DNA of 64,000 nt. Origin: Novakomyces olei. Its lineage: Eukaryota. How positions within the stretch are numbered: the first letter of the stretch is position 1; every line of letters begins with the position of its first letter. The position numbers were made by a program, and so were the translations under genes. The stretch is from the NCBI GenBank assembly GCA_016906335.1, contig JADEYG010000004.1, forward strand, positions 992,001-1,056,000. The letters are read 5' to 3'. Below are positions 1 to 64,000 of the stretch, piece after piece. Below the pieces are notes generated by a model. The model ran no database searches and had not been told where the DNA came from. It saw nothing but the letters and a program-made list of their open reading frames with translations.

Positions 1-612
1 CTATAAATTAAAGCAAAAGTTTGCAATCAAATGCCATTTGGCAAGTGAAATATTACCATCCGTGCTTTTAAGAGTATCTCCATTTGAGCAGGAACCGACA
101 TGCGGTGCCCGTACGACGAACTTTGGACGGTAGCGGCCAAAATACCGTTGCAAATGTGATGCTACCACCTGATGGATCTGTGCCGGAGAAGACTTTAAAT
201 ACCCTGTTTGTCAATTAGTATTCAATCAATTCAATACAGAGAACAGAGCAAAAAGAAATAAAAATTAATAAAAAGAAATAGAAATAAAAAAAATGATAAT
301 AGAAGTACCCTTTCGTTCATAAACGCTCAACCGTTCAATCCCTGCACTAGCGCACCAACAGCTTATTTCTCCTACTTGATCAACCAGCTGTTCCGTGCCA
401 CCTTCCGTTGTGTGTTCAAGTATTACAGCCAAGTGTAGTGGCCTTCGTGGCAGTTTTGCAGTATCATTGCGAATAAGCTCTGGAGTTCGATGGTGATGAT
501 AGAGCAAAGCAGGTAGAATTTGTGTCCATAGCATAATGTATGCCTCTATACGCCACCACACGCGATATACAAAGTGGAGGGCCCATAGGATTAGCGTCGC
601 CACGAACGCCAT
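1..612 (-). CDS. NUS1: Dehydrodolichyl diphosphate synthase subunit Nus1/NgBR (cis-prenyltransferase family); runs off the window start
   Basis: N-terminal hydrophobic segment then HHRTPELIRND..LP..P.HLAVIL..GEISCWCASAGI..LSVYERKG, typical of fungal Nus1. First ATG at 612 (651 is TTG). Intron about 308-206, then coding continues. Confidence 0.85.
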
Positions 613-751
613 TGCCGTCCTGTGATATGGGCCTTTGGTTCTTTTATACAATTATCTCGAGTATCTATCAATGTTATTATGTATTATTTATGTATTATTT
701 GTTATTTGTTATTTATTCATTATTTACAAACTGCGATGTCAAGCATGCGTC

Positions 752-3700
752 ATGAGCCAAGATAAACGTGGAGTGTTCGCGCACGACTCCGTGCAGCGCT
801 ACGTAAACATTGACAGGTTTGGGGTAAGTTTAACGAGGCATTCGACATTGTATCTCATGTTCAGGACGATTTCACAGGCCGAGATTTGATAAATCTCTTA
901 TCCGCATCGCTGCGAAGAGTATCCGTGCAAGATGGCAGTAAAGCATTCTCTCCAAAACCTTATATCCGTTTATTTGAGGCTTCATTGAACCAATTACGGG
1001 AACTAAAGTCTGATGCCTTGCGCCGTTCAGAGAGACTGGCGCAAGAAGCTAATGCTGCTCGCCGAGAGCATGCTCGCAATCTAGCTTCTATTAGGCCCGA
1101 GTACACAGTACGTGACTTTTTACAATTCTTCTTACACTAGTTTTGTTGGTTTTTCGTCTACGCTATACACTTTGTTTTATTTTATTTCATCTTCAATCCA
1201 ACGCATCTTTTTATTCTAACTTCTAATCATTTTTATAATTTTATTTATTATTAGTTCCATTTGCCAGCTTTTCATTTACACGCCTTCTAACTTCAAGAAC
1301 TTGCTATCTACTTTTGACTCTGTGGAGACAAATACTACAACGTCTAGTCGTACTGCAATGCAAATTGGGAAACAGCTTGGAGAAATCGACTTGCGACGGC
1401 AAAAAGCTTTAGAAGCAAAGTTTTTGTTTCAATGCTACATCGATTTCTGTAATGGGTCGAGTGAGAGGCTGGAAGACTTGAGGCTCAAGGAGACAGAAGC
1501 GTCATTAAAAAAGTGTGCTCACACAACACGTAACCTTGTTGTTCTCGCCAAAGACATAAGCTCTCCAAGGTCGGAAAAGGCGCGTAATGCTATTGAAAAG
1601 TACTCTGAATTCCTCGAGCAGTACTTGCTGGACCAATTTGAAGTTCAATATCGCAAACCAAATATTGCAAAAATGAGTGTAGGCTGTGCTTTATATTTTT
1701 CTTTTTTTGGTATGCAGATGATACTGACATTAAAGCTATACGCTGGAATACTCTACGAATTCGATGGGGCCAATCGCGTGATGGCCCAATTTTTAAATCA
1801 ACAAGACTTCTTCATCCTACAAGACAATTTGCAAGCCGATTCAGGGCTATCTGATTCTTTGGCTCAGCGGTTGTCTGATCCGGACGAGAACGTTCAAGAT
1901 ATTGTTATTCCAATAATGGGACTGGTAGACCGGGTCAAAAAGACTATGGACGATGAGACGCCGATCATTATTAAAGTGTTTCCAAATGCTGTTGAAGTCT
2001 TGCGAGTTTTTATACAACGTATATTCGCACAGAGTGTAGGATCGATTGCTTACTGCGAGAACAAATTGCTTACTATTTTAGATACAATTGCAGTTAGAGG
2101 CATTATTTAATGATTCAGAAAAGGCTTCGGCTCTCTGCTTTCTCCGAATTTTGCAAGTCTGCCATTCTGCTCTGACCGGCTTGGTCAGCGAGTTAAAAGT
2201 TCTTTTTGAGAATCAATTGACAAAAGTCGGATACGAAGCGGGTACAGTGCTGACTACATTGGAGCAAAGTCTGGAAGATCTGTTTATTCCGTACCTCGAA
2301 AATTCTGTATACATTGACCGGGAAAAGAGATCGCTTCAAGATTTGTTTTCATCTTTTCTCTATAAGTTTGCTGCCTATCATGTACGACATCTGTTTGCAT
2401 TTGTTTCTTTTTTTCTTTTTTTCCTCGTTTATGTTTTCAATCGTATTAATGTTGGTTTAGTCACATCGGAGATCTGCAAAACAGGTCGGTATTTTGGATC
2501 GTGTGATGAAACAATTTGGCAGCAAAGCATCACAGTCTCCAACAGCAGAAGACGATGGCCAAAGGGCTAAAAGTCTGATAAAATTAGCTGGCATTGAACG
2601 CGGTGCTCGAGCAAGGACGTCTCAATCTAACATTAATGGAGACAATAGTATTGATATTTCTAAAGATGATGGAAATATCTCTATATTATCCGCAAAGCGT
2701 ATGCTTAATTGGCACGCTGAGTCATTAGGAAGAGCAGTTGAACTTTGTTTAGGGGATTCGTACGTGATTAATCTGGCCATTTCTTGTCTATTTTCTCTTT
2801 AAGTTTTGTTTATGCTATTTTATTCTTTTTCATTTTAATTTAATTTCGTTTCATTTCAATTGACTGACTTCATTTGGTTTAATTAACTTACATCGTTCAT
2901 ATTATTTCAATTTATTCAGCAACTCTGTTCCTTGCTCATTCTAACTCAACCAGCCCGGAAGCGACTAAAGAACTCATGCAAGTGCTATTAGAGTTTTTGA
3001 TCAACGGATATATCGAGATCTCGTTGGAAGAGTAAGCTATCTGTCGGCGGAATAATACTGAAGATCTAGTTGTTTAGAGACAGTCGCCTCCTGTGATTCC
3101 CGTGCGGAGCCGGATTTAAGGGTGCTTGAGAGTCTACTGCCCGCAAGTGCAATTCTAAGTTTTGTTTCTACTTACATTCATCAAACATTACTACTTGTGG
3201 CATCAACGTCGCTGTCAGTCCGAAGAGAAATGCTGTCTCAGCTCAATTCGACCGTATTTCGTTGCGAGCGAAAAATTAATTCAATTCTTGTGAAAGCTCA
3301 AGAAGGTATCCCATTGCTATTTATTATAACTAACTCCTTACTTTCTGTGCCTGCTTGTATGATGTTTCGTGGCTATAATTGTTTCAATTTTCCGCCGACC
3401 ATTACATTGTTTTGTCAATTTCTAATCTCCAGTCTCTATCGCATACACAGCGTCCTGTTTATTGAAACAGCGCAAAACAGATTTTCGTGCCGTTGACGAC
3501 GAGTCCGTCAACAAGATGCAGACAGCGGTATGGCTTTGTATTATTCCACAGTCTAATAATTAGCCTTGCGAACGAATTACAGCCTTTATGGATCATCTAC
3601 TAAAGGCCGCTACATCGGCTCTCAATGGCCAGAATTTAACAAGTTTCTTGATGGAAATCGGGATTGGCATCCATAACCAGCTGATGGACCATTTCAAAAA

Positions 3701-4401
3701 GTTCCCTGTCAGTCAAGCAGGAGCTCTGATTATGAACAAGTACATTATATTTAAAATTCAATCCCTAACTTTTATAGGGACTTGGCGCATTATCAGCAAG
3801 CGGCTCAGAGATGGAACTTGGAAGCCCTTAGCTTTAGATTCGATGTCCTGCGGCAGATTGGAAATTTGTTTACCGTCCCGTAAGAATTGAAAAGAGCATA
3901 TTCTTTTGCTAATACTAGATCGTCCGCATTACGAGCATTGTTGCAAGAGGGAGCGTTAAGCAAGATTTCACGTACTCATATTAATCAGTATTTGTCCCGA
4001 CGCGACGATTATTCAAGTTCGCACATGTTGAAAATGGTATGATTGCTGACTTTACGATTTATCACAATCAGTCTTATCCGCATCGTTGCTCTAACCTTTA
4101 TTTATTTCATTTTATCTCAAATTTATTTATTTTAGTTTTATTTATGTTATATTATTACAATTAGTTCCCATTTTTTTTTTCAAAAATTTCCTCTCTGTTT
4201 CTTTGGAAGCCTTATTGCACGCATCCAAATTGTATTAAATATTTACATGTCTGTACCATTCACCGCCCTGTTTCTAACCGACAAAAGTTGTACGGGCAAG
4301 ACGCTGAACTTGATCGGTCAAACCAATTTGAAAGAACTGTAACAAGCGCAAATTCGAGCACGCGGCCGAGTATGGAACACGCGTATACAAACGCGTTGTA
4401 G
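752..4401 (+). CDS. SEC10: Exocyst complex component Sec10 (EXOC5), about 12 exons
   Basis: Spliced ORFs contain FSPKPYIRLFEASL, IGKQLGEID, DLFIPYLE..YIDREKRSL, KQRKTDFR and LNGQNL..FLMEIG..HFKKFPVSQAGAL. Probable last intron 4037-4287 and final exon 4288-4401. An unspliced stop at 4042 is the alternative end. Confidence 0.88.
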
Positions 4402-4404
4402 CAG

Positions 4405-5304
4405 CTATCGAGAAGAGCTGCTCCTTAAAGCAGCCAAAGTCTCTTCTAGATTCTTTCCTGGTTTGGCAAATGATTGCTGCTGCTTTTGTTTCTGCTGGAC
4501 AATACGGACTACTCTTTCTCGGAACTCTTGATTTGTCTGTAATTTGGCCAGTAGAGCTGCCATATTACCCTGAAAGTTGTCCAATTCTCGAGTCATTGGC
4601 GTATCACGACCAAGAAATTGAGCTTGCAGAGCTTTTGGGGTATCCAGAAACCGAGTGCTCTGTAACAGTTTGGTTCTAATTGCCAAATCGACCGGCGTGT
4701 ATTCTCGTGCGGCCAAAAGCGTTTTTAATTCAGCTAATAAATCTTGGTACCTGAGCAATTAGCGTCTCTTCATATCTTTATTGCCTGCCTTTCTCGATCT
4801 TCAGAGGCCGATTCATTGTCTCCGTACCATTGCGATGGCAGTGACTCGATGCTCCTGAACGATTAACACAATATCTGTTATAAAATGTATCATAGACGCG
4901 TAATAGCGAAACCGGCTCTTCATATTCGTGCGCTTTTCGTGTATCTAGTGCCATTCACTTACTCTCTGCTCGTGAAATCAACAAGTCCATGATAAAACTG
5001 GCTCGATTGCTGCCGAACGTAGTCTTCTCTGTCGCGATACGACTGCTCTACTTGTCGCGCCACGTGCAGACAGGCTTGATTGCTATTAGAAGCGCGAACA
5101 TGCTTCATTATCGCCGTGTCCACTGATAATTAGTAAATAAACATGGGTTTTGTTCTCACTCTTGGACAGTGCATTAGCGACTTCTGCTCGGCCCAATTGC
5201 TCCCGACACTCTTCCAAATACCGATCTGAAGGTCGCAATTTTTTGGTCAGAAAGGCTATTTGAGCTCGAATAAAATCCCTTTTCTGCGTAAAAACGTCAA
5301 TCAT
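4405..5304 (-). CDS. fta4: Kinetochore Sim4-complex subunit Fta4-like protein
   Basis: Spliced product has K.DFIRAQIAFLTKKLRPS, HVARQVEQSY, IESLPSQW, YQDLLAELK and QFLGRDTPMTREL, matching the recalled Fta4 family pattern. Introns 5159-5123, 4962-4855 and 4788 (or 4827)-4751. Confidence 0.62.
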
Positions 5305-5637
5305 AGCGACGGCAGTCCGTCGACGACGCGGCGACGCGTCGATAACGTATTATATTATATTATATTATTATATTATTTTTGTTTGGATATAGTTCGTCTA
5401 GCCATAGCAATAGTAAGCCAGAATAAATTAGGGTTAGGATTAGTTATATAATCCTGACACTAACTGTTATAAATGCTGGCAGAAATAATCTTTAATATAT
5501 CTTTTCACAAAACAAAGAAGCAATCTACTCAATAATTTTTTAATTTGAAACATAGAACTGTGATGCAGAAAATGCTCAATTAAACGTCGCACAAATCTAT
5601 GTATATTCATATCCTCTATAGTCATGCAAGTCCCGAC

Positions 5638-6579
5638 TCACTTTGGCTTCCCCGATTGGACGAGCAATCGCAGCTCGGCAATAAGCCCAATATTCTCATC
5701 ATTAACAAGCTCAGCGTTTCTGCATCTCGCGTTCAGAGCGTCCATTGCTGCCTTGTATCCATTGGAAGCTTCATTTAAACCGGAAAATTTCGTTTCCAAA
5801 GCTCTAGTCTTTTCTCCCTCGAGTAATAAAGCATCAGAGGTTTTGCGGACAATACTTAGCTTGTTCTCGGCTAGTTGCTGCAAACGTGCTTCCATGGCCT
5901 CTAGTTTTTCTCCATATTCTCTTTTCATAGTTGCCAACTCTTTTTCCAGCACAGAATTCTGTGCGTGAGCTTGCTCCAGCTGCGAATTGACCTGGTCCGA
6001 GAGCCTTTCTAAATTGTGGACTCTTTCGTCCCTTTGTAGGACAACACTCTCCAGCTCCTTGATTTTTTGTGTTTTTTCCAGCGCGATATTCTTTAAATCG
6101 CCACTCTCCACTCCGGCATCGCGCAGTAATCTTTCGCGATTGGCCAAAATACCATTGAGGCTTTTGATTTCCGTCCGCAGGCGCGATTCACTACGCGTCA
6201 CGTCGTCATAACGCGCTTGAAGCGCGTTACGCGCGGCGCGTTGATTGGTAATCAGTGACTCTTGTATTTCGCATTTGCTATTGAGGACATTTATTTCGCT
6301 GCGAAGCACATCAATCATTCGTCCCGTTGAGCCCGACTTTGTAGGTGTGCCCTGTGGCGATTGAGATTTTGAGGAATTTTTTCCATATTTTTCCCACTGT
6401 GAAAGTTCTTCCGTCTGACTGGCTACAGCTGGTTAGCACTCTTCCACGATATTTATTCATCGTATTCCATTCTTCCACAGCCTGCTTTTATTCTAGCTAT
6501 AAACTAGTTGACTTTTTTTTATACCAATTTCCGCTCGCAGTGTCTCTAGTTGGTGCTGTAACGACGACTCTGATGTCAT
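5638..6579 (-). CDS. She3-like coiled-coil protein (putative myosin V adaptor)
   Basis: Exon 1 MTSESSLQHQLETLRAEI, intron ending GCTAACCAG, then KSGSTGRMIDVLRSEINVL...EIKSLNGILANRERLLRD, resembling the She3 N-terminal coiled coil. The extreme 3' end may be spliced (GTGAGT at the stop). Confidence 0.55.
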
Positions 6580-7112
6580 TATCTGCCGCCTAAAGAACAC
6601 TCTTCTGCAACGGACCCATATGGCCCCAACACTTGGTTGCGCTACACAAAGAATAATGGCAAATTATAGGATTAATTAGATTATTATCTACAAATAAATA
6701 AGCAGTTTATTTTTATTATATTGTATCAATCTAAAATCGAATTAAACAAGAATGAGAGAATAAATTTATTATTATTAGATTGGATTAATTTTAATTGTTT
6801 GGACCATACATTATTTGGACCTTATATATCATTACAGAGCACGTGAACGTGGACGTATGACTTTCGAGCTTTTAGTATTAGACTATGCTGAGATCGAGTA
6901 GAATCTATGCCTCAAAGAGGTCTGACAGTAATAGTTCAGTCTGAAGGTTAGTTTGGGTTGTAACACATCTCGCATTGCTTTTAAATTGGCTATAAAGACA
7001 CACGCCGTCTAGATATGATTTGCGTATTTATATTGTTAAACAACATGCAACCGTAAAACAAATCGTTGATCGATCACGTTTGCTCTGTATATCAATTAAT
7101 GTCCTTTTATTA

Positions 7113-9674
7113 TCACGAATCAGTTTGCTCCAGCTTCTCTTCTGTCTGTGTCCCTGGCGCATCATTTGCGTTTTCCTGTTTAACTGGAGAATTTTCAACG
7201 ACAGAGTCTTCCTGCTTTACATTGCCGTTCTCCAAAATATGGGGTCGCCACCTTTTGAGCAGCTTTTCATTAGTGCTCAAGATGTCCGTGTCTTTTCAAA
7301 ACAATTAGTAACTTTGAGACTTTAAAGCACTTACGTCCTTCTTTGTAAAGAGTTTCAATCAGATCTAAACAGTATTCGGCCGCCGGTGGTCTTAATGAAA
7401 TCAAGTATCTAAGCCGTTAATATGATGAACGCAGCATCCGTTAAAAAAGAATTGAGACAAGACGTAAATAAACGCAACAGAGCACGCACGAAAAGTTTTT
7501 TGAAAATTCTTGAAAATGAGTACAAAAATATTATTCAAAAACCAAAATAGAAAAAAATCCGAATGAACTGAACGTACTGTAAAACAAGGTAACCCAAGCG
7601 TGACTTGTCAGGGTCAAGACACAGCTTCCGGAGTTTGTCGACAATTTGAGGAGACAATTCTGGTAATTCAGAAAAAAAAACAATAATGTATCGGTCTTTA
7701 GCTTCTAAAAAAGGTATCACGGCATCCAGCAATTTAGATGCCCAAACATCATACTGCCTCTCGAGCTCGATGCCGGCAAGTTCTTCATTTGCGCTGTATT
7801 TATTCGCCAGCAAATGATCATTGTACCATTCCTCTGTGAGCCAAGAGAGAGCAAGATCCAGCCGGTCTTTAAATCGATCAACTACATGGTCAAATATCCG
7901 CTGACGAACAAACTGAGCCAGTTGATAAGCAATAGAGGAGTCGCCATCAGAATCAAAGGGCTGTTGTCCGCCGGGAAAGCCTCGAGTGGGCAGTCTACAT
8001 ATTAAATTCATCCAGCGCTCGCGATTCCATTCACCAAGCCCTAGGCCTTGCAGGGCAGAGGTCATATTGAAACTTGCCTTTTTATCCTTGGGCTCTTGTG
8101 TAAAAAGCCGTTCTAGCGAAGCATTCAACTGGCTCGCAATTGCCACTCCGTCCATACTCTCGGGCTCAGGCAGAGTAAAAGCTGCTAAATTAGCCAAATC
8201 GTGCCCAACTTGGTTCTGCACAGTTTCATTTATCAGATCCACATTAACATCGGGCGGCTCGTAATCATCGTCCTCATCAATATCCGCCCAAGGGGCAATC
8301 ATGTCCTCGTCAACATCAATTTTAGGAGCAACAAGATCAGCGTCCGAAAGCGTTTCGGGAGAGCCATTTTCACTACGCTTCAAGAGGCCGTGTAGACTTT
8401 CATTAGAGACTGTTCCATTGCCATTGACTGCTCCCTGGTTTTGCGTGGTATTCAACAAGGTTTGGTACTTTTCCCGTACAATTTCACAGCAGCGAGAAAG
8501 CTCAGCGGTCTCAATATGCTGCATTAGAATGAGTACTATCTGTGACACAGTAGCAGTGGGCAATTGGGTAACATCGAAGGAGGCCAGTGCATTGGCCTCG
8601 TTAGATACTCGCCATACATCTAAGACTTGGGAATTATCTAGCGGCCTTGACAGTTGTACCAGCGGTTCTTTGACTGTCCCAAAGGCTGGAGGCGGAGAGG
8701 CAGGGCCCGCCTTTTTCCGATTCAATTCATCAACCATGCTCTCCCGAGTCCATGTAGGAAGGGCCGACATGTACTGATGAACTCTGTTGGTCAAGGGGCC
8801 CGCGATATTGTACCGCAGCACGTGGTTTAACCCAATTTTTATAGTTTTTATTAGACAACGTGCTTCGAAATCCGTTCGGAAACGGCTACGATCGAGGCAG
8901 CGGGTATCAATGCTGATTATAGAATTCACAATTTTTTGTGCAGTGCCAGGCCGTAACTTTGCGACAAGTATTGCACAGTTTATCACCGCCAGTACGGAAT
9001 CGGTGAAGGGTGTTTCATGAAGGATACATAGTAATCGGTCCAGCAGTCCCATTGCTTCTGCCTCCAACAGGGATATTTGTAAAAACGGATGGTTTGAGGG
9101 GACAGTAGAGAGGGATACGTCTGCCTCGTTGTGCAAATCGCCCATTCGTCTGGGATCCTTTACCGGAAGTGTTTGGGACAGTACGATTCGCTGTGCAAAT
9201 TTAATGCAGGCAAGTTTACAAGCCGGGCTGGAGTCCTCCCAAACGCGCAGCAAAACGCTTTTTAATCTAACCATTTTGGTCCACGTTTCTTGATCCGTAA
9301 AATCGTCCACTCTAGCAACCGCTGTTAGCCTTGAATGGGATCGAATAATCTCAATTCCAAACTTACACCTGATACAAAACCAGAGGATAAATCGAGGCAC
9401 AAACCTGTGCTACCGCGCTCAAGATGCCTTGCTCAGGCGGTAAAGTAAGAGCCTCTAACGCGTCCAACGACTCAATTGCCATATCGATTTTGCTTGCAGT
9501 ATCAATCGCACTGCTCGAGAACGCCTGCGCTAAAAAGTCAGCCAGCCATTGCCGCAACGGCGTTTCATGCCGCTGCGCGACAGGCAAAACCCCTCGAACA
9601 ATTTGCGGATAAAGAGAGGCATCCTGTTGCACGACGATGCGGGCCTGTTCTAATTGCGCAAGCTGTTCCTCCAT
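7113..9674 (-). CDS. PTA1: Cleavage and polyadenylation factor subunit Pta1/symplekin
   Basis: LAQLEQAR..V.QD..LYPQIV.GVLP, LEAEAMGLLDRLL and LALSWLTEEWYND motifs. Four exons; last exon ends ...EQTDS* at 7113. Confidence 0.9.
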
Positions 9675-9900
9675 CAGTTCATGCTGGTAATGCTCCTAGT
9701 AAATGTAAATAATTATAATAAATTCATATTATTTATTTTTAATAATAATATAATAATTTTAATAATTTTAATTTTAATTATTATTTTAATTATAATTATT
9801 ATTTCTATGGCTTTATTCAACATATATCTATTTTCCCTTTTATTTATTTATTGTAGATCGTACAATATATCCATCACATGCGCAAGTCTATACTACAGCC

Positions 9901-11265
9901 ATGCTTGGTGGCCTTGGCCGTTTTCTCAGCGACAGTGCCGAAAAACTAAGGCAAAATGCTGCTGGATTCACTCACCCTGAAACAGGGTTCCGCGTCATGA
10001 AATTGACGTCTGGTGCGACGGCAGAATCGGCTGGTCTTGAAGAGTTTTATGACTTTATCATTGACGTCGATGGTCAGCGCTTTGTATGAGCTTGAATCTA
10101 ATCATACGCTAACCAGACAGGCTCAGAACGGAGTTTTGAACGGCAAGCTACTTCAAGAATACGTGCTCAATTCGTCTCAGGAACTGGTCTTTAACGTGTT
10201 CTCCATCAAAGGCCAAACTACTCGGCAAGTCTACGTACACCCTTTGCCAAACGCGCAAAGTGAGTCTATTTTCTTGTGTTTGATTCCGCTTGCGTACGTT
10301 GGCCGTTCTAACGATAGGTAATATGGGGATGGTACTGCAGCCGTGCCGAATTGCACCGGCATTAGAGACCGTTTGGCATATTCTGGAAGTCGCCAGTAAC
10401 AGCCCTGCCGAGCTGGCTAGCTTGAAGGAATTCGAAGATTATATTGTAGCCTCACCGGCGGGACGAATGCTTCGCGAATCTTCGTTAGGCGAGCTGATCT
10501 CTAGCGTATGAATACAATTAGCATCTAGTTTGTTTTTTGTACTTATTTATTTTTTATTTTTTACTTTTTATTTTTTATTTTTTTTCGTTTGACTGTACAT
10601 TTATTTGCCTACTTTTCATTACGTATTTTCTTTTTAACCCGGGCACATTTCTCCAACTCTTTGAAGCAAATCTCACAAAACTTTAGCATTTGGGACGGCC
10701 TTTACCCCTATATGTCTACAACCACTATAGCAATAGCACTCGACTGATAAAAATCGTGCCAGATCCCGAATGGGGCGGCGAGGGCTCGCTGGGTTGTGGT
10801 GTGGGCTTTGGGGCCCTGCACCATATTCCAGCTCCTTTCAAGGAAGGAAGGCCAGCCCAGCCTGGCGAAAATATATTTTCTGCGAGTAAAGCAGCCTCCT
10901 TCGAAAGTACTGAACAGTTGTTTGTTCCAGCCGAGAGCGCAGAGGCAATTGCACCAAGAAAAACATCAAGAAAAGCTCGTCAGCATCATGCAGCCACTGA
11001 AGAAATCACTAGGCTAATGCAGGAAGAAGAGGCTAAGAGTTTACGTGAGGATATCCATGTGAATAAAGCACAGTCTCACAGTCCACCAGTATCATCCCCG
11101 CCTTTACAAAAACCGAATGAGGAAAGGAGGCCTGATCAAGGTGTACTGGATCAGCAAAGGCAGCATGAAGAGCAGCAATCAGATCAAAAGCAATCGGAGC
11201 AAATAGACAAGACAGAGGGTGAAGAGACTAAATCTGGCGACCCTAACACTGAACGTGAGACTTGA
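9901..11265 (+). CDS. GRH1: Golgi reassembly-stacking protein Grh1 (GRASP55/65 family)
   Basis: GFRVMK..AGLEEFYDFII, VWHILEVASNSPAELASL..DYIV and WGGEGSLGCGVGFGALHHIP PDZ-like GRASP motifs. Three introns. Confidence 0.92.
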
Positions 11266-11576
11266 AATTATATTGAATTATCCTCCTTGGATAGGTAGTA
11301 GCGATATAGTATTGCATAACAAGCCGCCGTGCAAGCACGACAGTTGTTATACTGTATTTCCCTTTTGTTTCTTAATTATAATGCAACCAATATATAGAAT
11401 AACACCAATTTGTAGTAATAACAGCGAGAAATACCTTATAATAATGCCAATGCTAAAATACAAAGAAATAAAAAAAAAAAATTAAAGTATAAATTAGAAT
11501 AATTCAACAAAAATATTAACATACTAACTATCGGCTCTCGGCGTATAAATATATTCAGTCAATTGTGGGGAACAGG

Positions 11577-12464
11577 ATGGACGCGGTGGAAAGTTTCATA
11601 CAAGACAGTCGGCATCACGATGCGCTGTCTGTCCTTAAAGGGTTTCGAAATGGTTTGTTTTTTACACATTTCAATTAGATCCGTCCTCTAACCGAATGGA
11701 ATAGGGGTGGTTTGTGGGGCTAAAGTGCGGTTTCCACATGCCCTGGTCATGACGCTGCTGCTTAAAAAGGTAAACCTTTTAATTGAGTGTTGCCGGCCTA
11801 ACTAGCAGGGACCGTAAGGTTTATTGTTTATTCTTCTCACTGTAGTCTGCGGCCCAGACTATACAATGTTCTGCGCATGACAAAGAGCCATTCGCTACGA
11901 CTCGGACTGTTTGTTGCACTTTACAAGTCAATTCTTATACTCCTGCAGCGGGGAGCTCGGCGCCATACTATGCTGGCTATTGATCCTTTTGTGGCAGGGT
12001 TTGTTGGCGGAGGTCTGGCCTTTGGCAATTCGAGCGACGTCGTTTCCCAGCAAGTGAGTCTTGACAAAATTGGGGTCATTCTGCGCCGTCCAATATATAT
12101 TGTATAATTTAAATTAAAACAAATGCAATAATTGTACAATTGCTTTTGTTGTTTTAATGCGTTTTAGTGCTGCTGCCAAAGCCTTTGGATTAACACACAG
12201 ATTTGCCTTTACGTTTTCTCCCGAGTCGTGTACGGGGTGGCAGAAAGTGCAGCAGACGCAATGGGTAGAACAGGGACGCAATTTGAGCAATTAAGAAAAT
12301 ACGGCTGGACTCTGTTTGCCGCGCTTATCTGGGGCTCTGTAATGCTTCAATTTGAGTATGACCAGCCTCATATTCACGGCAGTATGCAGAGCTCTATGAT
12401 CTATTTATACCGAAAAAGCAGCCGATGGCGTTCATTTAAAACGCTGATTTGGCACAATGAATAG
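11577..12464 (+). CDS. PXMP4: Peroxisomal membrane protein 4 (PXMP4/Pmp4, Tim17 family)
   Basis: Spliced product LSVLKGFRNGVVCGAKVRFPHALVMTLL..., FVAGFVGG, QQICLYVFSRV, SMQSSMIYLY..S.RW.SFKTLIWHN. Includes a 5-nt exon at 11809-11813. Confidence 0.9.
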
Positions 12465-12641
12465 TCTATCGTGTATACTTATTGTTGTTTAATTTAATTG
12501 CTAAAGGGGCCACTTGTAAGAATCAAACTAATACTGTTAATAAACAAAGATATTCTCTCGTGTGTGTGCGGAAAACAGTAGCTGGATACTGGTTGAACAA
12601 AAGAGCAAAAAGCCATAATATCGTTTATGAATGATTATATT

Positions 12642-13768
12642 CTATAAAGCATGGTGCTCGTGAAGACGCAATAAGTTTCGTAATAGCATGGCGATTGTGA
12701 CTTTACCCACACTGGGTACATAAATGCCAGCTCGCTCTTTCACAGAATCCTTATCAAAATTCTTTTCCGATGAGAAATTAATGCAGCATGCTCCGTCTCG
12801 GATGAGATCTGTTGGGACTTTAAACGACGGAGAAGGCACGCCAGATATAACAACATCGGCCAGTGGTAGTACCTGCTCAAGCGTGAGTTTACTGTCCGAA
12901 ACCTTTAGATTAGCATAATAAATTCAAATAATCATATACCTCATGCTTCTTTAAACGGATGCCCTGTCCGCGAGTAAACAGCTGCACGCCCGTAATATCA
13001 ACAGAATAAACTTTTGCTCCATCATTCGCTAAAAGAGCAGCCAAAGGCCGCCCCACTACTTCACTACGGTTTATAACTGCCACAGTCTTGCCGTACAATC
13101 GATTCCCATAGTCAAGGATCGGGTTGTAAACCTGTAAATATTCAAGAATTTTTACAATGGCCAAGGGCGTACAGGGCAAAATTGCTTTTTTCTTGTTATC
13201 TGGAGCATCCAAGAATCGAATATTGTGGTACATATTTTGCATCCAAAAATGACAGAGACCCTCTACATCTTTTTCCCGGCCAATTACCTGCTGAATGTAC
13301 AGATCCTGGCCTCCACCAAAGACGGGAAAGTACACCATAATCCCATCGACTTTAGGATCCGAATTTGCCACCATTATTTCGTCTTCTAGAGCCTCCTTGT
13401 CGCATTCGCGTAGCTCAAACTTGAAGCCATTCGCCTCCGCTGTCCGGCCAGTAAATTCGGCATACGTACGCGAAGCTGGGTCATCATTGGCAAGAAAGCC
13501 AACAAGCCTTGACATAAAAACAGGTCAATAACGGAAAATAATCATAAAAAAGCAGAAAAGAAAAAGGAAAATAGAATAAAACGATGTCAGAAAATACAAA
13601 GGCAAAAAGAAGGGCTCTTCTTACAGAGGCGGTCGGCTCAGCTGGGAGACATCGTCGTGTATTTGCCGAATGAAGGGTTCGGCTACCCGGTTGGCCAATA
13701 CAACTCCTGGACAGTTAAATTGTTATTGCCAAAGCACTGTCAATAATATACATACGGCATGAGGCCAT
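12642..13768 (-). CDS. MTD1: NAD-dependent methylenetetrahydrofolate dehydrogenase
   Basis: LVGFLANDDPA, KDVEGLCH, ILPCTPLAIVKILEYL, YGNRLYGK, INRSEVVGRPLAALLANDGA and YVPSVGKVTIAMLLRNL. Start MASC followed by an intron. Three coding introns. Confidence 0.95.
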
Positions 13769-14553
13769 TGCACCTCCCTGCGCTTGCCCTGCTATTATTA
13801 TTCACCTGAACAATTTATGTGTGTCAATCAATTTGTCAATTTTTCACTACATCTATATAATATTTTTTTTATGGATTTTTTTTTATTTACTTTTTTTATT
13901 TAATTTTTATGGTTTTCATTAATTTTGATTTTGATTTTTTTTTCTTATCTTGAAAAATTAATGTTGGTTTCTGATGATCTACCATCACAAAATCTATGTA
14001 CAACTGCGTGCATAATTACTTACAATACTATACTTTCCTGAAACCTTTTCGGATTAACTAATAATATGTCAAACGCGAGCACTACACGTCCCCACAACAC
14101 ATGAAAAAGATAATAAGAATAACGATATAAAAGTACCGCATTAAAGTCTCAGGTGAGATGTTCCAAGACCGGCAGCTTTGTAACACGTTCTCCTGACCAT
14201 GATTGGTCAGATTGTATAATATTGTTTCGAGCTCTAGGAAAAGCTCGAAAGCCCAGCATTCTCGTTAATTTTGATTGGTTGATTGGCTTTCTCTCTTTCA
14301 ATTTATTTAAATCTTACTCTTATTACTGTTTTTCTTAAAAGTATTCTATTCAACAATAACAGTGTAAGTGGCACATTTCTAACCTAAATATGATTGACAG
14401 CTGCAGGCAGTATCACTCTAATTTCATGGTAGCACTTCTGCCAATGATAATTTGTTTTTCTTATTATTTTCTACTATTTTCATGTTGTATTAGTATATAC
14501 ATGTATCGTCTCAAGCGTCCTGAGCAAACCAAAAATTGATAAACCATAATTGC

Positions 14554-15841
14554 TTAGACAGAATTAATCTTCAACCGCCGTGTTACACTCAAAGGCATGC
14601 AATAAGCGGGATCTACGGCATCCAAATGTGGGTGTCCAAGTAATGCCAGTCCAGCGATGCTAAAGCATGTATGATAAATATCCGTCTCATCCTCCTGCCG
14701 ATCCGCAAACCCTCCGTTTTCAGTATCCTGAGCCGAAAGTATAAAATTTTCTAATGATTGCTTGTTGATCCAGTGGAGCCGCTTGAAAAGCGCTAGTCCA
14801 CTAAGCTCCCACCAAGAATAACATGTCTTGTGAATTAGTGACGGAGTGATGAAAAAATTTACATCTGGTAATTTTTCAGGTCGGCCATTCAAACCGCCAT
14901 TAGCGACTTGCCGTTGACACAACCAGTAGCAAATTTTGTCGGAATTAATACGATTCATGGCGTTGGCAATGCACAGCACGCCGAGACAGGTAAAGGCTGG
15001 AGTTAGTCGATGCGTAAACCAAAGCAAACGATAATACAGCGTTTGAGGGCAGTTTCTAAATTGCTGTTCACCCAAGTTCAAACAGGAATCAATTGGAAAC
15101 CCAAATGGATATACTATTTAATTAAAAGAAACCAAATTAATAAAACCAAATTGATAAAACCAAAATAATAAAATTAACGAGATGCAAAATTCCGTGTCGT
15201 CCTTACCATACGCGCCATGAGATTCCGCACCTGGCACAGGCCCAAACCCACCATCGAGATTCTGGCAAGATAAAATCCATTGCACCGATTTCTCCACATC
15301 AACAACGTGGAGCCTTTTCAAAATAGACAGACAGTTGAATGCGCCATAGACAAAACGAGCATCGTACTCGCCCCATTCGTCACCGTAGAACGCGCCCGTT
15401 TGTGTCTGCAAACGTGAAATATCTTCAAGTCAGTGTCTATCATACGAAGAGACGGACTTTTAAGCATTAAACATAAATTGCATACTTACACTTGGCAGTC
15501 AGATCGGCATCAACAAGGTGTAGGGCGTCCTGCATTGCAAGAATTTGCACTGCGTAAACCGTATTCATTAGATGGCCGTCGTGGCCCGGATGAGCACTAA
15601 AACTGCCGTCTGCGCGTTGGCAAGATTGCACGTACTCGAGCATTGCATCGCGTGGAAGAGCGTCGCCTGCACGTAAAAGCTTCAGCGCTGTAAATCCCCA
15701 GTAAACGCCGCTGATGCGTAAGTGCTGTGTCATCCAGAATTGCAAGTCATCCTGCCGCCGATCATAGTCGGTAATGTACTGTATATGCCGCCCGACCAGC
15801 AGCTCCATAGTATTCGATGCTTGGCTCGAGCAGTTTGCCAT
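14554..15841 (-). CDS. BET2: Rab geranylgeranyltransferase (type II) beta subunit
   Basis: [51 protein letters not shown] and [12 protein letters not shown]. Introns 15489-15423, 15206-14997 and 14862-14827. Confidence 0.95.
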
Positions 15842-16204
15842 ACTTTTACCATAATAGTATAATGTTATTCTAGGGTCAGATATACTATAAATACTATATG
15901 TATTATCTATATTATATACTTTTCAATTGGGTTTATCGTTCGTTAATTTAGTGCCAAAATTGTGTCATATCAATTCTTGGAAAGAGTATTTGGTGATTAA
16001 TCAATGATATATATTTAAAGTAGCATTCAAAGATTAATGAAATGTTAATATAGTATTTAACATTAAAATGTGAACCATAACCACAGTATAATATTATACA
16101 CATGGATTAGACGCTATTCACTGTAAATTTTATTGTTTTAAATATAAATAATTAGGCAAACTATCGAGTCGTAAACGCATGAACGAACTTTTGTACGATC
16201 GCAT

Positions 16205-19200
16205 ATGAGTCAGGCTGATATTGCGGCGTACTTTAACAGCATCAGTGATGGTCTGGACACGCATAATTCCGCTGTTGACGATGTGGCAAAACGTATGGAT
16301 CAATATATATGTTTGCGTTTTCAGGTTTTAATTTTAAAAGATTTATCTTCCTTTACTCTCGTCTACAGTTGTGTTCTGACTTTACAGGCATCGAATCGCA
16401 GCCGGGCACTCTTTTACAGTTTATAAAGAACCTGGGTGATTATTTGACAGCAGAGGATGTCACGCTTAGGCAGAATGGTAGGCTGATTGAATACTGGAAC
16501 CGTTGTCGCCTTAAACTGTTTCAAAAAAAAAAAAAGATTTATATTACAATGCTAATACCTTGAAGCTATGAGTATGCTGGCCGATGTGACTGTTCGGCTT
16601 GGAGACGGAACGCTAACGTCTCAGCAAGCCTCTGTCCTTTGCCAGTTTTATTGTGATCGACTGGAAGATGAGGCATGTGTCCCTCAAATCTTGCAGGGCC
16701 TTCAGGCACTTGCGGCCATGAAGTCTCTGCCGCCTTCACAGGCGAGAGACATGTGTCGCGATGTAGTGAATACGGTAGCTATGCCCAATTTCACTCAACC
16801 CGTGAGAAACAAGGTTTTCACTATTGCCGAGACGATTTTACGGCAGCCACGATTTGCGGCTGCCCTCAATACTGAAGCAAATGATGCTATTGTCTCTGGA
16901 ATCGTGGGTATAATGGACGGAGAAAAGGACCCACGCAACCTTTTGCTAGGTTTCCGGCTAGTTGAGCAAGCAGTAACCTGTCTGGATATAAAGGGCCGAG
17001 TTGCTGACGTTTTTGACTGTGTCTTTTGCTATTTTCCTGTCACTTTTCGCGCAGCACCAAACAATAACTCTCTCAAAATATCACCCGACGATCTCAAAAT
17101 CGCCCTCCGCTCTTGCCTTACACGCACTCCTTTTTTTGCGGACTTACTAGTGCCCTCGCTTATTGAAAAAATAAATGCGGCTGCAGTCTCGGTGAAGAAG
17201 GACGCTATCGCTACACTTCAACAGGCTCTGGACCGGTGGCCATCTACGCCCTTTGAGCCGTTTTCTCAGCGAATCTGGAATGGATTAAAGTTCGAATTAT
17301 GGGACAGTACGGATGAGGAGGTCACACTGGCCTCCCTAAACGCTATAACTGGTCTTTCCCGTAATTTGCTGCAAAACGGTGGCTTTCACGCTTTTGCCAC
17401 GGTTGTATGTAACGAGTGTCTTGACCAAATGCGACAGAATAATGCTCCCAGTATTAAAACCTGTGGGGCCACATTAGCGGCAATATGTGCAGCTGGAAAA
17501 CAGGCGCTGGAGACAGTGTCAGCACAGACTCTTCCAAGTATTCTAACGATATACAGTAGTAGTAGAGACATTTTGTCTAAACAAGAGGCAATACTAACTG
17601 CCGTTAATTGTATACTAAACGCAAATGCCTTGCTTTACCCTGAAGCTGAACGGGCGGATGATGCGACAGTACTGGCGCCCTTTGGACAAGAGTTTTTCAA
17701 GACTTTTGCGGAGAAAGTCGTCTCTACCGGTGTGACGGATGATGCTACACGTGTGGTTGCCGTGAAGGGACTGCTTTTCATGCTGAGGGCGCGGCGGATG
17801 CTCGACGAGTCTTGCAGTCGAATGACTATAAAGTTTCTGAGCGAATGTGTAATGTCGCCCAATCGGCCCGTTGGAGCAGAGGCAATGGCGGCGCTGGCTG
17901 AAGTTTCTGTAATTGCTTCTGGCCTTGTGCTTGAAATAGTGCTGCCAATGATGCAAAGTCGGCTGGACGAGATTGAATCTGAAGGTTTTGGTGGAGAGCA
18001 GTCTAGTGAAGAGCAATCAAGTGAAGGACAATCAAGTGAAGGACAATCAAGTGAAGGACAATCAAGTGAAGGACAATCAAGTGAAGGACAATCAAGTGAA
18101 GGACAATCAAGTGAAGGACAATCAAGTGAAAAAAGGCAAGCAAAAGGCGAAAAAGTGTTTAAACGAAATGTAAATGACAGCAGTCTTAGTCTTCAGTACA
18201 GGATTGTTTTGGGGCACATTGCGCGCTTGTGCCGGGCGCGAGCAGTGACACGGACTGTGATTGTTCGTATTGTAAACAAAATTGATAATTTATCTTCTCG
18301 GCAAGTCTTTGACCGTGAAAGCGAGGCAGAGGCTGACGAATTGAAGACTAGATTTATTCACCCGCTCGTGCAGACACTGCAATTAGCGCTAGTGGCCTAT
18401 GAAATAGCGGGAGAGACTGCCGAAATTGCTTATTTTTCTAAAGATATTCTTGCTCACCTGCTGACGCGCTGCATTTTGCCTATTGCGCAGGGCAAAAACA
18501 ACTCTTTGCTATTAGCTGACAGCGTTGTTGGATCCGTGCAGGCAGTATCTATACTCTGCACTCGAAATTTAGACGTTGAACAGCAAAACGAGTTGGCCGC
18601 TAATGCGAACAAACTGTTCCTGGGCCGCTCAATCTCCGAGCTCATTCACGATAAATGGCGTACGCTTGTGGCCAACAAGTTTGCTCCTTTTCATGACAAC
18701 ATGACCAGGGAGGAGTACAGGGCTTTTTCTATCTACATTGCTATTGATGGAGCATTAAGGAAACAAGTCATTAACGCTGTGCCCTTTAACACAGACTTTC
18801 TCGATGCCGTTTTGGCTATCGGCAGACAAGTTCGCCAAGAGCAAATGCAAGGGTCAGATGTATCGCCTTTGCCCGTATTTGAACTATTTGCAAATAGGCT
18901 AAACAAGTGTACCGATGACGCTGGCTTAAGTACGTACTTGAGCGGGCTTTTACCCTCTCTATGGACAAGTGTAGAGCAAAGAGAAGGCGGTGATCAGTTT
19001 GCAATCGACACTATTGCCTGGACGATCAAGAGTCTGAGTTTGCGGGGACAAGTTGAAGCCTTCAATCAGCTTTCAAAGCTTATTGCCAAGCTCGATGGTC
19101 CACAGGGAAAGCAACTGGCACAGTCAACATTGATCGTTTTTGCTAATGATAAACTGCTGTGTAAGGAGAATTTTACCGTGATTAGACTGCTTTTTCGGCA

Positions 19201-19830
19201 GCGGCTGTTTAGTGTTGCCTTCCCGGCTCTACTTGAGCATTTTACTGCTATTACGAGGGCAAAGTCTTTGGCCCATACAGAGGCAAACGGGGACAGAGTC
19301 GGAGAGAGCGAAGCTTCAAGTCATGCTACGCTTAGTGATACAGACCCTTCTGTTGCACGAAGCAATTACTTGATTGTTGTGGCATATTTAGTGGGATTTA
19401 TGCCGATCAATGTTATTCTGCCGAGTCTTGCGCAGCTGCTTCCAATGCTTCTACAGACGTTGGATCTTCCCGAGGCATCGCTAAAATTTGCTGTAGCAAA
19501 TGTACTGACCGCTATATTGGAGCAAGACCCAGAGACACTTTTGAGCCATTTGCCCTCGATACTGCCAAAGTTACTGGATGTAGCCAGCGATTCCCGTCAT
19601 AGTCCAGAGGTATGATATTGGCTGTCTCTTTATTCCTTTACTAACTATATTACCAGCGAGTTCGATTGGCGGGTCTAACCTGCTTGTCTGCGATTCCCTC
19701 GGCATTTCGATCAGACCAGATACAGCCGTACCGTGTAATGATGCAGCAGCAGTTACGCGCTGCCCTGGACGACCCTGCTCGCGCCGTACGGAAACAGGCT
19801 CAGACTTGTCGGCACCACTGGTTCATTTAA
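16205..19830 (+). CDS. MMS19: MMS19/Met18 cytosolic Fe-S assembly (CIA) targeting scaffold
   Basis: FYCDRLED, MDGEKDPRNLL, FDCVFCYFPVTF, LLPMLLQTL and final exon LDDPARAVRKQA..CR..WF. Three introns. Confidence 0.93.
17993..18130 (+). repeat. Coding minisatellite, 15-bp unit GAAGGACAATCAAGT (EGQSS), 7 exact copies plus 2 diverged copies
   Basis: Exact copies at 18023-18127, preceded by GEQSS and EEQSS variants, inside the MMS19 exon. Confidence 0.97.
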
Positions 19831-20178
19831 TCTCGAGAGTTTAGTGATTATGGGCCGCAAGTAGACGCGTGAATTATGGTTTAGTCTTTGTATCTAGTTT
19901 ACTTTATATCCATATCCATGTGCAGTGTGGCCAGACGATGGGCCATAGCTAAGCAGAATTGATGAGAGTGGACGCCGTCTTGTCGTGCTTCACATCTTCA
20001 AGTTTTTTGTATCATTTTACTTTGAATGATTTATTTTTATTTTTATTTTTATTTGATTAATGTACTACAGAACTTGAAGTATCCATATCCATATCGGTAT
20101 CCAATCCGTGTAAATTTATAATTATATATATATTGTACTGTATTGTATTGTATTATATTTATATATATTATCAAGCCG

Positions 20179-21219
20179 CTAATTGTACATTTGGAGAATT
20201 CTCGACTCAATGCCGTTATAAATGTGGTCGTGTTGAATGATTTCGAGATTTTCGGCTTCCGTCTCCATAAGCTTGTGTGGCTCTTGGCCAGGCGCAAGAG
20301 CTTGGCCGGCACTAAGGTTAGGCACACCTCCCATACTGTTCATATCCTGCGAGGCCGCTATAATGAGAATCAGTACAGGTTAAGATGAATAAACATCTAA
20401 AATTGAAATAATAAATTAAAATAATAAATTAAAATAATAAATTAAAATAACGGCTCCAAATATCCCATACCGTTATCGGACCCGAGGATCAATTCGTACA
20501 CGGGACGTAGACCAAACAGGTTCAAAAAGTACCACGATAACGATGAGACCCATTGTGCATCCAATTCACGCGTGGCCACTCCAGACTGCAGGAGAGATTT
20601 GAAGCGAGCCGTGAGGGGAAACGGCAGTTTCACTAAAAGCTTAGGACCAAGGCTCACAGCATTCCCTCACTTACAAAGAACAAATCCGGAAAAGAAAAAA
20701 TTGACCCAGCCCATGATAAGCGTGTTTGGAACAATATTGGCAATATTGCCCTTGAGCATTCCCGTCATCGCCTCCATGCCGGCAGGATCCATTGGGTTAG
20801 GAGCCCGGCCAATTGCACTTGCGTCCTTTAAATAATCTTTAGATCGCAATGCTGCCTGAACACTATTCTTGCGCTGAGTAAAAGCAGAGTCTAACAGATG
20901 ATTCGCATTCTGCCGTAGAATACCAGCCCGAGTCAGGATCCGTCTGCAATTAGAAAAGTGGTTAAATACACGAATAAAGTAAGTCATGAAAAAGCGACTT
21001 TGTAAATGCGTCTTAAAAGTCCGATCTTACTGCTCTCGTAAAGCCTTGCGGTCGAGTTTTTTAGGGCTCGATTGCAACAGAATCGTAATATCATTGCGCA
21101 AAATCCCAACAAGAATCATAACACCCATGATAGGCAGCAAGACCCAGTTGCGCAGCGCTATAGTGTCAGATCTAAGCTGAAAAAATTTAAATACCAGGAT
21201 CGAGAAAGAGATCGTTCAT
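20179..21219 (-). CDS. EMC3: ER membrane protein complex subunit 3
   Basis: [55 protein letters not shown] and [15 protein letters not shown]. Four introns. Confidence 0.95.
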
Positions 21220-21586
21220 TGCTGCGGCGGTGGACGGCTACTCCAACTTGAATTGCAGCAAGTGGAGGTCGTGAGCCATACATATTATATAATGAAAAGT
21301 AAGCTTGTCTTTGGAATGAGTGGTTCTTAATTAGGGTTAGGGTTAATTAATTTCTTTTATTTACGGTTAGTTTCTTTTATATCTCGTACTGGATCGCTGC
21401 AATTAAAGAGGTTTAATTGGCCAACCAACCATTCAGGCCACCAAACTGTGCAGCGTACGTCTTTTTATGTTTAATTACATCTTGTATTTATGTTCAGTGC
21501 AAGGAAATACATAATCGCCACCTACTGATACATTTACCGCTGTAACCCTTCTAAACCCAGACTAATCCTGGCTCTGTCTTTGCCTT

Positions 21587-22544
21587 TTAGGCCCGCCAAG
21601 AATCTATAGGAAAAAGGGATTCTAACAAAGCAGCAGCATCTGCTTTGCGGTCCTCACCCTGTCGCAATCGGAAAAGCACATGAAAATGTTCCAAGCCGTC
21701 TACACTGCGCAATCGTCCATAATTACGAAACCATATCCGTTGCTCCTGCGATATACTAGCAAACCTTGTGTTTACAAAAGCCTCAAGGGCGGCCTGAGCT
21801 GCTGGTGTACTATCACCTTCGCGGTTCGGGTCAGACGGAACCAGGCGTTTCATCCAGACTACGACATGCTGTAATATAAGTTAAGAATAGTCGTAAAAAT
21901 ACAAATAAATTTTAAAAAATAAACAAAAACGCAATAGCACTTACCACAATGCCTTCTTCCACGGCATAAGGAAAATCGTTTAGTAGAATTGAATAATCAG
22001 AGGGGTTGGAAAACAGATACTCAAAGATTGCATCAGGCCCGGGCTCGGAATCGATTCTAGTTTCTGCCGGATTTGGTTTGTTTATCGCTTCTATACTTGC
22101 AGCTTGCACCTTTTGTGTCCTTAAAGACTTTATTTCTTCAGGTGACCACCTCAATTTCTCCTGTAAAATGCAGTCCTCAACAGACGCGTATTGCTCTAAA
22201 ATTTGTTGCTTCCAAAACTTGTAAAAGGCAAGCACCTTTTCAGTTCGCCTCAACTTGTAGATTTCTCGAAATTCTATCATTAGACGCGCTCAACCAATGG
22301 AGATAAACAAATAGCCATATAAGCCAAAGTTCGAGGCACACTGAACTGTTCGAATCATACCCACAATCTTGCTCAATTCTTCCCACGCGAAACGCGGCAC
22401 TTCAGGTTTCTCTGTGAGCCAGTACCTGTGCGCCCAAGCGTCCATTTGCTTTTGCAGCGCCAAACTCGGCAGCCGTTCGACCGTGTCATTAAAATATTCG
22501 CCCACATCTTTGGCTCTTTCGTCCCCTCCAGCCAACGATCCCAT
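21587..22544 (-). CDS. DUF3605-family protein (HIT-like, GIG1-related)
   Basis: WEELSKIV, LRR, ILLNDFPYAVEEGIV/HVVVWMK and WFRNYGRLRSVDGLEHFHVL. Introns 22360-22274 and 21944-21869. Confidence 0.82.
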
Positions 22545-22914
22545 CCGGTTCCTAATCTCGAGCTGAGCTGCGATGCTATGCTTAATTCATTTATTTATCT
22601 GAGCTTTGTGTTACACAAATAATTGTTTCTATTTTTTATACAGACAGTACGATACGGGTTCGGAAGGTTTCCCTCTTTTTCACGATTATCATCTCTACAT
22701 GGATATTTATCTTTAATGCTCATATTTTCTTGGCTGCCAATACTTTTGGGTAAATTTATTTTCGATTATTTTATTATCGATTATTTCGACTACTATTTGA
22801 CGGTCTCTGATTATTGGATATTTATACAAATAAACGCATCAGATAAGCTCTATTATTTATGTCTGAATAATTTATTTATTAGCAAATTAATAAATTTTGT
22901 CCAGACATTTATGT

Positions 22915-25900
22915 ATGGCAAAGTATCGCGTTGGGTACAATGAAAAAGGCCGCGCGAGCGGTATTGCCCGGCAGCAGCGGCTGCGGCGTGCGCGCACACA
23001 TCGGCGTGAACGTGCGCCTCAAGTTTCAGAAAATTCTGAATATATAGGCGATACGGCAAACAATAGAAGCTTGGAAGCCACGCAGTTGCGTGAACAAGTG
23101 AGTACTTTGCGCGTTTAATGAACTATTGGCTAAACGTGACGCTTTGCGTTTTTAACAGTTAAATGTGGGGCCTGAAATGTCGGCAAAGAAGCGGCGGCGC
23201 TTGGAAAAGTATATCGTAAGTTGGCTATACCAATGAAAATAAGAAAAAGAAAGGGATTAAAGGTAGAAAAATTGGAAAAATTAGAAATGAAATGAAAATA
23301 AAATAAAAACCAAATAATAAAGGAAAGATGAAAGACTAAAAATCTGAAAACTAAAAAAAAAGAATCAAAAAAAAAAAAAAAAAAACATAAACAAATGGAT
23401 GTATTGCTTATTGAGATAGGAAACAAAATTGCGAAAAGATGAAGGCCGTAAAATGCTAGAGCAATTAGGTGAATTGCAAAGGCAAGGAACGGGTGATTTT
23501 GCTAGTTTTAAAGATCTACGTCGAAAGCCCAGCAAGCGCGAAGAAAAAGCGCAAAGAGCGAAAGCGACTGAGGTTCTGGATCACGAGAGGAGCTTGAACG
23601 ATGAGAGCGATCGATACAGCGATGTACAAGAAGACGACGATAGTAATTCTCTAAAGAGCAATGAGTCTGACGCGGACACTACAAAAAGCGACGATGAGTC
23701 AAATGATGGCAGCGATTCGGCCTTACAAACCAATGAAAAGTCGTCAGCAAGCTCAAGTACGGGCTTTGGCTCATTCCCCGGTGCGAGTGTGGTCACACGT
23801 AAACAGCCACGTTCAAGTCTGGCTTACAATTGGCGAGCACGTTTAGCTGCCAAAGCAGAGAAAGCCCAAGACTCTGACGATGATTCTAGCATTTCAGGCT
23901 CAAGCACTTCCGGCACAGAGGAGCTTAGCAACGAGCAAGAGGCACAGAGTGCCCCAGACAATAGCGCGTCTCTTAATACTGCTGGTGCTGAACGATCAGC
24001 GGCTTTCAAGGAGTGGGCTACTCGCCAGACTTCCCACAATTCTACTGGCGTTGCTACGGCGACGGATCTGCCAGAGTCTGTAGTGCAAGAGCACAAGCGC
24101 AAGGTACGGGACCGTGACACTTCTCCTGAACCTGATCTTATTGGGCGCCATGCAACTGGTCGTCGAGTGACATTTATCACCCCAGACAGACCGGAGGCCG
24201 TTCAACAGGTTCGAGAGCAGTTACCGGCTTACGGCGAAGAGCAAAGAATTATGGAACAAGTCTTTGCCCACCCTTGCATAGTCATCTGCGGGGACACTGG
24301 GAGCGGAAAGACTACACAAGTCCCACAGTTTCTACTCGAAGCTGGATTCGGGTGCCCTGGGAGCGATACGCCAGGTATGATTTGTGTTACACAGCCTCGT
24401 CGAGTCGCTGCTGTCAGTATGGCAGCCCGAGTCGCTTATGAATTGGGGCCGGAAACTGGACTGCACGTGGCCTATCAGGTACGCTTTGACAGCAGAGTTG
24501 GGCCGGAAACGCGCATTAAATTTGCTACTGACGGAGTTTTATTACGAGAGATTTCCAATGATTTTCTCCTGACTCGGTACAGCGTGATTGTGGTCGATGA
24601 AGCACACGAACGGAGCATCAATACTGACATTCTGATCGGATTGCTTAGCAGAGTGGCACGGTTGCGTGAACAAAAGGCAAAGGAGACGGATGATATAAAG
24701 GTATTTTTGTCACGAGATGTAATCATTTATTTATTCATTTATTTTATTTATTTATCTTATTTATTTATTTTATTTGTTTATCTATATTTTTCTTATTCTC
24801 TTGCTAATACTAATGCCAGCCTTTGAAATTGATAATTATGTCAGCTACTCTTAGGGTTAAAGATTTTGTCGAAAACGAAGAATTGTTCCCTGTACGGCCG
24901 CCAGTAATAAACATTAATGCTCGTCAGTACCCGATTACTGTCCATTTCAGTCGAAAGACGCCAACAAATTATATTGACAAAAGTTATCGCAAAGTTTGCA
25001 AAATTCATGAACGTCTGCCACCTGGAGGTGCGTTGCATTTGCTTAATATCTATATAAATCTATAATCATATCTATTCACACATCTTTATTATCATTTAAT
25101 TAATACTATTCTATTTTTTTATTTTTTATTTTTATTTTTATTTTTATTTTTATTTTTATTTTTATTTTTATTTTTTTTTATTTTTTAAGTACTTTGTTAT
25201 TTTATTATTTTATTATTTTATTTATCTATTTATTTTATCAATGTTAACGACAGGCATTCTCGTCTTTGCGACCGGACAAAACGAAATTGTTCACCTGTGT
25301 AAACGGCTACGTGACCGCTTTGGCCAGACCGAGAAAGAAATGACTGTCCAAGTAGACAAGTCTCTTATATCTCTCGAGACGGAAGACATGGAAGGCGACG
25401 ATGAATTTGCTGAAAACGAGGACGATCGCAGTGACGATTATTCTAGTGACACTGAAGGATCTAGCAATGACAATTCGTTGGCAATTGACGATGACTCTGA
25501 TATAGAAAAGACGGAGGGCAGAAAGGAAAACAATGAACACTCCAAAAAGTCAGCTCTTCGTGTCCTTCCCCTGTACTCGCTCCTAACTACACAAGAGCAG
25601 ATGCGTGTATTTGAGCCAGTGGAGTCGGGAACACGGCTATGTGTGATTGCAACAAACGTGGCTGAAACCAGTTTAACTATTCCTGGAATTCGGTACGTTA
25701 TTGACTGCGGAAGGAGCAAGGAGCGGGTCTATGATGAGCAATTGGGCGTGCAGTCTTTTGAGATTGATTGGATAAGCAAGGCTAGTGCAAATCAACGGGC
25801 CGGCCGAGCCGGCCGAACTGGGCCGGGACACTGTTACAGGCTATATTCTTCAGCAGTGTTTGAGCGAGATTTTGCAGAGTTCTCCACTGCTGAAATTGCC

Positions 25901-27117
25901 CGGACACCTATCGAGGGAATCGTATTGCAGATGAAAGCAATGAATATTCATGTAGTTGCAAATTTCCCTTTTCCCACTCCGCCCGATAGAGCGCGTTTGC
26001 AAAGGGCCGAACAGGTTTTGCAGGCGTTGGGTGCTTTGGATCGTGAGGGCACAATCACTGCGTTGGGCCTAAGGATGGCTTTGTTTCCAGTTGCTCCAAG
26101 GTTTGCAAAATTGTTGAGCATTGGGAGCCAGTATGGCTGCATTGCGTATGTGATTGCTATTGTTGCAGGCCTTTCAGTCGAAAAATTGTTCCTTTGGGAG
26201 GATGAGGCGAATGCGGAGTCTAGTAGCAAAGGTAAGAGATTATTAGTGAAAAGAAATAAAATATAAATATTTAATAAAAAATAAGAGAGTGTGAAACAAA
26301 TGAAGCAAACACAAAAAATCACCAAAAAAAAAAAAGGATGAACAAAGTGATTACTAAGAGTGACACCAAAAGCAAACACTAAAAAGAGTCTTGACGACTA
26401 ATCAATCATACGTCATATTCTTAAATTACAGCTAATAAAACAGATTCTCGTAAATCAAAAGCTTTCCAGTTTTCTTCACTCGATCCAGAATCAGACGTGT
26501 TTTGTGTTTTGAGTGCAGTTTGTGCCTTTGAATACGAATCTCGAAGGAACAATGGCCCTTTCTTTTGTGAGCAACACGGATTACGACTCAAAAGCTTACA
26601 GGAAATTTCGCAATTAAGGAGGCAGCTACACTCGATGATGAATACGAAATACATCCCTGTCTTATCACCACCTTCGCCTCAGCAGCTCGTAGCATTAAGG
26701 CAAATTGTGGCCTCTGGATTTTTAGATCAAGTGGCGCGTTACACTGGAGTAAGAGACGAATACGAGACTATGAGTGGGATGGAGACTGTACATTTGTATG
26801 GTCGATCTTTACTGGCCCGAAATCGTTTGCGACCTGAATTTGTTGTGTATCAAACACTTCAAAAAAGCATGAGCGGCCGCCAAAGTCTTGTTCCCTTAAT
26901 CAAACTTTTACCTGTTGAATTTGCTGCTTTGGCTGTTAAAACGCCGATAGCAACGTTTTCGAAGCCTTTAGAAAGGCCAGAGCCACCGGTATTGAGTGAG
27001 GGAGGCCGCAAGAGGGTTTGCTGGGTTATTCCTCGTGTAGGACCCGGCGTTGGGTGGGAATTGCCGGCTCGGAAGGTTGTTCAAATCCGGCGTGGAACAG
27101 TTTGGGAAATTGAATAG
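22915..27117 (+). CDS. DHR1: DEAH-box RNA helicase Dhr1/Ecm16 (DHX37), SSU processome
   Basis: EEQRIME, GDTGSGKTTQVPQFL, DEAH, MSATL, VLPLYSLL, WISKASANQRAGRAGRTGPGHCYRLYSS and VANFPFPTPP. Five introns. Confidence 0.95.
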
Positions 27118-27358
27118 GTCTGGCTGTATCGAAGATAATAGTAGGGTTAGGGTTTATATAATAATAATTCAGAGTAATTTTTGCATTTCAAACGCATTAC
27201 AAAAGGGGGCAATTATTTCGAGAAAAGTAGAAAGCCACTAAGCAACGCACCGAATCGAAAAAGCCATGCTTTAAATTGAACCGCCACTCTCTGACTCGAG
27301 TCAATCTGTCAAAAATCTAAATACTAGAACGAAAACTATGGCAAACAAGTTGAAAACA

Positions 27359-27533
27359 ACGCGTATAATTTCAACATTTTTACTAACAAGACAGATTAAT
27401 AGCAGTCAGATTATCCTACAATAAAGTACGAGTAAATCATGTCGCAATATAACTAAGAAAACCCTATTCTCATTTAAATTAAGACGCGTCGCATTTAATA
27501 TTTTCCACAAAGGCACCAAACCCACATACGCGT
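27359..27533. promoter_or_regulatory. MCB (ACGCGT) cluster upstream of PCNA
   Basis: ACGCGT at 27359, 27484 and 27528, just before the 5'UTR intron donor. PCNA genes are classical MBF targets in yeasts. Confidence 0.8.
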
Positions 27534-27602
27534 CCACCGCGACTTTTACGACTTTGAATCACAAGGTAAGATGCCCCTAAAATTGAGGAACAGGCTTCAG
27601 AG

Positions 27603-27674
27603 ACGCGCAATGATGACAATCATATACATGCATGGCTGTATGAATCTAGTGATTATATCATTTGTCTGAGCGTT
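27603..27674 (+). ncRNA. Box C/D snoRNA candidate in the PCNA 5'UTR intron
   Basis: Box C ATGATGA 27610-16, D' ATGA 27640-43, C' GTGATTA 27649-55 and box D CTGA 27666-69, with terminal stem ACGC/GCGT. The 12-nt ACATGCATGGCT is complementary to the conserved 18S sequence AGCCAUGCAUGU. Confidence 0.85.
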
Positions 27675-27810
27675 GCCGCGTCTGATCCAATTTTTACTCT
27701 TGTGTCAAATCCGCTTTCTTTTCCTTCAGGACTGGACAAAGTATCTGTTTTCTTTTCTATATGCCCAGTGGCTAATTCTGAGCATACATTGTCCTCTTTA
27801 CTAATCCCAG

Positions 27811-28635
27811 ATGTTTGAAGCAAGACTGTCTCAGGCTGTACTACTCAAAAAAGTCCTCGACGCGGTTCGCGACTTGGTCTCAGACGCGAATTTCGACTGC
27901 AATGACTCCGGTTTGGCGCTGCAGGCGATGGACAATTCTCATGTGAGTCTCGTCTCGCTTTTGCTTAAAGCCGAAGGATTTGATCCTTATAGGTGTGATC
28001 GCAATATGGCTCTAGGGATCAATTTGAACTCGTTGAGTAAAGTCTTGCGGTGCGCTGGTAACGAAGATTTGCTTACTCTCAAAGCGCAAGAAAACCCAGA
28101 AACTCTGCATCTTACTTTTGAGAGCAGTACGGCTGACCGTATAAGCGAGTATGATATTAAATTGATGGATATTGATCAGGAGCATTTGGGTATTCCCGAT
28201 GCGGAGTACGATGCGATTATTAATATGCCTTCTGCAGAGTTTCAGCGTATTGTACGCGACCTGTCAGGCATGTCGGAGAGTGTAAAGATTGAGGCTACAA
28301 AAGACAGTGTAAAGTTTTCCTGTGAAGGTGATATTGGCAGTGGATCTGTTACTATTCGGCAGTCGAGCAGTGCGGAAGAGGACACTGCTACTACTATAAA
28401 TCTTACTCAACCAGTACGCCACGCGTTTTCCCTGAAATATTTGAGCAATTTCACAAAGGCAACACCATTGTCGACGCAAGTAGGGATCAGTATGAGCCCT
28501 AAATTTCCTCTCCTCGTAGAGTATAAAATGGAGGGTGGTCATTTGAGGTTTTACCTGGCTCCCAAGATTGGAGATGACGAGGACGATGAAGGTGGTGACG
28601 ATGAGGCAAAGGACGAAGACGCTGACGACGAGTAA
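27811..28635 (+). CDS. PCNA: Proliferating cell nuclear antigen
   Basis: [37 protein letters not shown] and RFYLAPKI. 5'UTR intron 27566-27810 ends directly at the ATG. Confidence 0.99.
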
Positions 28636-29036
28636 GAGGCGCGGCATTCTGGCGTGGAGGACGCGTATGGTGGCCGTTGCCACGACGACTATGCCCCGCC
28701 ATCTATATATTCCGGATATATAGTATACGTTTTATATATAAAATATTCATTATAATTGAAAGCCAACATTAATTCGTGTATAATCATTATTAGGAATATA
28801 CATGCTACATCCATAGGGTTAGTTAGGGTAAAAGGAAAATTTAGGTATATAGTATTAAAACCCCTGATCAATAGGTACGTACACTATGTCTGATATACTA
28901 ATCAAGTTTGAACAACTACCTTAATTTATTATATATTCAGCTTGGCATACTATACTTGTGTGGCAAGCAATGTTACAAGCCGCTCCGCCATATATGAATA
29001 AACCTATCCAAAACGCCAGCCGATGATATCATCATC

Positions 29037-30449
29037 ATGAACAAGCTCAAGGCGAATTTGAAGGAAAAGCTGCACATCGGCGGCGGCGTTGGAGGTGACA
29101 CTCATCCCGGCAGCCAGCACCCGCTCGTTCCCGGCAAAGCCCTTGACGATGACGTCACTGAAGCAGATCGTTATCGGTACAGGGCACCCCAGGGAGTCAA
29201 TATTGGTGCCTGGTTTTGCCTGGAACGATGGCTAGCGCCTCACCTGTTTGAGGACAACAAAGCACAGGGAGATTCGGAGCTGGATGCGGTACGCGCTGCC
29301 GTCCAGCACCGTGGAACTCAGGGCGCACGTGAACAATTGGAACAGCACTGGCGCTCTTGGATCTCGGATGACGACTGGACTTACCTCGCCTCAAAGGGCG
29401 TAAATACCGTACGCGTACCGTTGGGCTACTGGCACGTGCTAAGTAATCTTCACGGAACTAGCTTTGCTAGTTATGCGCCAGTGTATGCAAACGCGCTTTC
29501 TATTTTGAGGGAAAAAGTTGAGCAAGCGCAAAGGCACCATATCGGAGTCCTGCTTGATCTGCATGCCGTACCCGGTGGTGCGAATAGCGATTCACATTCC
29601 GGTACGAGTGGGGGCGACGCCTCCTTTTTCACGCACAAGCACGAACGCGAACAGGCGGTCTCGGCAGTTACGCGGTTGGCTGACGAATTCGGTAATGTCG
29701 AGAATGTGGCAGGGATTGAAGTCATTAACGAGCCCGCGTACGGGCACAACCACGAGTTGGAAGCGTACTATGACGCGTGCTTACGCGCCGTGAGTGCAAA
29801 AAGTCCACTGACTCCGGTATACATTGGCGATGCGTGGGATTTGAAGCATTTCACACAGTGGGCTGCGGCCCGACAGGAACCGGTGGTTGTGGATACTCAC
29901 GCCTACTTTTGCTTTAGTGACTCTGATCGCCAGCTGGCACCGGACGCAGTGCTGTCCCGTGTACGTCATGGAGGTATTGTTGCCAAAGCATTAGCAGACG
30001 CACGTAGTCAGTTGGGTGGAGCGCTTGTCGTGGGCGAATGGTCGTGTGTGCTTGATGGTCAAACGTGGGGCCGACTTGGTGGAAATCAAGATCGCGATCA
30101 CGTGGCAGCTGAATTTGGACGCGACCAGCTGCAGGCTTACGCGCCGGGTGGACAGTTCTTTTGGACGTACAAGTTCCGGTGGGGGGATGGCGGTGAGTGG
30201 GGGTTCAGAGCAATGGCGGAAAGAAACGCTTTGCCTTTGGGTGACTTGCAAGTACAGCGTAAGGATGGCGCGCCCCCACAAGTTAGTGGAGACGACGCGT
30301 ATACGCGTGGGTACGCGCGGGGGTGGCATGACGCGGTCGCGTTTGCACCTTCGCGTATAGGCTTCTACGCTGCGTGGGCAAGAGCCCGATCGGGTAATGA
30401 AGGGGAACGAAGGGGAATTGTCGATGGTATCAAGGCGTATTACAAATAA
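29037..30449 (+). CDS. Glycoside hydrolase family 5 glucan 1,3-beta-glucosidase, cytoplasmic Exg3/YBR056W type
   Basis: YRYR..QGVNIGAWFCLERW, VRVPLGYW, LLDLHAVPGGANSDSHSG, catalytic INEP and VGEW, FFWTYK. No signal peptide, no introns. Confidence 0.9.
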   Translation: MNKLKANLKEKLHIGGGVGGDTHPGSQHPLVPGKALDDDVTEADRYRYRAPQGVNIGAWFCLERWLAPHLFEDNKAQGDSELDAVRAAVQHRGTQGAREQLEQHWRSWISDDDWTYLASKGVNTVRVPLGYWHVLSNLHGTSFASYAPVYANALSILREKVEQAQRHHIGVLLDLHAVPGGANSDSHSGTSGGDASFFTHKHEREQAVSAVTRLADEFGNVENVAGIEVINEPAYGHNHELEAYYDACLRAVSAKSPLTPVYIGDAWDLKHFTQWAAARQEPVVVDTHAYFCFSDSDRQLAPDAVLSRVRHGGIVAKALADARSQLGGALVVGEWSCVLDGQTWGRLGGNQDRDHVAAEFGRDQLQAYAPGGQFFWTYKFRWGDGGEWGFRAMAERNALPLGDLQVQRKDGAPPQVSGDDAYTRGYARGWHDAVAFAPSRIGFYAAWARARSGNEGERRGIVDGIKAYYK

Positions 30450-31964
30450 TCATCGTTCGACTGGAACTCAATGGCTCACGTGACTCTTTTAGCACGTGAC
30501 TGATTGGCTGTTTATGAATCACGCTCTCACGACGGAGTAGGTCTGTCTTTACTTTATTATTTTTATTTTTGTGGCCACTCTTTTGGTAGCCCGAGTTTGC
30601 TGCTGATTGGGCTAGAAAACTAGCTTGATTGCTCACACCCGGCGTATTTTTAAGTCTTGACCCGTATGTAAAGTATTAAAATTGATGAATTGGAACATTG
30701 TGTTTGTCTTGTCAAGCTACGTATGATCACGTACGCTTAAAGCTGTGAGAACGTAGTCTCCGTATTGCATTCATTTGCATTCCCTGCTTAGCTTTGCCTT
30801 TGCTACTCTCCATTTAACCAAACAAATTTTTAAAGAATAATCATCTAAATAAGCAAGACAAAATAAACAATTAAAAACAGGGTAAATACCTTGACATGGC
30901 TAGCAAGATTTTCCATCCTGTCTGGTTGAACTCGTCGAGTCTTAACGGAGCCAGCCCAGAAAATTTGATATTGGAAAAGGTATCAGGACGGGCTATATTT
31001 GATCGAGTATTCGGCAACTCATTCGAGAATAGATTATTTTCAATTTATTATTCTCAGTGTACTTTATCGTTTCCATTATAAACAACGATGAATTTAAAAG
31101 TGAAACCCAGGTCAAACAGGTTCTGGCCGCCAATGACGGGTTGATCTTATCGTACAACTCTGAATCGTATTAAGCAAAACACATCAGAAAACTTTTCGCT
31201 ATATCACTATTTTTATGCTATCCACGTACACACAAGCTCATCACTGCGCGATTCCGCAAACCCAGACCCTTCCACATTAAAATGCCGTCATAAATTATAT
31301 CATAACAACTCATAAAAATCACAGTACATGGGATAAAAAACAACTAATCAAGCATCAAACTAGTACCGTACAAATAAATAAAAATTCTGGACTTGAAAAG
31401 TAAAAACAAAATGTATACAAAACTCGTAAACCTCGGATATATAGAAACGTCGACCGAAACTTAAATCGTGATTATTAGAACCGTGACAAAAGCGTACGGT
31501 AAGAGTAGGCACGAGTTCATCGTGTAACTCACTGGATCGACGCAACATGAAACAAAAATATGTATGTTGAGGAAAGACGTATCGTAGGTAACTTATTAAA
31601 TATTATTTAATAAATTACAAGACGAACAAAAGGACAAACCGTAGGAAACTTCTAATAAACAAACAAATAAACAGACAAGCAAAAAGATAAATGAAAAAAT
31701 AAAAAATCAAACAACAAAGTAAAGCATCATTCATTGAAAATCGTTCATCACCACGAATCCTCCTGGTAAGGAATCGCCCAAAATCGCCACAGTTGTATCA
31801 CTGACAAGGTACTGTTGAAGCCGCTGGTTCGTGCAAAGGAAAAATAACTGTTCGAGCCTCATCTTGTACAAGAGCTTGCTTTTTAAATCCTTTCTCGCAC
31901 CATGATTCCCAATCCTTCTCTCCTAGCCCCTACTCCCTCCGCCCATTAACAAATTCTATTTATC

Positions 31965-34482
31965 TTAAAAAAACAAATTGCTATCAGTCTTCATCCAAGT
32001 TGTTGGAGACTCCAAATTGACGCCACCCGCACTTCCAATTGGCTCCCATGAAGCACTCATACCACTTCCAGCGGCACCCGGAGGAGGAAACAGTGAGCTT
32101 GAAGGTCTTGCAGGCTCTAGATTTTGTGTAGAAAGAACCGGTAATCGCGACCGGGCAGATCCTGAATTTGACCATGAGCCTCGATTATTGCTGATATTAA
32201 TATTAGAATTATTATCATTGTTATTATTGATATTATCATTTTTATTGTCAGTATTATTATTGTCATTATTAGTATTATTATTGTTGTTGATGTTATGATT
32301 ATTATTTCCCGTAGCAATGTTGAAACTGCTGTTTGCTGCAACTGAACCGGAATGAAGACCATTTCCTCCGTTTCGGCCGGCAGCTCCCGTTGAAGAAGGC
32401 CGAAGAATGGGAGTTGAAGGCTTTACTTCGCTCCGACCTTGAAAGGCCGATTTGATACTGGCAGCAGAGCTGAAAATGTACCTGTCGTCGCCTGCGCCAA
32501 TAAAAGACCGACGTCTTTTATCGGTTCTGCTATTGTTATTGTTGTTATTATTTTGCAAGACGCCGAGGTAAGAAGGGTCCACTCCCGAATCAACGACCAT
32601 TTCTCTCCCATTAAACGCGTCATTTGAAGAGTAATCTCTCTCCGGAAACGGTGCCGTTGCCGGTCGCTGTAGTCGACTGGGATCGATGTCCATTTCCCTC
32701 TGCTCAGCCAAACTCGTTCTGTTATTACAGCTCTTGTTGCCGTTGTTATTGCTGTTGTTGTTATGGCTTGTATTATTATATACAGAGGGTGCAACTTGTC
32801 CTGCTGTAGCTGGCAACTGGGGAGGGGTAGCGGCAACATGGAACCCAGAGCCAGTAGGCAAAGGCGCCGTCGGAGGCCTTCCATTATTAAAATGATGCTT
32901 CAAAGCTTGATTAGACGCACGTTGATCCAGGAAAGAAGAGGCGGTAGAAGAAGAGGTAGAAGCCGATATTGACGGCGGTGATTTCATCGTTTTCTGCTTA
33001 GACTTAGCCGCCTTGTTTTGCCATTTTTGTGAAAAACTGGGAGGCACTTGGAGTCCGGTATCACTCTGTCTTGCATTTGGATACTGGAACAAATCTTGTT
33101 TCCTTCGATGGCCCATTGTTAAAACATTAACAAGGTTAGGAAACGATTCAAGCCGGTCTGTTTGCTGAGGCTCGTCCAGGATTGGTGAAAGATTTGCATG
33201 ATAATCGTCCTCCTCTTCGTCCTCTTCTTCATCCGCTTCATGCTCTCCTCCTTCATCTTCAGCCTCATTTGCTCCATCATTGCCAGCAGTCTGAGCACGG
33301 GTCCTGTGACCGTTCCCGACGGGCCTTGGGTACATTCTGGAGCCCTGTGCATGGTAGAAGGACGAAGCAGAATCTTGCAGCCCGAACCCCGGCTCCGTAG
33401 GGTTAGGGTTAGCGTAAGGGTGGTGCATTGCAGAGGCAGAATACTGGACATCGGGCCGGGCGTAATAACCTCGGGGATCAGGATCGATTGGCACAGCATG
33501 AGGTAAATGATCAAGGTGCATAAACTGCCCTGCTGAGGTAGAATCGCGTGACTGTTGTTGAACATTAGCAGACTGATGTTGAAACGGAGATTCTGTTTTC
33601 AACGACAACGGTTTATGCTGCACTACGGGCCTCGATTCCGTAGCGTCTATATACTCAGACTGAGCGGGTAAAAAGGAACTGAAATAAGCAGACGAAGACG
33701 CAGATCCCTTGCGAGAAGGCATCAAATTTCCACCCAAATTTGTATTGACATTTCCGTTACTCGTGTTGGCTAAAACAGCATTGGGGATAAGAGGGGACGG
33801 TGAGCCTCCATTCATTACGGGGGAAGCCGTGTGAGAGTCAGCTGAAGTAGAATGCCAGCTTGATTTGTGAGCGTGTTTTGACGGCCTTCCGCCCAAATTG
33901 TAAGGGAATGAATCTGATCGAGAGGCAGCGTTTGCTGTTGCAGTAGCATTTACAGCTGAAGACTGATCAGAGTCGTGGTCGTCGTCCTCATAAGCAAACT
34001 ATTATTAGCAAAAGGCAAAAAGATGCGTAGAATAAAAACGCATTTGAATATTTATTTAAAAAAATATTTATTTAAAAATGGAACGAATCCGAGAATATCG
34101 AAATGTTTATTAAAAGCAAAAAATAATTCAATTCAATTCAAAAAAATAGTATTTTCGAAACAAAAAGCATTTAGAAAGTATTTCAAGCATGATACACGAA
34201 ACAAGCAAATAAATAAAATAAAAAGTTCGCACATACGTCCAACGGAGTCTTAAATTCATATGGCTCCTGAGCTTGAGTTCGTTGTACAAGGTCAGGATAT
34301 GAACAAGAGGAAAAGATGTAGATGCGGCCTTTACGATCAATTATGGATATGGCAGTATCACAGCCCGTGAGAACAGCAAGCTCGTGAGCCTTCTTGTAGA
34401 GACCATGCTTCCTTTTGATAAAAGTAACGCCCCGCGCTCGATCATCTTTGATCGGCCGGATTGTAATCTTTTTTCGGCCCAT
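31965..34482 (-). CDS. mbx1: MADS-box transcription factor, Mbx1-like
   Basis: MGRKKITIRPIKDDRARGVTFIKRKHGLYKKAHELAVL..C..A..IIDRKGR resembles S. pombe Mbx1 as recalled. Intron 34236-33999 joins it in frame to a long S/N-rich exon. Confidence 0.85.
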
Positions 34483-35927
34483 GCCCGGCGGCGGTGACTC
34501 TAGAGACAGATATCTCGAAAAGTTGGGCTGCTTATTATAACGGCAAACCTCTTCCGTTCAGCCAGAGCCCGTTTGTTCCTACTTTAGCCGGAATTTATGT
34601 ACTCTTTTCCTGTTGTCGGCCGCCGCACTGATCCCAGTAATTTGGGGTTTCTTTTCGAAAAAGTCGGGGAACAAAAAGTCGTATAAGCAGTCGTACAGTT
34701 TAACCGCAGATTAGTTTATCTCGTCAACTTTATACGCAGTTAAACCCAAATTGGGCTTGCGTGAGATATTCTGAAATATTACTAGCGCGATGATATCATT
34801 TCTCTTGTGGAAAAAAGGTCTTGTCTAGTTTGCTGGCGCTTGTGAAAACAGTGAGCGAGACAACGCTATCTCCTTCGTCTGAGCGAGACGGGTTAAGCAG
34901 TATTGCTGTTCTTTATTTCACGGTCATGCGCTGAGAATAACTGACGTTGACGCGTTCATTCACACGATAATCCAGCTTGCTGATTGCTTGGGCAAAGTTC
35001 ACGTTTATGCTTAAATTATGTATATCCATAAGCACGTCGCCTGAGCAAACAGTGGTGTGCGCCGAGTATATCTGTACGATTGTTCTCTAACAAGACTAAA
35101 TGTAGGGTAAATACAAAAATTCTGCGTCCCTGTAAATCACGCAAACAGTGTGCGCGCGAAATTGTCGATTATTTAATTTACTGATTAATGGATTGACTGT
35201 GCAAACGCTCTCGCAAACAGTTTGGGACAAGAAAAAATGGATACTCTTGTCGAGTTTAGCAATGTCGGTCGGTATCCCACATGTGCATTATTTATGCCCT
35301 TAGAATACTACGAAACGCGCCCAAATGTGATTCAGCTCGTATCACACGAATTAGTAATATACAATACACAAAATATGGCTGCACGGTAGTTAACTGAATG
35401 CAGCTAGCATTACTTGAGACGTTGGCGAATACAATAATTAATCAATGAAACAAGACAATAGTAAATCAATAAAACAATACATAATACAAAACCATAAAGT
35501 ATTGATTACTAATGGAAACACGGTGTCGTATAAATGCCACAATTACGCGCTTAGGTTAGGGCTCGGTCCTCCGAGCTCCGTGAGTGGGACAAATAATGTA
35601 AGCATCGCCAAAGCTCACACAAACCCAAACACACTAATCCGAATTTTCACGATGGCCTAAAGACTTGAGGTAAGCAAGTTCGTCTTTAATTTTGAAAGAA
35701 TTACAGAGCACTGACTATCTGTGATAGACGTCCTTTATTGCCGTGTGCAGAATTGGTTCAATTGACCCATTTTCGCTTGACACTTTTGCTTGTCGAAAAA
35801 TTGTCGAAACGTTACGTTTCCTTCCCCTAACAACAACTCTTTGAAACATCTGCAATCATGGCCTTTTCATATACTTACAACGCACATTGTGCCTCTTCTT
35901 TTACCAGCAGCCGGTCTCCTCAATCGA

Positions 35928-37463
35928 ATGGACCCGCTTACACTTTACACGCATGTCGGGGCCCCGTCCGGTGGGGCATTTGACCCCTCCGTGGCGGGCT
36001 CTGGACAGCCCGCCGTTGGACCGGCGTTTAAGCCTCCAACTGTGCCTCTATCTTCTCCGCAGTTTGTGGTTCCCTCACACCCGCTTGCGCAAGAAGCGCC
36101 AGGCAGTGTCGAGCCTGATTTGATTTCTGACTTTTCTCCAAACGACTCTTTCTACTCGCCCTTTTCTCCTTACACTCCTCTGCAGTCGTTTGCTGTGAAT
36201 GGCGACGGCAGCGGGTCGTCTTTGGCCTTTTGCCCGGACGCAGTGCCGCCGGATGCCTTGTTTAACGATCTGCCAGACATGGGTCTTGACTTTAATGCTC
36301 AGGACACTGTCTTGTTTGCCCCTGTGAACCACAATGGCCGCAAGAGCAACAATTCCTTCAAGAGGACTGCAACTGGCGGCAGCCTTGGCAATAATTTTGG
36401 CAGTAATACTGGCAACAAGCCTGGCAACAAGCCTATTGCTCTGGACTGTGCCTTTTCCTTTTTTTCTTCACAGCCCGCCCAGCCAGACTCGGGCAGGGTC
36501 AATGTTGAAGAAGCTTTGCAACAGCTGTTGCAAGACTATGCCAACTCTGTCAATGGCCTGGATTTTGCGCCGACTAGCGTGGATCCTCCACCCTTTTCCC
36601 CTTCAGGAGCCTTTTCCTTTGAGGATTTTAGATTGCCCGCAGAAGCAAAAGAAGCAAAAGAAGCAATTGATTTGCAATTTACAGTGTCTCCGCCAGTGTC
36701 GACAGTTTCTAATAGCCAAACGTACCGTGACTTGCCGCTCGATGTGCCCGGTTTTGATGTGCCTGATTTCATTTTTCAGGCTCCATTACCCCCACAGGCA
36801 GCCACTGCCAGCGGCCATCAGCCCATACTCGCATCCGCTCAGGTCAAAGCCAAACCGGCGAGTGCCAAAAAGAAGGCCAAATCGGCCGTTTTAGGCGCCG
36901 GCTGTACAAGTAAAGCAGGCAGCAATGTCGCTGTTCGATCAGCAGCTGATCATGTTTGCCACAATTGTGGCACTCGAGAGACTCCGCTGTGGAGACGGAC
37001 TGCTGATCGACAGCATATAATCTGCAATGCCTGTGGATTGTATGAAAAGCAGTACAAACAGCCGCGTCCCGTTACTTCAGACTCGGGCGTAAGCCTTCGT
37101 GTCCTTGGAGCCCACGCGCTTGGCCACCGCTCGCTGAACGGGCACCATATGCTCGCAGGTATTCTGGGGTATCAGCATATCTGCGCCAGCTGTGGCACTC
37201 GAGAGACTTCGCTGTGGCGTAAATCGCGACTTGCGCCGGGAACTTACGCTCCGCCTTTGCCCTGTGGCAATTCTGTCACTGAAAGCGAAAGCGAGCCAGG
37301 TTCTCCAGCGCTTCCGCCTTATGACCCGGACTTTGTGGTTGTGTGTAATGCCTGTGGCCTTTACGAAAAGATGCACAACCGACCACGGCCAGCAGGCTAC
37401 CGTCCCCGCAAGGGGCCCTTGACCCGTCGACGAAGTGAAAAGAGCCAGAAAGAGGGTGCTTGA
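35928..37463 (+). CDS. GATA-type transcription factor with two zinc fingers
   Basis: CHNCGTRETPLWRR..ICNACGLY and CASCGTRETSLWRK..VCNACGLY. First ATG at 35928. Probable 5'UTR intron 35670-35727. Confidence 0.88.
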   Translation: MDPLTLYTHVGAPSGGAFDPSVAGSGQPAVGPAFKPPTVPLSSPQFVVPSHPLAQEAPGSVEPDLISDFSPNDSFYSPFSPYTPLQSFAVNGDGSGSSLAFCPDAVPPDALFNDLPDMGLDFNAQDTVLFAPVNHNGRKSNNSFKRTATGGSLGNNFGSNTGNKPGNKPIALDCAFSFFSSQPAQPDSGRVNVEEALQQLLQDYANSVNGLDFAPTSVDPPPFSPSGAFSFEDFRLPAEAKEAKEAIDLQFTVSPPVSTVSNSQTYRDLPLDVPGFDVPDFIFQAPLPPQAATASGHQPILASAQVKAKPASAKKKAKSAVLGAGCTSKAGSNVAVRSAADHVCHNCGTRETPLWRRTADRQHIICNACGLYEKQYKQPRPVTSDSGVSLRVLGAHALGHRSLNGHHMLAGILGYQHICASCGTRETSLWRKSRLAPGTYAPPLPCGNSVTESESEPGSPALPPYDPDFVVVCNACGLYEKMHNRPRPAGYRPRKGPLTRRRSEKSQKEGA

Positions 37464-38750
37464 CTCGACGGATAAATAGGGAAACAAAAAAAGAAAGAAA
37501 AGAGAAAAGAAAAAAGAAAAAGAAAAGATTTAGTCTGCGAGACCAATTAAAAGAATTATTCCTTGTGCTAAAATAGAAAGCAAAAAAAAAGGATTCGATA
37601 GCTGTCCCGTTTATTGTTGAAATTGTTTAAACCATTTTATCTATAGTTTTCGTGCTTGTTCGCCATGAGCGAATGGTTTATTTCCGTCTTCCTGTTGGCC
37701 TGTTGACTGATAGGTTGGGGATAGAGCTTGCACTGGCGCCTGCCCTTGTTTAATTTAATATAAGATTCTGAAATATACACGTGTGTGTACATTTTATTAG
37801 CAAGATTCGTGTAACGAGTACCGATTCTATTTGTACAAGTGCTGCTTGCCTGTGTCCTAATGAAATTTAGATAAAGATGATTCTGGGCGGCAAAGTCGCT
37901 CGGCAATGTACCGAATGAACAAAACTTGCAGTATTTTTGAGCAGAGCAATCAGAATGCAAGGCAATTATGTGCGGCGGCTAAGCAATCTAGAATGCAAGA
38001 CAGTTGTGCGACGTACAAGTAAGGAAATGAAAAAATTATGTAATGTCTAAGCAATACTGTATGCAAACGTATTGGTAGATTACGATAAGCAGCAGAGCGG
38101 GCGGCGTATAAAATGGCGTATAAAATTTTCTATTGCGCATGATTATTCTTTGGCGTTCCGTGTGACCCTAAAGTAATGGAATTCTTATAGGCAAAGAAAT
38201 TAATTAAACAGCCCAATAGAGAAAAAAGTGGAAGAGGTCTATGAAAATTATGCAAATAGGAGCCCAATATAATTATAGGCATATTACCCTTCTTTGAAAA
38301 ACGCAACTATTTAGCGCGCGTGCGCAATAGAGACTCTTTTACTTTGGTGATCGGTTAGAGAAATCGTTGCGAGAGACGGGTTAGCAGTCAACAACTGTCT
38401 CGACCAAGTCTTTCTTTAATTTCCGTCTTTTAAAAAGGTGCTCTTGGATCTCTGCGTACTTATCAGGAAGCTTTTTGCAAACGTCTGCTGGTAAGCAAAG
38501 ATTAGGGTAAAACTGCTTACAATCAAAAGGCTATTCTGATATTGGATTCAGACGGGCGATTGGTACATTGTCTCGGCCTGACTTTATACAGAATCAGAGG
38601 TGCACGCGGCTCAACTGACGAGTCTTGAGACGAAACTTAAAGGAGAAAATAAGAAAAGAAAAATAAGAAAAGAAAAATATTTGTTAAAATTATCGGATTG
38701 CAGTCCTGTAAACTACAGCAAATTCAAACTTGACATAGTCAAAGCACGAT

Positions 38751-40013
38751 ATGGTGGCCAGTACAAAATTATACGATTCTCTGGGCGTTGATCCCGCTTG
38801 CTCAGACGCTGATTTGAAGCGCGCTTATCGTAAACTAGCTTTAAAGTATCATCCTGACAAGAACCCGAGCGCGGGGGAGCAGTTTAAGGAGATCTCACGG
38901 GCTTATGAAATCTTGTCGGACACGAATAAGCGTACAGTTTACGATCAGTATGGCGAAGAAGGCCTTGAAGGCGGTGCTGGAGGAATGGGCGGTATGGGTG
39001 GAATGGGTGCTGAAGACCTATTCTCTTCGTTCTTTGGAGGCTTTGGTGGTATGGGCGGAGCCGGTGGACCCGGAGCTGGAGGCCCGCGAGGTCCACGTCG
39101 GGGCAAGGACCTGGTTCATTCGCTCAAAGTCACTTTGGAAGACTTGTACAAGGGCAAAGTCACTAAACTCGCTCTGCAAAAGCATGTAATCTGCCCCAAG
39201 TGCGAAGGCCGTGGAGGCAAAGAAGGTGCAGTAAAGACCTGTGCGAGCTGCAACGGCCAGGGCATTAAGATTGTACGTCGCTCAATGGGCCCAATGATCC
39301 AGCAGTTCCAGACTACCTGCCCCGACTGTAATGGAGAAGGTGAGATTATTGACCCCAAGAATCGCTGCAAGGAGTGCAAGGGCAAAAAGATCATAACCGA
39401 GCGTAAAGTGCTCTCTGTGCACGTGGAGAAGGGCATGCAAGAAGGTCAAAAGATTACGTTCAAGGAGGAAGGAGACCAGGCTCCGGGAATTATCCCTGGT
39501 GATGTAGTCTTTGTCATTGAGCTGAAAGAACACGATCGTTTCCGTCGTCGCGGGGACGACCTGTTCCATGAAGCTCACATTGATTTACTCACAGCTCTGG
39601 CAGGTGGCAAATTTGCAGTACAGCATTTGGATGACCATTGGGTTTCCGTTGAAATTCCACCAGGCCAAGTAATCAAGCCAGGAACTACACGGGTTATTGA
39701 AGGACAGGGAATGCCTTCTCCCAGATTCCATGAGCCGGGCAACTTGTACGTTCGTTTTGTCGTTGATTTCCCCGACAGTATCGATGATCCGGCCAAGATT
39801 GAAATGCTTAACCAAGTCCTTCCGCCTCGTCCCGTTCCACAAATTCCTGCGGATGTAGTCGTTGATGATTGTGCCTTTGGTAGCATGGATCACATGCAAG
39901 AAGCTCGGGCAGAGGGAGCTGCACGGGGTGGAACTGTGCCGAATGGTATGAACGGGCTGGATGAGGATATGGAGGATGAAGGCCGTCCTGGAGTGCAATG
40001 TGCTCAGTCATAA
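38751..40013 (+). CDS. YDJ1: Type I Hsp40 co-chaperone Ydj1/Mas5
   Basis: J domain HPD, G/F-rich region, four CxxCxGxG-type repeats and C-terminal CAAX box CAQS. Confidence 0.97.
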
Positions 40014-40775
40014 GAGAATACACTGTTTTAAAACCGTTTTTATTGTCAACGTCTTGATGTCAATGATATCTGATTACACTTGATTACATCCGATTTTCGA
40101 TTATATTTTTATTATATTTTTTCTGATTATTACTGCTTTTGTTATTGTTTCCCGCCTGTGTGAACTGGTTTATTTTTCTTATTTTTAGTTTTAGCATAGC
40201 TTCCGTGAGACGCATGGTAGAGCCATGAGGAATCGTTGATCGGACTAAGACAGAGTTTACTCGAAACATCACGTATTTGCGAAAACTCTAGTAAAGTGCT
40301 AAAGTACACTTGCTCTGTGTTGTAACCGTAGAGTATATTATCCCGATTTACTGTATTTATTACGCAAAAAAAAATAATAGAGTAGTGTGTGCACCTTTTA
40401 TAAATGTCGTACGGTAATGCGTGTATTATTCATATATTTAATCTAATATATTGATTAATCCGTGAAACCAACGCCATAATTATTATTGCAATAATTATAA
40501 TTGTCAATAATTAATTTATATTAATTAACCAATGAGTCAAATAAGAATAAAAAGTATATTAAATAACAATAATAATACACTGCAAAACAGCAGCTGGCAT
40601 ATATAAATATATGCGTCCATTGTGTGCTTTATAGCAATCAAAGCACGACGAGCCGCTAAAGAACCGGTCAGTTTTCTGATTCCAGAGTCTTTGGGTCGAA
40701 TGCGCCAATTTTTTTCTATGTGGATAAATTTTTCTTTATTAAATTGGACGGGTGTACGCGTTCCTGAGCCGAACA

Positions 40776-43700
40776 ATGCTGCGTGCCCGTCATTGGGCCT
40801 CTGCCAGTAAAGGCAGCTGTCTTTTACGGCCCACAATTTCAATGTGTTTATTATATGCTCCAGTATGTTTAGGGATGCAAAGGCACCGGGTAACAGCGAC
40901 GCTTAAACGACTTGAACTGCCTCCAAAATTAAAGGGGAGAAAGTCTAATGCAAAGTCAAACCCCGAGCAAAACTGTGGTCCAGAGAGAGCAGGAAGCGAT
41001 TCTTTGCCCATACAGGACTCTAATTTCAGCCCGACAAACGTGAAATTATCCAGAAAAAAATCTCAAAACTTAGACTCGCAAATTGCAGAGACTAGCGTCT
41101 CTGCACTCGGTATTTCAGAGCCCAAAGACGCACAAAGTGCTTCACTTGCCTCTGACTTGAACTCTACAATTGAAAGCAAAACTGCTAGTGACGAGGATAA
41201 AATCTCTATAGAATTATCTGACGCAGATTCCTCTCAGTCGGATGGCGAACTCGCGGACGGGATAGGCGAGAGTCGGTACACGGAACTGTTGGAGCAAGTG
41301 CAGCAAAACTCAAGGGCCCACCCTGACTGTGTATTGCTCACGCAAGTCGGAGGATTCTGGGAGCTTTACTTTGAGACTGCCGAGCAGGTTGGACCTTTGT
41401 TGGGGCTGCGAATAGCGCAGAGAAGGACGCGTTCTGCTCAGGGCAAAACCGTTGCCATGTCAGGGTTTCCTCTGTACCAATTGGAGCGTTATTTGCGCAT
41501 TCTTGTCAATGACCTTGGCCGTAAAGTTGCACTGGCAGAGCAGATTCCAGCTGCTTTTGGCTCTTCAAACAACGAGTTTATACGTAGAGTAACACGGATT
41601 GTTACTCCGGGGACGCTGATTGACGAAAGGCTATTGGACCCATTACAGCATAATTACCTGGCTGCTATTCACATAGAACCAGCTGCTCTTGCTGACTCTA
41701 GTTCTAGTTCTAGTTCTAGTTCTGAACCTGTTGCTACTGTTGGAGTCGCCTGGTGCGAAATCGCCTCTGGAGAATTGTGTACAATGCTGACAGACACAGA
41801 TGGACTGCCTGGACTGCTTGCAAGATTAGCGCCGCGTGAAGTTTTAATAGATCACGATGCAGATATTGAGGCTCTACACGGACTGCATCACCACCGAGCC
41901 TTTACCGATTTCAAACGGTTTTTAAAGCCAAACTCTGAAAAGGAGTTTGATAAAGAGTCATCTCTGCAGTCTGATATTCAACCTGATAATGAGTTTGATT
42001 CTCAATCTGATAAAGAATCAACGTTACAAAGTTTTTACGCTGATTGGAGCAATTGGTCCGGCTTGTTTGAATCGCAAAAGGCTCCCAGTTGTGAAGGATT
42101 TGCCAATGCAGAACGGACTGCTTGCTCAGCGTTACTAGAATACGTTTCTTCTCGTTTGTTGGACACTTTCCCCGGCCTTCAAGCCCCTCAACGTGTAAGG
42201 CCTCAGGCCAGTGTTCGTATGGATAAAAGCACTCTTCGTGCTCTGGAAATTTGTACAAATATGCGTGATGGAGGAGTGAGAGGCACTCTGCTCTCTGCCG
42301 TAAGAAGAACAGTTACTAAAAGTGGGGCCCGTGCTTTAGCCGATGCACTAGTTGCTCCACTGACTGATAGAGCAGAAATTGAAAATAGATTGCAATTAGT
42401 TCAGTTTTTTGTTGATCAGCCTTTGCTTAGAGACTCGGTACGAAGGCAGTTACGTCGCTGTGCAGATATGCCACGGCTTTTACAGCGGTTTGCTATGGCG
42501 AGAGCCACGGGTGATGATTTAATCGCTTTAGCAAGAACAATCGAGTCCCAGCAGGTGTTGCAGGATCTGCTGAAGCAAAACAATATGGGAAATATAGGCA
42601 GTGAAACGAGCCAGTTTGAAGAGGCCGCTACCACCCTGGCTAAACGTATACGTAATGCTGTAGACGAGACGAGTCTCATGAGACAGCATCGGTTGGAGCA
42701 ATCAGCATTGACCGAGGCGCTTTCAATGGCAGCCGAAGCTGATCCTACAATGCCTCTTTCAATGGAGGCACAAAGAGCAATAGAGAAACGAGTACCCAAC
42801 CGGTCATTCGAAGAGATTTGGGTCATGAGGCCAACGTAGGTTGAGTGCAGAAAATTGAAATACAAATAATATATAAATAAAATATTTATTCATATATTTG
42901 TATATTTGATATCTTTCTTTTATTTTTTATTTTTTGCTTTCTTTTGTTACTAACTCTAGTGCATCACCACTGCTGCAGGAACTACATGCCCGACTGCAGG
43001 AAGCATATGATAAAAAATCCCAACTTTTGCATACACTCGCCAGCAATTTATCTGTCGGTCCTCGTGATATAAGTCTCCGATCCCGGCCGGGCCTTGGCCA
43101 TTTCGTGCACGTTCGCGCTCGGAAACTCGGAGACTTGTCTCGAATAGCCGATGAGGGTGCAGTAGTAGGCTCAAGCAAGCATACACGGTCCTTTATCCAG
43201 CCAGAATGGGCTTCTCTTGGAGCCGGAATCCAGCAAATTGTACAGGAAATCCGAGACCAGGAGTCACGTACTTTTGCTCGGCTGCGTAATGCTGTAGTCG
43301 CAAAGCTGGCAAGGCTGCGTAGAGGCGCACGATGGCTAGATTCGCTTGATGTTGCTTCTGGGCTGGCGGCATTGGCAGCGGAGCAGAACCTTGTAAGGCC
43401 AGAGCTGGCAGACGAAGGCATTCACGATGTAGAAAATGGTCGACATCCAATAGTGGAAGCGGCCTTGCGTTGTCGTAATCAGGCCTTTGTCCCAAACGAT
43501 TGTTTGCTGACAAAAAGCACCAATGTATGGCTGGTAACTGGCCCCAATATGGGAGGCAAAAGCACTTTTCTCCGTCAAAATGCCCTTTTTTCTGTGCTGG
43601 CTCAGGCAGGATCCTTTGTCCCGGCAAGTAGAGCTCGTTTGGGTATTGTAGACGGTATTTATAGTCGTATTGGATCCGGGGACAACTTGTCCGGGAATGA

Positions 43701-44100
43701 GTCGACTTTTATGGTGGAAATGATGGAGACTGCTCATATACTGAGGCAGGCAACCCCGAACTCGCTGGTTATAGTAGATGAAGTTGGCCGGGGCACAACT
43801 ACAGCTGACGGAGTAGCTCTGGCCTTTGCCTGCCTTTATCATTTGCACTTTGTTAATGGGTCGCGTACACTTTTTGCTACCCACTTCCATGAACTGGCAG
43901 GCATGGCCTCACAGTTTAAAGGGTGTAAATTTTACTGCACTGGTCTGGCTGAGCAGCCTGATGGCAGCTTCCATTTCATACACCGACTCACGCCGGGCGT
44001 TTGTGAGTTTAGCCACGGATTAAAAATTGCTCAATTAGCAGGAATGCCGGCCGCGGCCCTGCGTGTTGCACGGGAGAAGTATACAGAGCTGGTTTACTAG
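40776..44100 (+). CDS. MSH1: Mitochondrial MutS homolog
   Basis: Arg/Ser-rich presequence-like start, LTQVGGFWELYFE, VAMSGFP, RIVTPGTLIDE, TGPNMGGKSTFLRQNA, STFMVEM, DEVGRGT and FATHFHEL. Intron 42836-42959. Confidence 0.93.
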
Positions 44101-44345
44101 CGGAAAAAATTAGAGAAACGATAAATAAACGCAAAAGAAAACGCAAAAGAGGGAGAGCAAAAGGGTTCAAGCGAGTCGGTTGAATGATTCAAATTGATTC
44201 AGATTAATTCAAATTGATTCAAATTGATTGTATGACTGTAAAAAATGGGACGAATCAAACTAGCGTCATTTGAAGATGTGCAGAGACAAAAGAAATAATA
44301 AATACACTGAGAGCCGGAGACTGGAGCTGTCTATAGTATATTATA

Positions 44346-44362
44346 TTAGGGTTAGGGTTAGG
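44346..44362 (+). promoter_or_regulatory. Interstitial telomere-like motif TTAGGGTTAGGGTTAGG upstream of FCY1 (longest of seven intergenic copies)
   Basis: Directly visible. Related copies at 5428, 21331, 27142, 28814, 35551 and 61732. Confidence 0.65.
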
Positions 44363-44454
44363 TTTTATCTTATCGTGCATAGTTATTCAAGCAATCGATC
44401 AAGGCTGATATAATCGTTAGTCTGACACTGATGATATAATCAATAAACAAAGAC

Positions 44455-45400
<946 letters not shown>

Positions 45401-45707
45401 AATCACTGCTGTCTACCACCAATATACACACTTCTTTACTACAAATCGACTAGACGTTCATTGAGATTTGTTAACCGCGACCGTAATTTCGTTAGACTCG
45501 CATTGGTTTAGTCGGGCAGGCATCGGCTGGAGCGATGATGTCGTCTACGAATTTGTCTGATGAAATATGAGCCTTCATATTATATATTTAGTGTTCATAT
45601 TATTTCTTTACTTTCATATTATATATTTATTATTCAGATATATATTGATATTATATTATATACACTTCCCAAATGGCAAAGATCCAATTCTTCCTTCATT
45701 TCTCATT

Positions 45708-47830
45708 CTATTTTCCTGATCCCGGCAGCCCGGTAGCCCGCGGGTTCCGTTTTATTTGAGAGTAAACTCCGCTCTGGAACCATTTGTCGTTGGCCTCTTT
45801 GACCCGTTGAGCATTGAGTGAAGGGTTTATAAGCTCTAAGCCTTGCACCGGCGTAAAAGCCAGTGAACTGGCTAACCCGCTGGTCTGTGTCCCATTTATC
45901 GTACTTTTATCCCCGGGCAAAGGCCGAGAGGCCATTTGCTGAAGCTGCGCCTTCCGGCCTTTATTAAGCTTTAATTTGGTACGCGCATCAGCAGTAGCCG
46001 CCCGAACACCGAGACCGGCTCCGGAGCCAAGACCAGAAGAATCTTTTTGCCCTAATAACCCGAGACCCTCCGTTTCATCTCCGAAGCCGACTTCCTCTTC
46101 CTGTTTGCCAAAGGCCATTCGATTTTGTAATTTTCTCAATTCTGTCATTGCGTATTGGCCTCGCATACGCTGCACCTTTCGTCCGGCTCTGTGCTTTTTT
46201 GGTTTTTCGTCCGGAACGGGAAGCGCTTTCACTGCGTTTTGAGACGGTGGTTCAACCAACACAGCAATTCTATGCTCAATTTGTGACCTGAGCTTTTTGC
46301 CCATTCCACCTGTAATTAGCAAATATAATATTAATATTAAATATAAATATAAAAGACATCATATATAAATAATTCTAATCATATATAAATAGTAATAATA
46401 CGAGAACGTCTACCATCCTTGCTCTCGTGTACTAGATCAACTCTTGCTGCCAGCGTGAGTTTCCCTGCTACTACTCGTTGTGCCTGGATCCTAAAGGCAG
46501 GAGGCACTTTTTGTATAATCTCTGTATGGTACAAAAAGCCTTGATTTCTTACGCTCGCTCCAGAAGCAAGTCCGATTTGTGACTGCCGTTTGGCTCCGAG
46601 AGCGGGTAAATTGCAGGCCGGCGTTTTGCTCAACCCCTGAAGGCCGCCAGCAACTCCGATCAAACTCGCCGACGCATGAGTCCCGACGATAGCAGAGACA
46701 TTTGGCGCGATTATATTAATGCGCGACTGAACAAAGTCGAGAATCTTGAATTAGTATGCAGTCATACACAGGATTATAGGAAAAAGATATACATGTAAAT
46801 AAGTAAATAAACAAAAAATAAATAAAAAAGTACGTTTATATTTTGCTATCCTTTGCTCATACCTCTTTTCGAGCAGCCTGTAATTCAAAGATCAAGTCAC
46901 ACGCTTCGTAAACCGCTTGAAGCTCTGCCATCGGCAATTCTTTTCCTTTGCTGTCGCTGGCAGACACAGTCACAACCATAACAGTCGCCGATGGTAAGAA
47001 TCCAAGTTGCGATTTAGTAAGGTCCTTTTATTAGTAAATGCTTTAGACCAAGACAATATAAAACTTGAAATAAGCAGGGAGTATTGTAACCACAAAAAAA
47101 AAAAAATAGAAACCTCAAATTAATTTCTGACGAGAAAAGGGCAAATTAAATAGAGGGCAGCTGGTCAGATAGCAAAGCAAAATAAAGGACTCTTGACAGA
47201 TAGTTGCAAACTGCGTATTTATATAATATTCAATAATACTCTTATTAATGAGCAGCAGTCCATAAGAATTGAATAAAAGTCTAACAACAAGAGTAATAAT
47301 TAAACAAACTACCGAGCACATACCATATCATTGCCAATAGCCTTTACGGTCTGAGCATAGTCAAACGGGTTAACGACCAAACCTTCGAGCTCTGGGAACC
47401 GTTTGTTATAATGATCACGAATGTACTTGTAAACCAGACGCATTTCATCGTCAATATCCACAGCCAGCCGATTGGATTCCACAATCAATCGGTACTCTGC
47501 ATTGTCCTCGATGCTTTCGCCCTCGTTTTCTTGAAATTTATCGATTTTGTTACTGCTTAAACTTCGCATACTCGTGAGCACTCTCTGTAAGCTCTCTGAG
47601 CGCATAAGCGGCGCTACTTCAAAGACGCTTGCGATCTCGTCAAAGTGTAGTTTTTGTCGTTGCTTTGCTTGATCGTTTTCCTCCTCGTTTTCGACCTGCA
47701 TTTCGTCTTGCGCGGAAGCATTTGCAGCTCCATAATCGCCCTCATGATTTGCGTCTTGCGCTCCTTGATTTACGTCATTGTCCTGTAAATCAGCCTCGAA
47801 ATCGGCGGCCAACTCGTCAGCGAGCGACAT
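45708..47830 (-). CDS. PRP31: U4/U6.U5 tri-snRNP protein Prp31
   Basis: MSLADELAAD, EYRLIVESN, YIRDHYNKRFPELE, IAPNVSAIVG, KTPACNLPALG, TELRKLQNRMAFG and SSLAFTPVQGLEL. Three introns. Confidence 0.96.
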
Positions 47831-48087
47831 TGTCAATGTGGGAAGGGACGGCGACGATTTTGTCGTATTATTTATATTATAATTGGGCTATCTCCATTTA
47901 ATTATATAACGAATTTTATATTGGAATACATGATTTACAGAATCTAGATAAGTATGCGTCATTCATAAATTCAGTACGAAAATAATAAATTCGTTATAAA
48001 ATTAATAAATTCAGTTTAAAAATAATAAAATCGATACGAAAATAATAAATTTTTATTTCGCCTGTCGAGCATATTGCTTCACGCAAA

Positions 48088-49142
48088 ATGAGACAGAAAC
48101 GGACAAAGACGTACAAAAAGCTATTGCACCTTTATCGCACAGTCTTTGGGTTCCGTGAACCGTACCAAGTTCTGCGTAAGTAAAATTAATTTTTGAGATA
48201 CAGCAAAAGCTCACCGGCAAGTGGACGCGGATCTTATTGAAACAGCAGTACAATGCAATATGGACCTTACAGCAGCGCTGGAACGAACATTATTGGGCAA
48301 AGTCAAGCCGAGTAAGTTTACCTTTTTGTCTAGTCCGCGTTTTTGAATGATGCTTTCACTGTTTGATACTCTACCGACTGAGGCTCTCGTGCTATTTGTT
48401 GATTTGCTATGGAATTGCTGTCGTTATGATGATTTGAATATTGATGATCCGATCAAAAGTTTAATTAATTTACTTATTTTTTTTATTTTATCTGTCATGC
48501 CCTTCTAACAAATTAGTGATCTCACAGTGCTGTATTACGGCTCTTTACAACAAAGGAAAAGCAGCATCTCGAGAAATTGCGGTAGCAAAGCAATTAGAAC
48601 GCCGTCGGTGTAATCATTTTGGTGATCCACGGCCGCAAAATGAGTGTATTCTTTCCTGCATTGGAACAAGCAATCAGCACCGATACGTTATAGCATCACA
48701 GGACGCCGATTTAAGAGCAAAACTACGAAATATTGCTGGAACGCCTCTTATATACATTAAAAGATCCGTTGTGATTTTAGAGCCAGCGTCTTCAAAGACA
48801 CTCGCCGTCAAACGTGCTCAAGAATTACAAAAGCTCGGAGTTAGCACGGCGGAACGGTCGATTTTGGACGGGAAAAAAAGGAAAAGATCTCATAATGATC
48901 TTGGGGAAGAAGACGACGAGGAACAAGACATCGATGGCGCAAAACCCGACGGTGATAAAGATGAACATTCGTCAAATATTAAACGGACACGAGGACCAAA
49001 AGGCCCGAATCCGCTTAGTGTAAAGAAATCAAGCAAAGCCGAAAAGAATGCCGATGCAGCACGTGAAAATACTGTGCGGAAAAAGCGTCGACGGAAGCAC
49101 AAGACTGTGCAAAAGGAGCCTGGTGCGGCAACTGATAATTAG
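48088..49142 (+). CDS. UTP23: rRNA-processing PIN-domain protein Utp23
   Basis: MRQKRTKTYKK..FGFREPYQVL, ISQCCI..LY, ERRRCNH, NQHRYVIASQD and KGPNPLSVKK. Two introns. Confidence 0.95.
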
Positions 49143-49323
49143 AATATTTAAAAATAGTAATAAAAGGTTAATCGGCGATAATTTTCGGGCAAAGGTAGGA
49201 GCAGTATTCTATTCTATCCAATCTAATATAATTTTATATCTTTATCATTACAATGTTCTTTTCTGCTTTTTTTATTAAGGCTTTTTTTACAATTCATAAA
49301 CATACCTGTTTCAATTATACATG

Positions 49324-52300
49324 TCACTTTAAAAACACTTTGAGCGATTGCACTTCGAACGGTTTAATCGTTATCGGAATCTCGTAAACTCCGTTCTCGT
49401 ATTTTGTAACGGAAACCGTGCTGCCTTCGTCCTCCAAGATATTACATTGTACGGCTTTAATCACAGGCATAGACCTGTTCGTTAGATTTTGTAACAAAAT
49501 TATATTAAATTGGACATAATGAAAAAAAGTGAATAAAATATTTAATCATTCATTGAGTTCATTGAATTCTCTTTCAAGTTAAAGTAACTTACGTCCTCAA
49601 ACCTGTCCTTGTTTTACCACCGTACGCTTCATATAAGCGTATAATAACAGCTCCCTTGTTGTCTTGTGCCAATTTAATTGTATCAACAATGACATTGTTG
49701 TGCTTGGTATAGACAAGAGGCCGATTTAATTGATATTTTCTGGGAAATTTTCGGCCGTCTTCCTTCTCAACTGGATGATTAAACTCTCGAGCTTGTTGAA
49801 CGATCCGTGACTGTGTTAAATGGCCCTTGTGAGGTACTATAGCGTATCGGAAAAAGTGATGCCCCATATCGGCTTCTTCATCCGGAGCCTTCGGAGCTCG
49901 GAGTAAACTTAAACGCATTGTATTTCCGATACAAGAGAAACCATATTTGCTATCGTTTAGAATGCTAACGCCGAAATTAAATTCGGACAAGTCAGCATAT
50001 CGGTGGTTAATTACCTCGAATTTAGCCTGGTCCCATGAAGTATTAAAATGAGTAGCTCGTTTCGTAAAGCCGAACTGTGTTTCGTAGTTTGCAGTGTCGC
50101 TGTGCACGTCCACGGGGAATTCGGCTTTAAGGAACCGGTCACGTTCGTGCCAGTCTACGCTGCATTCAAATTCAACTTGGGGATGGGGCAACTCGGCGTT
50201 AAGTTCAACGTTAGTCTCGGCGTTAACTGCCTTTAATATCGTCAAAACAGTGATAGAGCTTTTTACGCCAATACGGTAGACTGTCTCTACAGACACACGG
50301 AGCGGGCCGCTGTCCACGATGCGCACGGAGCTCGGAGTCAAGGGCTCACGCTTTTCAAGATGGAAAAGCTCAACATCCCAGGCCTGCCAGTTAAGCGGTT
50401 GATCTTCGAAAATAACAAGTTTGTTGATTGTCCCAGCAGCAACCTGCCGCTGGTTATTATTGTCGAAAAGACTGACAATTTCGCCATTGTGCATTTCAAT
50501 TTTTAAAGCACTGTTTCCCATTATGATTCGGTCTCTACTTGAATGGATATAGCATTCGGCATCGGCGTTATGACTACCGGAGTTTACATAATCCAGACTC
50601 GGATTCATCGGCCAGGGCATGAAATTAACAAAAGAAACCTGATCTTCTCCCGCTTTGTTTTCCGCCAAAAGGTCGAGTAAGTCTGCTCGCAGTTTTATTA
50701 GGGTATTTGCACATTTTTCCTCAATTGCTACTGCGTCCTCGTACACCATCCTTATCGCAGATCCTGGAAGAACATCATGAAATTGGCAGAGTAGCACATC
50801 ATGCCAAACAGCGTCCAGACTCTTTGCCTCAAATCCCTTATCTCCGTCGCCATTACCGCTCTTTTTATTATTTAAATGTACTGTGCAAAGAACATTTAAC
50901 AGTTCTACTTCGTTCAATAAACGCTCATTAAGCCGATTCAACTTTTTCATTGCCGCCTGAGTTGTGTAACAGCCTCGGTGCAGCTCCAAGTACAATTCTC
51001 CTATCCAATTTTTCAGATTTTTACCGCCCTCCGTCTCGGCTTCCACCAATCGGTAAAAGGCATCTACGGACTCGGCGATAGTCGTCCGAGGAAGAGCAGA
51101 TTCAACTGTATCAGCGGCCCCCCGACACCGCCTCAGCTTTTCCAGCATTTCGGTGTTAGGACCTCCTCCACCATCACCGTTACCAAATACTAAAAGAGAA
51201 CGTTTTGATTCTCCTAGGTTTTTATGATTAAACGCCGAGCGCAGCACATCTCCGACATTTGCTTGAGCATCATAGGCATTTGCTGGAGCCATATGAGTCA
51301 ATATCTGTGACCCATCAAGTCCGATCCAATTAAATGTTGAATGAGGAAACTCATTTATGTTATTCCAGCTCAGTTTCTGAGTGAAAAAGTACTTTAAGTC
51401 CGAAAGCCGAGCAATTTGCGGCATTTGCGAAGAGTAACCAAAAGTATCTGGCAGCCAAAAGACTTGGCTTCGTTGTCCAAAATACTGTTGGAAAAATCTT
51501 TGTCCGTATAGAAATTGCCGCACAAGTGATTCTCCGCTGGGAAGGTTTGTGTCCATTTCCACCCATGTTCCTCCGATCGGTTGAAACTGTCCGGCTCGGA
51601 CTTTAGCACGGAGCCGCTGAAACAATTCGGGATAGTACTCATTCAACCAATAAAACTGCTGTGCTTGAGAACAGCAAAATCTGTGTTCAGGATACCGGTC
51701 CATTAAATATATTTGCGAGGACCATGACCGTGCAATTTTACGCTTTGTTTCTGCAAAAGGCCAAAGCCAGGCTGTATCAATATGACAATGTCCAATACCG
51801 AAAACCTGCACAACCCTTTTTGATTTACTTTTATCCGAGTCTTCGTAAACCCGATGACTATCCCGATAACGGCCGAGAAACTTGTCCGCCAGTGCTCGGC
51901 ATTCGGCGATAGAGCTCGAATCGTTTCTACGAAAAGTGTTCATTATCTCTGTACACACTTCAAGGGCCAAATGCTGCTGCCAATTGCGCTCGTCCAGCTC
52001 ACGAGCACAGTCCGAGATTACCCAAAAATCGTAATACAATTGCAAAGCAGCCACGTTCGGACTCGTCAAATCCGCCAGTGAAAGCCGAAAGCGCCGATTC
52101 GGGTCCGGTGGATTTATAGTGCTCCCATTACCGACTCCAAACATCCCATTCATAGCAGCTTCAATATAAAAATCGTGCCATTCACCGTCGTCAACCCAGC
52201 TTTGAGGCAAAACGTACTCGACTCGGCGATCAACGCCATTACCGCCGACAAGTCCGTGTATCGCCGTTCCGTCTGCGGAGTAAACTAAACCCTCACCGCC

Positions 52301-52687
52301 TGCATCAAACTCAAACTGAACTCTCGGCTCTTGCCGCATTCGCTCCGGCACTCGGACGCTGACACGGAACCAGTGAGTGCTCCAACTCGGCCCAAATTCC
52401 TGGCCTTTAGCCGTCTCACGGTATTCGGCGTTAACGGCTTCTGCGAACGGGGGCCGATCAAGTCCGGGCACGGAGTAAACTGCCAGCCGGACTGCATTAT
52501 CGCTGTCTTGCGCTCGGGTATTGTACATCATTGAGAGTAGATTTTCCGAGCTGTATGCACCCTCACCATAAAACTGACGGAGCCTTGAAAGGGCAAGATT
52601 ACGGATCTGCTTGCCCCGGGGCTCATAGTTGTAGCGCGCATAACTTTCTTCAGGACTTTTGGCTCTTGAAAATGACCAGAAAGACAT
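49324..52687 (-). CDS. AMS1: Cytosolic/vacuolar alpha-mannosidase, GH38
   Basis: GHCHIDTAWLWP, FWLPDTFGYS, TQKLSWN, GDGGGGP, QFHDVLPGS and TSWDQAKFEV. One 3' intron; last exon ends PFEVQSLKVFLK*. Confidence 0.96.
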
Positions 52688-53898
52688 TTGAATAGTAAAT
52701 TATTATTTAAAATATTAAATAATTAATAATTAATAAATTAATAAAATTTAATTAGAAATAAAACAAAATAAGAGAAAAAAATATGAGTTGCTCGATGATA
52801 ATATCAGTCAAACTGTTCAGCTTTGTTGATTAATTGTTCAGGTTTAGTCAAATTAGCATATCTGGTCCCGAAATAAACCGATCCGAAGTGAAACGAACCG
52901 ATCAAAACTTGGTTCATTCAACTCGACAGTTTCCCGTCTTGATCGCAATACTTTTGATCGAGAGCAAAAAGAAGAGGTTGAGCCAGCTTGTCCGACAGCA
53001 CCAGCAGCAGCTAAAGTATGAAACCCTTTCTTTTCTTCAATTTCGAGCGTCAATATAGCCAAAGACCCGTCAATTTATTTGCATTTAAGAAGGCCCCGCA
53101 AATGAATCGACGATTTCTCCGCATTTATTATAATCGTTAATATTCTTTACTATCTGCACAAGCAGTACTATATGCAATCGGAGATAAATGCTATTAATGT
53201 TACGTTGCAGAACAATAAATGTCGGAATTACTAAAAGATTAGTACCACAAGAGCTTTTTTCTTTCTGGTTGTGAGACGGTATTCTTATAGCGGAACTGAA
53301 GCGGGGCCATTTGCAGTCGGCCTATAGTGTATGATTCAGCTCAAAAAAACGAAAGTCGTATAGTGCAGTGTGAACTTGAATTTTTTTGCTTTTAATCAAG
53401 CATAGGGATAATTGAGTATTTTTAAAACAACTGTATAGAGAGGCCTATTGAAAAGTAGTGTATTATACACTCTAGACGCAACATGAAACATGTGAGACAG
53501 GAATAAGCTTTGAGTGTGTTTCAAATGTGTCTAACCCAACTAATTACACAACTCGTCCGTTCCGTCCCTGTTTTTTGACGTGACTAAACGCAATCGTCTT
53601 TTGGCTAACGATCGCGCTCTAGTCAAGTTGTTACTATATATATATAATCTAAAGCTCCAGCCAGCAGCACGAAAATCATACATAAATTCAATTAATCGTT
53701 TATTTTAATTAATCCAATTAATCCAATCAATCCAATCAATCGTTCAATTCGATTAACCCTATTAATTCATAGGATGATCACACGTTACGATTAAATCATT
53801 TAATTCGATTAAATCATATGTTAATACGATTATTATCAATAAATCAACGATAGTCATAGCTGTATATCGCCTGATTGCTCCATCGTCCCGCCGGCAAA

Positions 53899-54569
53899 AT
53901 GGATCACGGCGGCCACGGAGGCCACGGAGATATGGGCGGATGCAGTGCAAAGGTAAGGAAACAGATATAGTTGCAACTGTATATTAATAAGCTATAGATG
54001 ACACTTAACTGGGACCCTCAGAATTTGTGTATCCTATCTGAATCCTGGCGCATTACGTCCAACCGGTCTTTTGCCGCTTCACTATTTGCTATTGTCCTAA
54101 TCAGTTCACTGTACGAATGCGTTCGGCGTTTCGCTCGGCGTTATGACCGGAGGCATCCTGGCCGCGTTGTTATCGCCGGCGGAGAAGGTAATGGACCGTC
54201 CAGCCAGCCCTTATCGCCGGCCGTATCAGACGGGTATGGAGCTTGCACAAACGAAACACTGTTATCACAGACGTGCGTTTCATTGCTTTTTACATTTAAT
54301 TAATTAATTATTTATTCATAGACGGATCAAGCTTCAACGCAACCGTGATTTGTTACGAGCTTTCCTCTACGCATTTCAAGTTTTGTACGCTTACCTGCTG
54401 ATGCTTGTCTTTATGACTTACAACGTAAGACTTGGACCTTTATTCCCGCTGATTGCGTGTTTAGGGATGGATTATGCTGGCTGTAACGTTTGGTGCTGGC
54501 CTCGGATATTACGTGTTTGGCAACGATGACGATTTTAACAGGGACGGGAAGGGCATGAGCTGCCATTAG
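53899..54569 (+). CDS. CTR2: Ctr-family copper transporter, vacuolar Ctr2/Ctr6 type
   Basis: His/Met N-terminus MDHGGHGGHGDMGGMQCK/MTLNW, MLVFMTYN (MxxxM), GAGLG and C-terminal SCH. Exons 53899-952, 53998-54272, 54322-424 and 54465-569. Confidence 0.9.
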
Positions 54570-55272
54570 CGACTGCAGATTTGCTCGAGACGTGTTTAGC
54601 TTGTTTGGTGCAGTTATACATGAATTAGAAACGAGTCAGTGGTCACATTTGTACACTAATTGTAAATCCGCACGTTTACGGTACGGAGAGGGCAATAGAA
54701 TTCTGAGCCTGTCTACACACAATTTTGTTGTTTATGTAGTACTCGTGTCTCCAAGCGTGAATGCTCCTTTAATTAACATTCTATAGGCCATCAAATTTTG
54801 GGAATATCAATTCAATTCGAATACGACAATACCGAAAAAAAAACGAGATCACTTAATAAGCGACAGCATTTTGTTATACATCTGTTTAACATTCAAATGG
54901 CGAAAAATAAATCAAGAAGAATAGAAACAAATCAAAAAATATTAAAATCGTTGGAGAAAATGCGCAGAAAAGCAAAGGGAATCTGAAGGCAATGTTGCCA
55001 GACAAGAAGGCATAAATTATAACCGTGCTGCTATAATTGCAGTGCCGACGTAAATATAGTACGTAAAATATAATAAAAAAGTAAAAAGCTAAATTCTCCA
55101 CATTTCATATACGCTTGTAACAATAAAACAAAGAATCACATCTGAGAAAGCATGAAATTGATAGCAATACAGATCAATAAATATAGGATAGACGATTATA
55201 AATAATTAATAAAAAAAACACATTTAATCATTACAATTACATCTTCATCCAAGATCAACAAACAACCACGTT

Positions 55273-58200
55273 CTATATCCGAGGAGCTGTGTTCCCGCCC
55301 CGACCAAGCTCGGTGATGACTTGATCAGGAGGAAACTTTTCAAATTCATTGCCGGCAAAATACGCTGGTGCTCTTTCATACCCTTCCAAACGGTGCCGGA
55401 GATGATGGACAAGATACCCGACGGCGATAAGAAGAAAAGTAATAAAAAGCGCGAGAGCCAGGCCGATAAGAACAACAAATCCTCGGTCCAAGCTATGCTG
55501 AGTGCGAAAAGAAGTTTTTGAATTAGACTGAATCGTGGCAATATACCCGTTATCGCCGGTGCTGCGAATGGAAGCGGCGATAAGCGGAAGCCAGCGTGTT
55601 CCATCGTGCACAACCGCGGCAAAATCTCCGTCGTATCCGTCCAATTCAAAATATCCGGCAGCGATAAGATCATAGTCGTTCGGCAATAAGCTATTACCAC
55701 TTCGGGAAGAAGCCCGTTCCACAAAGTAAAGGTCTCGGACATAAGAATTGCCCGAGAAATTTGAAGTGGCTAAATCATGCAGTGATTTGCCATCATATTT
55801 CTGTATGAAAAAAGGCTCAGAACCAGCAACAAAAATGTCACTGCTACTTGAATTTGTCATTGTCATCGCCGAGACGGATCCCGGTAAAGAATCATCGATT
55901 ATTGTGCTCCATTCATGATCAGCTGTACTATACGAGGCAACAAAACAGGCCGAGTTATTTATGTTAAAGCTCCCGGCGATAAGCATTGTATGTTCGCTCT
56001 GCCACAGCATTGTACTAACGTTTCCGGAAACGCTCAACGCCGCGGCCGGATTATTCCATTGGTGATCATTAAAAGCATACGCACAGAAACCGGGACAGCC
56101 GAGTGAACCGGCAAAGGAGAAGTTTCCGCCGACGTAAACTGAGCTAGTGTCGCTCAGTAACGCTGAAACAGCGGCGGGATTCAAATTATCGCCGTCGGAG
56201 TAAAGCCCTGCAGGCTGAACTGACGTCATATTTCCGGAGTTAAGATCCCAAACAGCAAGTCCGCTAATACGCGAACCGCCCAAATGGCCCGTCACCAATC
56301 CTCCCGCAAAAAGGTGATTATCAAGAATATGAAGGGCCGAAAATGTACTGTTTCCATCCATATCGCCGCCGAAGCCTCTTATCTCCGAATCATTGGACAC
56401 GGAGATAAGATTCCTTAAAGTGCTCGAAGCCAATTCAAAATGGCCGCCCAGAACAATAGCACTTGATCCGTTCAAGAAAGCCACACTATTAACAGCCGAC
56501 CCGGAAAACGTATCATTGAATAAAAGCCCATAAGACTGGAGGCTGTTTGCTTGATTATTATTACTTTTATCGTCCTTATTATTGTTCTCAAAAGCAAATG
56601 CGCCTTTTAAAGATCGTTGCTGAAAGGCGTCAAGTCTTCCAATCGACAAATTATTGCTGGATTGAACAATTTGTCCGTCAAAATAAAAAGGCAGTTCATC
56701 CAGCGAAAACCACTCTGAAAGAGCATCGTTCCAAAGAGCAAAATTTCGGCATTCGACCAGGGTTCCGTTTGAGTAAAAAAAAGAATCAAAGTCCCCGGTG
56801 ACCGAGATAAGAGATAATTCTGAGCCATTTACTCCTGTTGTATTCCAAAAGCTAAGGTCCGTTACAGGCCCGTTTACGCCGCCGCCTAACGCCGAAAAAT
56901 TATCAGTTGACGGAGAGTATCGAGCCAAATGAAGCAGTTGGTTTCTATGCCCTCCTGATGCCGAGGAATTTACAATATCTGTAAAATTGCCTCCAACAAT
57001 AACGGAGTCATCGAGTCTCAGCATGGAAGTAACAGCACCGTTCAACCCTGGAACAGATCCACTGTTCCGGCGATAAAAGTTTGCAATTCCAGAGCCATTA
57101 AAGCGACCCCCGATAATTAATGTTTCCCCTATACTTTCAAGCGCCAACACTGTTGCATTCCCAGCAAATGACGAAACTCCGATTTCTTCAAACGGCGTTA
57201 ACGTTGATGCTACCTCCGGAGAGGAATAATCGCTCGAAGGGTCGTACTCGAAAAGCCCATTGTACGTTACCATTTCCGAGCCGAGAGGTATAAACTGTAC
57301 GGACTGAGCAACAATATTAATCGGACCCGATTGCCCTTCTGTCGGAGACAACACAACATGAGGTCGAAAGCCGTTGCTTGCAAACATAATGCCCTGGAAG
57401 ATATCATCATATTTATCATAGTAATTGCTCTCATATACTACTGTACGCACTGGATCCGAGCCAGCAGCATAATAAACACTCGCTGTTATAGACCCTCGGA
57501 GGTTACAAGTCCCGTCGGCCATACATCCCGGAGTGAAAAGCCGGACTGAGTAGTTTCCAGCTGCACGTGCACTCATAAGCTGAGGATATATCTCAACGGA
57601 GGAAGTTGTTATCGCCGAGCCACTTAGATTCGCCGACAAATATGGAGCAGCTCCAGCTGGTTGCAGCGAAGCCGGCGTTAAGACTTGCCACGGACCTCCG
57701 TGCTGGACGGCATAAGAATCTCCAGATTGCCTTTGGCATTGCTCATTATATTCTTGAACTGCAAACGCTGAATCTTGGCTCTGGAGCAGCTCAATCCCCG
57801 ATAAACCCGCTCCGGATCCATACCATTCGCTTACGTAAACAGTAAAGCCGGTCATTCCGATGTTATTTACAAAATCAAAATCCTGATATCCGTCTTGGCG
57901 CAAGGGACATTCCGAAGTACACGACATGTTTCGGCCGGAATCTGGATCCGTGTACGTAAAATTCATAATGCCATTTAGTGGAAGAGCAACTAGCCGAAAA
58001 GTCCGAGTTCCATGGTCTTCGGCTCGGGAGTTGTAGAGCCGTAAACGCAGAGGCCGAATCTCAAAATCCAGATTCGCCGTCCAGGATCCAGCCGTCGAAT
58101 CCTCAAAGAGATAGTCAATATTTTCGTTATTACCGCCGTCTCCGGATTGAGGACAGATAATCGCCGAAGCATTGGATTGAGAACCTCCCTCGCTTGTTAT

Positions 58201-58893
58201 ATTGGCCCTCCGTAAGGGAACAGGTCGGAGATAAGAGCCAGTACCAGAGTTTAGGACTGTCTGATTGCCGGTGGCTGTGAAGGTACCTCCAAGTAAGACA
58301 GTATTATTGCTAGTTTTATGTATTGCATGCACAGGTCCATTAACGCCGGCAAATGGCAAATTTACGTATGAGCTTTGTCTGACTGACCAGGCAGCAACAT
58401 TGCTAGAATTGCCACCTGCAAAACCAAAATCTCCGCCAATGTACACAGTTTCGGTCGAAGAATCACATAATAAAGTATGCACAACGCCTCTTAATTCTGC
58501 TCCGTCTCCAAGAGCCGAGACTTGCTGTGATTGGGTATCATAAACGGCTATATTCACAGCCGGGACAGATCCAACGGCGTTAAAGTGGCCGGCGATGAAA
58601 ACGGACGCTCCTATTGAACAAACGGCTGCCACTGTACCATTAATTCCTGCTTGGGAAACAAATAACTGTTCCTCTGTAACGGAAAGCAGCTCGGTGCTGC
58701 CGAAATCCGAGCCGTGCGGAGCACTTAACGCCGAGGACAGAGACTCGTTCCATATACTAATTCCGTCAAAGGCCCCAGCAAAGACTACCCCTTGTAGTTG
58801 AGTAGCATAATTCGCACTTTGCACTCCCGTCGCTAATAACAAAAGAAATACGGATTGCAACAGTAATTGAATATTTTGCCGTGCATGCGCCAT
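55273..58893 (-). CDS. RAX2: Polarity landmark protein Rax2 (type I membrane protein)
   Basis: Signal peptide, repeated V.GG.F beta-propeller motifs, RLVALPLNGIMNFTYTDP, C...CPL, FTPGC..DGTC..RG and the C-terminal TM GFVVLIGLALAL. Confidence 0.92.
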   Translation of the reverse strand: MAHARQNIQLLLQSVFLLLLATGVQSANYATQLQGVVFAGAFDGISIWNESLSSALSAPHGSDFGSTELLSVTEEQLFVSQAGINGTVAAVCSIGASVFIAGHFNAVGSVPAVNIAVYDTQSQQVSALGDGAELRGVVHTLLCDSSTETVYIGGDFGFAGGNSSNVAAWSVRQSSYVNLPFAGVNGPVHAIHKTSNNTVLLGGTFTATGNQTVLNSGTGSYLRPVPLRRANITSEGGSQSNASAIICPQSGDGGNNENIDYLFEDSTAGSWTANLDFEIRPLRLRLYNSRAEDHGTRTFRLVALPLNGIMNFTYTDPDSGRNMSCTSECPLRQDGYQDFDFVNNIGMTGFTVYVSEWYGSGAGLSGIELLQSQDSAFAVQEYNEQCQRQSGDSYAVQHGGPWQVLTPASLQPAGAAPYLSANLSGSAITTSSVEIYPQLMSARAAGNYSVRLFTPGCMADGTCNLRGSITASVYYAAGSDPVRTVVYESNYYDKYDDIFQGIMFASNGFRPHVVLSPTEGQSGPINIVAQSVQFIPLGSEMVTYNGLFEYDPSSDYSSPEVASTLTPFEEIGVSSFAGNATVLALESIGETLIIGGRFNGSGIANFYRRNSGSVPGLNGAVTSMLRLDDSVIVGGNFTDIVNSSASGGHRNQLLHLARYSPSTDNFSALGGGVNGPVTDLSFWNTTGVNGSELSLISVTGDFDSFFYSNGTLVECRNFALWNDALSEWFSLDELPFYFDGQIVQSSNNLSIGRLDAFQQRSLKGAFAFENNNKDDKSNNNQANSLQSYGLLFNDTFSGSAVNSVAFLNGSSAIVLGGHFELASSTLRNLISVSNDSEIRGFGGDMDGNSTFSALHILDNHLFAGGLVTGHLGGSRISGLAVWDLNSGNMTSVQPAGLYSDGDNLNPAAVSALLSDTSSVYVGGNFSFAGSLGCPGFCAYAFNDHQWNNPAAALSVSGNVSTMLWQSEHTMLIAGSFNINNSACFVASYSTADHEWSTIIDDSLPGSVSAMTMTNSSSSDIFVAGSEPFFIQKYDGKSLHDLATSNFSGNSYVRDLYFVERASSRSGNSLLPNDYDLIAAGYFELDGYDGDFAAVVHDGTRWLPLIAASIRSTGDNGYIATIQSNSKTSFRTQHSLDRGFVVLIGLALALFITFLLIAVGYLVHHLRHRLEGYERAPAYFAGNEFEKFPPDQVITELGRGGNTAPRI

Positions 58894-59551
58894 CTAATCT
58901 GGAAAGGTAAATAAAAGCAAAACAAACAGAAAAAAAGAACATCAAAAACAAGACAGAAATCAAAACCAAATAAAGAGATAAAATACGGTCAAAACGCAAG
59001 TGAAATCAACTAAACACATTAAGATGTTTGTTTAATCCTCAGAGACTCTATTTTGGGAGTAGAGACGAGTTCAATGTCTTTTGATGGAGAATTGATCCTT
59101 TGAACTTACCCTTGAAGGCTTAATCAACCCTCTTCTCCTCCTCTTTAGAACCGCACACGTGGCAAATTGGCTTCAGACCGCTTCTAAATTTAATTCATCA
59201 AGGTAGATTAATGCTCTGTTGAAGCACAAAAAAGCAATTTATTCTGTAGTACAAATGCCTTTTGCCCGCGTTGTTTTTGATGTGTCTGTTTACCCTCGTA
59301 TTTCCCCTTTTCCTTCCTTGTTTTAATTATATTGTTGAGTTGACCGATTATAATGTTTTATTTTTTGAAGTCTTTTTACTTTCTTGTGAACTTTGTTATT
59401 TCACTGAATTGCTTACCACTCACCCCATAAGTTTAGCCTCTCCTTTAAGAAAGGCACTAGAAAACAAACACTGACCGGCGGTAGTATTGCTTGTGAGAGG
59501 AATCTTTTAGCTTGACCGTTGTATTACTTGATGGTAGCTATTGTTTACATT

Positions 59552-59661
59552 CGCGTATCAATCGCGGGAGCACGTGACGTAAACAAGAAAAGTATTATAA
59601 ATAGAAACTACAGTTAAATCAGCCAACGCGTTTCGTACGCGAAATTGTAATGACGACGCGT
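59552..59661. promoter_or_regulatory. MCB/SCB-like CGCG cluster upstream of RAX2
   Basis: ACGCGT at 59626 and 59656, ACGCGAAA at 59637, and further CGCG cores near 59552 and 59563. Confidence 0.6.
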
Positions 59662-59905
59662 AAATGTACAACTTCTCACCCTTTCGCGCTGCGCATATGA
59701 AGTTGGCGACATAGTTGGATTGTACTTGATAAGCAAATAGAATTGGCCAACTATGTACAAAACAGATAAGAATGTTTTATTCATATGGACTAGTATTCGC
59801 TGCAATGATTATAACATAATAAGATCAATGGCAGAATTTCTATTTACAACCCTTATGAAACACCAATCTACTATTCGTCTAATGTTGTCAATAATTCTAA
59901 CCATA

Positions 59906-61628
59906 TTAAACCCTCCGCCTTTTAGATCGTCGAGCCGTAAACATTTCGCGTTCGGCCGCAGTGTCCTCTGGTTCAATTTTCACTTTATGCTCAAGCACTT
60001 CTTTTTCATCTTTTGCAGTCGCAATTTCTATTTTTTGTGAAAAAAGTTCTGGATCCGCTTCGGATTTAATTACCGTCGGTTCAGGTTTTACTGGTTTGAC
60101 ATCGCGCACCGTGTCGTTATCGGCCTGAAACGCTCGTAAATCCGCCGTAAATAGTACAGAGTGGGCCTGTAAAAAGTTAGTGATTAAATCGACCAAACGA
60201 CTTGTGGCACAATTCTCAACGCTGTCGATATAAGTATTTTTGTTTATATTATTAATATTACTACCGTTTTCAAAATTAATCATCTCCCTTACCCATCCTG
60301 CGTACTCGCCCCAAAGTTTACGGAAAAAATCGCCTACTGCAAGGTAGGAAGCCTGTGTCATAGAAGTGCCCTTTAGTTTTTTAAACTTGTAATCCCGCGT
60401 TGCAATTTGCCAAACTAGAATCACAGTCAGGAGAAGGAAGACAAAAATATTAATAAACAATTTAACTCAACAACACACAATAAATACATCAAAAATAAGC
60501 AAAAGAGATATAAGACAAGCGCCATTGTAATTTATTTTTCACAATTTAACTTTAGCGAATCCACGATCAGGAATGAAGTGTATAAAACAGCTCTTACCAT
60601 GAGTATCAACGGGAACGGCTTCCGTCTTATCCAAAGACATGAGACACTGGTTGTTAATCATCAAGCCAATAAAATCAGAGTAATTACCACGCAATCCGCG
60701 ACTTTAGCTCCAACGCCCATCAGTTCGCAAAGAGAATCATGAACATCGCGATAGGGCAAGCTCCGTTGCTTTAAAAGCCATTCATGCCCCCCTCGTTCTA
60801 GCACCATTTGTGCAGTTATTTGTATGAATTTTGCCCTATAACCGAACCCTAATTGCCGTAATTCCGTCTCTGTGGCTCCTGCTGCCAACCGCTCAATCGG
60901 GGGAAACGAATAGTATTCGAGTCCAGATAAAGTCCCCCTGTACTCACCGTATTTTTGACACAATTTATCAATCTTGTATTAGCATAAAGCACACGAGAAT
61001 GAAAGAGGAAAGATAAATTATTGAGAATAATAATAAACTATCAAGAGCATTGATAAAAAGCAAATAAATCACGATTCGAATACCATCTGTGTAATACGGG
61101 GAATGTTATTATTGCTAGAGCAAATAAAACTGATCAAGTTCTCCCACGGATCTTGTCGTAGGATACGCACACCGGCAAACTGTACTGATTTTTTTCGGAA
61201 ATGTGGGTCTGCGCTAGACCATTCGGCGTATAGTCTTTGTAGTGGAACTTTAATATTAAAATAATCGTAAAGAAAGTCAACAGTCGCCGAGTCCGGAACT
61301 TGCTTGTTTGCCTGGTAGTAAACTTGGTCGTCTGTTCATAAGCTTTGTGGTTTAATACAATATTTTGTTTTCTATTGTTTGCTTGCTGGACGTGTTCGAT
61401 TCGATCTGTTCTTATTCTCGTTCCTGATTTACCATCTTGCCGAACAGTGATAATGCCACGGTCAAAAGCACAACTCCATTCCTGATCGCCCGAAATTCGC
61501 CATCGAAAGGCCTGCCCGCACTTCAAAGTCCGATCAAGTCTAACTGCGAAAACGGTTAATTCCACAAATTGACCCGACTTACTTTCGCCTATTCCAATGC
61601 GCAATTGCCGCCATTGGGAACCTTTCAT
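59906..61628 (-). CDS. OGG1: 8-oxoguanine DNA glycosylase/AP lyase
   Basis: LKCGQAFRW, GVRILRQDPWENLISFICSSNNNIPRI, LGFGYRAKFI, GVGAKVADCV, VPVDTHVWQIA and YAGW/AHSVLFTADL. Six introns. Confidence 0.95.
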
Positions 61629-61803
61629 TTTGCAGCAGACACGTTCACTGTAATTTAATATAATATATGGATTTAATATATATAATGTTGTACTTGCTCC
61701 ATAATTGCTATCGAAATCATATGGATAATTGGGGTTAGGGTTAATTCTCTACATTTTAAGGTTAACTTGATTGTGAGAAGTATAACAAACATATAATTTA
61801 GGC

Positions 61804-61842
61804 TATCCTTTAACAGCATATCCTTTAACAGCATATCCTTTA
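61804..61842 (+). repeat. 15-bp tandem repeat TATCCTTTAACAGCA, 2.6 copies, upstream of SDC1
   Basis: Direct reading of the sequence. Confidence 0.9.
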
Positions 61843-61929
61843 TTTTTAGTGTAGTCTTTATGCAAATGATTCGTTTCGTATAATCTTTCTATATTATACG
61901 CGCACTAAGATTCTGCAGCAGCGTTCACG

Positions 61930-62208
61930 ATGAACATTTCAGAGCTTAACAGCCCGACTCCGGCGGACGGCAATTCGGCTGCTGTACCTTCAAGCATAAA
62001 CGAAACACAGCCATTAAATACGGCGGCTGATCTGAACAGTTTACCCACGCGAACTTACCTCAACGATCGCGTAACACCGGCCCTGCTCGACGGGATGCGG
62101 CTGCTGGCGAAACAGCGACCTTCAGATCCTCTCACTGTCCTCGGCAATTTTCTAATCCAGGCTGGCCGGGATCAAGCGCACACTGATTCTAACTCACAAA
62201 ACGAATAA
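61930..62208 (+). CDS. SDC1: COMPASS subunit Sdc1/Dpy-30
   Basis: PTRTYLNDRVTPALLDGMRLLAKQRPSDPLTVLGNFL Dpy-30 motif. Confidence 0.92.
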   Translation: MNISELNSPTPADGNSAAVPSSINETQPLNTAADLNSLPTRTYLNDRVTPALLDGMRLLAKQRPSDPLTVLGNFLIQAGRDQAHTDSNSQNE

Positions 62209-62561
62209 TGCGCGGTTGGGTAATTTTGTAACGCCAAGTCTGGAACTATTTGCGATTCCAAAGTGCACGACAGAGCTCTATATCTTTTTGGGTCTATGTG
62301 GAGGCGAGGTGTGGAGCAATACTGACGATTACAGCTGTTTATCAACACTGTACCCTGACTGAGCTTATATGAATATGATTGAGAAAGAATGAAAACAATA
62401 ATAATAGAAATAAGAATAAAACAAATATATAAAATAATCAATAAATATCAAAACAGCTAGAATCATGGAAGAAATGCCTCAAGCATGATTGATCAATGCT
62501 GAATTATTTACTGTGAGAATGATTGCCTGTGGAATTACTATATAAACATGACAAATTAATA

Positions 62562-64000
62562 TCAAACGTGCACATTTAAAAACGACTCGGGAGTCTCTGG
62601 CTGCCTCCGCCGATGACCGAGCACGTCTTTCAATTCTGACACCACAGATCCTCGTGACCTCAAGTCAGCAGCTCTTTCGGCAGCCCGTTGCTGAGCTTGC
62701 TCTCGCTCCTTTCTCATAACCGCAATGCGCTCTTGTCTTAGAGTATTAAAGGACGAGGCAGAGGAAAGCAAAGATCGAGAGTTTGCCGTCTGATCAGCAA
62801 TGGACTCTTCCAATCCTTGAACCTGGCCAAAGGTCTCCCAAACATGTTCTTTTTGTTTTAATCTGTCAGGAACACGCATGGGCGTTAAAGGGTTCCCCCA
62901 GTCACCGACCCCACCAGAATGAATTGGCGAAAAATCAATCTCATCTCCATCATCGGTACTCGTGCTTTTACTCAAGGTTGGTAGCGTCGATGGGCCATAA
63001 CTTGAAGACTGCAGCAAGCTGGAAGAAGGAAGAAGGGGGGAAGTGAAGGACGAGGAGAGCGGCGTACTGGGATCTTGAGCGAACAGGCTTCGTCCTTGTT
63101 CCCAGTCTTCAAGTAGCAGATTTATATCTGCACCCAGAGCGTCATACTGTCCAGCCAAGCTGGCTAAATCGTCGCCAGATACTTGCCGTTAGAAAATATT
63201 ATAATAAATAAAAAGAAATAAACAAAACATAAATTAAAATTTTAAAGAGGAACAATAAATGAAATATTAAATCATATTAATAATGAATGACGAAATCTTT
63301 ATTTCTTTAAAGACTTACGTTTCAAAGCTTGTGCCCTCAGCATGACAAGCTTAGCCTGTGTCCGTCTTAACGTATTCGCCATAGTAGAAAGGCCAAAAGC
63401 GTGGGAACGAAATGGCGATCGTATCGGCCCGACAACACGAGGAGGTAAAGCGTCTGCAAGGCTAATATGCCGCTCAACACACCGTTCAACCTCTGCAGCA
63501 AGTTGGCTCATTAGCTCGTGAGTCGATTGTAGATTTAAATTGACCACTCGTAAATTGTGTAAATCTCCACGACGAATTTGCATGGCCAAAAGAGCACAGA
63601 ATGCGTGCCTTCTTTGTAAGTGCATACGATGAAAAGCCAGTTTAAGGCCAGCAAGGCTCCTTGTGTCATGCAGTTCTTCATCTTCATCCAAAGATTCAAG
63701 GACTTCTTCATCGCTATCCAGAACATAAACGTCCTGGATCTTTGCTAAATCCTGAGGCAGGGCAAACTCACGAAAAACGCTAGCACAACGAGCAAAAGTA
63801 GTGTGTGCAAGAGCAATCGAAGAGGCCAAACATTTTTTAATATACTCGGTCTCCCTTGTTTCCGTACGACTTGAACGTGTTGATGATGGAAGAAGAGTAT
63901 GACTTGAACTCCCGTAGCCGCGTGCAAGCAATTCTACTTCCTGAATGATTCCCATACATCGATTACAAGCAATATCAAAGTTCTGAGACTCGTCAATTGC
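62562..64000 (-). CDS. Vezatin-domain protein (VezA-like); 5' part lies outside the window
   Basis: IIQEVELLARGY, RR..FCALLA, L....AKL.MLR and YDALGADI..LLEDWEQG. Intron 63318-63182. Confidence 0.75.

Follow-up and report, generated by a model that had tools for sequence, protein, structure and literature searches.

The closest described counterparts of the motifs analyzed here are the sites of telomere-repeat Myb proteins in yeast promoters. Teb1 of Schizosaccharomyces pombe, which belongs to the Tay1 family and has two Myb domains, is reported in PMC4839565 to have AGGGTTAGGGTT as its minimal recognition sequence, which occurs in histone promoters. The same source gives a KD of 53 nM in vitro for Teb1 on the two-repeat HisBox of these promoters and cites ChIP-chip data for its binding to the HisBox in vivo. 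According to PMC5128866, many TTAGGG-bearing promoters are bound by Teb1. In Saccharomyces cerevisiae, Tbf1 is found at snoRNA promoters, at subtelomeric STARs, and as a blocker in divergent promoters. Its sites may have any orientation and spacing (PMC2834713), and it blocks distal activators (PMC4551913), which provides a precedent for a boundary or insulator role. In the ribosomal-protein promoters of Candida albicans, the Tbf1 element is the palindrome TTAGGGN6CCCTAA, which, being an inverted repeat, has no polarity. The plant telo-box (AAACCCTAA) consists of one unit extended by an A-rich stretch and is found on genes of the translation apparatus.

The window analyzed here, a 64-kb stretch of DNA, contains eight tandem TTAGGG loci, 6 clean and 2 indel-degenerate, all of them G-rich on the plus strand, as well as a single minus-strand candidate. 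These loci and their surroundings, with gene starts predicted from open reading frames (ORFs), are as follows.

Site 1, 5428..5443, plus strand: TTAGGGTTAGGATTAG, one mismatch to the Teb1 12-mer; in a tandem gap between two minus-strand genes, one small, whose ATG (5304) the site precedes by ~124 bp, and one coiled-coil gene, whose stop (5638) it follows at ~200 bp.
Site 2, 21331..21345, plus strand: TTAGGGTTAGGGTTA, with an exact AGGGTTAGGGTT within; ~50 to 112 bp upstream of a minus-strand EMC3-like gene (possible ATGs, 21283 and 21219) and ~245 bp beyond the end of a minus-strand DUF3605 gene.
Site 3, 27142..27154, plus strand: TAGGGTTAGGGTT, with an exact AGGGTTAGGGTT within; 25 bp past the stop of a plus-strand DEAH helicase gene (27117), with the ATG of the plus-strand PCNA gene (27811) 657 bp further on.
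Site 4, 28814..28830, plus strand: TAGGGTTAGTTAGGGTA, a tandem made degenerate by the loss of one base; the PCNA stop codon lies ~180 bp before it, and the ATG of a plus-strand GH5 glucanase gene (29037) follows after 207 bp.
Site 5, 33397..33414, plus strand: GTAGGGTTAGGGTTAGCG, with an exact AGGGTTAGGGTT within; in a long coding exon of a minus-strand Rlm1-like MADS-box gene, where it reads ...ANPNPT...
Site 6, 35551..35561, plus strand: TTAGGTTAGGG, likewise a tandem made degenerate by the loss of one base; between two divergent genes, the Rlm1-like one (minus strand, ATG at 34482) and one for a GATA factor (plus strand, ATG at 35928, 367 bp away).
Site 7, 44346..44362, plus strand: TTAGGGTTAGGGTTAGG, 2.8 units, with an exact AGGGTTAGGGTT within; the MSH1 stop (44100) lies ~250 bp before it, and 93 bp after it comes the ATG (44455) of a plus-strand cytosine-deaminase-like gene, which is absent from the ORF list because introns split it.
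Site 8, 61732..61743, plus strand: GGGTTAGGGTTA, where GGGGTTAGGGTT has one mismatch to the Teb1 12-mer; in a divergent promoter, 104 bp from the OGG1 ATG (61628, minus strand) and 187 bp from that of an Sdc1/Dpy30-like gene (61930, plus strand).
Sole minus-strand candidate, 60839..60852, minus strand: TTAGGGTTCGGTTA, degenerate; within the OGG1 gene body.

Six-phase scans of the 64-kb window returned the clean sites 1, 2, 3, 5, 7, and 8 and no clean locus on the minus strand; recovering sites 4 and 6, each a one-base-deletion variant, required an indel-tolerant search. With up to 1 mismatch allowed, (TTAGGG)2 has 8 matches at 6 loci, all on the plus strand, where 0.14 would be expected, and none of 100 shuffled sequences had at least 8 such matches. 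A 12-mer search with up to 1 edit found 7 plus-strand loci and no minus-strand ones (~0.9 in simulations, both strands summed), and a 15-mer search with up to 2 edits found 7 plus-strand loci versus 1 on the minus strand, the candidate at 60839-60852, which is compatible with chance. Weak additional 10-mer matches are split evenly, 4 on each strand. Since single TTAGGG hexamers are not enriched in the window (26 observed versus 23.4 expected), the unit is the tandem, and the repeat lengths, 2 to 2.8 units overall, are grouped tightly at two repeats. The seven tandem sites listed in the initial annotation of this DNA are all real, those at 28814-28830 and 35551-35561 being degenerate by a one-base deletion; the clean site at 33397-33414, within a long minus-strand coding ORF, had been overlooked. 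The scans also agree with the earlier observations that every site is G-rich on the plus strand and that tandem CCCTAA is absent from it, apart from the degenerate 60839-60852 locus, which appears at looser thresholds.

The core of the S. pombe Teb1 site, the HisBox or AACCCT-box, is identical to the one found here: the window contains 4 exact and 3 one-mismatch copies of the AGGGTTAGGGTT 12-mer, against an expectation of 0.14. Both are made of two direct telomere-type repeats, found in front of protein-coding genes in S. pombe and probably so here, and the window, too, comes from a Taphrinomycotina-like fungus. Among named proteins, the best matches to Ydj1 of the window are from Savitreella, Schizosaccharomyces, Protomyces, and Pneumocystis, all of the Taphrinomycotina, at 59 to 65% identity, and it is by such best named protein matches that the window is placed in this group. 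There are also clear differences. The (t/g)tgat extension found 3' of the HisBox is not present after the window sites, which are followed by attaat, tatata, AGGttt, attctc, or AGCGta, and no histone genes were found in the 64-kb window. A HisBox in the strict S. pombe sense, with this extension and in histone gene promoters, is therefore ruled out. In addition, the box repeat of S. pombe is not its telomere repeat, whereas TTAGGG, according to the initial annotation, is also the telomere repeat of the organism studied here. Binding of a Teb1-like protein to the window sites is a prediction from their sequence; no Tay1/Teb1 protein with tandem Myb domains was found among the 31 window ORFs scanned against Pfam.

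The likeness to the Tbf1 system of S. cerevisiae lies in the presence of TTAGGG-type motifs at the promoters (here predicted ones) of unrelated genes, in an orientation uncoupled from gene direction, and at positions that would fit a boundary or insulator role. However, Tbf1 can use single TTAGGG motifs that are clustered, whatever their spacing, whereas the window sites are strict head-to-tail pairs and hexamers as such are unenriched. The C. albicans element is likewise a promoter element with two telomere-type half-sites for a Myb protein, as is predicted here, but the window box is a direct repeat and has no ribosomal-protein gene alongside. As in the plant telo-box, a telomere-repeat motif seems to have been reused as a promoter element, here as a tandem pair and at mixed housekeeping genes.

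We consider the tandem motifs to be putative Teb1/Tbf1-type promoter or boundary boxes that work in either orientation, with their same-strand run being a product of chance; this is the reading that we find probable. A TTAGGG-specific Myb protein, Tay1/Teb1-type or TRF/Tbf1-like, would bind the tandem motifs in this Taphrinomycotina-like fungus, with each two-repeat box holding both Myb domains of one protein molecule. The boxes occupy AT-rich intergenic gaps, at the end of one gene and the presumed start of the next promoter. The bound protein would most likely be a general promoter or boundary factor, which could mark the promoter, aid the recruitment of activators, or shield the promoter from adjacent transcription or regulators. 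Because such a factor would act in either orientation, the same-strand run can be read as chance in a window that was picked for its pattern. The idea of a telobox bound in promoters by a Tbf1/Teb1-type Myb protein had already been put forward in the initial annotation, and the sequence match, the literature, and the location of the sites in promoter-bearing gaps all favor it; this part of the earlier interpretation fits well, while its other part, arm-level polarity, is not supported (see below). If these are ordinary Teb1/Tbf1-type sites, they extend the known logic whereby telomere-repeat Myb proteins double as promoter or boundary factors, with an example from an early-diverging ascomycete whose telomeres, by the first reading of its sequence, are still made of TTAGGG. 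One repeat would then serve both the chromosome ends and about a quarter of the promoters in the window, which would help trace the moves of Tay1/Teb1 between telomeric and transcriptional roles.

Seven of the 8 sites are intergenic in a window of which only ~26% is mapped as intergenic (P ~5e-4), as had been noticed for the seven sites known previously. Each of the 7 shares its gap with a gene start, ~93 to 660 bp from an ATG predicted from ORFs. With these ATG calls, the earlier range of 90 to 400 bp ahead of a gene start holds approximately at five sites but not at site 3, with its 657 bp to the next ATG. On our own gene map, sites occupy 0 of 8 convergent, 5 of 11 tandem, and 2 of 8 divergent gaps; that no convergent gap holds a site falls short of significance (~0.1 by length). 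Around the sites, the genes form a mixed housekeeping set, with no representatives of the known Teb1/Tbf1 target classes (histone, ribosomal-protein, and snoRNA genes) among them. No tRNA genes and, at the gathering score, no Rfam families were found next to the sites. Counting against the box interpretation, neither site 3, 25 bp past a stop codon, nor site 5, in a coding exon, is in an obvious promoter position; site 5 may be a chance or intragenic site.

The same gene map shows neighboring gene starts on either strand, which bears out the earlier statement that site orientation is independent of the direction of transcription and is what a site that works in either orientation would be expected to show. 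One could still imagine that the orientation is linked to genes, the G-strand-sense form being preferred upstream of the target, so that the plus-strand run would simply follow from the central block of plus-strand genes. Indeed, the genes in the window are clustered by strand (minus at ~4 to 16 kb, plus at ~16 to 45 kb, and minus at ~45 to 64 kb), and at 5 of the 7 intergenic sites (sites 3, 4, 6, 7, and 8) a plus-strand gene starts 93 to 657 bp to the right. However, sites 1 and 2 adjoin only minus-strand starts (at ~124 bp and ~50 to 112 bp, respectively) and would have to be exceptions or serve unannotated plus-strand transcripts, site 8 is just as near a minus-strand start, and a 5:2 split is no departure from random. 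We consider such gene-linked orientation unlikely.

For all sites to fall on the same strand, the two-sided p value is 0.008 for 8 sites, 0.016 for 7, and 0.031 for the 6 clean ones; these are post hoc values, uncorrected for the choice of the window by its pattern. The value of 1/64 given originally for seven sites is read here as one-sided; the two-sided value is the 0.016 above. It is worth stating that with 8 of 8 sites on one strand (two-sided p of 0.008), the chance reading accounts for the run only via this selection effect.

If the polarity were real, the boxes would share one orientation across tens of kilobases or entire chromosome arms, whatever the gene direction, owing to the direction of replication forks or to selection for a telomere-pointing G-strand as healing seeds or a polar barrier. 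This view draws on the 8 plus-strand and 0 minus-strand sites at 12- to 13-mer stringency (6 and 0 for clean sites), on the failure of site strand to follow the adjacent gene starts, and on a comparison with other fungal loci. A PCNA-anchored metagenome scan (80 loci, 831 kb total, PCNA identity of up to 70%) yielded 10 tandem matches, several of them duplicates, as opposed to 6 loci in the 64-kb window, which makes the box ~8 to 13 times denser here; exact Teb1 12-mers number 4 in the window versus 0 in the 831 kb of fungal loci. Given both the density and the excess of exact 12-mers over other fungal loci, the system is unusually expanded. No orthologous loci or gaps for the box sites were found among these 80 loci, which showed no synteny with the window: 0 of 11 neighboring window proteins had a match there at an E value of 1e-10 or less. 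An element of this kind, found about once per 8 kb of the window and co-oriented over at least 56 kb, might then be seen as a very common intergenic box that has become a polar chromosome-scale signal, a proposal to which we assign a low probability. Its reader would be a telomere-repeat Myb protein, with the box serving, for example, as a replication-direction-dependent barrier or loading site or as G-strand-outward healing seeds. If the polarity held across the genome, eukaryotes would have a counterpart to the polar motifs of bacteria; a targeted literature search found no such case.

Yeast hotspots of de novo telomere addition (SiRTAs) bear on this question from both sides. They are also telomere-like, and which of the chromosome fragments is open to healing depends on their strand; TG-oriented sites are enriched in subtelomeres, but only there, as the hotspots outside subtelomeres show no orientation bias, 372 versus 356 (PMC10055226). 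Outside subtelomeres, SiRTAs are mostly coding, whereas the window sites lie between genes and fit a site that a Myb protein binds as duplex DNA. Within the window itself, the intergenic skews over 16.6 kb are close to zero (GC, -0.005; AT, +0.009), so there is no sign of replication-linked asymmetry, and compositional strand asymmetry as the source of the plus-strand bias is ruled out. Further, a degenerate minus-strand site does exist at 60839-60852, and a run with a p value of ~1/64 to 1/128 per window, seen post hoc in one window, is expected to arise by chance among the few hundred windows of a genome. Resting as it does on 6 to 8 sites in a single pattern-chosen window with a background skew of ~0, the arm-level polarity proposed in the initial annotation is not supported, and we regard a real polarity as improbable; putative boxes that work in either orientation remain the preferred reading.

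The sites could also be neutral short interstitial telomeric sequences, inserted by telomerase during double-strand-break repair in open AT-rich intergenic DNA and devoid of any regulatory role. The insertion of telomeric repeats at breaks is documented in vertebrates, as described in PMC8537989. TTAGGG being the telomere repeat of this organism according to the first reading, the short length of the sites (2 to 2.8 units), the single-base deletions in two of them, as in decaying insertions, and the location of one site within a coding exon would all fit such an origin. This scenario offers no reason for an exact Teb1-required 12-mer to be kept at four sites, for lengths to stay tight at two repeats with no spread, or for 7 of 8 sites to be intergenic (P ~5e-4); nor does insertion alone predict a shared strand and a placement in promoter-bearing gaps. 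We find it very unlikely and keep to the interpretation of the sites as putative Teb1/Tbf1-type boxes.

Several other ideas were rejected or set aside. With only two or three G3 runs per site, the formation of G-quadruplexes was set aside. In Neurospora, PRC2 recruitment by telomere repeats requires much longer arrays. This form of recruitment (PMC8214302) was set aside on account of that array length. An origin from a mobile element is ruled out, since the site flanks have no sequence in common beyond the motif itself and simple AT repeats. The 50-bp flanks are 60 to 80% AT on both sides at 5 of the 7 intergenic sites, compared with 57% for the window, and at site 6 the AT-rich flank (60%) is on the left only.

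With at most one mismatch, (TTAGGG)2 has 8 matches in 6 loci of the window, all of them on the + strand, where 0.14 would be expected; no shuffle preserving dinucleotides, out of 100, gave as many. Single TTAGGG hexamers are not enriched in the window (26 versus 23.4 expected; 16 on the + strand and 10 on the - strand); thus, the meaningful unit is the tandem. Six-phase scans of the window place the clean tandem loci at 5428, 21331, 27142, 33397, 44346, and 61732. These scans detected no - strand locus at any stringency, from an exact 9-mer through a 14-mer with 2 mismatches, and the extra weak 10-mer matches are evenly split by strand (4 versus 4). The sites at 28814 and 35551 are one-base-deletion variants, detected only with indels permitted. 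All seven sites listed in the initial annotation exist, these two in degenerate form, and its statement that the tandem repeats are all + oriented can be extended to a locus that it overlooked, 33397-33414.

Tandem loci found in the window with indels permitted
12-mer, up to 1 edit: 7 loci on the + strand, 0 on the - strand (simulated, both strands, about 0.9)
13-mer, up to 2 edits: 8 loci on the + strand, 4 weak loci on the - strand
15-mer, up to 2 edits: 7 loci on the + strand, 1 on the - strand (simulated, both strands, 0.5)

The sole - strand candidate of the window is a degenerate three-unit telomere-like sequence, TTAGGGTTCGGTTATAGGG, at 60834-60852 within the OGG1 gene body, the single - strand locus (60839-60852) of the 15-mer scan. 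A 1.5-unit motif, TTAGGGTTA, is found on the + strand at 24851-24859, directly past the first long helicase exon and probably in an intron; by our estimate, chance alone would supply about 1.3 such 9-mers on each strand.

An approximate gene map (28 genes, 27 gaps) leaves about 26% of the window intergenic, and 7 of the 8 sites lie there (binomial P about 5e-4). They occupy 5 of the 11 tandem gaps, 2 of the 8 divergent gaps, and none of the 8 convergent gaps, the latter at a probability of about 0.1 by length, which is not significant alone.

Tandem TTAGGG sites (all +), the nearest gene starts, and distances to the ATG, with starts called from ORFs
5428-5443 (site 1): small gene, - strand, about 124 bp
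21331-21345 (site 2): EMC3-like gene, - strand, about 50-112 bp
27142-27154 (site 3): PCNA, + strand, 657 bp; merely 25 bp past the helicase stop
28814-28830 (site 4): GH5 glucanase, + strand, 207 bp
33397-33414 (site 5): in frame within a coding exon of the Rlm1-like MADS-box gene, translated as ANPNPT
35551-35561 (site 6): GATA factor, + strand, 367 bp
44346-44362 (site 7): cytosine-deaminase-like gene, + strand, 93 bp
61732-61743 (site 8): OGG1, - strand, 104 bp, and Sdc1-like gene, + strand, 187 bp

The nearest gene starts lie on both strands, and box orientation is therefore not tied to the adjoining gene, which bears out the independence originally proposed. A run of + sites could also arise if the boxes preferred one orientation relative to genes and the genes were clustered by strand, and 5 of the 7 intergenic sites do have a + strand gene start on the right; however, sites 1 and 2 do not, and this explanation is unlikely. 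At 5 of the 7 intergenic sites, the 50-bp flanks on both sides are 60 to 80% AT, compared to 57% for the window, whereas at site 6 the left flank alone is AT-rich (60%). Apart from the motif, the sites have nothing in common, and an origin from a dispersed mobile element is thereby ruled out. In the divergent OGG1/Sdc1 promoter, a perfect 15-bp direct repeat, TATCCTTTAACAGCA, is present in 2.6 copies (61804-61842) some 60 bp to the right of box 8; this repeat may be a site for a second factor.

The Myb protein Teb1 of Schizosaccharomyces pombe belongs to the Tay1 family, characterized by two tandem Myb motifs (PMC7952879). Its minimal recognition sequence has been described as two mammalian-type repeats arranged 5'-AGGGTTAGGGTT-3'; all canonical S. 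pombe histone promoters are reported to carry AGGGTTAGGGTT(t/g)tgat and to be occupied by Teb1 in vivo by ChIP-chip, with a KD of 53 nM for the HisBox, the two-repeat element of these promoters (PMC4839565). Many TTAGGG-holding promoters are likewise reported to be bound by Teb1 (PMC5128866). The window contains four exact copies of the AGGGTTAGGGTT 12-mer (at 21333, 27143, 33399, and 44348) and three more with one mismatch, all on the + strand, versus 0.14 expected. By sequence, the boxes qualify as Teb1-type sites, and the suggestion of a telobox that would be bound by a Myb protein of the Tbf1/Teb1 type is well supported by these copies and by the intergenic location of 7 of the 8 sites. 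Neutral insertions made by telomerase are a very unlikely source of the boxes, given that the Teb1 12-mer has been kept exactly and that the sites are biased toward intergenic DNA. The boxes share their core with the S. pombe Teb1 sites and may work in a similar way; they are not HisBoxes in the strict sense, as the window has no histone genes and the boxes have no tgat extension.

PCNA-anchored loci of other fungi, 831 kb in total and none of them syntenic with the window, contain no exact AGGGTTAGGGTT and only 10 looser tandem matches, versus 6 loci in the 64-kb window under the same rule. Thus, box density in the window is higher by roughly an order of magnitude. The initial annotation describes the motifs as telomere-like, and TTAGGG is taken here to be the telomere repeat of this organism as well. 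The unusual features of the boxes are their density and their use where the telomeres presumably carry the same repeat; these apart, they are predicted to be a further case of the known Teb1-type element.

From the observed sequence match, enrichment, and placement, the boxes most likely behave as general promoter or boundary elements bound by a telomere-repeat Myb protein. Each two-repeat box would be occupied by a Tay1/Teb1-type or TRF/Tbf1-type protein at an AT-rich junction between the end of one gene and the promoter of the next. In Saccharomyces cerevisiae, Tbf1 protects promoters against distal activators and is the most enriched factor at differentially regulated divergent promoters (PMC4551913). 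Its sites show no orientation or spacing requirement, in contrast to the palindromic Tbf1-type element of Candida albicans (PMC2834713).

The same-strand run has a two-sided p of 0.008 for all 8 sites, 0.016 for the seven listed initially, and 0.031 when only the 6 clean sites are counted, values uncorrected for the flagging of the window for this very pattern; across a genome divided into a few hundred windows of this size, chance alone should produce several such runs. Co-orientation at the level of the chromosome arm is consistent with 8 of 8 sites on one strand. However, the intergenic DNA shows no strand asymmetry (GC skew -0.005, AT skew +0.009) that would suggest a link to replication, and the nearest precedent, the hotspots of de novo telomere addition in yeast, has an orientation bias solely in subtelomeric elements, with 372 versus 356 elsewhere (PMC10055226). 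A literature search aimed at such polarity found no published report, which is not proof of absence. Chance is the more likely explanation of the run, and a real chromosome-level polarity is improbable; unless polarity holds genome-wide, the interest of the boxes is modest.

The window is an intron-bearing fungal chromosome segment, as judged from ORFs and Pfam matches, which identify Sec10, symplekin/Pta1, MMS19, EMC3, a DUF3605 gene, a DEAH helicase, PCNA, a GH5 glucanase, an Rlm1-like MADS factor, a GATA factor, Ydj1, MSH1, a cytosine-deaminase-like gene, Prp31, Ams1, Rax2, OGG1, an Sdc1/Dpy30-like gene, and a vezatin-domain gene. Neither a tRNA gene nor an Rfam RNA gene was found in the whole window. 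The best named matches of Ydj1 come from Taphrinomycotina (Savitreella, Schizosaccharomyces, Protomyces, and Pneumocystis) at only 59 to 65% identity; this places the host among ascomycetes of Taphrinomycotina grade, with no close sequenced relative among the matches listed.

The MMS19 ORF includes a near-perfect 15-bp tandem repeat (18005-18130; 8.4 copies, 98% matches) that codes for a run of SSEGQ units, the remainder of the protein being conserved. In the Rlm1-like gene (31965-34482, - strand), a long stretch of coding sequence is asparagine-rich and of low complexity, with N runs and a TAT/ATT 3-bp periodicity at 32195-32306. Candidate start codons of the EMC3-like gene (- strand) lie at 21283 and, farther downstream, at 21219; a short frame begins at the former, and the latter gives MNDLFLDP, after which comes either a stop or a very short GT...AG stretch. 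The cytosine-deaminase-like gene (+ strand) comprises four short exons (about 44455-45376), a split that kept it out of the ORF list; between its putative exons lies a (TTTA)n microsatellite with about 40 copies (45040-45207).

What the first reader, a model, noticed from the sequence alone, without database searches (positions are those of the whole stretch)
27603..27674. Box C/D snoRNA inside the 5'UTR intron of cell-cycle-regulated PCNA, predicted to guide 18S near C49
Seen: complete C, D', C' and D boxes, a terminal stem (extendable to AGACGCG/CGCGTCT) and a 12-nt guide ACATGCATGGCT. Known: the guide is the reverse complement of conserved 18S nt 47-58 (S. cerevisiae numbering). The D'+5 rule with D'=ATGA points to C49, which I do not recall as methylated in S. 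cerevisiae. Intronic snoRNA hosts are usually ribosome or translation genes. Inference: hosting in an MCB-driven replication gene could couple an rRNA modification to G1/S.
Basis: partly seen in the sequence, partly recalled or inferred. Interest (0 to 1): 0.7.

Follow-up and report, generated by a model that had tools for sequence, protein, structure and literature searches.

The report
Methylation-guide snoRNA in PCNA leader intron
A small guide RNA that most likely directs a methyl group onto one base of ribosomal RNA sits in an intron just before the start codon of this fungus's PCNA gene; it is the counterpart of a guide already known from Neurospora, here in a different host gene, and a link to the cell cycle is possible but unsupported.

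Summary
The 245-nt intron 27566-27810, ending directly at the PCNA start codon, holds a box C/D snoRNA (about 27605-27673). Its 12-nt guide pairs 12/12 with nt 47-58 of the genome's own 18S rRNA, and D'+5 gives C49. 0 of 20,000 intron shuffles reproduce this. The target is not new: Neurospora Nc CD4 (cloned, northern-positive) has the same guide and spacing, predicted target 18S-Cm49 (PMC2780460). The host is not conserved. 0 of 60 metagenome pattern matches have PCNA nearby; 19 sit in one intron of NFS1. This genome's NFS1 keeps that intron but empty. PCNA has three MCB boxes, so G1/S transcription is plausible. But a non-ribosomal host is ordinary here: an amidophosphoribosyltransferase gene has the same 5'UTR-intron layout. 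Earlier, unchecked scan notes on this genome report other non-ribosomal hosts (TERT, GID8); the word look-up found no note on this guide. Best reading: an ordinary Cm49 guide with a switched host. Cell-cycle-coupled methylation is untested, about 12%.

The parts
27359..27364 (.). MCB box 1 (ACGCGT; motif name recalled)
27484..27489 (.). MCB box 2
27528..27533 (.). MCB box 3; the three form the densest cluster of the 24 ACGCGT sites in the window
   Evidence: best 250-nt count 3; 1 of 200 shuffled windows reaches 3
27566..27810 (+). Predicted 245-nt 5'UTR intron of PCNA (GTAAGA ... ACTAAT CCCAG), ending at the start codon
   Evidence: branch-to-AG spacing matches other introns of this genome; no RNA evidence
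27605..27673 (+). Box C/D snoRNA, about 69 nt, counterpart of Neurospora Nc CD4
27605..27608 (+). 5' arm of terminal (k-turn stem I) helix GCGC, pairs with 27670-27673
   Evidence: sequence
27610..27616 (+). Box C (ATGATGA), 44 nt from the 5' splice site
27626..27637 (+). 12-nt antisense guide to 18S nt 47-58; G27635 pairs with C49
27640..27643 (+). Box D' (ATGA), aligned with invariant CTGA of homologues, 2 nt after the guide
27649..27655 (+). Box C' (GTGATTA)
27666..27669 (+). Box D (CTGA); the bases before it (27662-27665) pair with 27616-27619 and form no rRNA guide
   Evidence: best D-side duplex only -8.5 kcal/mol
27677..27683 (+). CGCGTCT, complementary to 27601-27607; alternative outer pairing, function not shown
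27800..27810 (+). Branch site ACTAAT and 3' splice site CAG
27811..28635 (+). PCNA coding sequence, 274 aa, single copy, one open frame
   Evidence: residue 1 aligns with residue 1 of solved PCNAs

Best explanation
An ordinary intron-encoded, single-guide box C/D snoRNA, the functional counterpart of Neurospora Nc CD4. PCNA pre-mRNA is transcribed and the 245-nt leader intron is spliced out (inferred from splice signals). The lariat is debranched and trimmed by exonucleases to a roughly 69-nt RNA protected by the C/D core proteins (established pathway, inferred here). The D' guide pairs with 18S nt 47-58 (pairing shown in sequence) and fibrillarin/Nop1 methylates the ribose of C49 (inferred from the D'+5 rule). 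PCNA serves as a convenient, essential host. The guide has changed hosts in fungal evolution (NFS1, an eIF3k-like gene, non-coding-looking hosts, PCNA), so the host's function is probably incidental. G1/S-peaked transcription, if present, is probably smoothed out by the long life of the snoRNP (recalled, not tested).
For: Perfect C and D boxes with canonical k-turn spacing and stems. 12/12 guide to own 18S with C49 at D'+5. 0 of 20,000 and 1 of 100 shuffles. Same 12-nt guide, 2-nt spacer and D' position in Nc CD4, which was cloned and seen by northern (PMC2780460 Table 1 and supplement 1). A profile from 17 metagenome homologues, without this sequence, finds it as the only window hit (nhmmer E 0.0025; covariance model E 0.031). 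Hosts differ: 19 of 60 matches in NFS1 (15 distinct sequences), 4 in other hosts, 0 near PCNA. Own NFS1 has the same-position intron (L069:2137-2362) without C box, guide or D box. Same 5'UTR-intron layout at an amidophosphoribosyltransferase gene of this genome (L079). C box 44 nt from the 5' splice site fits the 41-60 nt range reported for Neurospora.
Against: No RNA evidence for splicing, for the small RNA or for the methyl group. In the parts of PMC2780460 that I read, Cm49 is predicted, not mapped. Similarity to the homologues lies only in guide and boxes: permuting the spacers gives an equal or better score in 62 of 200 trials, so common descent from Nc CD4 is not proven. The homologue set was collected with a pattern built on the guide, which makes the profile test partly circular. 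Box D lies 135 nt from the branch A, against about 50 nt in most NFS1-hosted copies. No close relative was available to test whether the PCNA position is kept.
Confidence: 0.8

Rival explanations
1. The placement is adaptive: MBF-driven PCNA transcription makes the snoRNA mainly at G1/S or only in proliferating cells, so Cm49 is substoichiometric and marks ribosomes made during growth.
For: Three MCB boxes upstream of the intron. The motif also marks the ribonucleotide reductase large-subunit gene (4 upstream of its ATG) and the thymidylate synthase fusion gene (1), and is absent from the NFS1, RPS3, amidophosphoribosyltransferase and L091 loci. A KilA-N plus ankyrin protein of the MBF-subunit type is encoded. 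The site is dispensable in yeasts (no S. pombe or S. cerevisiae homologue), as a tunable site might be.
Against: Homologues sit in hosts with no cell-cycle role. [quoted passage not shown] Non-ribosomal 5'UTR-intron hosting occurs elsewhere in this genome. No expression data.
Confidence: 0.12
2. The guide arose independently in this lineage (a different C/D snoRNA that acquired the same target), so it works like Nc CD4 but is not its orthologue. This concerns descent only and is compatible with the mechanism above.
For: No similarity outside guide and boxes (62 of 200 spacer permutations score as well); shorter D'-C' spacer; different host; no remnant in the own NFS1 intron (193 of 2,000 shuffles align as well).
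Against: Same guide side (D'), same guide end, same 2-nt spacer, no D guide, and the unpaired bases just before the guide match those of many homologues. Homologous fungal snoRNAs generally share only boxes and guides (PMC4138321 passage). Only one such guide exists in the genome.
Confidence: 0.2
3. The element is not processed into a working snoRNA (decayed copy, retained or differently spliced intron).
For: No RNA evidence; D' and C' each deviate by one base; alternative AG at 27729-27730 followed by GTATCT at 27742 could split the intron.
Against: All four boxes, both k-turn stems and the guide are intact; it is the only copy. The alternative AG has no branch motif in the preceding bases, whereas the other introns inspected in this genome have one 5-12 nt before the AG. 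A split intron would still release the snoRNA.
Confidence: 0.06

Closest known systems
Neurospora crassa Nc CD4 (EU780928; PMC2780460)
   Same: Intronic box C/D snoRNA; identical 12-nt guide ending 2 nt before D'; predicted target 18S-Cm49; single D' guide; no listed homologue in S. pombe, S. cerevisiae, Arabidopsis or human.
   Different: 81 nt against about 69 nt; D' CUGA against AUGA; long D'-C' hairpin spacer against 5 nt; no similarity outside guide and boxes. The paper names no host in what I read; metagenome copies that closely resemble Nc CD4 by eye sit in an NFS1 coding intron, whereas this copy sits in the PCNA 5'UTR intron.
S. pombe box C/D snoRNAs in UTR introns (PMC4138321)
   Same: Hosting in introns of untranslated regions or non-coding genes is the majority mode (33 of 40 intronic snoRNAs).
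   Different: Supplementary Table S2 lists no 18S C49/C50 guide; those genes are reported to be driven by Homol-D boxes, whereas this host has MCB boxes and no exact Homol-D motif nearby.
Human U17/SNORA73 at the RCC1 locus (PMC7601244 passage)
   Same: A snoRNA in upstream non-coding introns at a cell-cycle gene; the host differs between species (ribosomal protein gene in Xenopus).
   Different: H/ACA class, pre-rRNA processing role, and later assigned to a separate non-coding host gene U17HG.
Rfam release 15 C/D families (SNORD104, SNORD72, SNORD27)
   Same: Generic C, D', C', D box layout.
   Different: All below gathering score (25.5 of 40, 28.7 of 43, 24.7 of 52 bits) and with different guides; not members.

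Membership tests
Box C/D methylation-guide snoRNA | Box C (RUGAUGA) near the 5' end and box D (CUGA) near the 3' end | tested here: met
   27610-27616 and 27666-27669, both perfect
Box C/D methylation-guide snoRNA | Terminal stem giving k-turn geometry | tested here: met
   GCGC/GCGT stem I with 3-nt bulge; ACAA/TTGT inner pairing
Box C/D methylation-guide snoRNA | Internal D' and C' boxes | tested here: met
   ATGA 27640-27643, GTGATTA 27649-27655; D' aligns with invariant CTGA of homologues
Box C/D methylation-guide snoRNA | 10-21 nt complementarity to rRNA just upstream of D or D' | tested here: met
   12/12 to own 18S nt 47-58
Box C/D methylation-guide snoRNA | Stable small RNA bound by Snu13, Nop56, Nop58, Nop1; target ribose methylated | not testable with these tools
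   No RNA or modification data for this organism could be laid on the locus
Nc CD4 family (18S-Cm49 guide) | D' guide to 18S nt 47-58 with C49 at +5 | tested here: met
Nc CD4 family (18S-Cm49 guide) | Sequence similarity outside guide and boxes | tested here: not met
   62 of 200 spacer permutations score at least as high; the claim is therefore 'works like Nc CD4', descent only probable
Nc CD4 family (18S-Cm49 guide) | Profile match to family members | tested here: inconclusive
   Only window hit, but weak: 14.9 bits E 0.0025, 19.9 bits E 0.031; seed collected with the guide pattern
Nc CD4 family (18S-Cm49 guide) | Location in the NFS1 intron, as in most homologues found | tested here: not met
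   Own NFS1 intron at the same position is empty; 4 other homologues also have other hosts
MBF/MCB G1/S regulon (host gene) | Clustered ACGCGT boxes in the promoter and an MBF-type factor in the genome | tested here: met
MBF/MCB G1/S regulon (host gene) | Periodic transcription peaking at G1/S | not testable with these tools
   No expression data
Any Rfam 15 family | Score at or above gathering threshold | tested here: not met
   0 matches in 64 kb

The most novel reading that the evidence does not exclude
In this lineage the 18S-Cm49 guide left the NFS1 intron and was captured by the leader intron of MBF-driven PCNA, so that it is made only at G1/S or in dividing cells. Cm49 would then be a proliferation-linked, partial rRNA mark: a natural case of an rRNA modification wired to the replication regulon. 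The snoRNP on the intron that abuts the start codon might also tune PCNA splicing.
Probability: 0.12. Interest if true: 0.6.

Novelty: new member of a known kind. Interest (0 to 1): 0.25.

Why it matters
As it stands this is a modest addition. It places the Cm49 guide, described in Neurospora and absent from both model yeasts' lists, in a fungus that looks closer to fission yeasts (inferred). It also shows a host switch with the old host intron apparently left in place, and it identifies NFS1 as the usual host in the homologues found, which my searches did not find in print. If snoRNA level and Cm49 did follow G1/S transcription, it would be a clean, testable case of cell-cycle-linked ribosome modification. 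Nothing here shows that.

Tried and rejected
Rfam at gathering score: nothing in the window. Of 12 loci scanned at E 0.05, only RNase MRP and snR67 appeared, so Rfam also misses the Nc CD4-like copy in L010. Sequencing runs: no RNA holder was listed; this is no evidence either way, and no reads were laid. Viral-contig pattern scan: 2 matches, the same chance match in phage-like coding DNA, no PCNA. 34 of the 60 metagenome matches lacked the family's D box and intron context and were set aside as chance by script and eye. Remnant of the snoRNA in the own NFS1 intron: not significant (193 of 2,000 shuffles; best model score 5.6 bits). Second (D-side) rRNA guide: none; snRNA and tRNA targets were not searched. 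Two-intron model with AG at 27729-27730: disfavoured for lack of a branch motif, not excluded. Alternative D' at CTGT 27636-27639 (would give G53): rejected because homologues fix D' 2 nt after the guide. Homol-D motif: only a one-mismatch site at 27403, among 47 such sites in the window against 38 expected. Intron folding is unremarkable (z 0.21). Own-genome scan for intronic C/D elements: 23 matches against 13 in the control, so many are chance; I checked candidate hosts by Pfam for 4 of the 22 other loci. Supplements of PMC5824354, which would show the known range of family CD_4, could not be read, so this lineage may already be listed there. Literature searches listed no paper on a fungal snoRNA in PCNA or NFS1 and only PMC2780460 for 18S Cm49; most listings were seen as titles and abstract starts only.

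Full report
Observation. The window carries a single-exon PCNA frame at 27811-28635, the only PCNA_N match in the genome. Its first residue aligns with residue 1 of solved PCNAs, so 27811 is the true start. Directly upstream lies a predicted intron, GTAAGA at 27566 to ACTAAT-CCCAG at 27800-27810, and no ATG lies between 27442 and the 5' splice site. The intron is therefore in the 5'UTR. It contains box C (27610-27616), D' (27640-27643), C' (27649-27655) and box D (27666-27669), with a 4-bp terminal stem in canonical k-turn spacing and a 4-bp inner pairing. The local fold is not exceptional (17 of 200 shuffles as good).

Target. I fetched the genome's own 18S (L001) and LSU (L004). The stretch 27626-27637 pairs 12/12 with 18S nt 47-58 and is the best rRNA duplex by 4.4 kcal/mol. 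The fifth base before D' pairs with C49. The D side has no rRNA guide. A C box, D box and perfect 12-mer guide before NTGA arose in 0 of 20,000 shuffles of the intron and 1 of 100 shuffles of the window. The guide-plus-D' pattern occurs once in the genome. Rfam gives nothing at gathering score and 11 sub-threshold generic C/D matches.

What it is. Liu et al. 2009 (PMC2780460; I read parts 1-3 of 6 of the text and supplement 1, and searched all 7 supplements) list Nc CD4: 81 nt, intronic, cloned and northern-positive, predicted target 18S-Cm49 through D', with no homologue listed in S. pombe, S. cerevisiae, Arabidopsis or human. Its sequence has the same 12-nt guide, a 2-nt spacer and then D'. 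The S. pombe table of Diao et al. (PMC4138321; passages and Table S2 read, 7 of 9 supplements searched) has no such guide. I saw no direct mapping of Cm49, and a whole-word search for 18S, Cm49 and snoRNA listed only the Neurospora paper. The supplements of 'The fungal snoRNAome' (PMC5824354; abstract, passages and section 21 read) could not be opened and may already record the family in this lineage.

Conservation and host. A metagenome scan for C box, guide and D' gave 60 loci. PCNA matched none of the 60 flanks (up to 2.5 kb each side, some contigs short). In 19 of 60 (15 distinct snoRNA sequences) the element is a full C/D snoRNA in the same intron of a class-V aminotransferase gene with the sequence of the cysteine desulfurase NFS1 (the gene name is my recognition). 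Four more have other hosts: an eIF3k-family coding intron (L061), two non-coding-looking introns (L043, L062) and one unidentified (L048). Three are tandem copies without evident introns (L019, L028, L044). The other 34 were set aside as chance. This genome's NFS1 has an intron at exactly the homologous position (L069:2137-2362), but with no C box, guide or D box and no significant remnant. The host has therefore changed at least once; the direction is not shown. A profile from 17 homologues finds the PCNA-intron element as the only window hit (E 0.0025; E 0.031). The signal comes wholly from guide and boxes, since 62 of 200 spacer permutations score as well, and the seed was collected with the guide pattern. 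So 'works like Nc CD4' is well supported and 'descends from it' is only probable.

Is the host unusual? A scan of the own genome for a 5' splice site followed by C and D boxes gave 23 matches against 13 in the control. Among them are a 14-nt LSU guide in intron 1 of RPS3 (L072); a 14-nt LSU guide in a 5'UTR intron ending 9 nt before the ATG of an amidophosphoribosyltransferase gene (L079), the same layout as at PCNA; and a double-guide RNA beside snR67 upstream of an L11-family gene (L091). In S. pombe only 7 of 40 intronic C/D snoRNAs lie within ORFs. Earlier scan notes, unchecked by me, report snoRNAs in the TERT and GID8 introns of this genome. A non-ribosomal host and a UTR intron are thus ordinary for this kind of fungus. 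Human U17 at RCC1 is an old precedent at a cell-cycle gene (PMC7601244 passages).

The cell-cycle idea. Three ACGCGT boxes lie at 27359, 27484 and 27528, the densest cluster in the window (1 of 200 shuffles). The ribonucleotide reductase large-subunit gene has 4 upstream of its ATG and the thymidylate synthase fusion gene 1, while the NFS1, RPS3, L079 and L091 loci have none. A KilA-N/ankyrin protein is encoded. G1/S transcription of PCNA is thus a fair inference. The step from there to periodic methylation is weak. The same guide does its job from non-periodic hosts elsewhere; a review reports that most intronic snoRNAs do not track host abundance (PMC11028025 passages); and snoRNPs and rRNA are long-lived (recalled). 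A coarser link, synthesis only in proliferating cells, is not excluded. No close relatives and no RNA data were available, so neither conservation of the PCNA position nor expression was tested.

Mechanism, step by step. Shown in sequence: boxes, stems, guide pairing, splice signals, MCB boxes, empty NFS1 intron. From established knowledge: release by splicing, Dbr1 debranching and exonucleolytic trimming (PMC10557570 passages), and the D/D'+5 rule. Inferred: splicing at these sites, accumulation of the RNA, methylation of C49, periodic transcription.

Verdict. A real and ordinary methylation-guide snoRNA, a new member of a known kind, with a host switch as its one notable feature. Interest 0.25. 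The novel reading (cell-cycle- or proliferation-linked Cm49) has about 12% probability and would merit 0.6.

Noticed in passing
L069:2137-2362 (G000:C2, NFS1): The own NFS1 gene keeps an intron at exactly the position that hosts the Cm49 guide in 19 metagenome loci, but it is empty; no significant remnant.
   Followed up: yes
L079 (G000:C4:963827-966952, minus strand): C/D snoRNA candidate with a 14-nt guide to LSU nt 625-638 (snR58-like by recall) in a 5'UTR intron just before the ATG of an amidophosphoribosyltransferase gene; not recovered by Rfam at E 0.05.
   Followed up: partly
L072 (G000:C1:1409411-1412550): C/D snoRNA candidate (guide like Nc CD8/snR48, LSU nt 2767-2780) in the first intron of RPS3.
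   Followed up: partly
L090, L091, L092 (G000:C15): Further C/D candidates: one beside the RNase MRP RNA gene with two guide-like stretches (L090), a double-guide RNA next to snR67 upstream of an L11-family gene (L091), and one in a non-coding-looking intron (L092).
   Followed up: partly
L094:1498-3351 (G000:C5, minus strand): Flavoprotein (Hal3/PPCDC-like) fused to thymidylate synthase in one 617-aa frame, a fusion reported for the genus Schizosaccharomyces (PMC9604783 passages); suggests an early-diverging ascomycete.
   Followed up: partly
L019, L028, L044: Tandemly repeated C/D snoRNAs with the same C49 guide at D' and a second guide at D to the 18S 5' end (nt 4-12 in own numbering, which would point to U8); no intron context seen, organism unknown. 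Suggests that the C49 site is not confined to these fungi.
   Followed up: partly
L061:2015-2093 (minus strand): C49 guide combined with a D-side guide to 18S nt 159-169 (like the D guide of Nc CD32) in an intron of an eIF3k-family gene: a recombined double-guide form.
   Followed up: partly
G000: rDNA units are dispersed: 11 full-length 18S matches on 5 contigs among 12 scored candidates of 24, not one tandem array.
   Followed up: no
window 27694-27783: Inside the intron, a pyrimidine tract and AG at 27729-27730, a GTATCT at 27742 and a second branch-like GCTAAT near 27771 could allow minor alternative splicing of the PCNA leader.
   Followed up: partly
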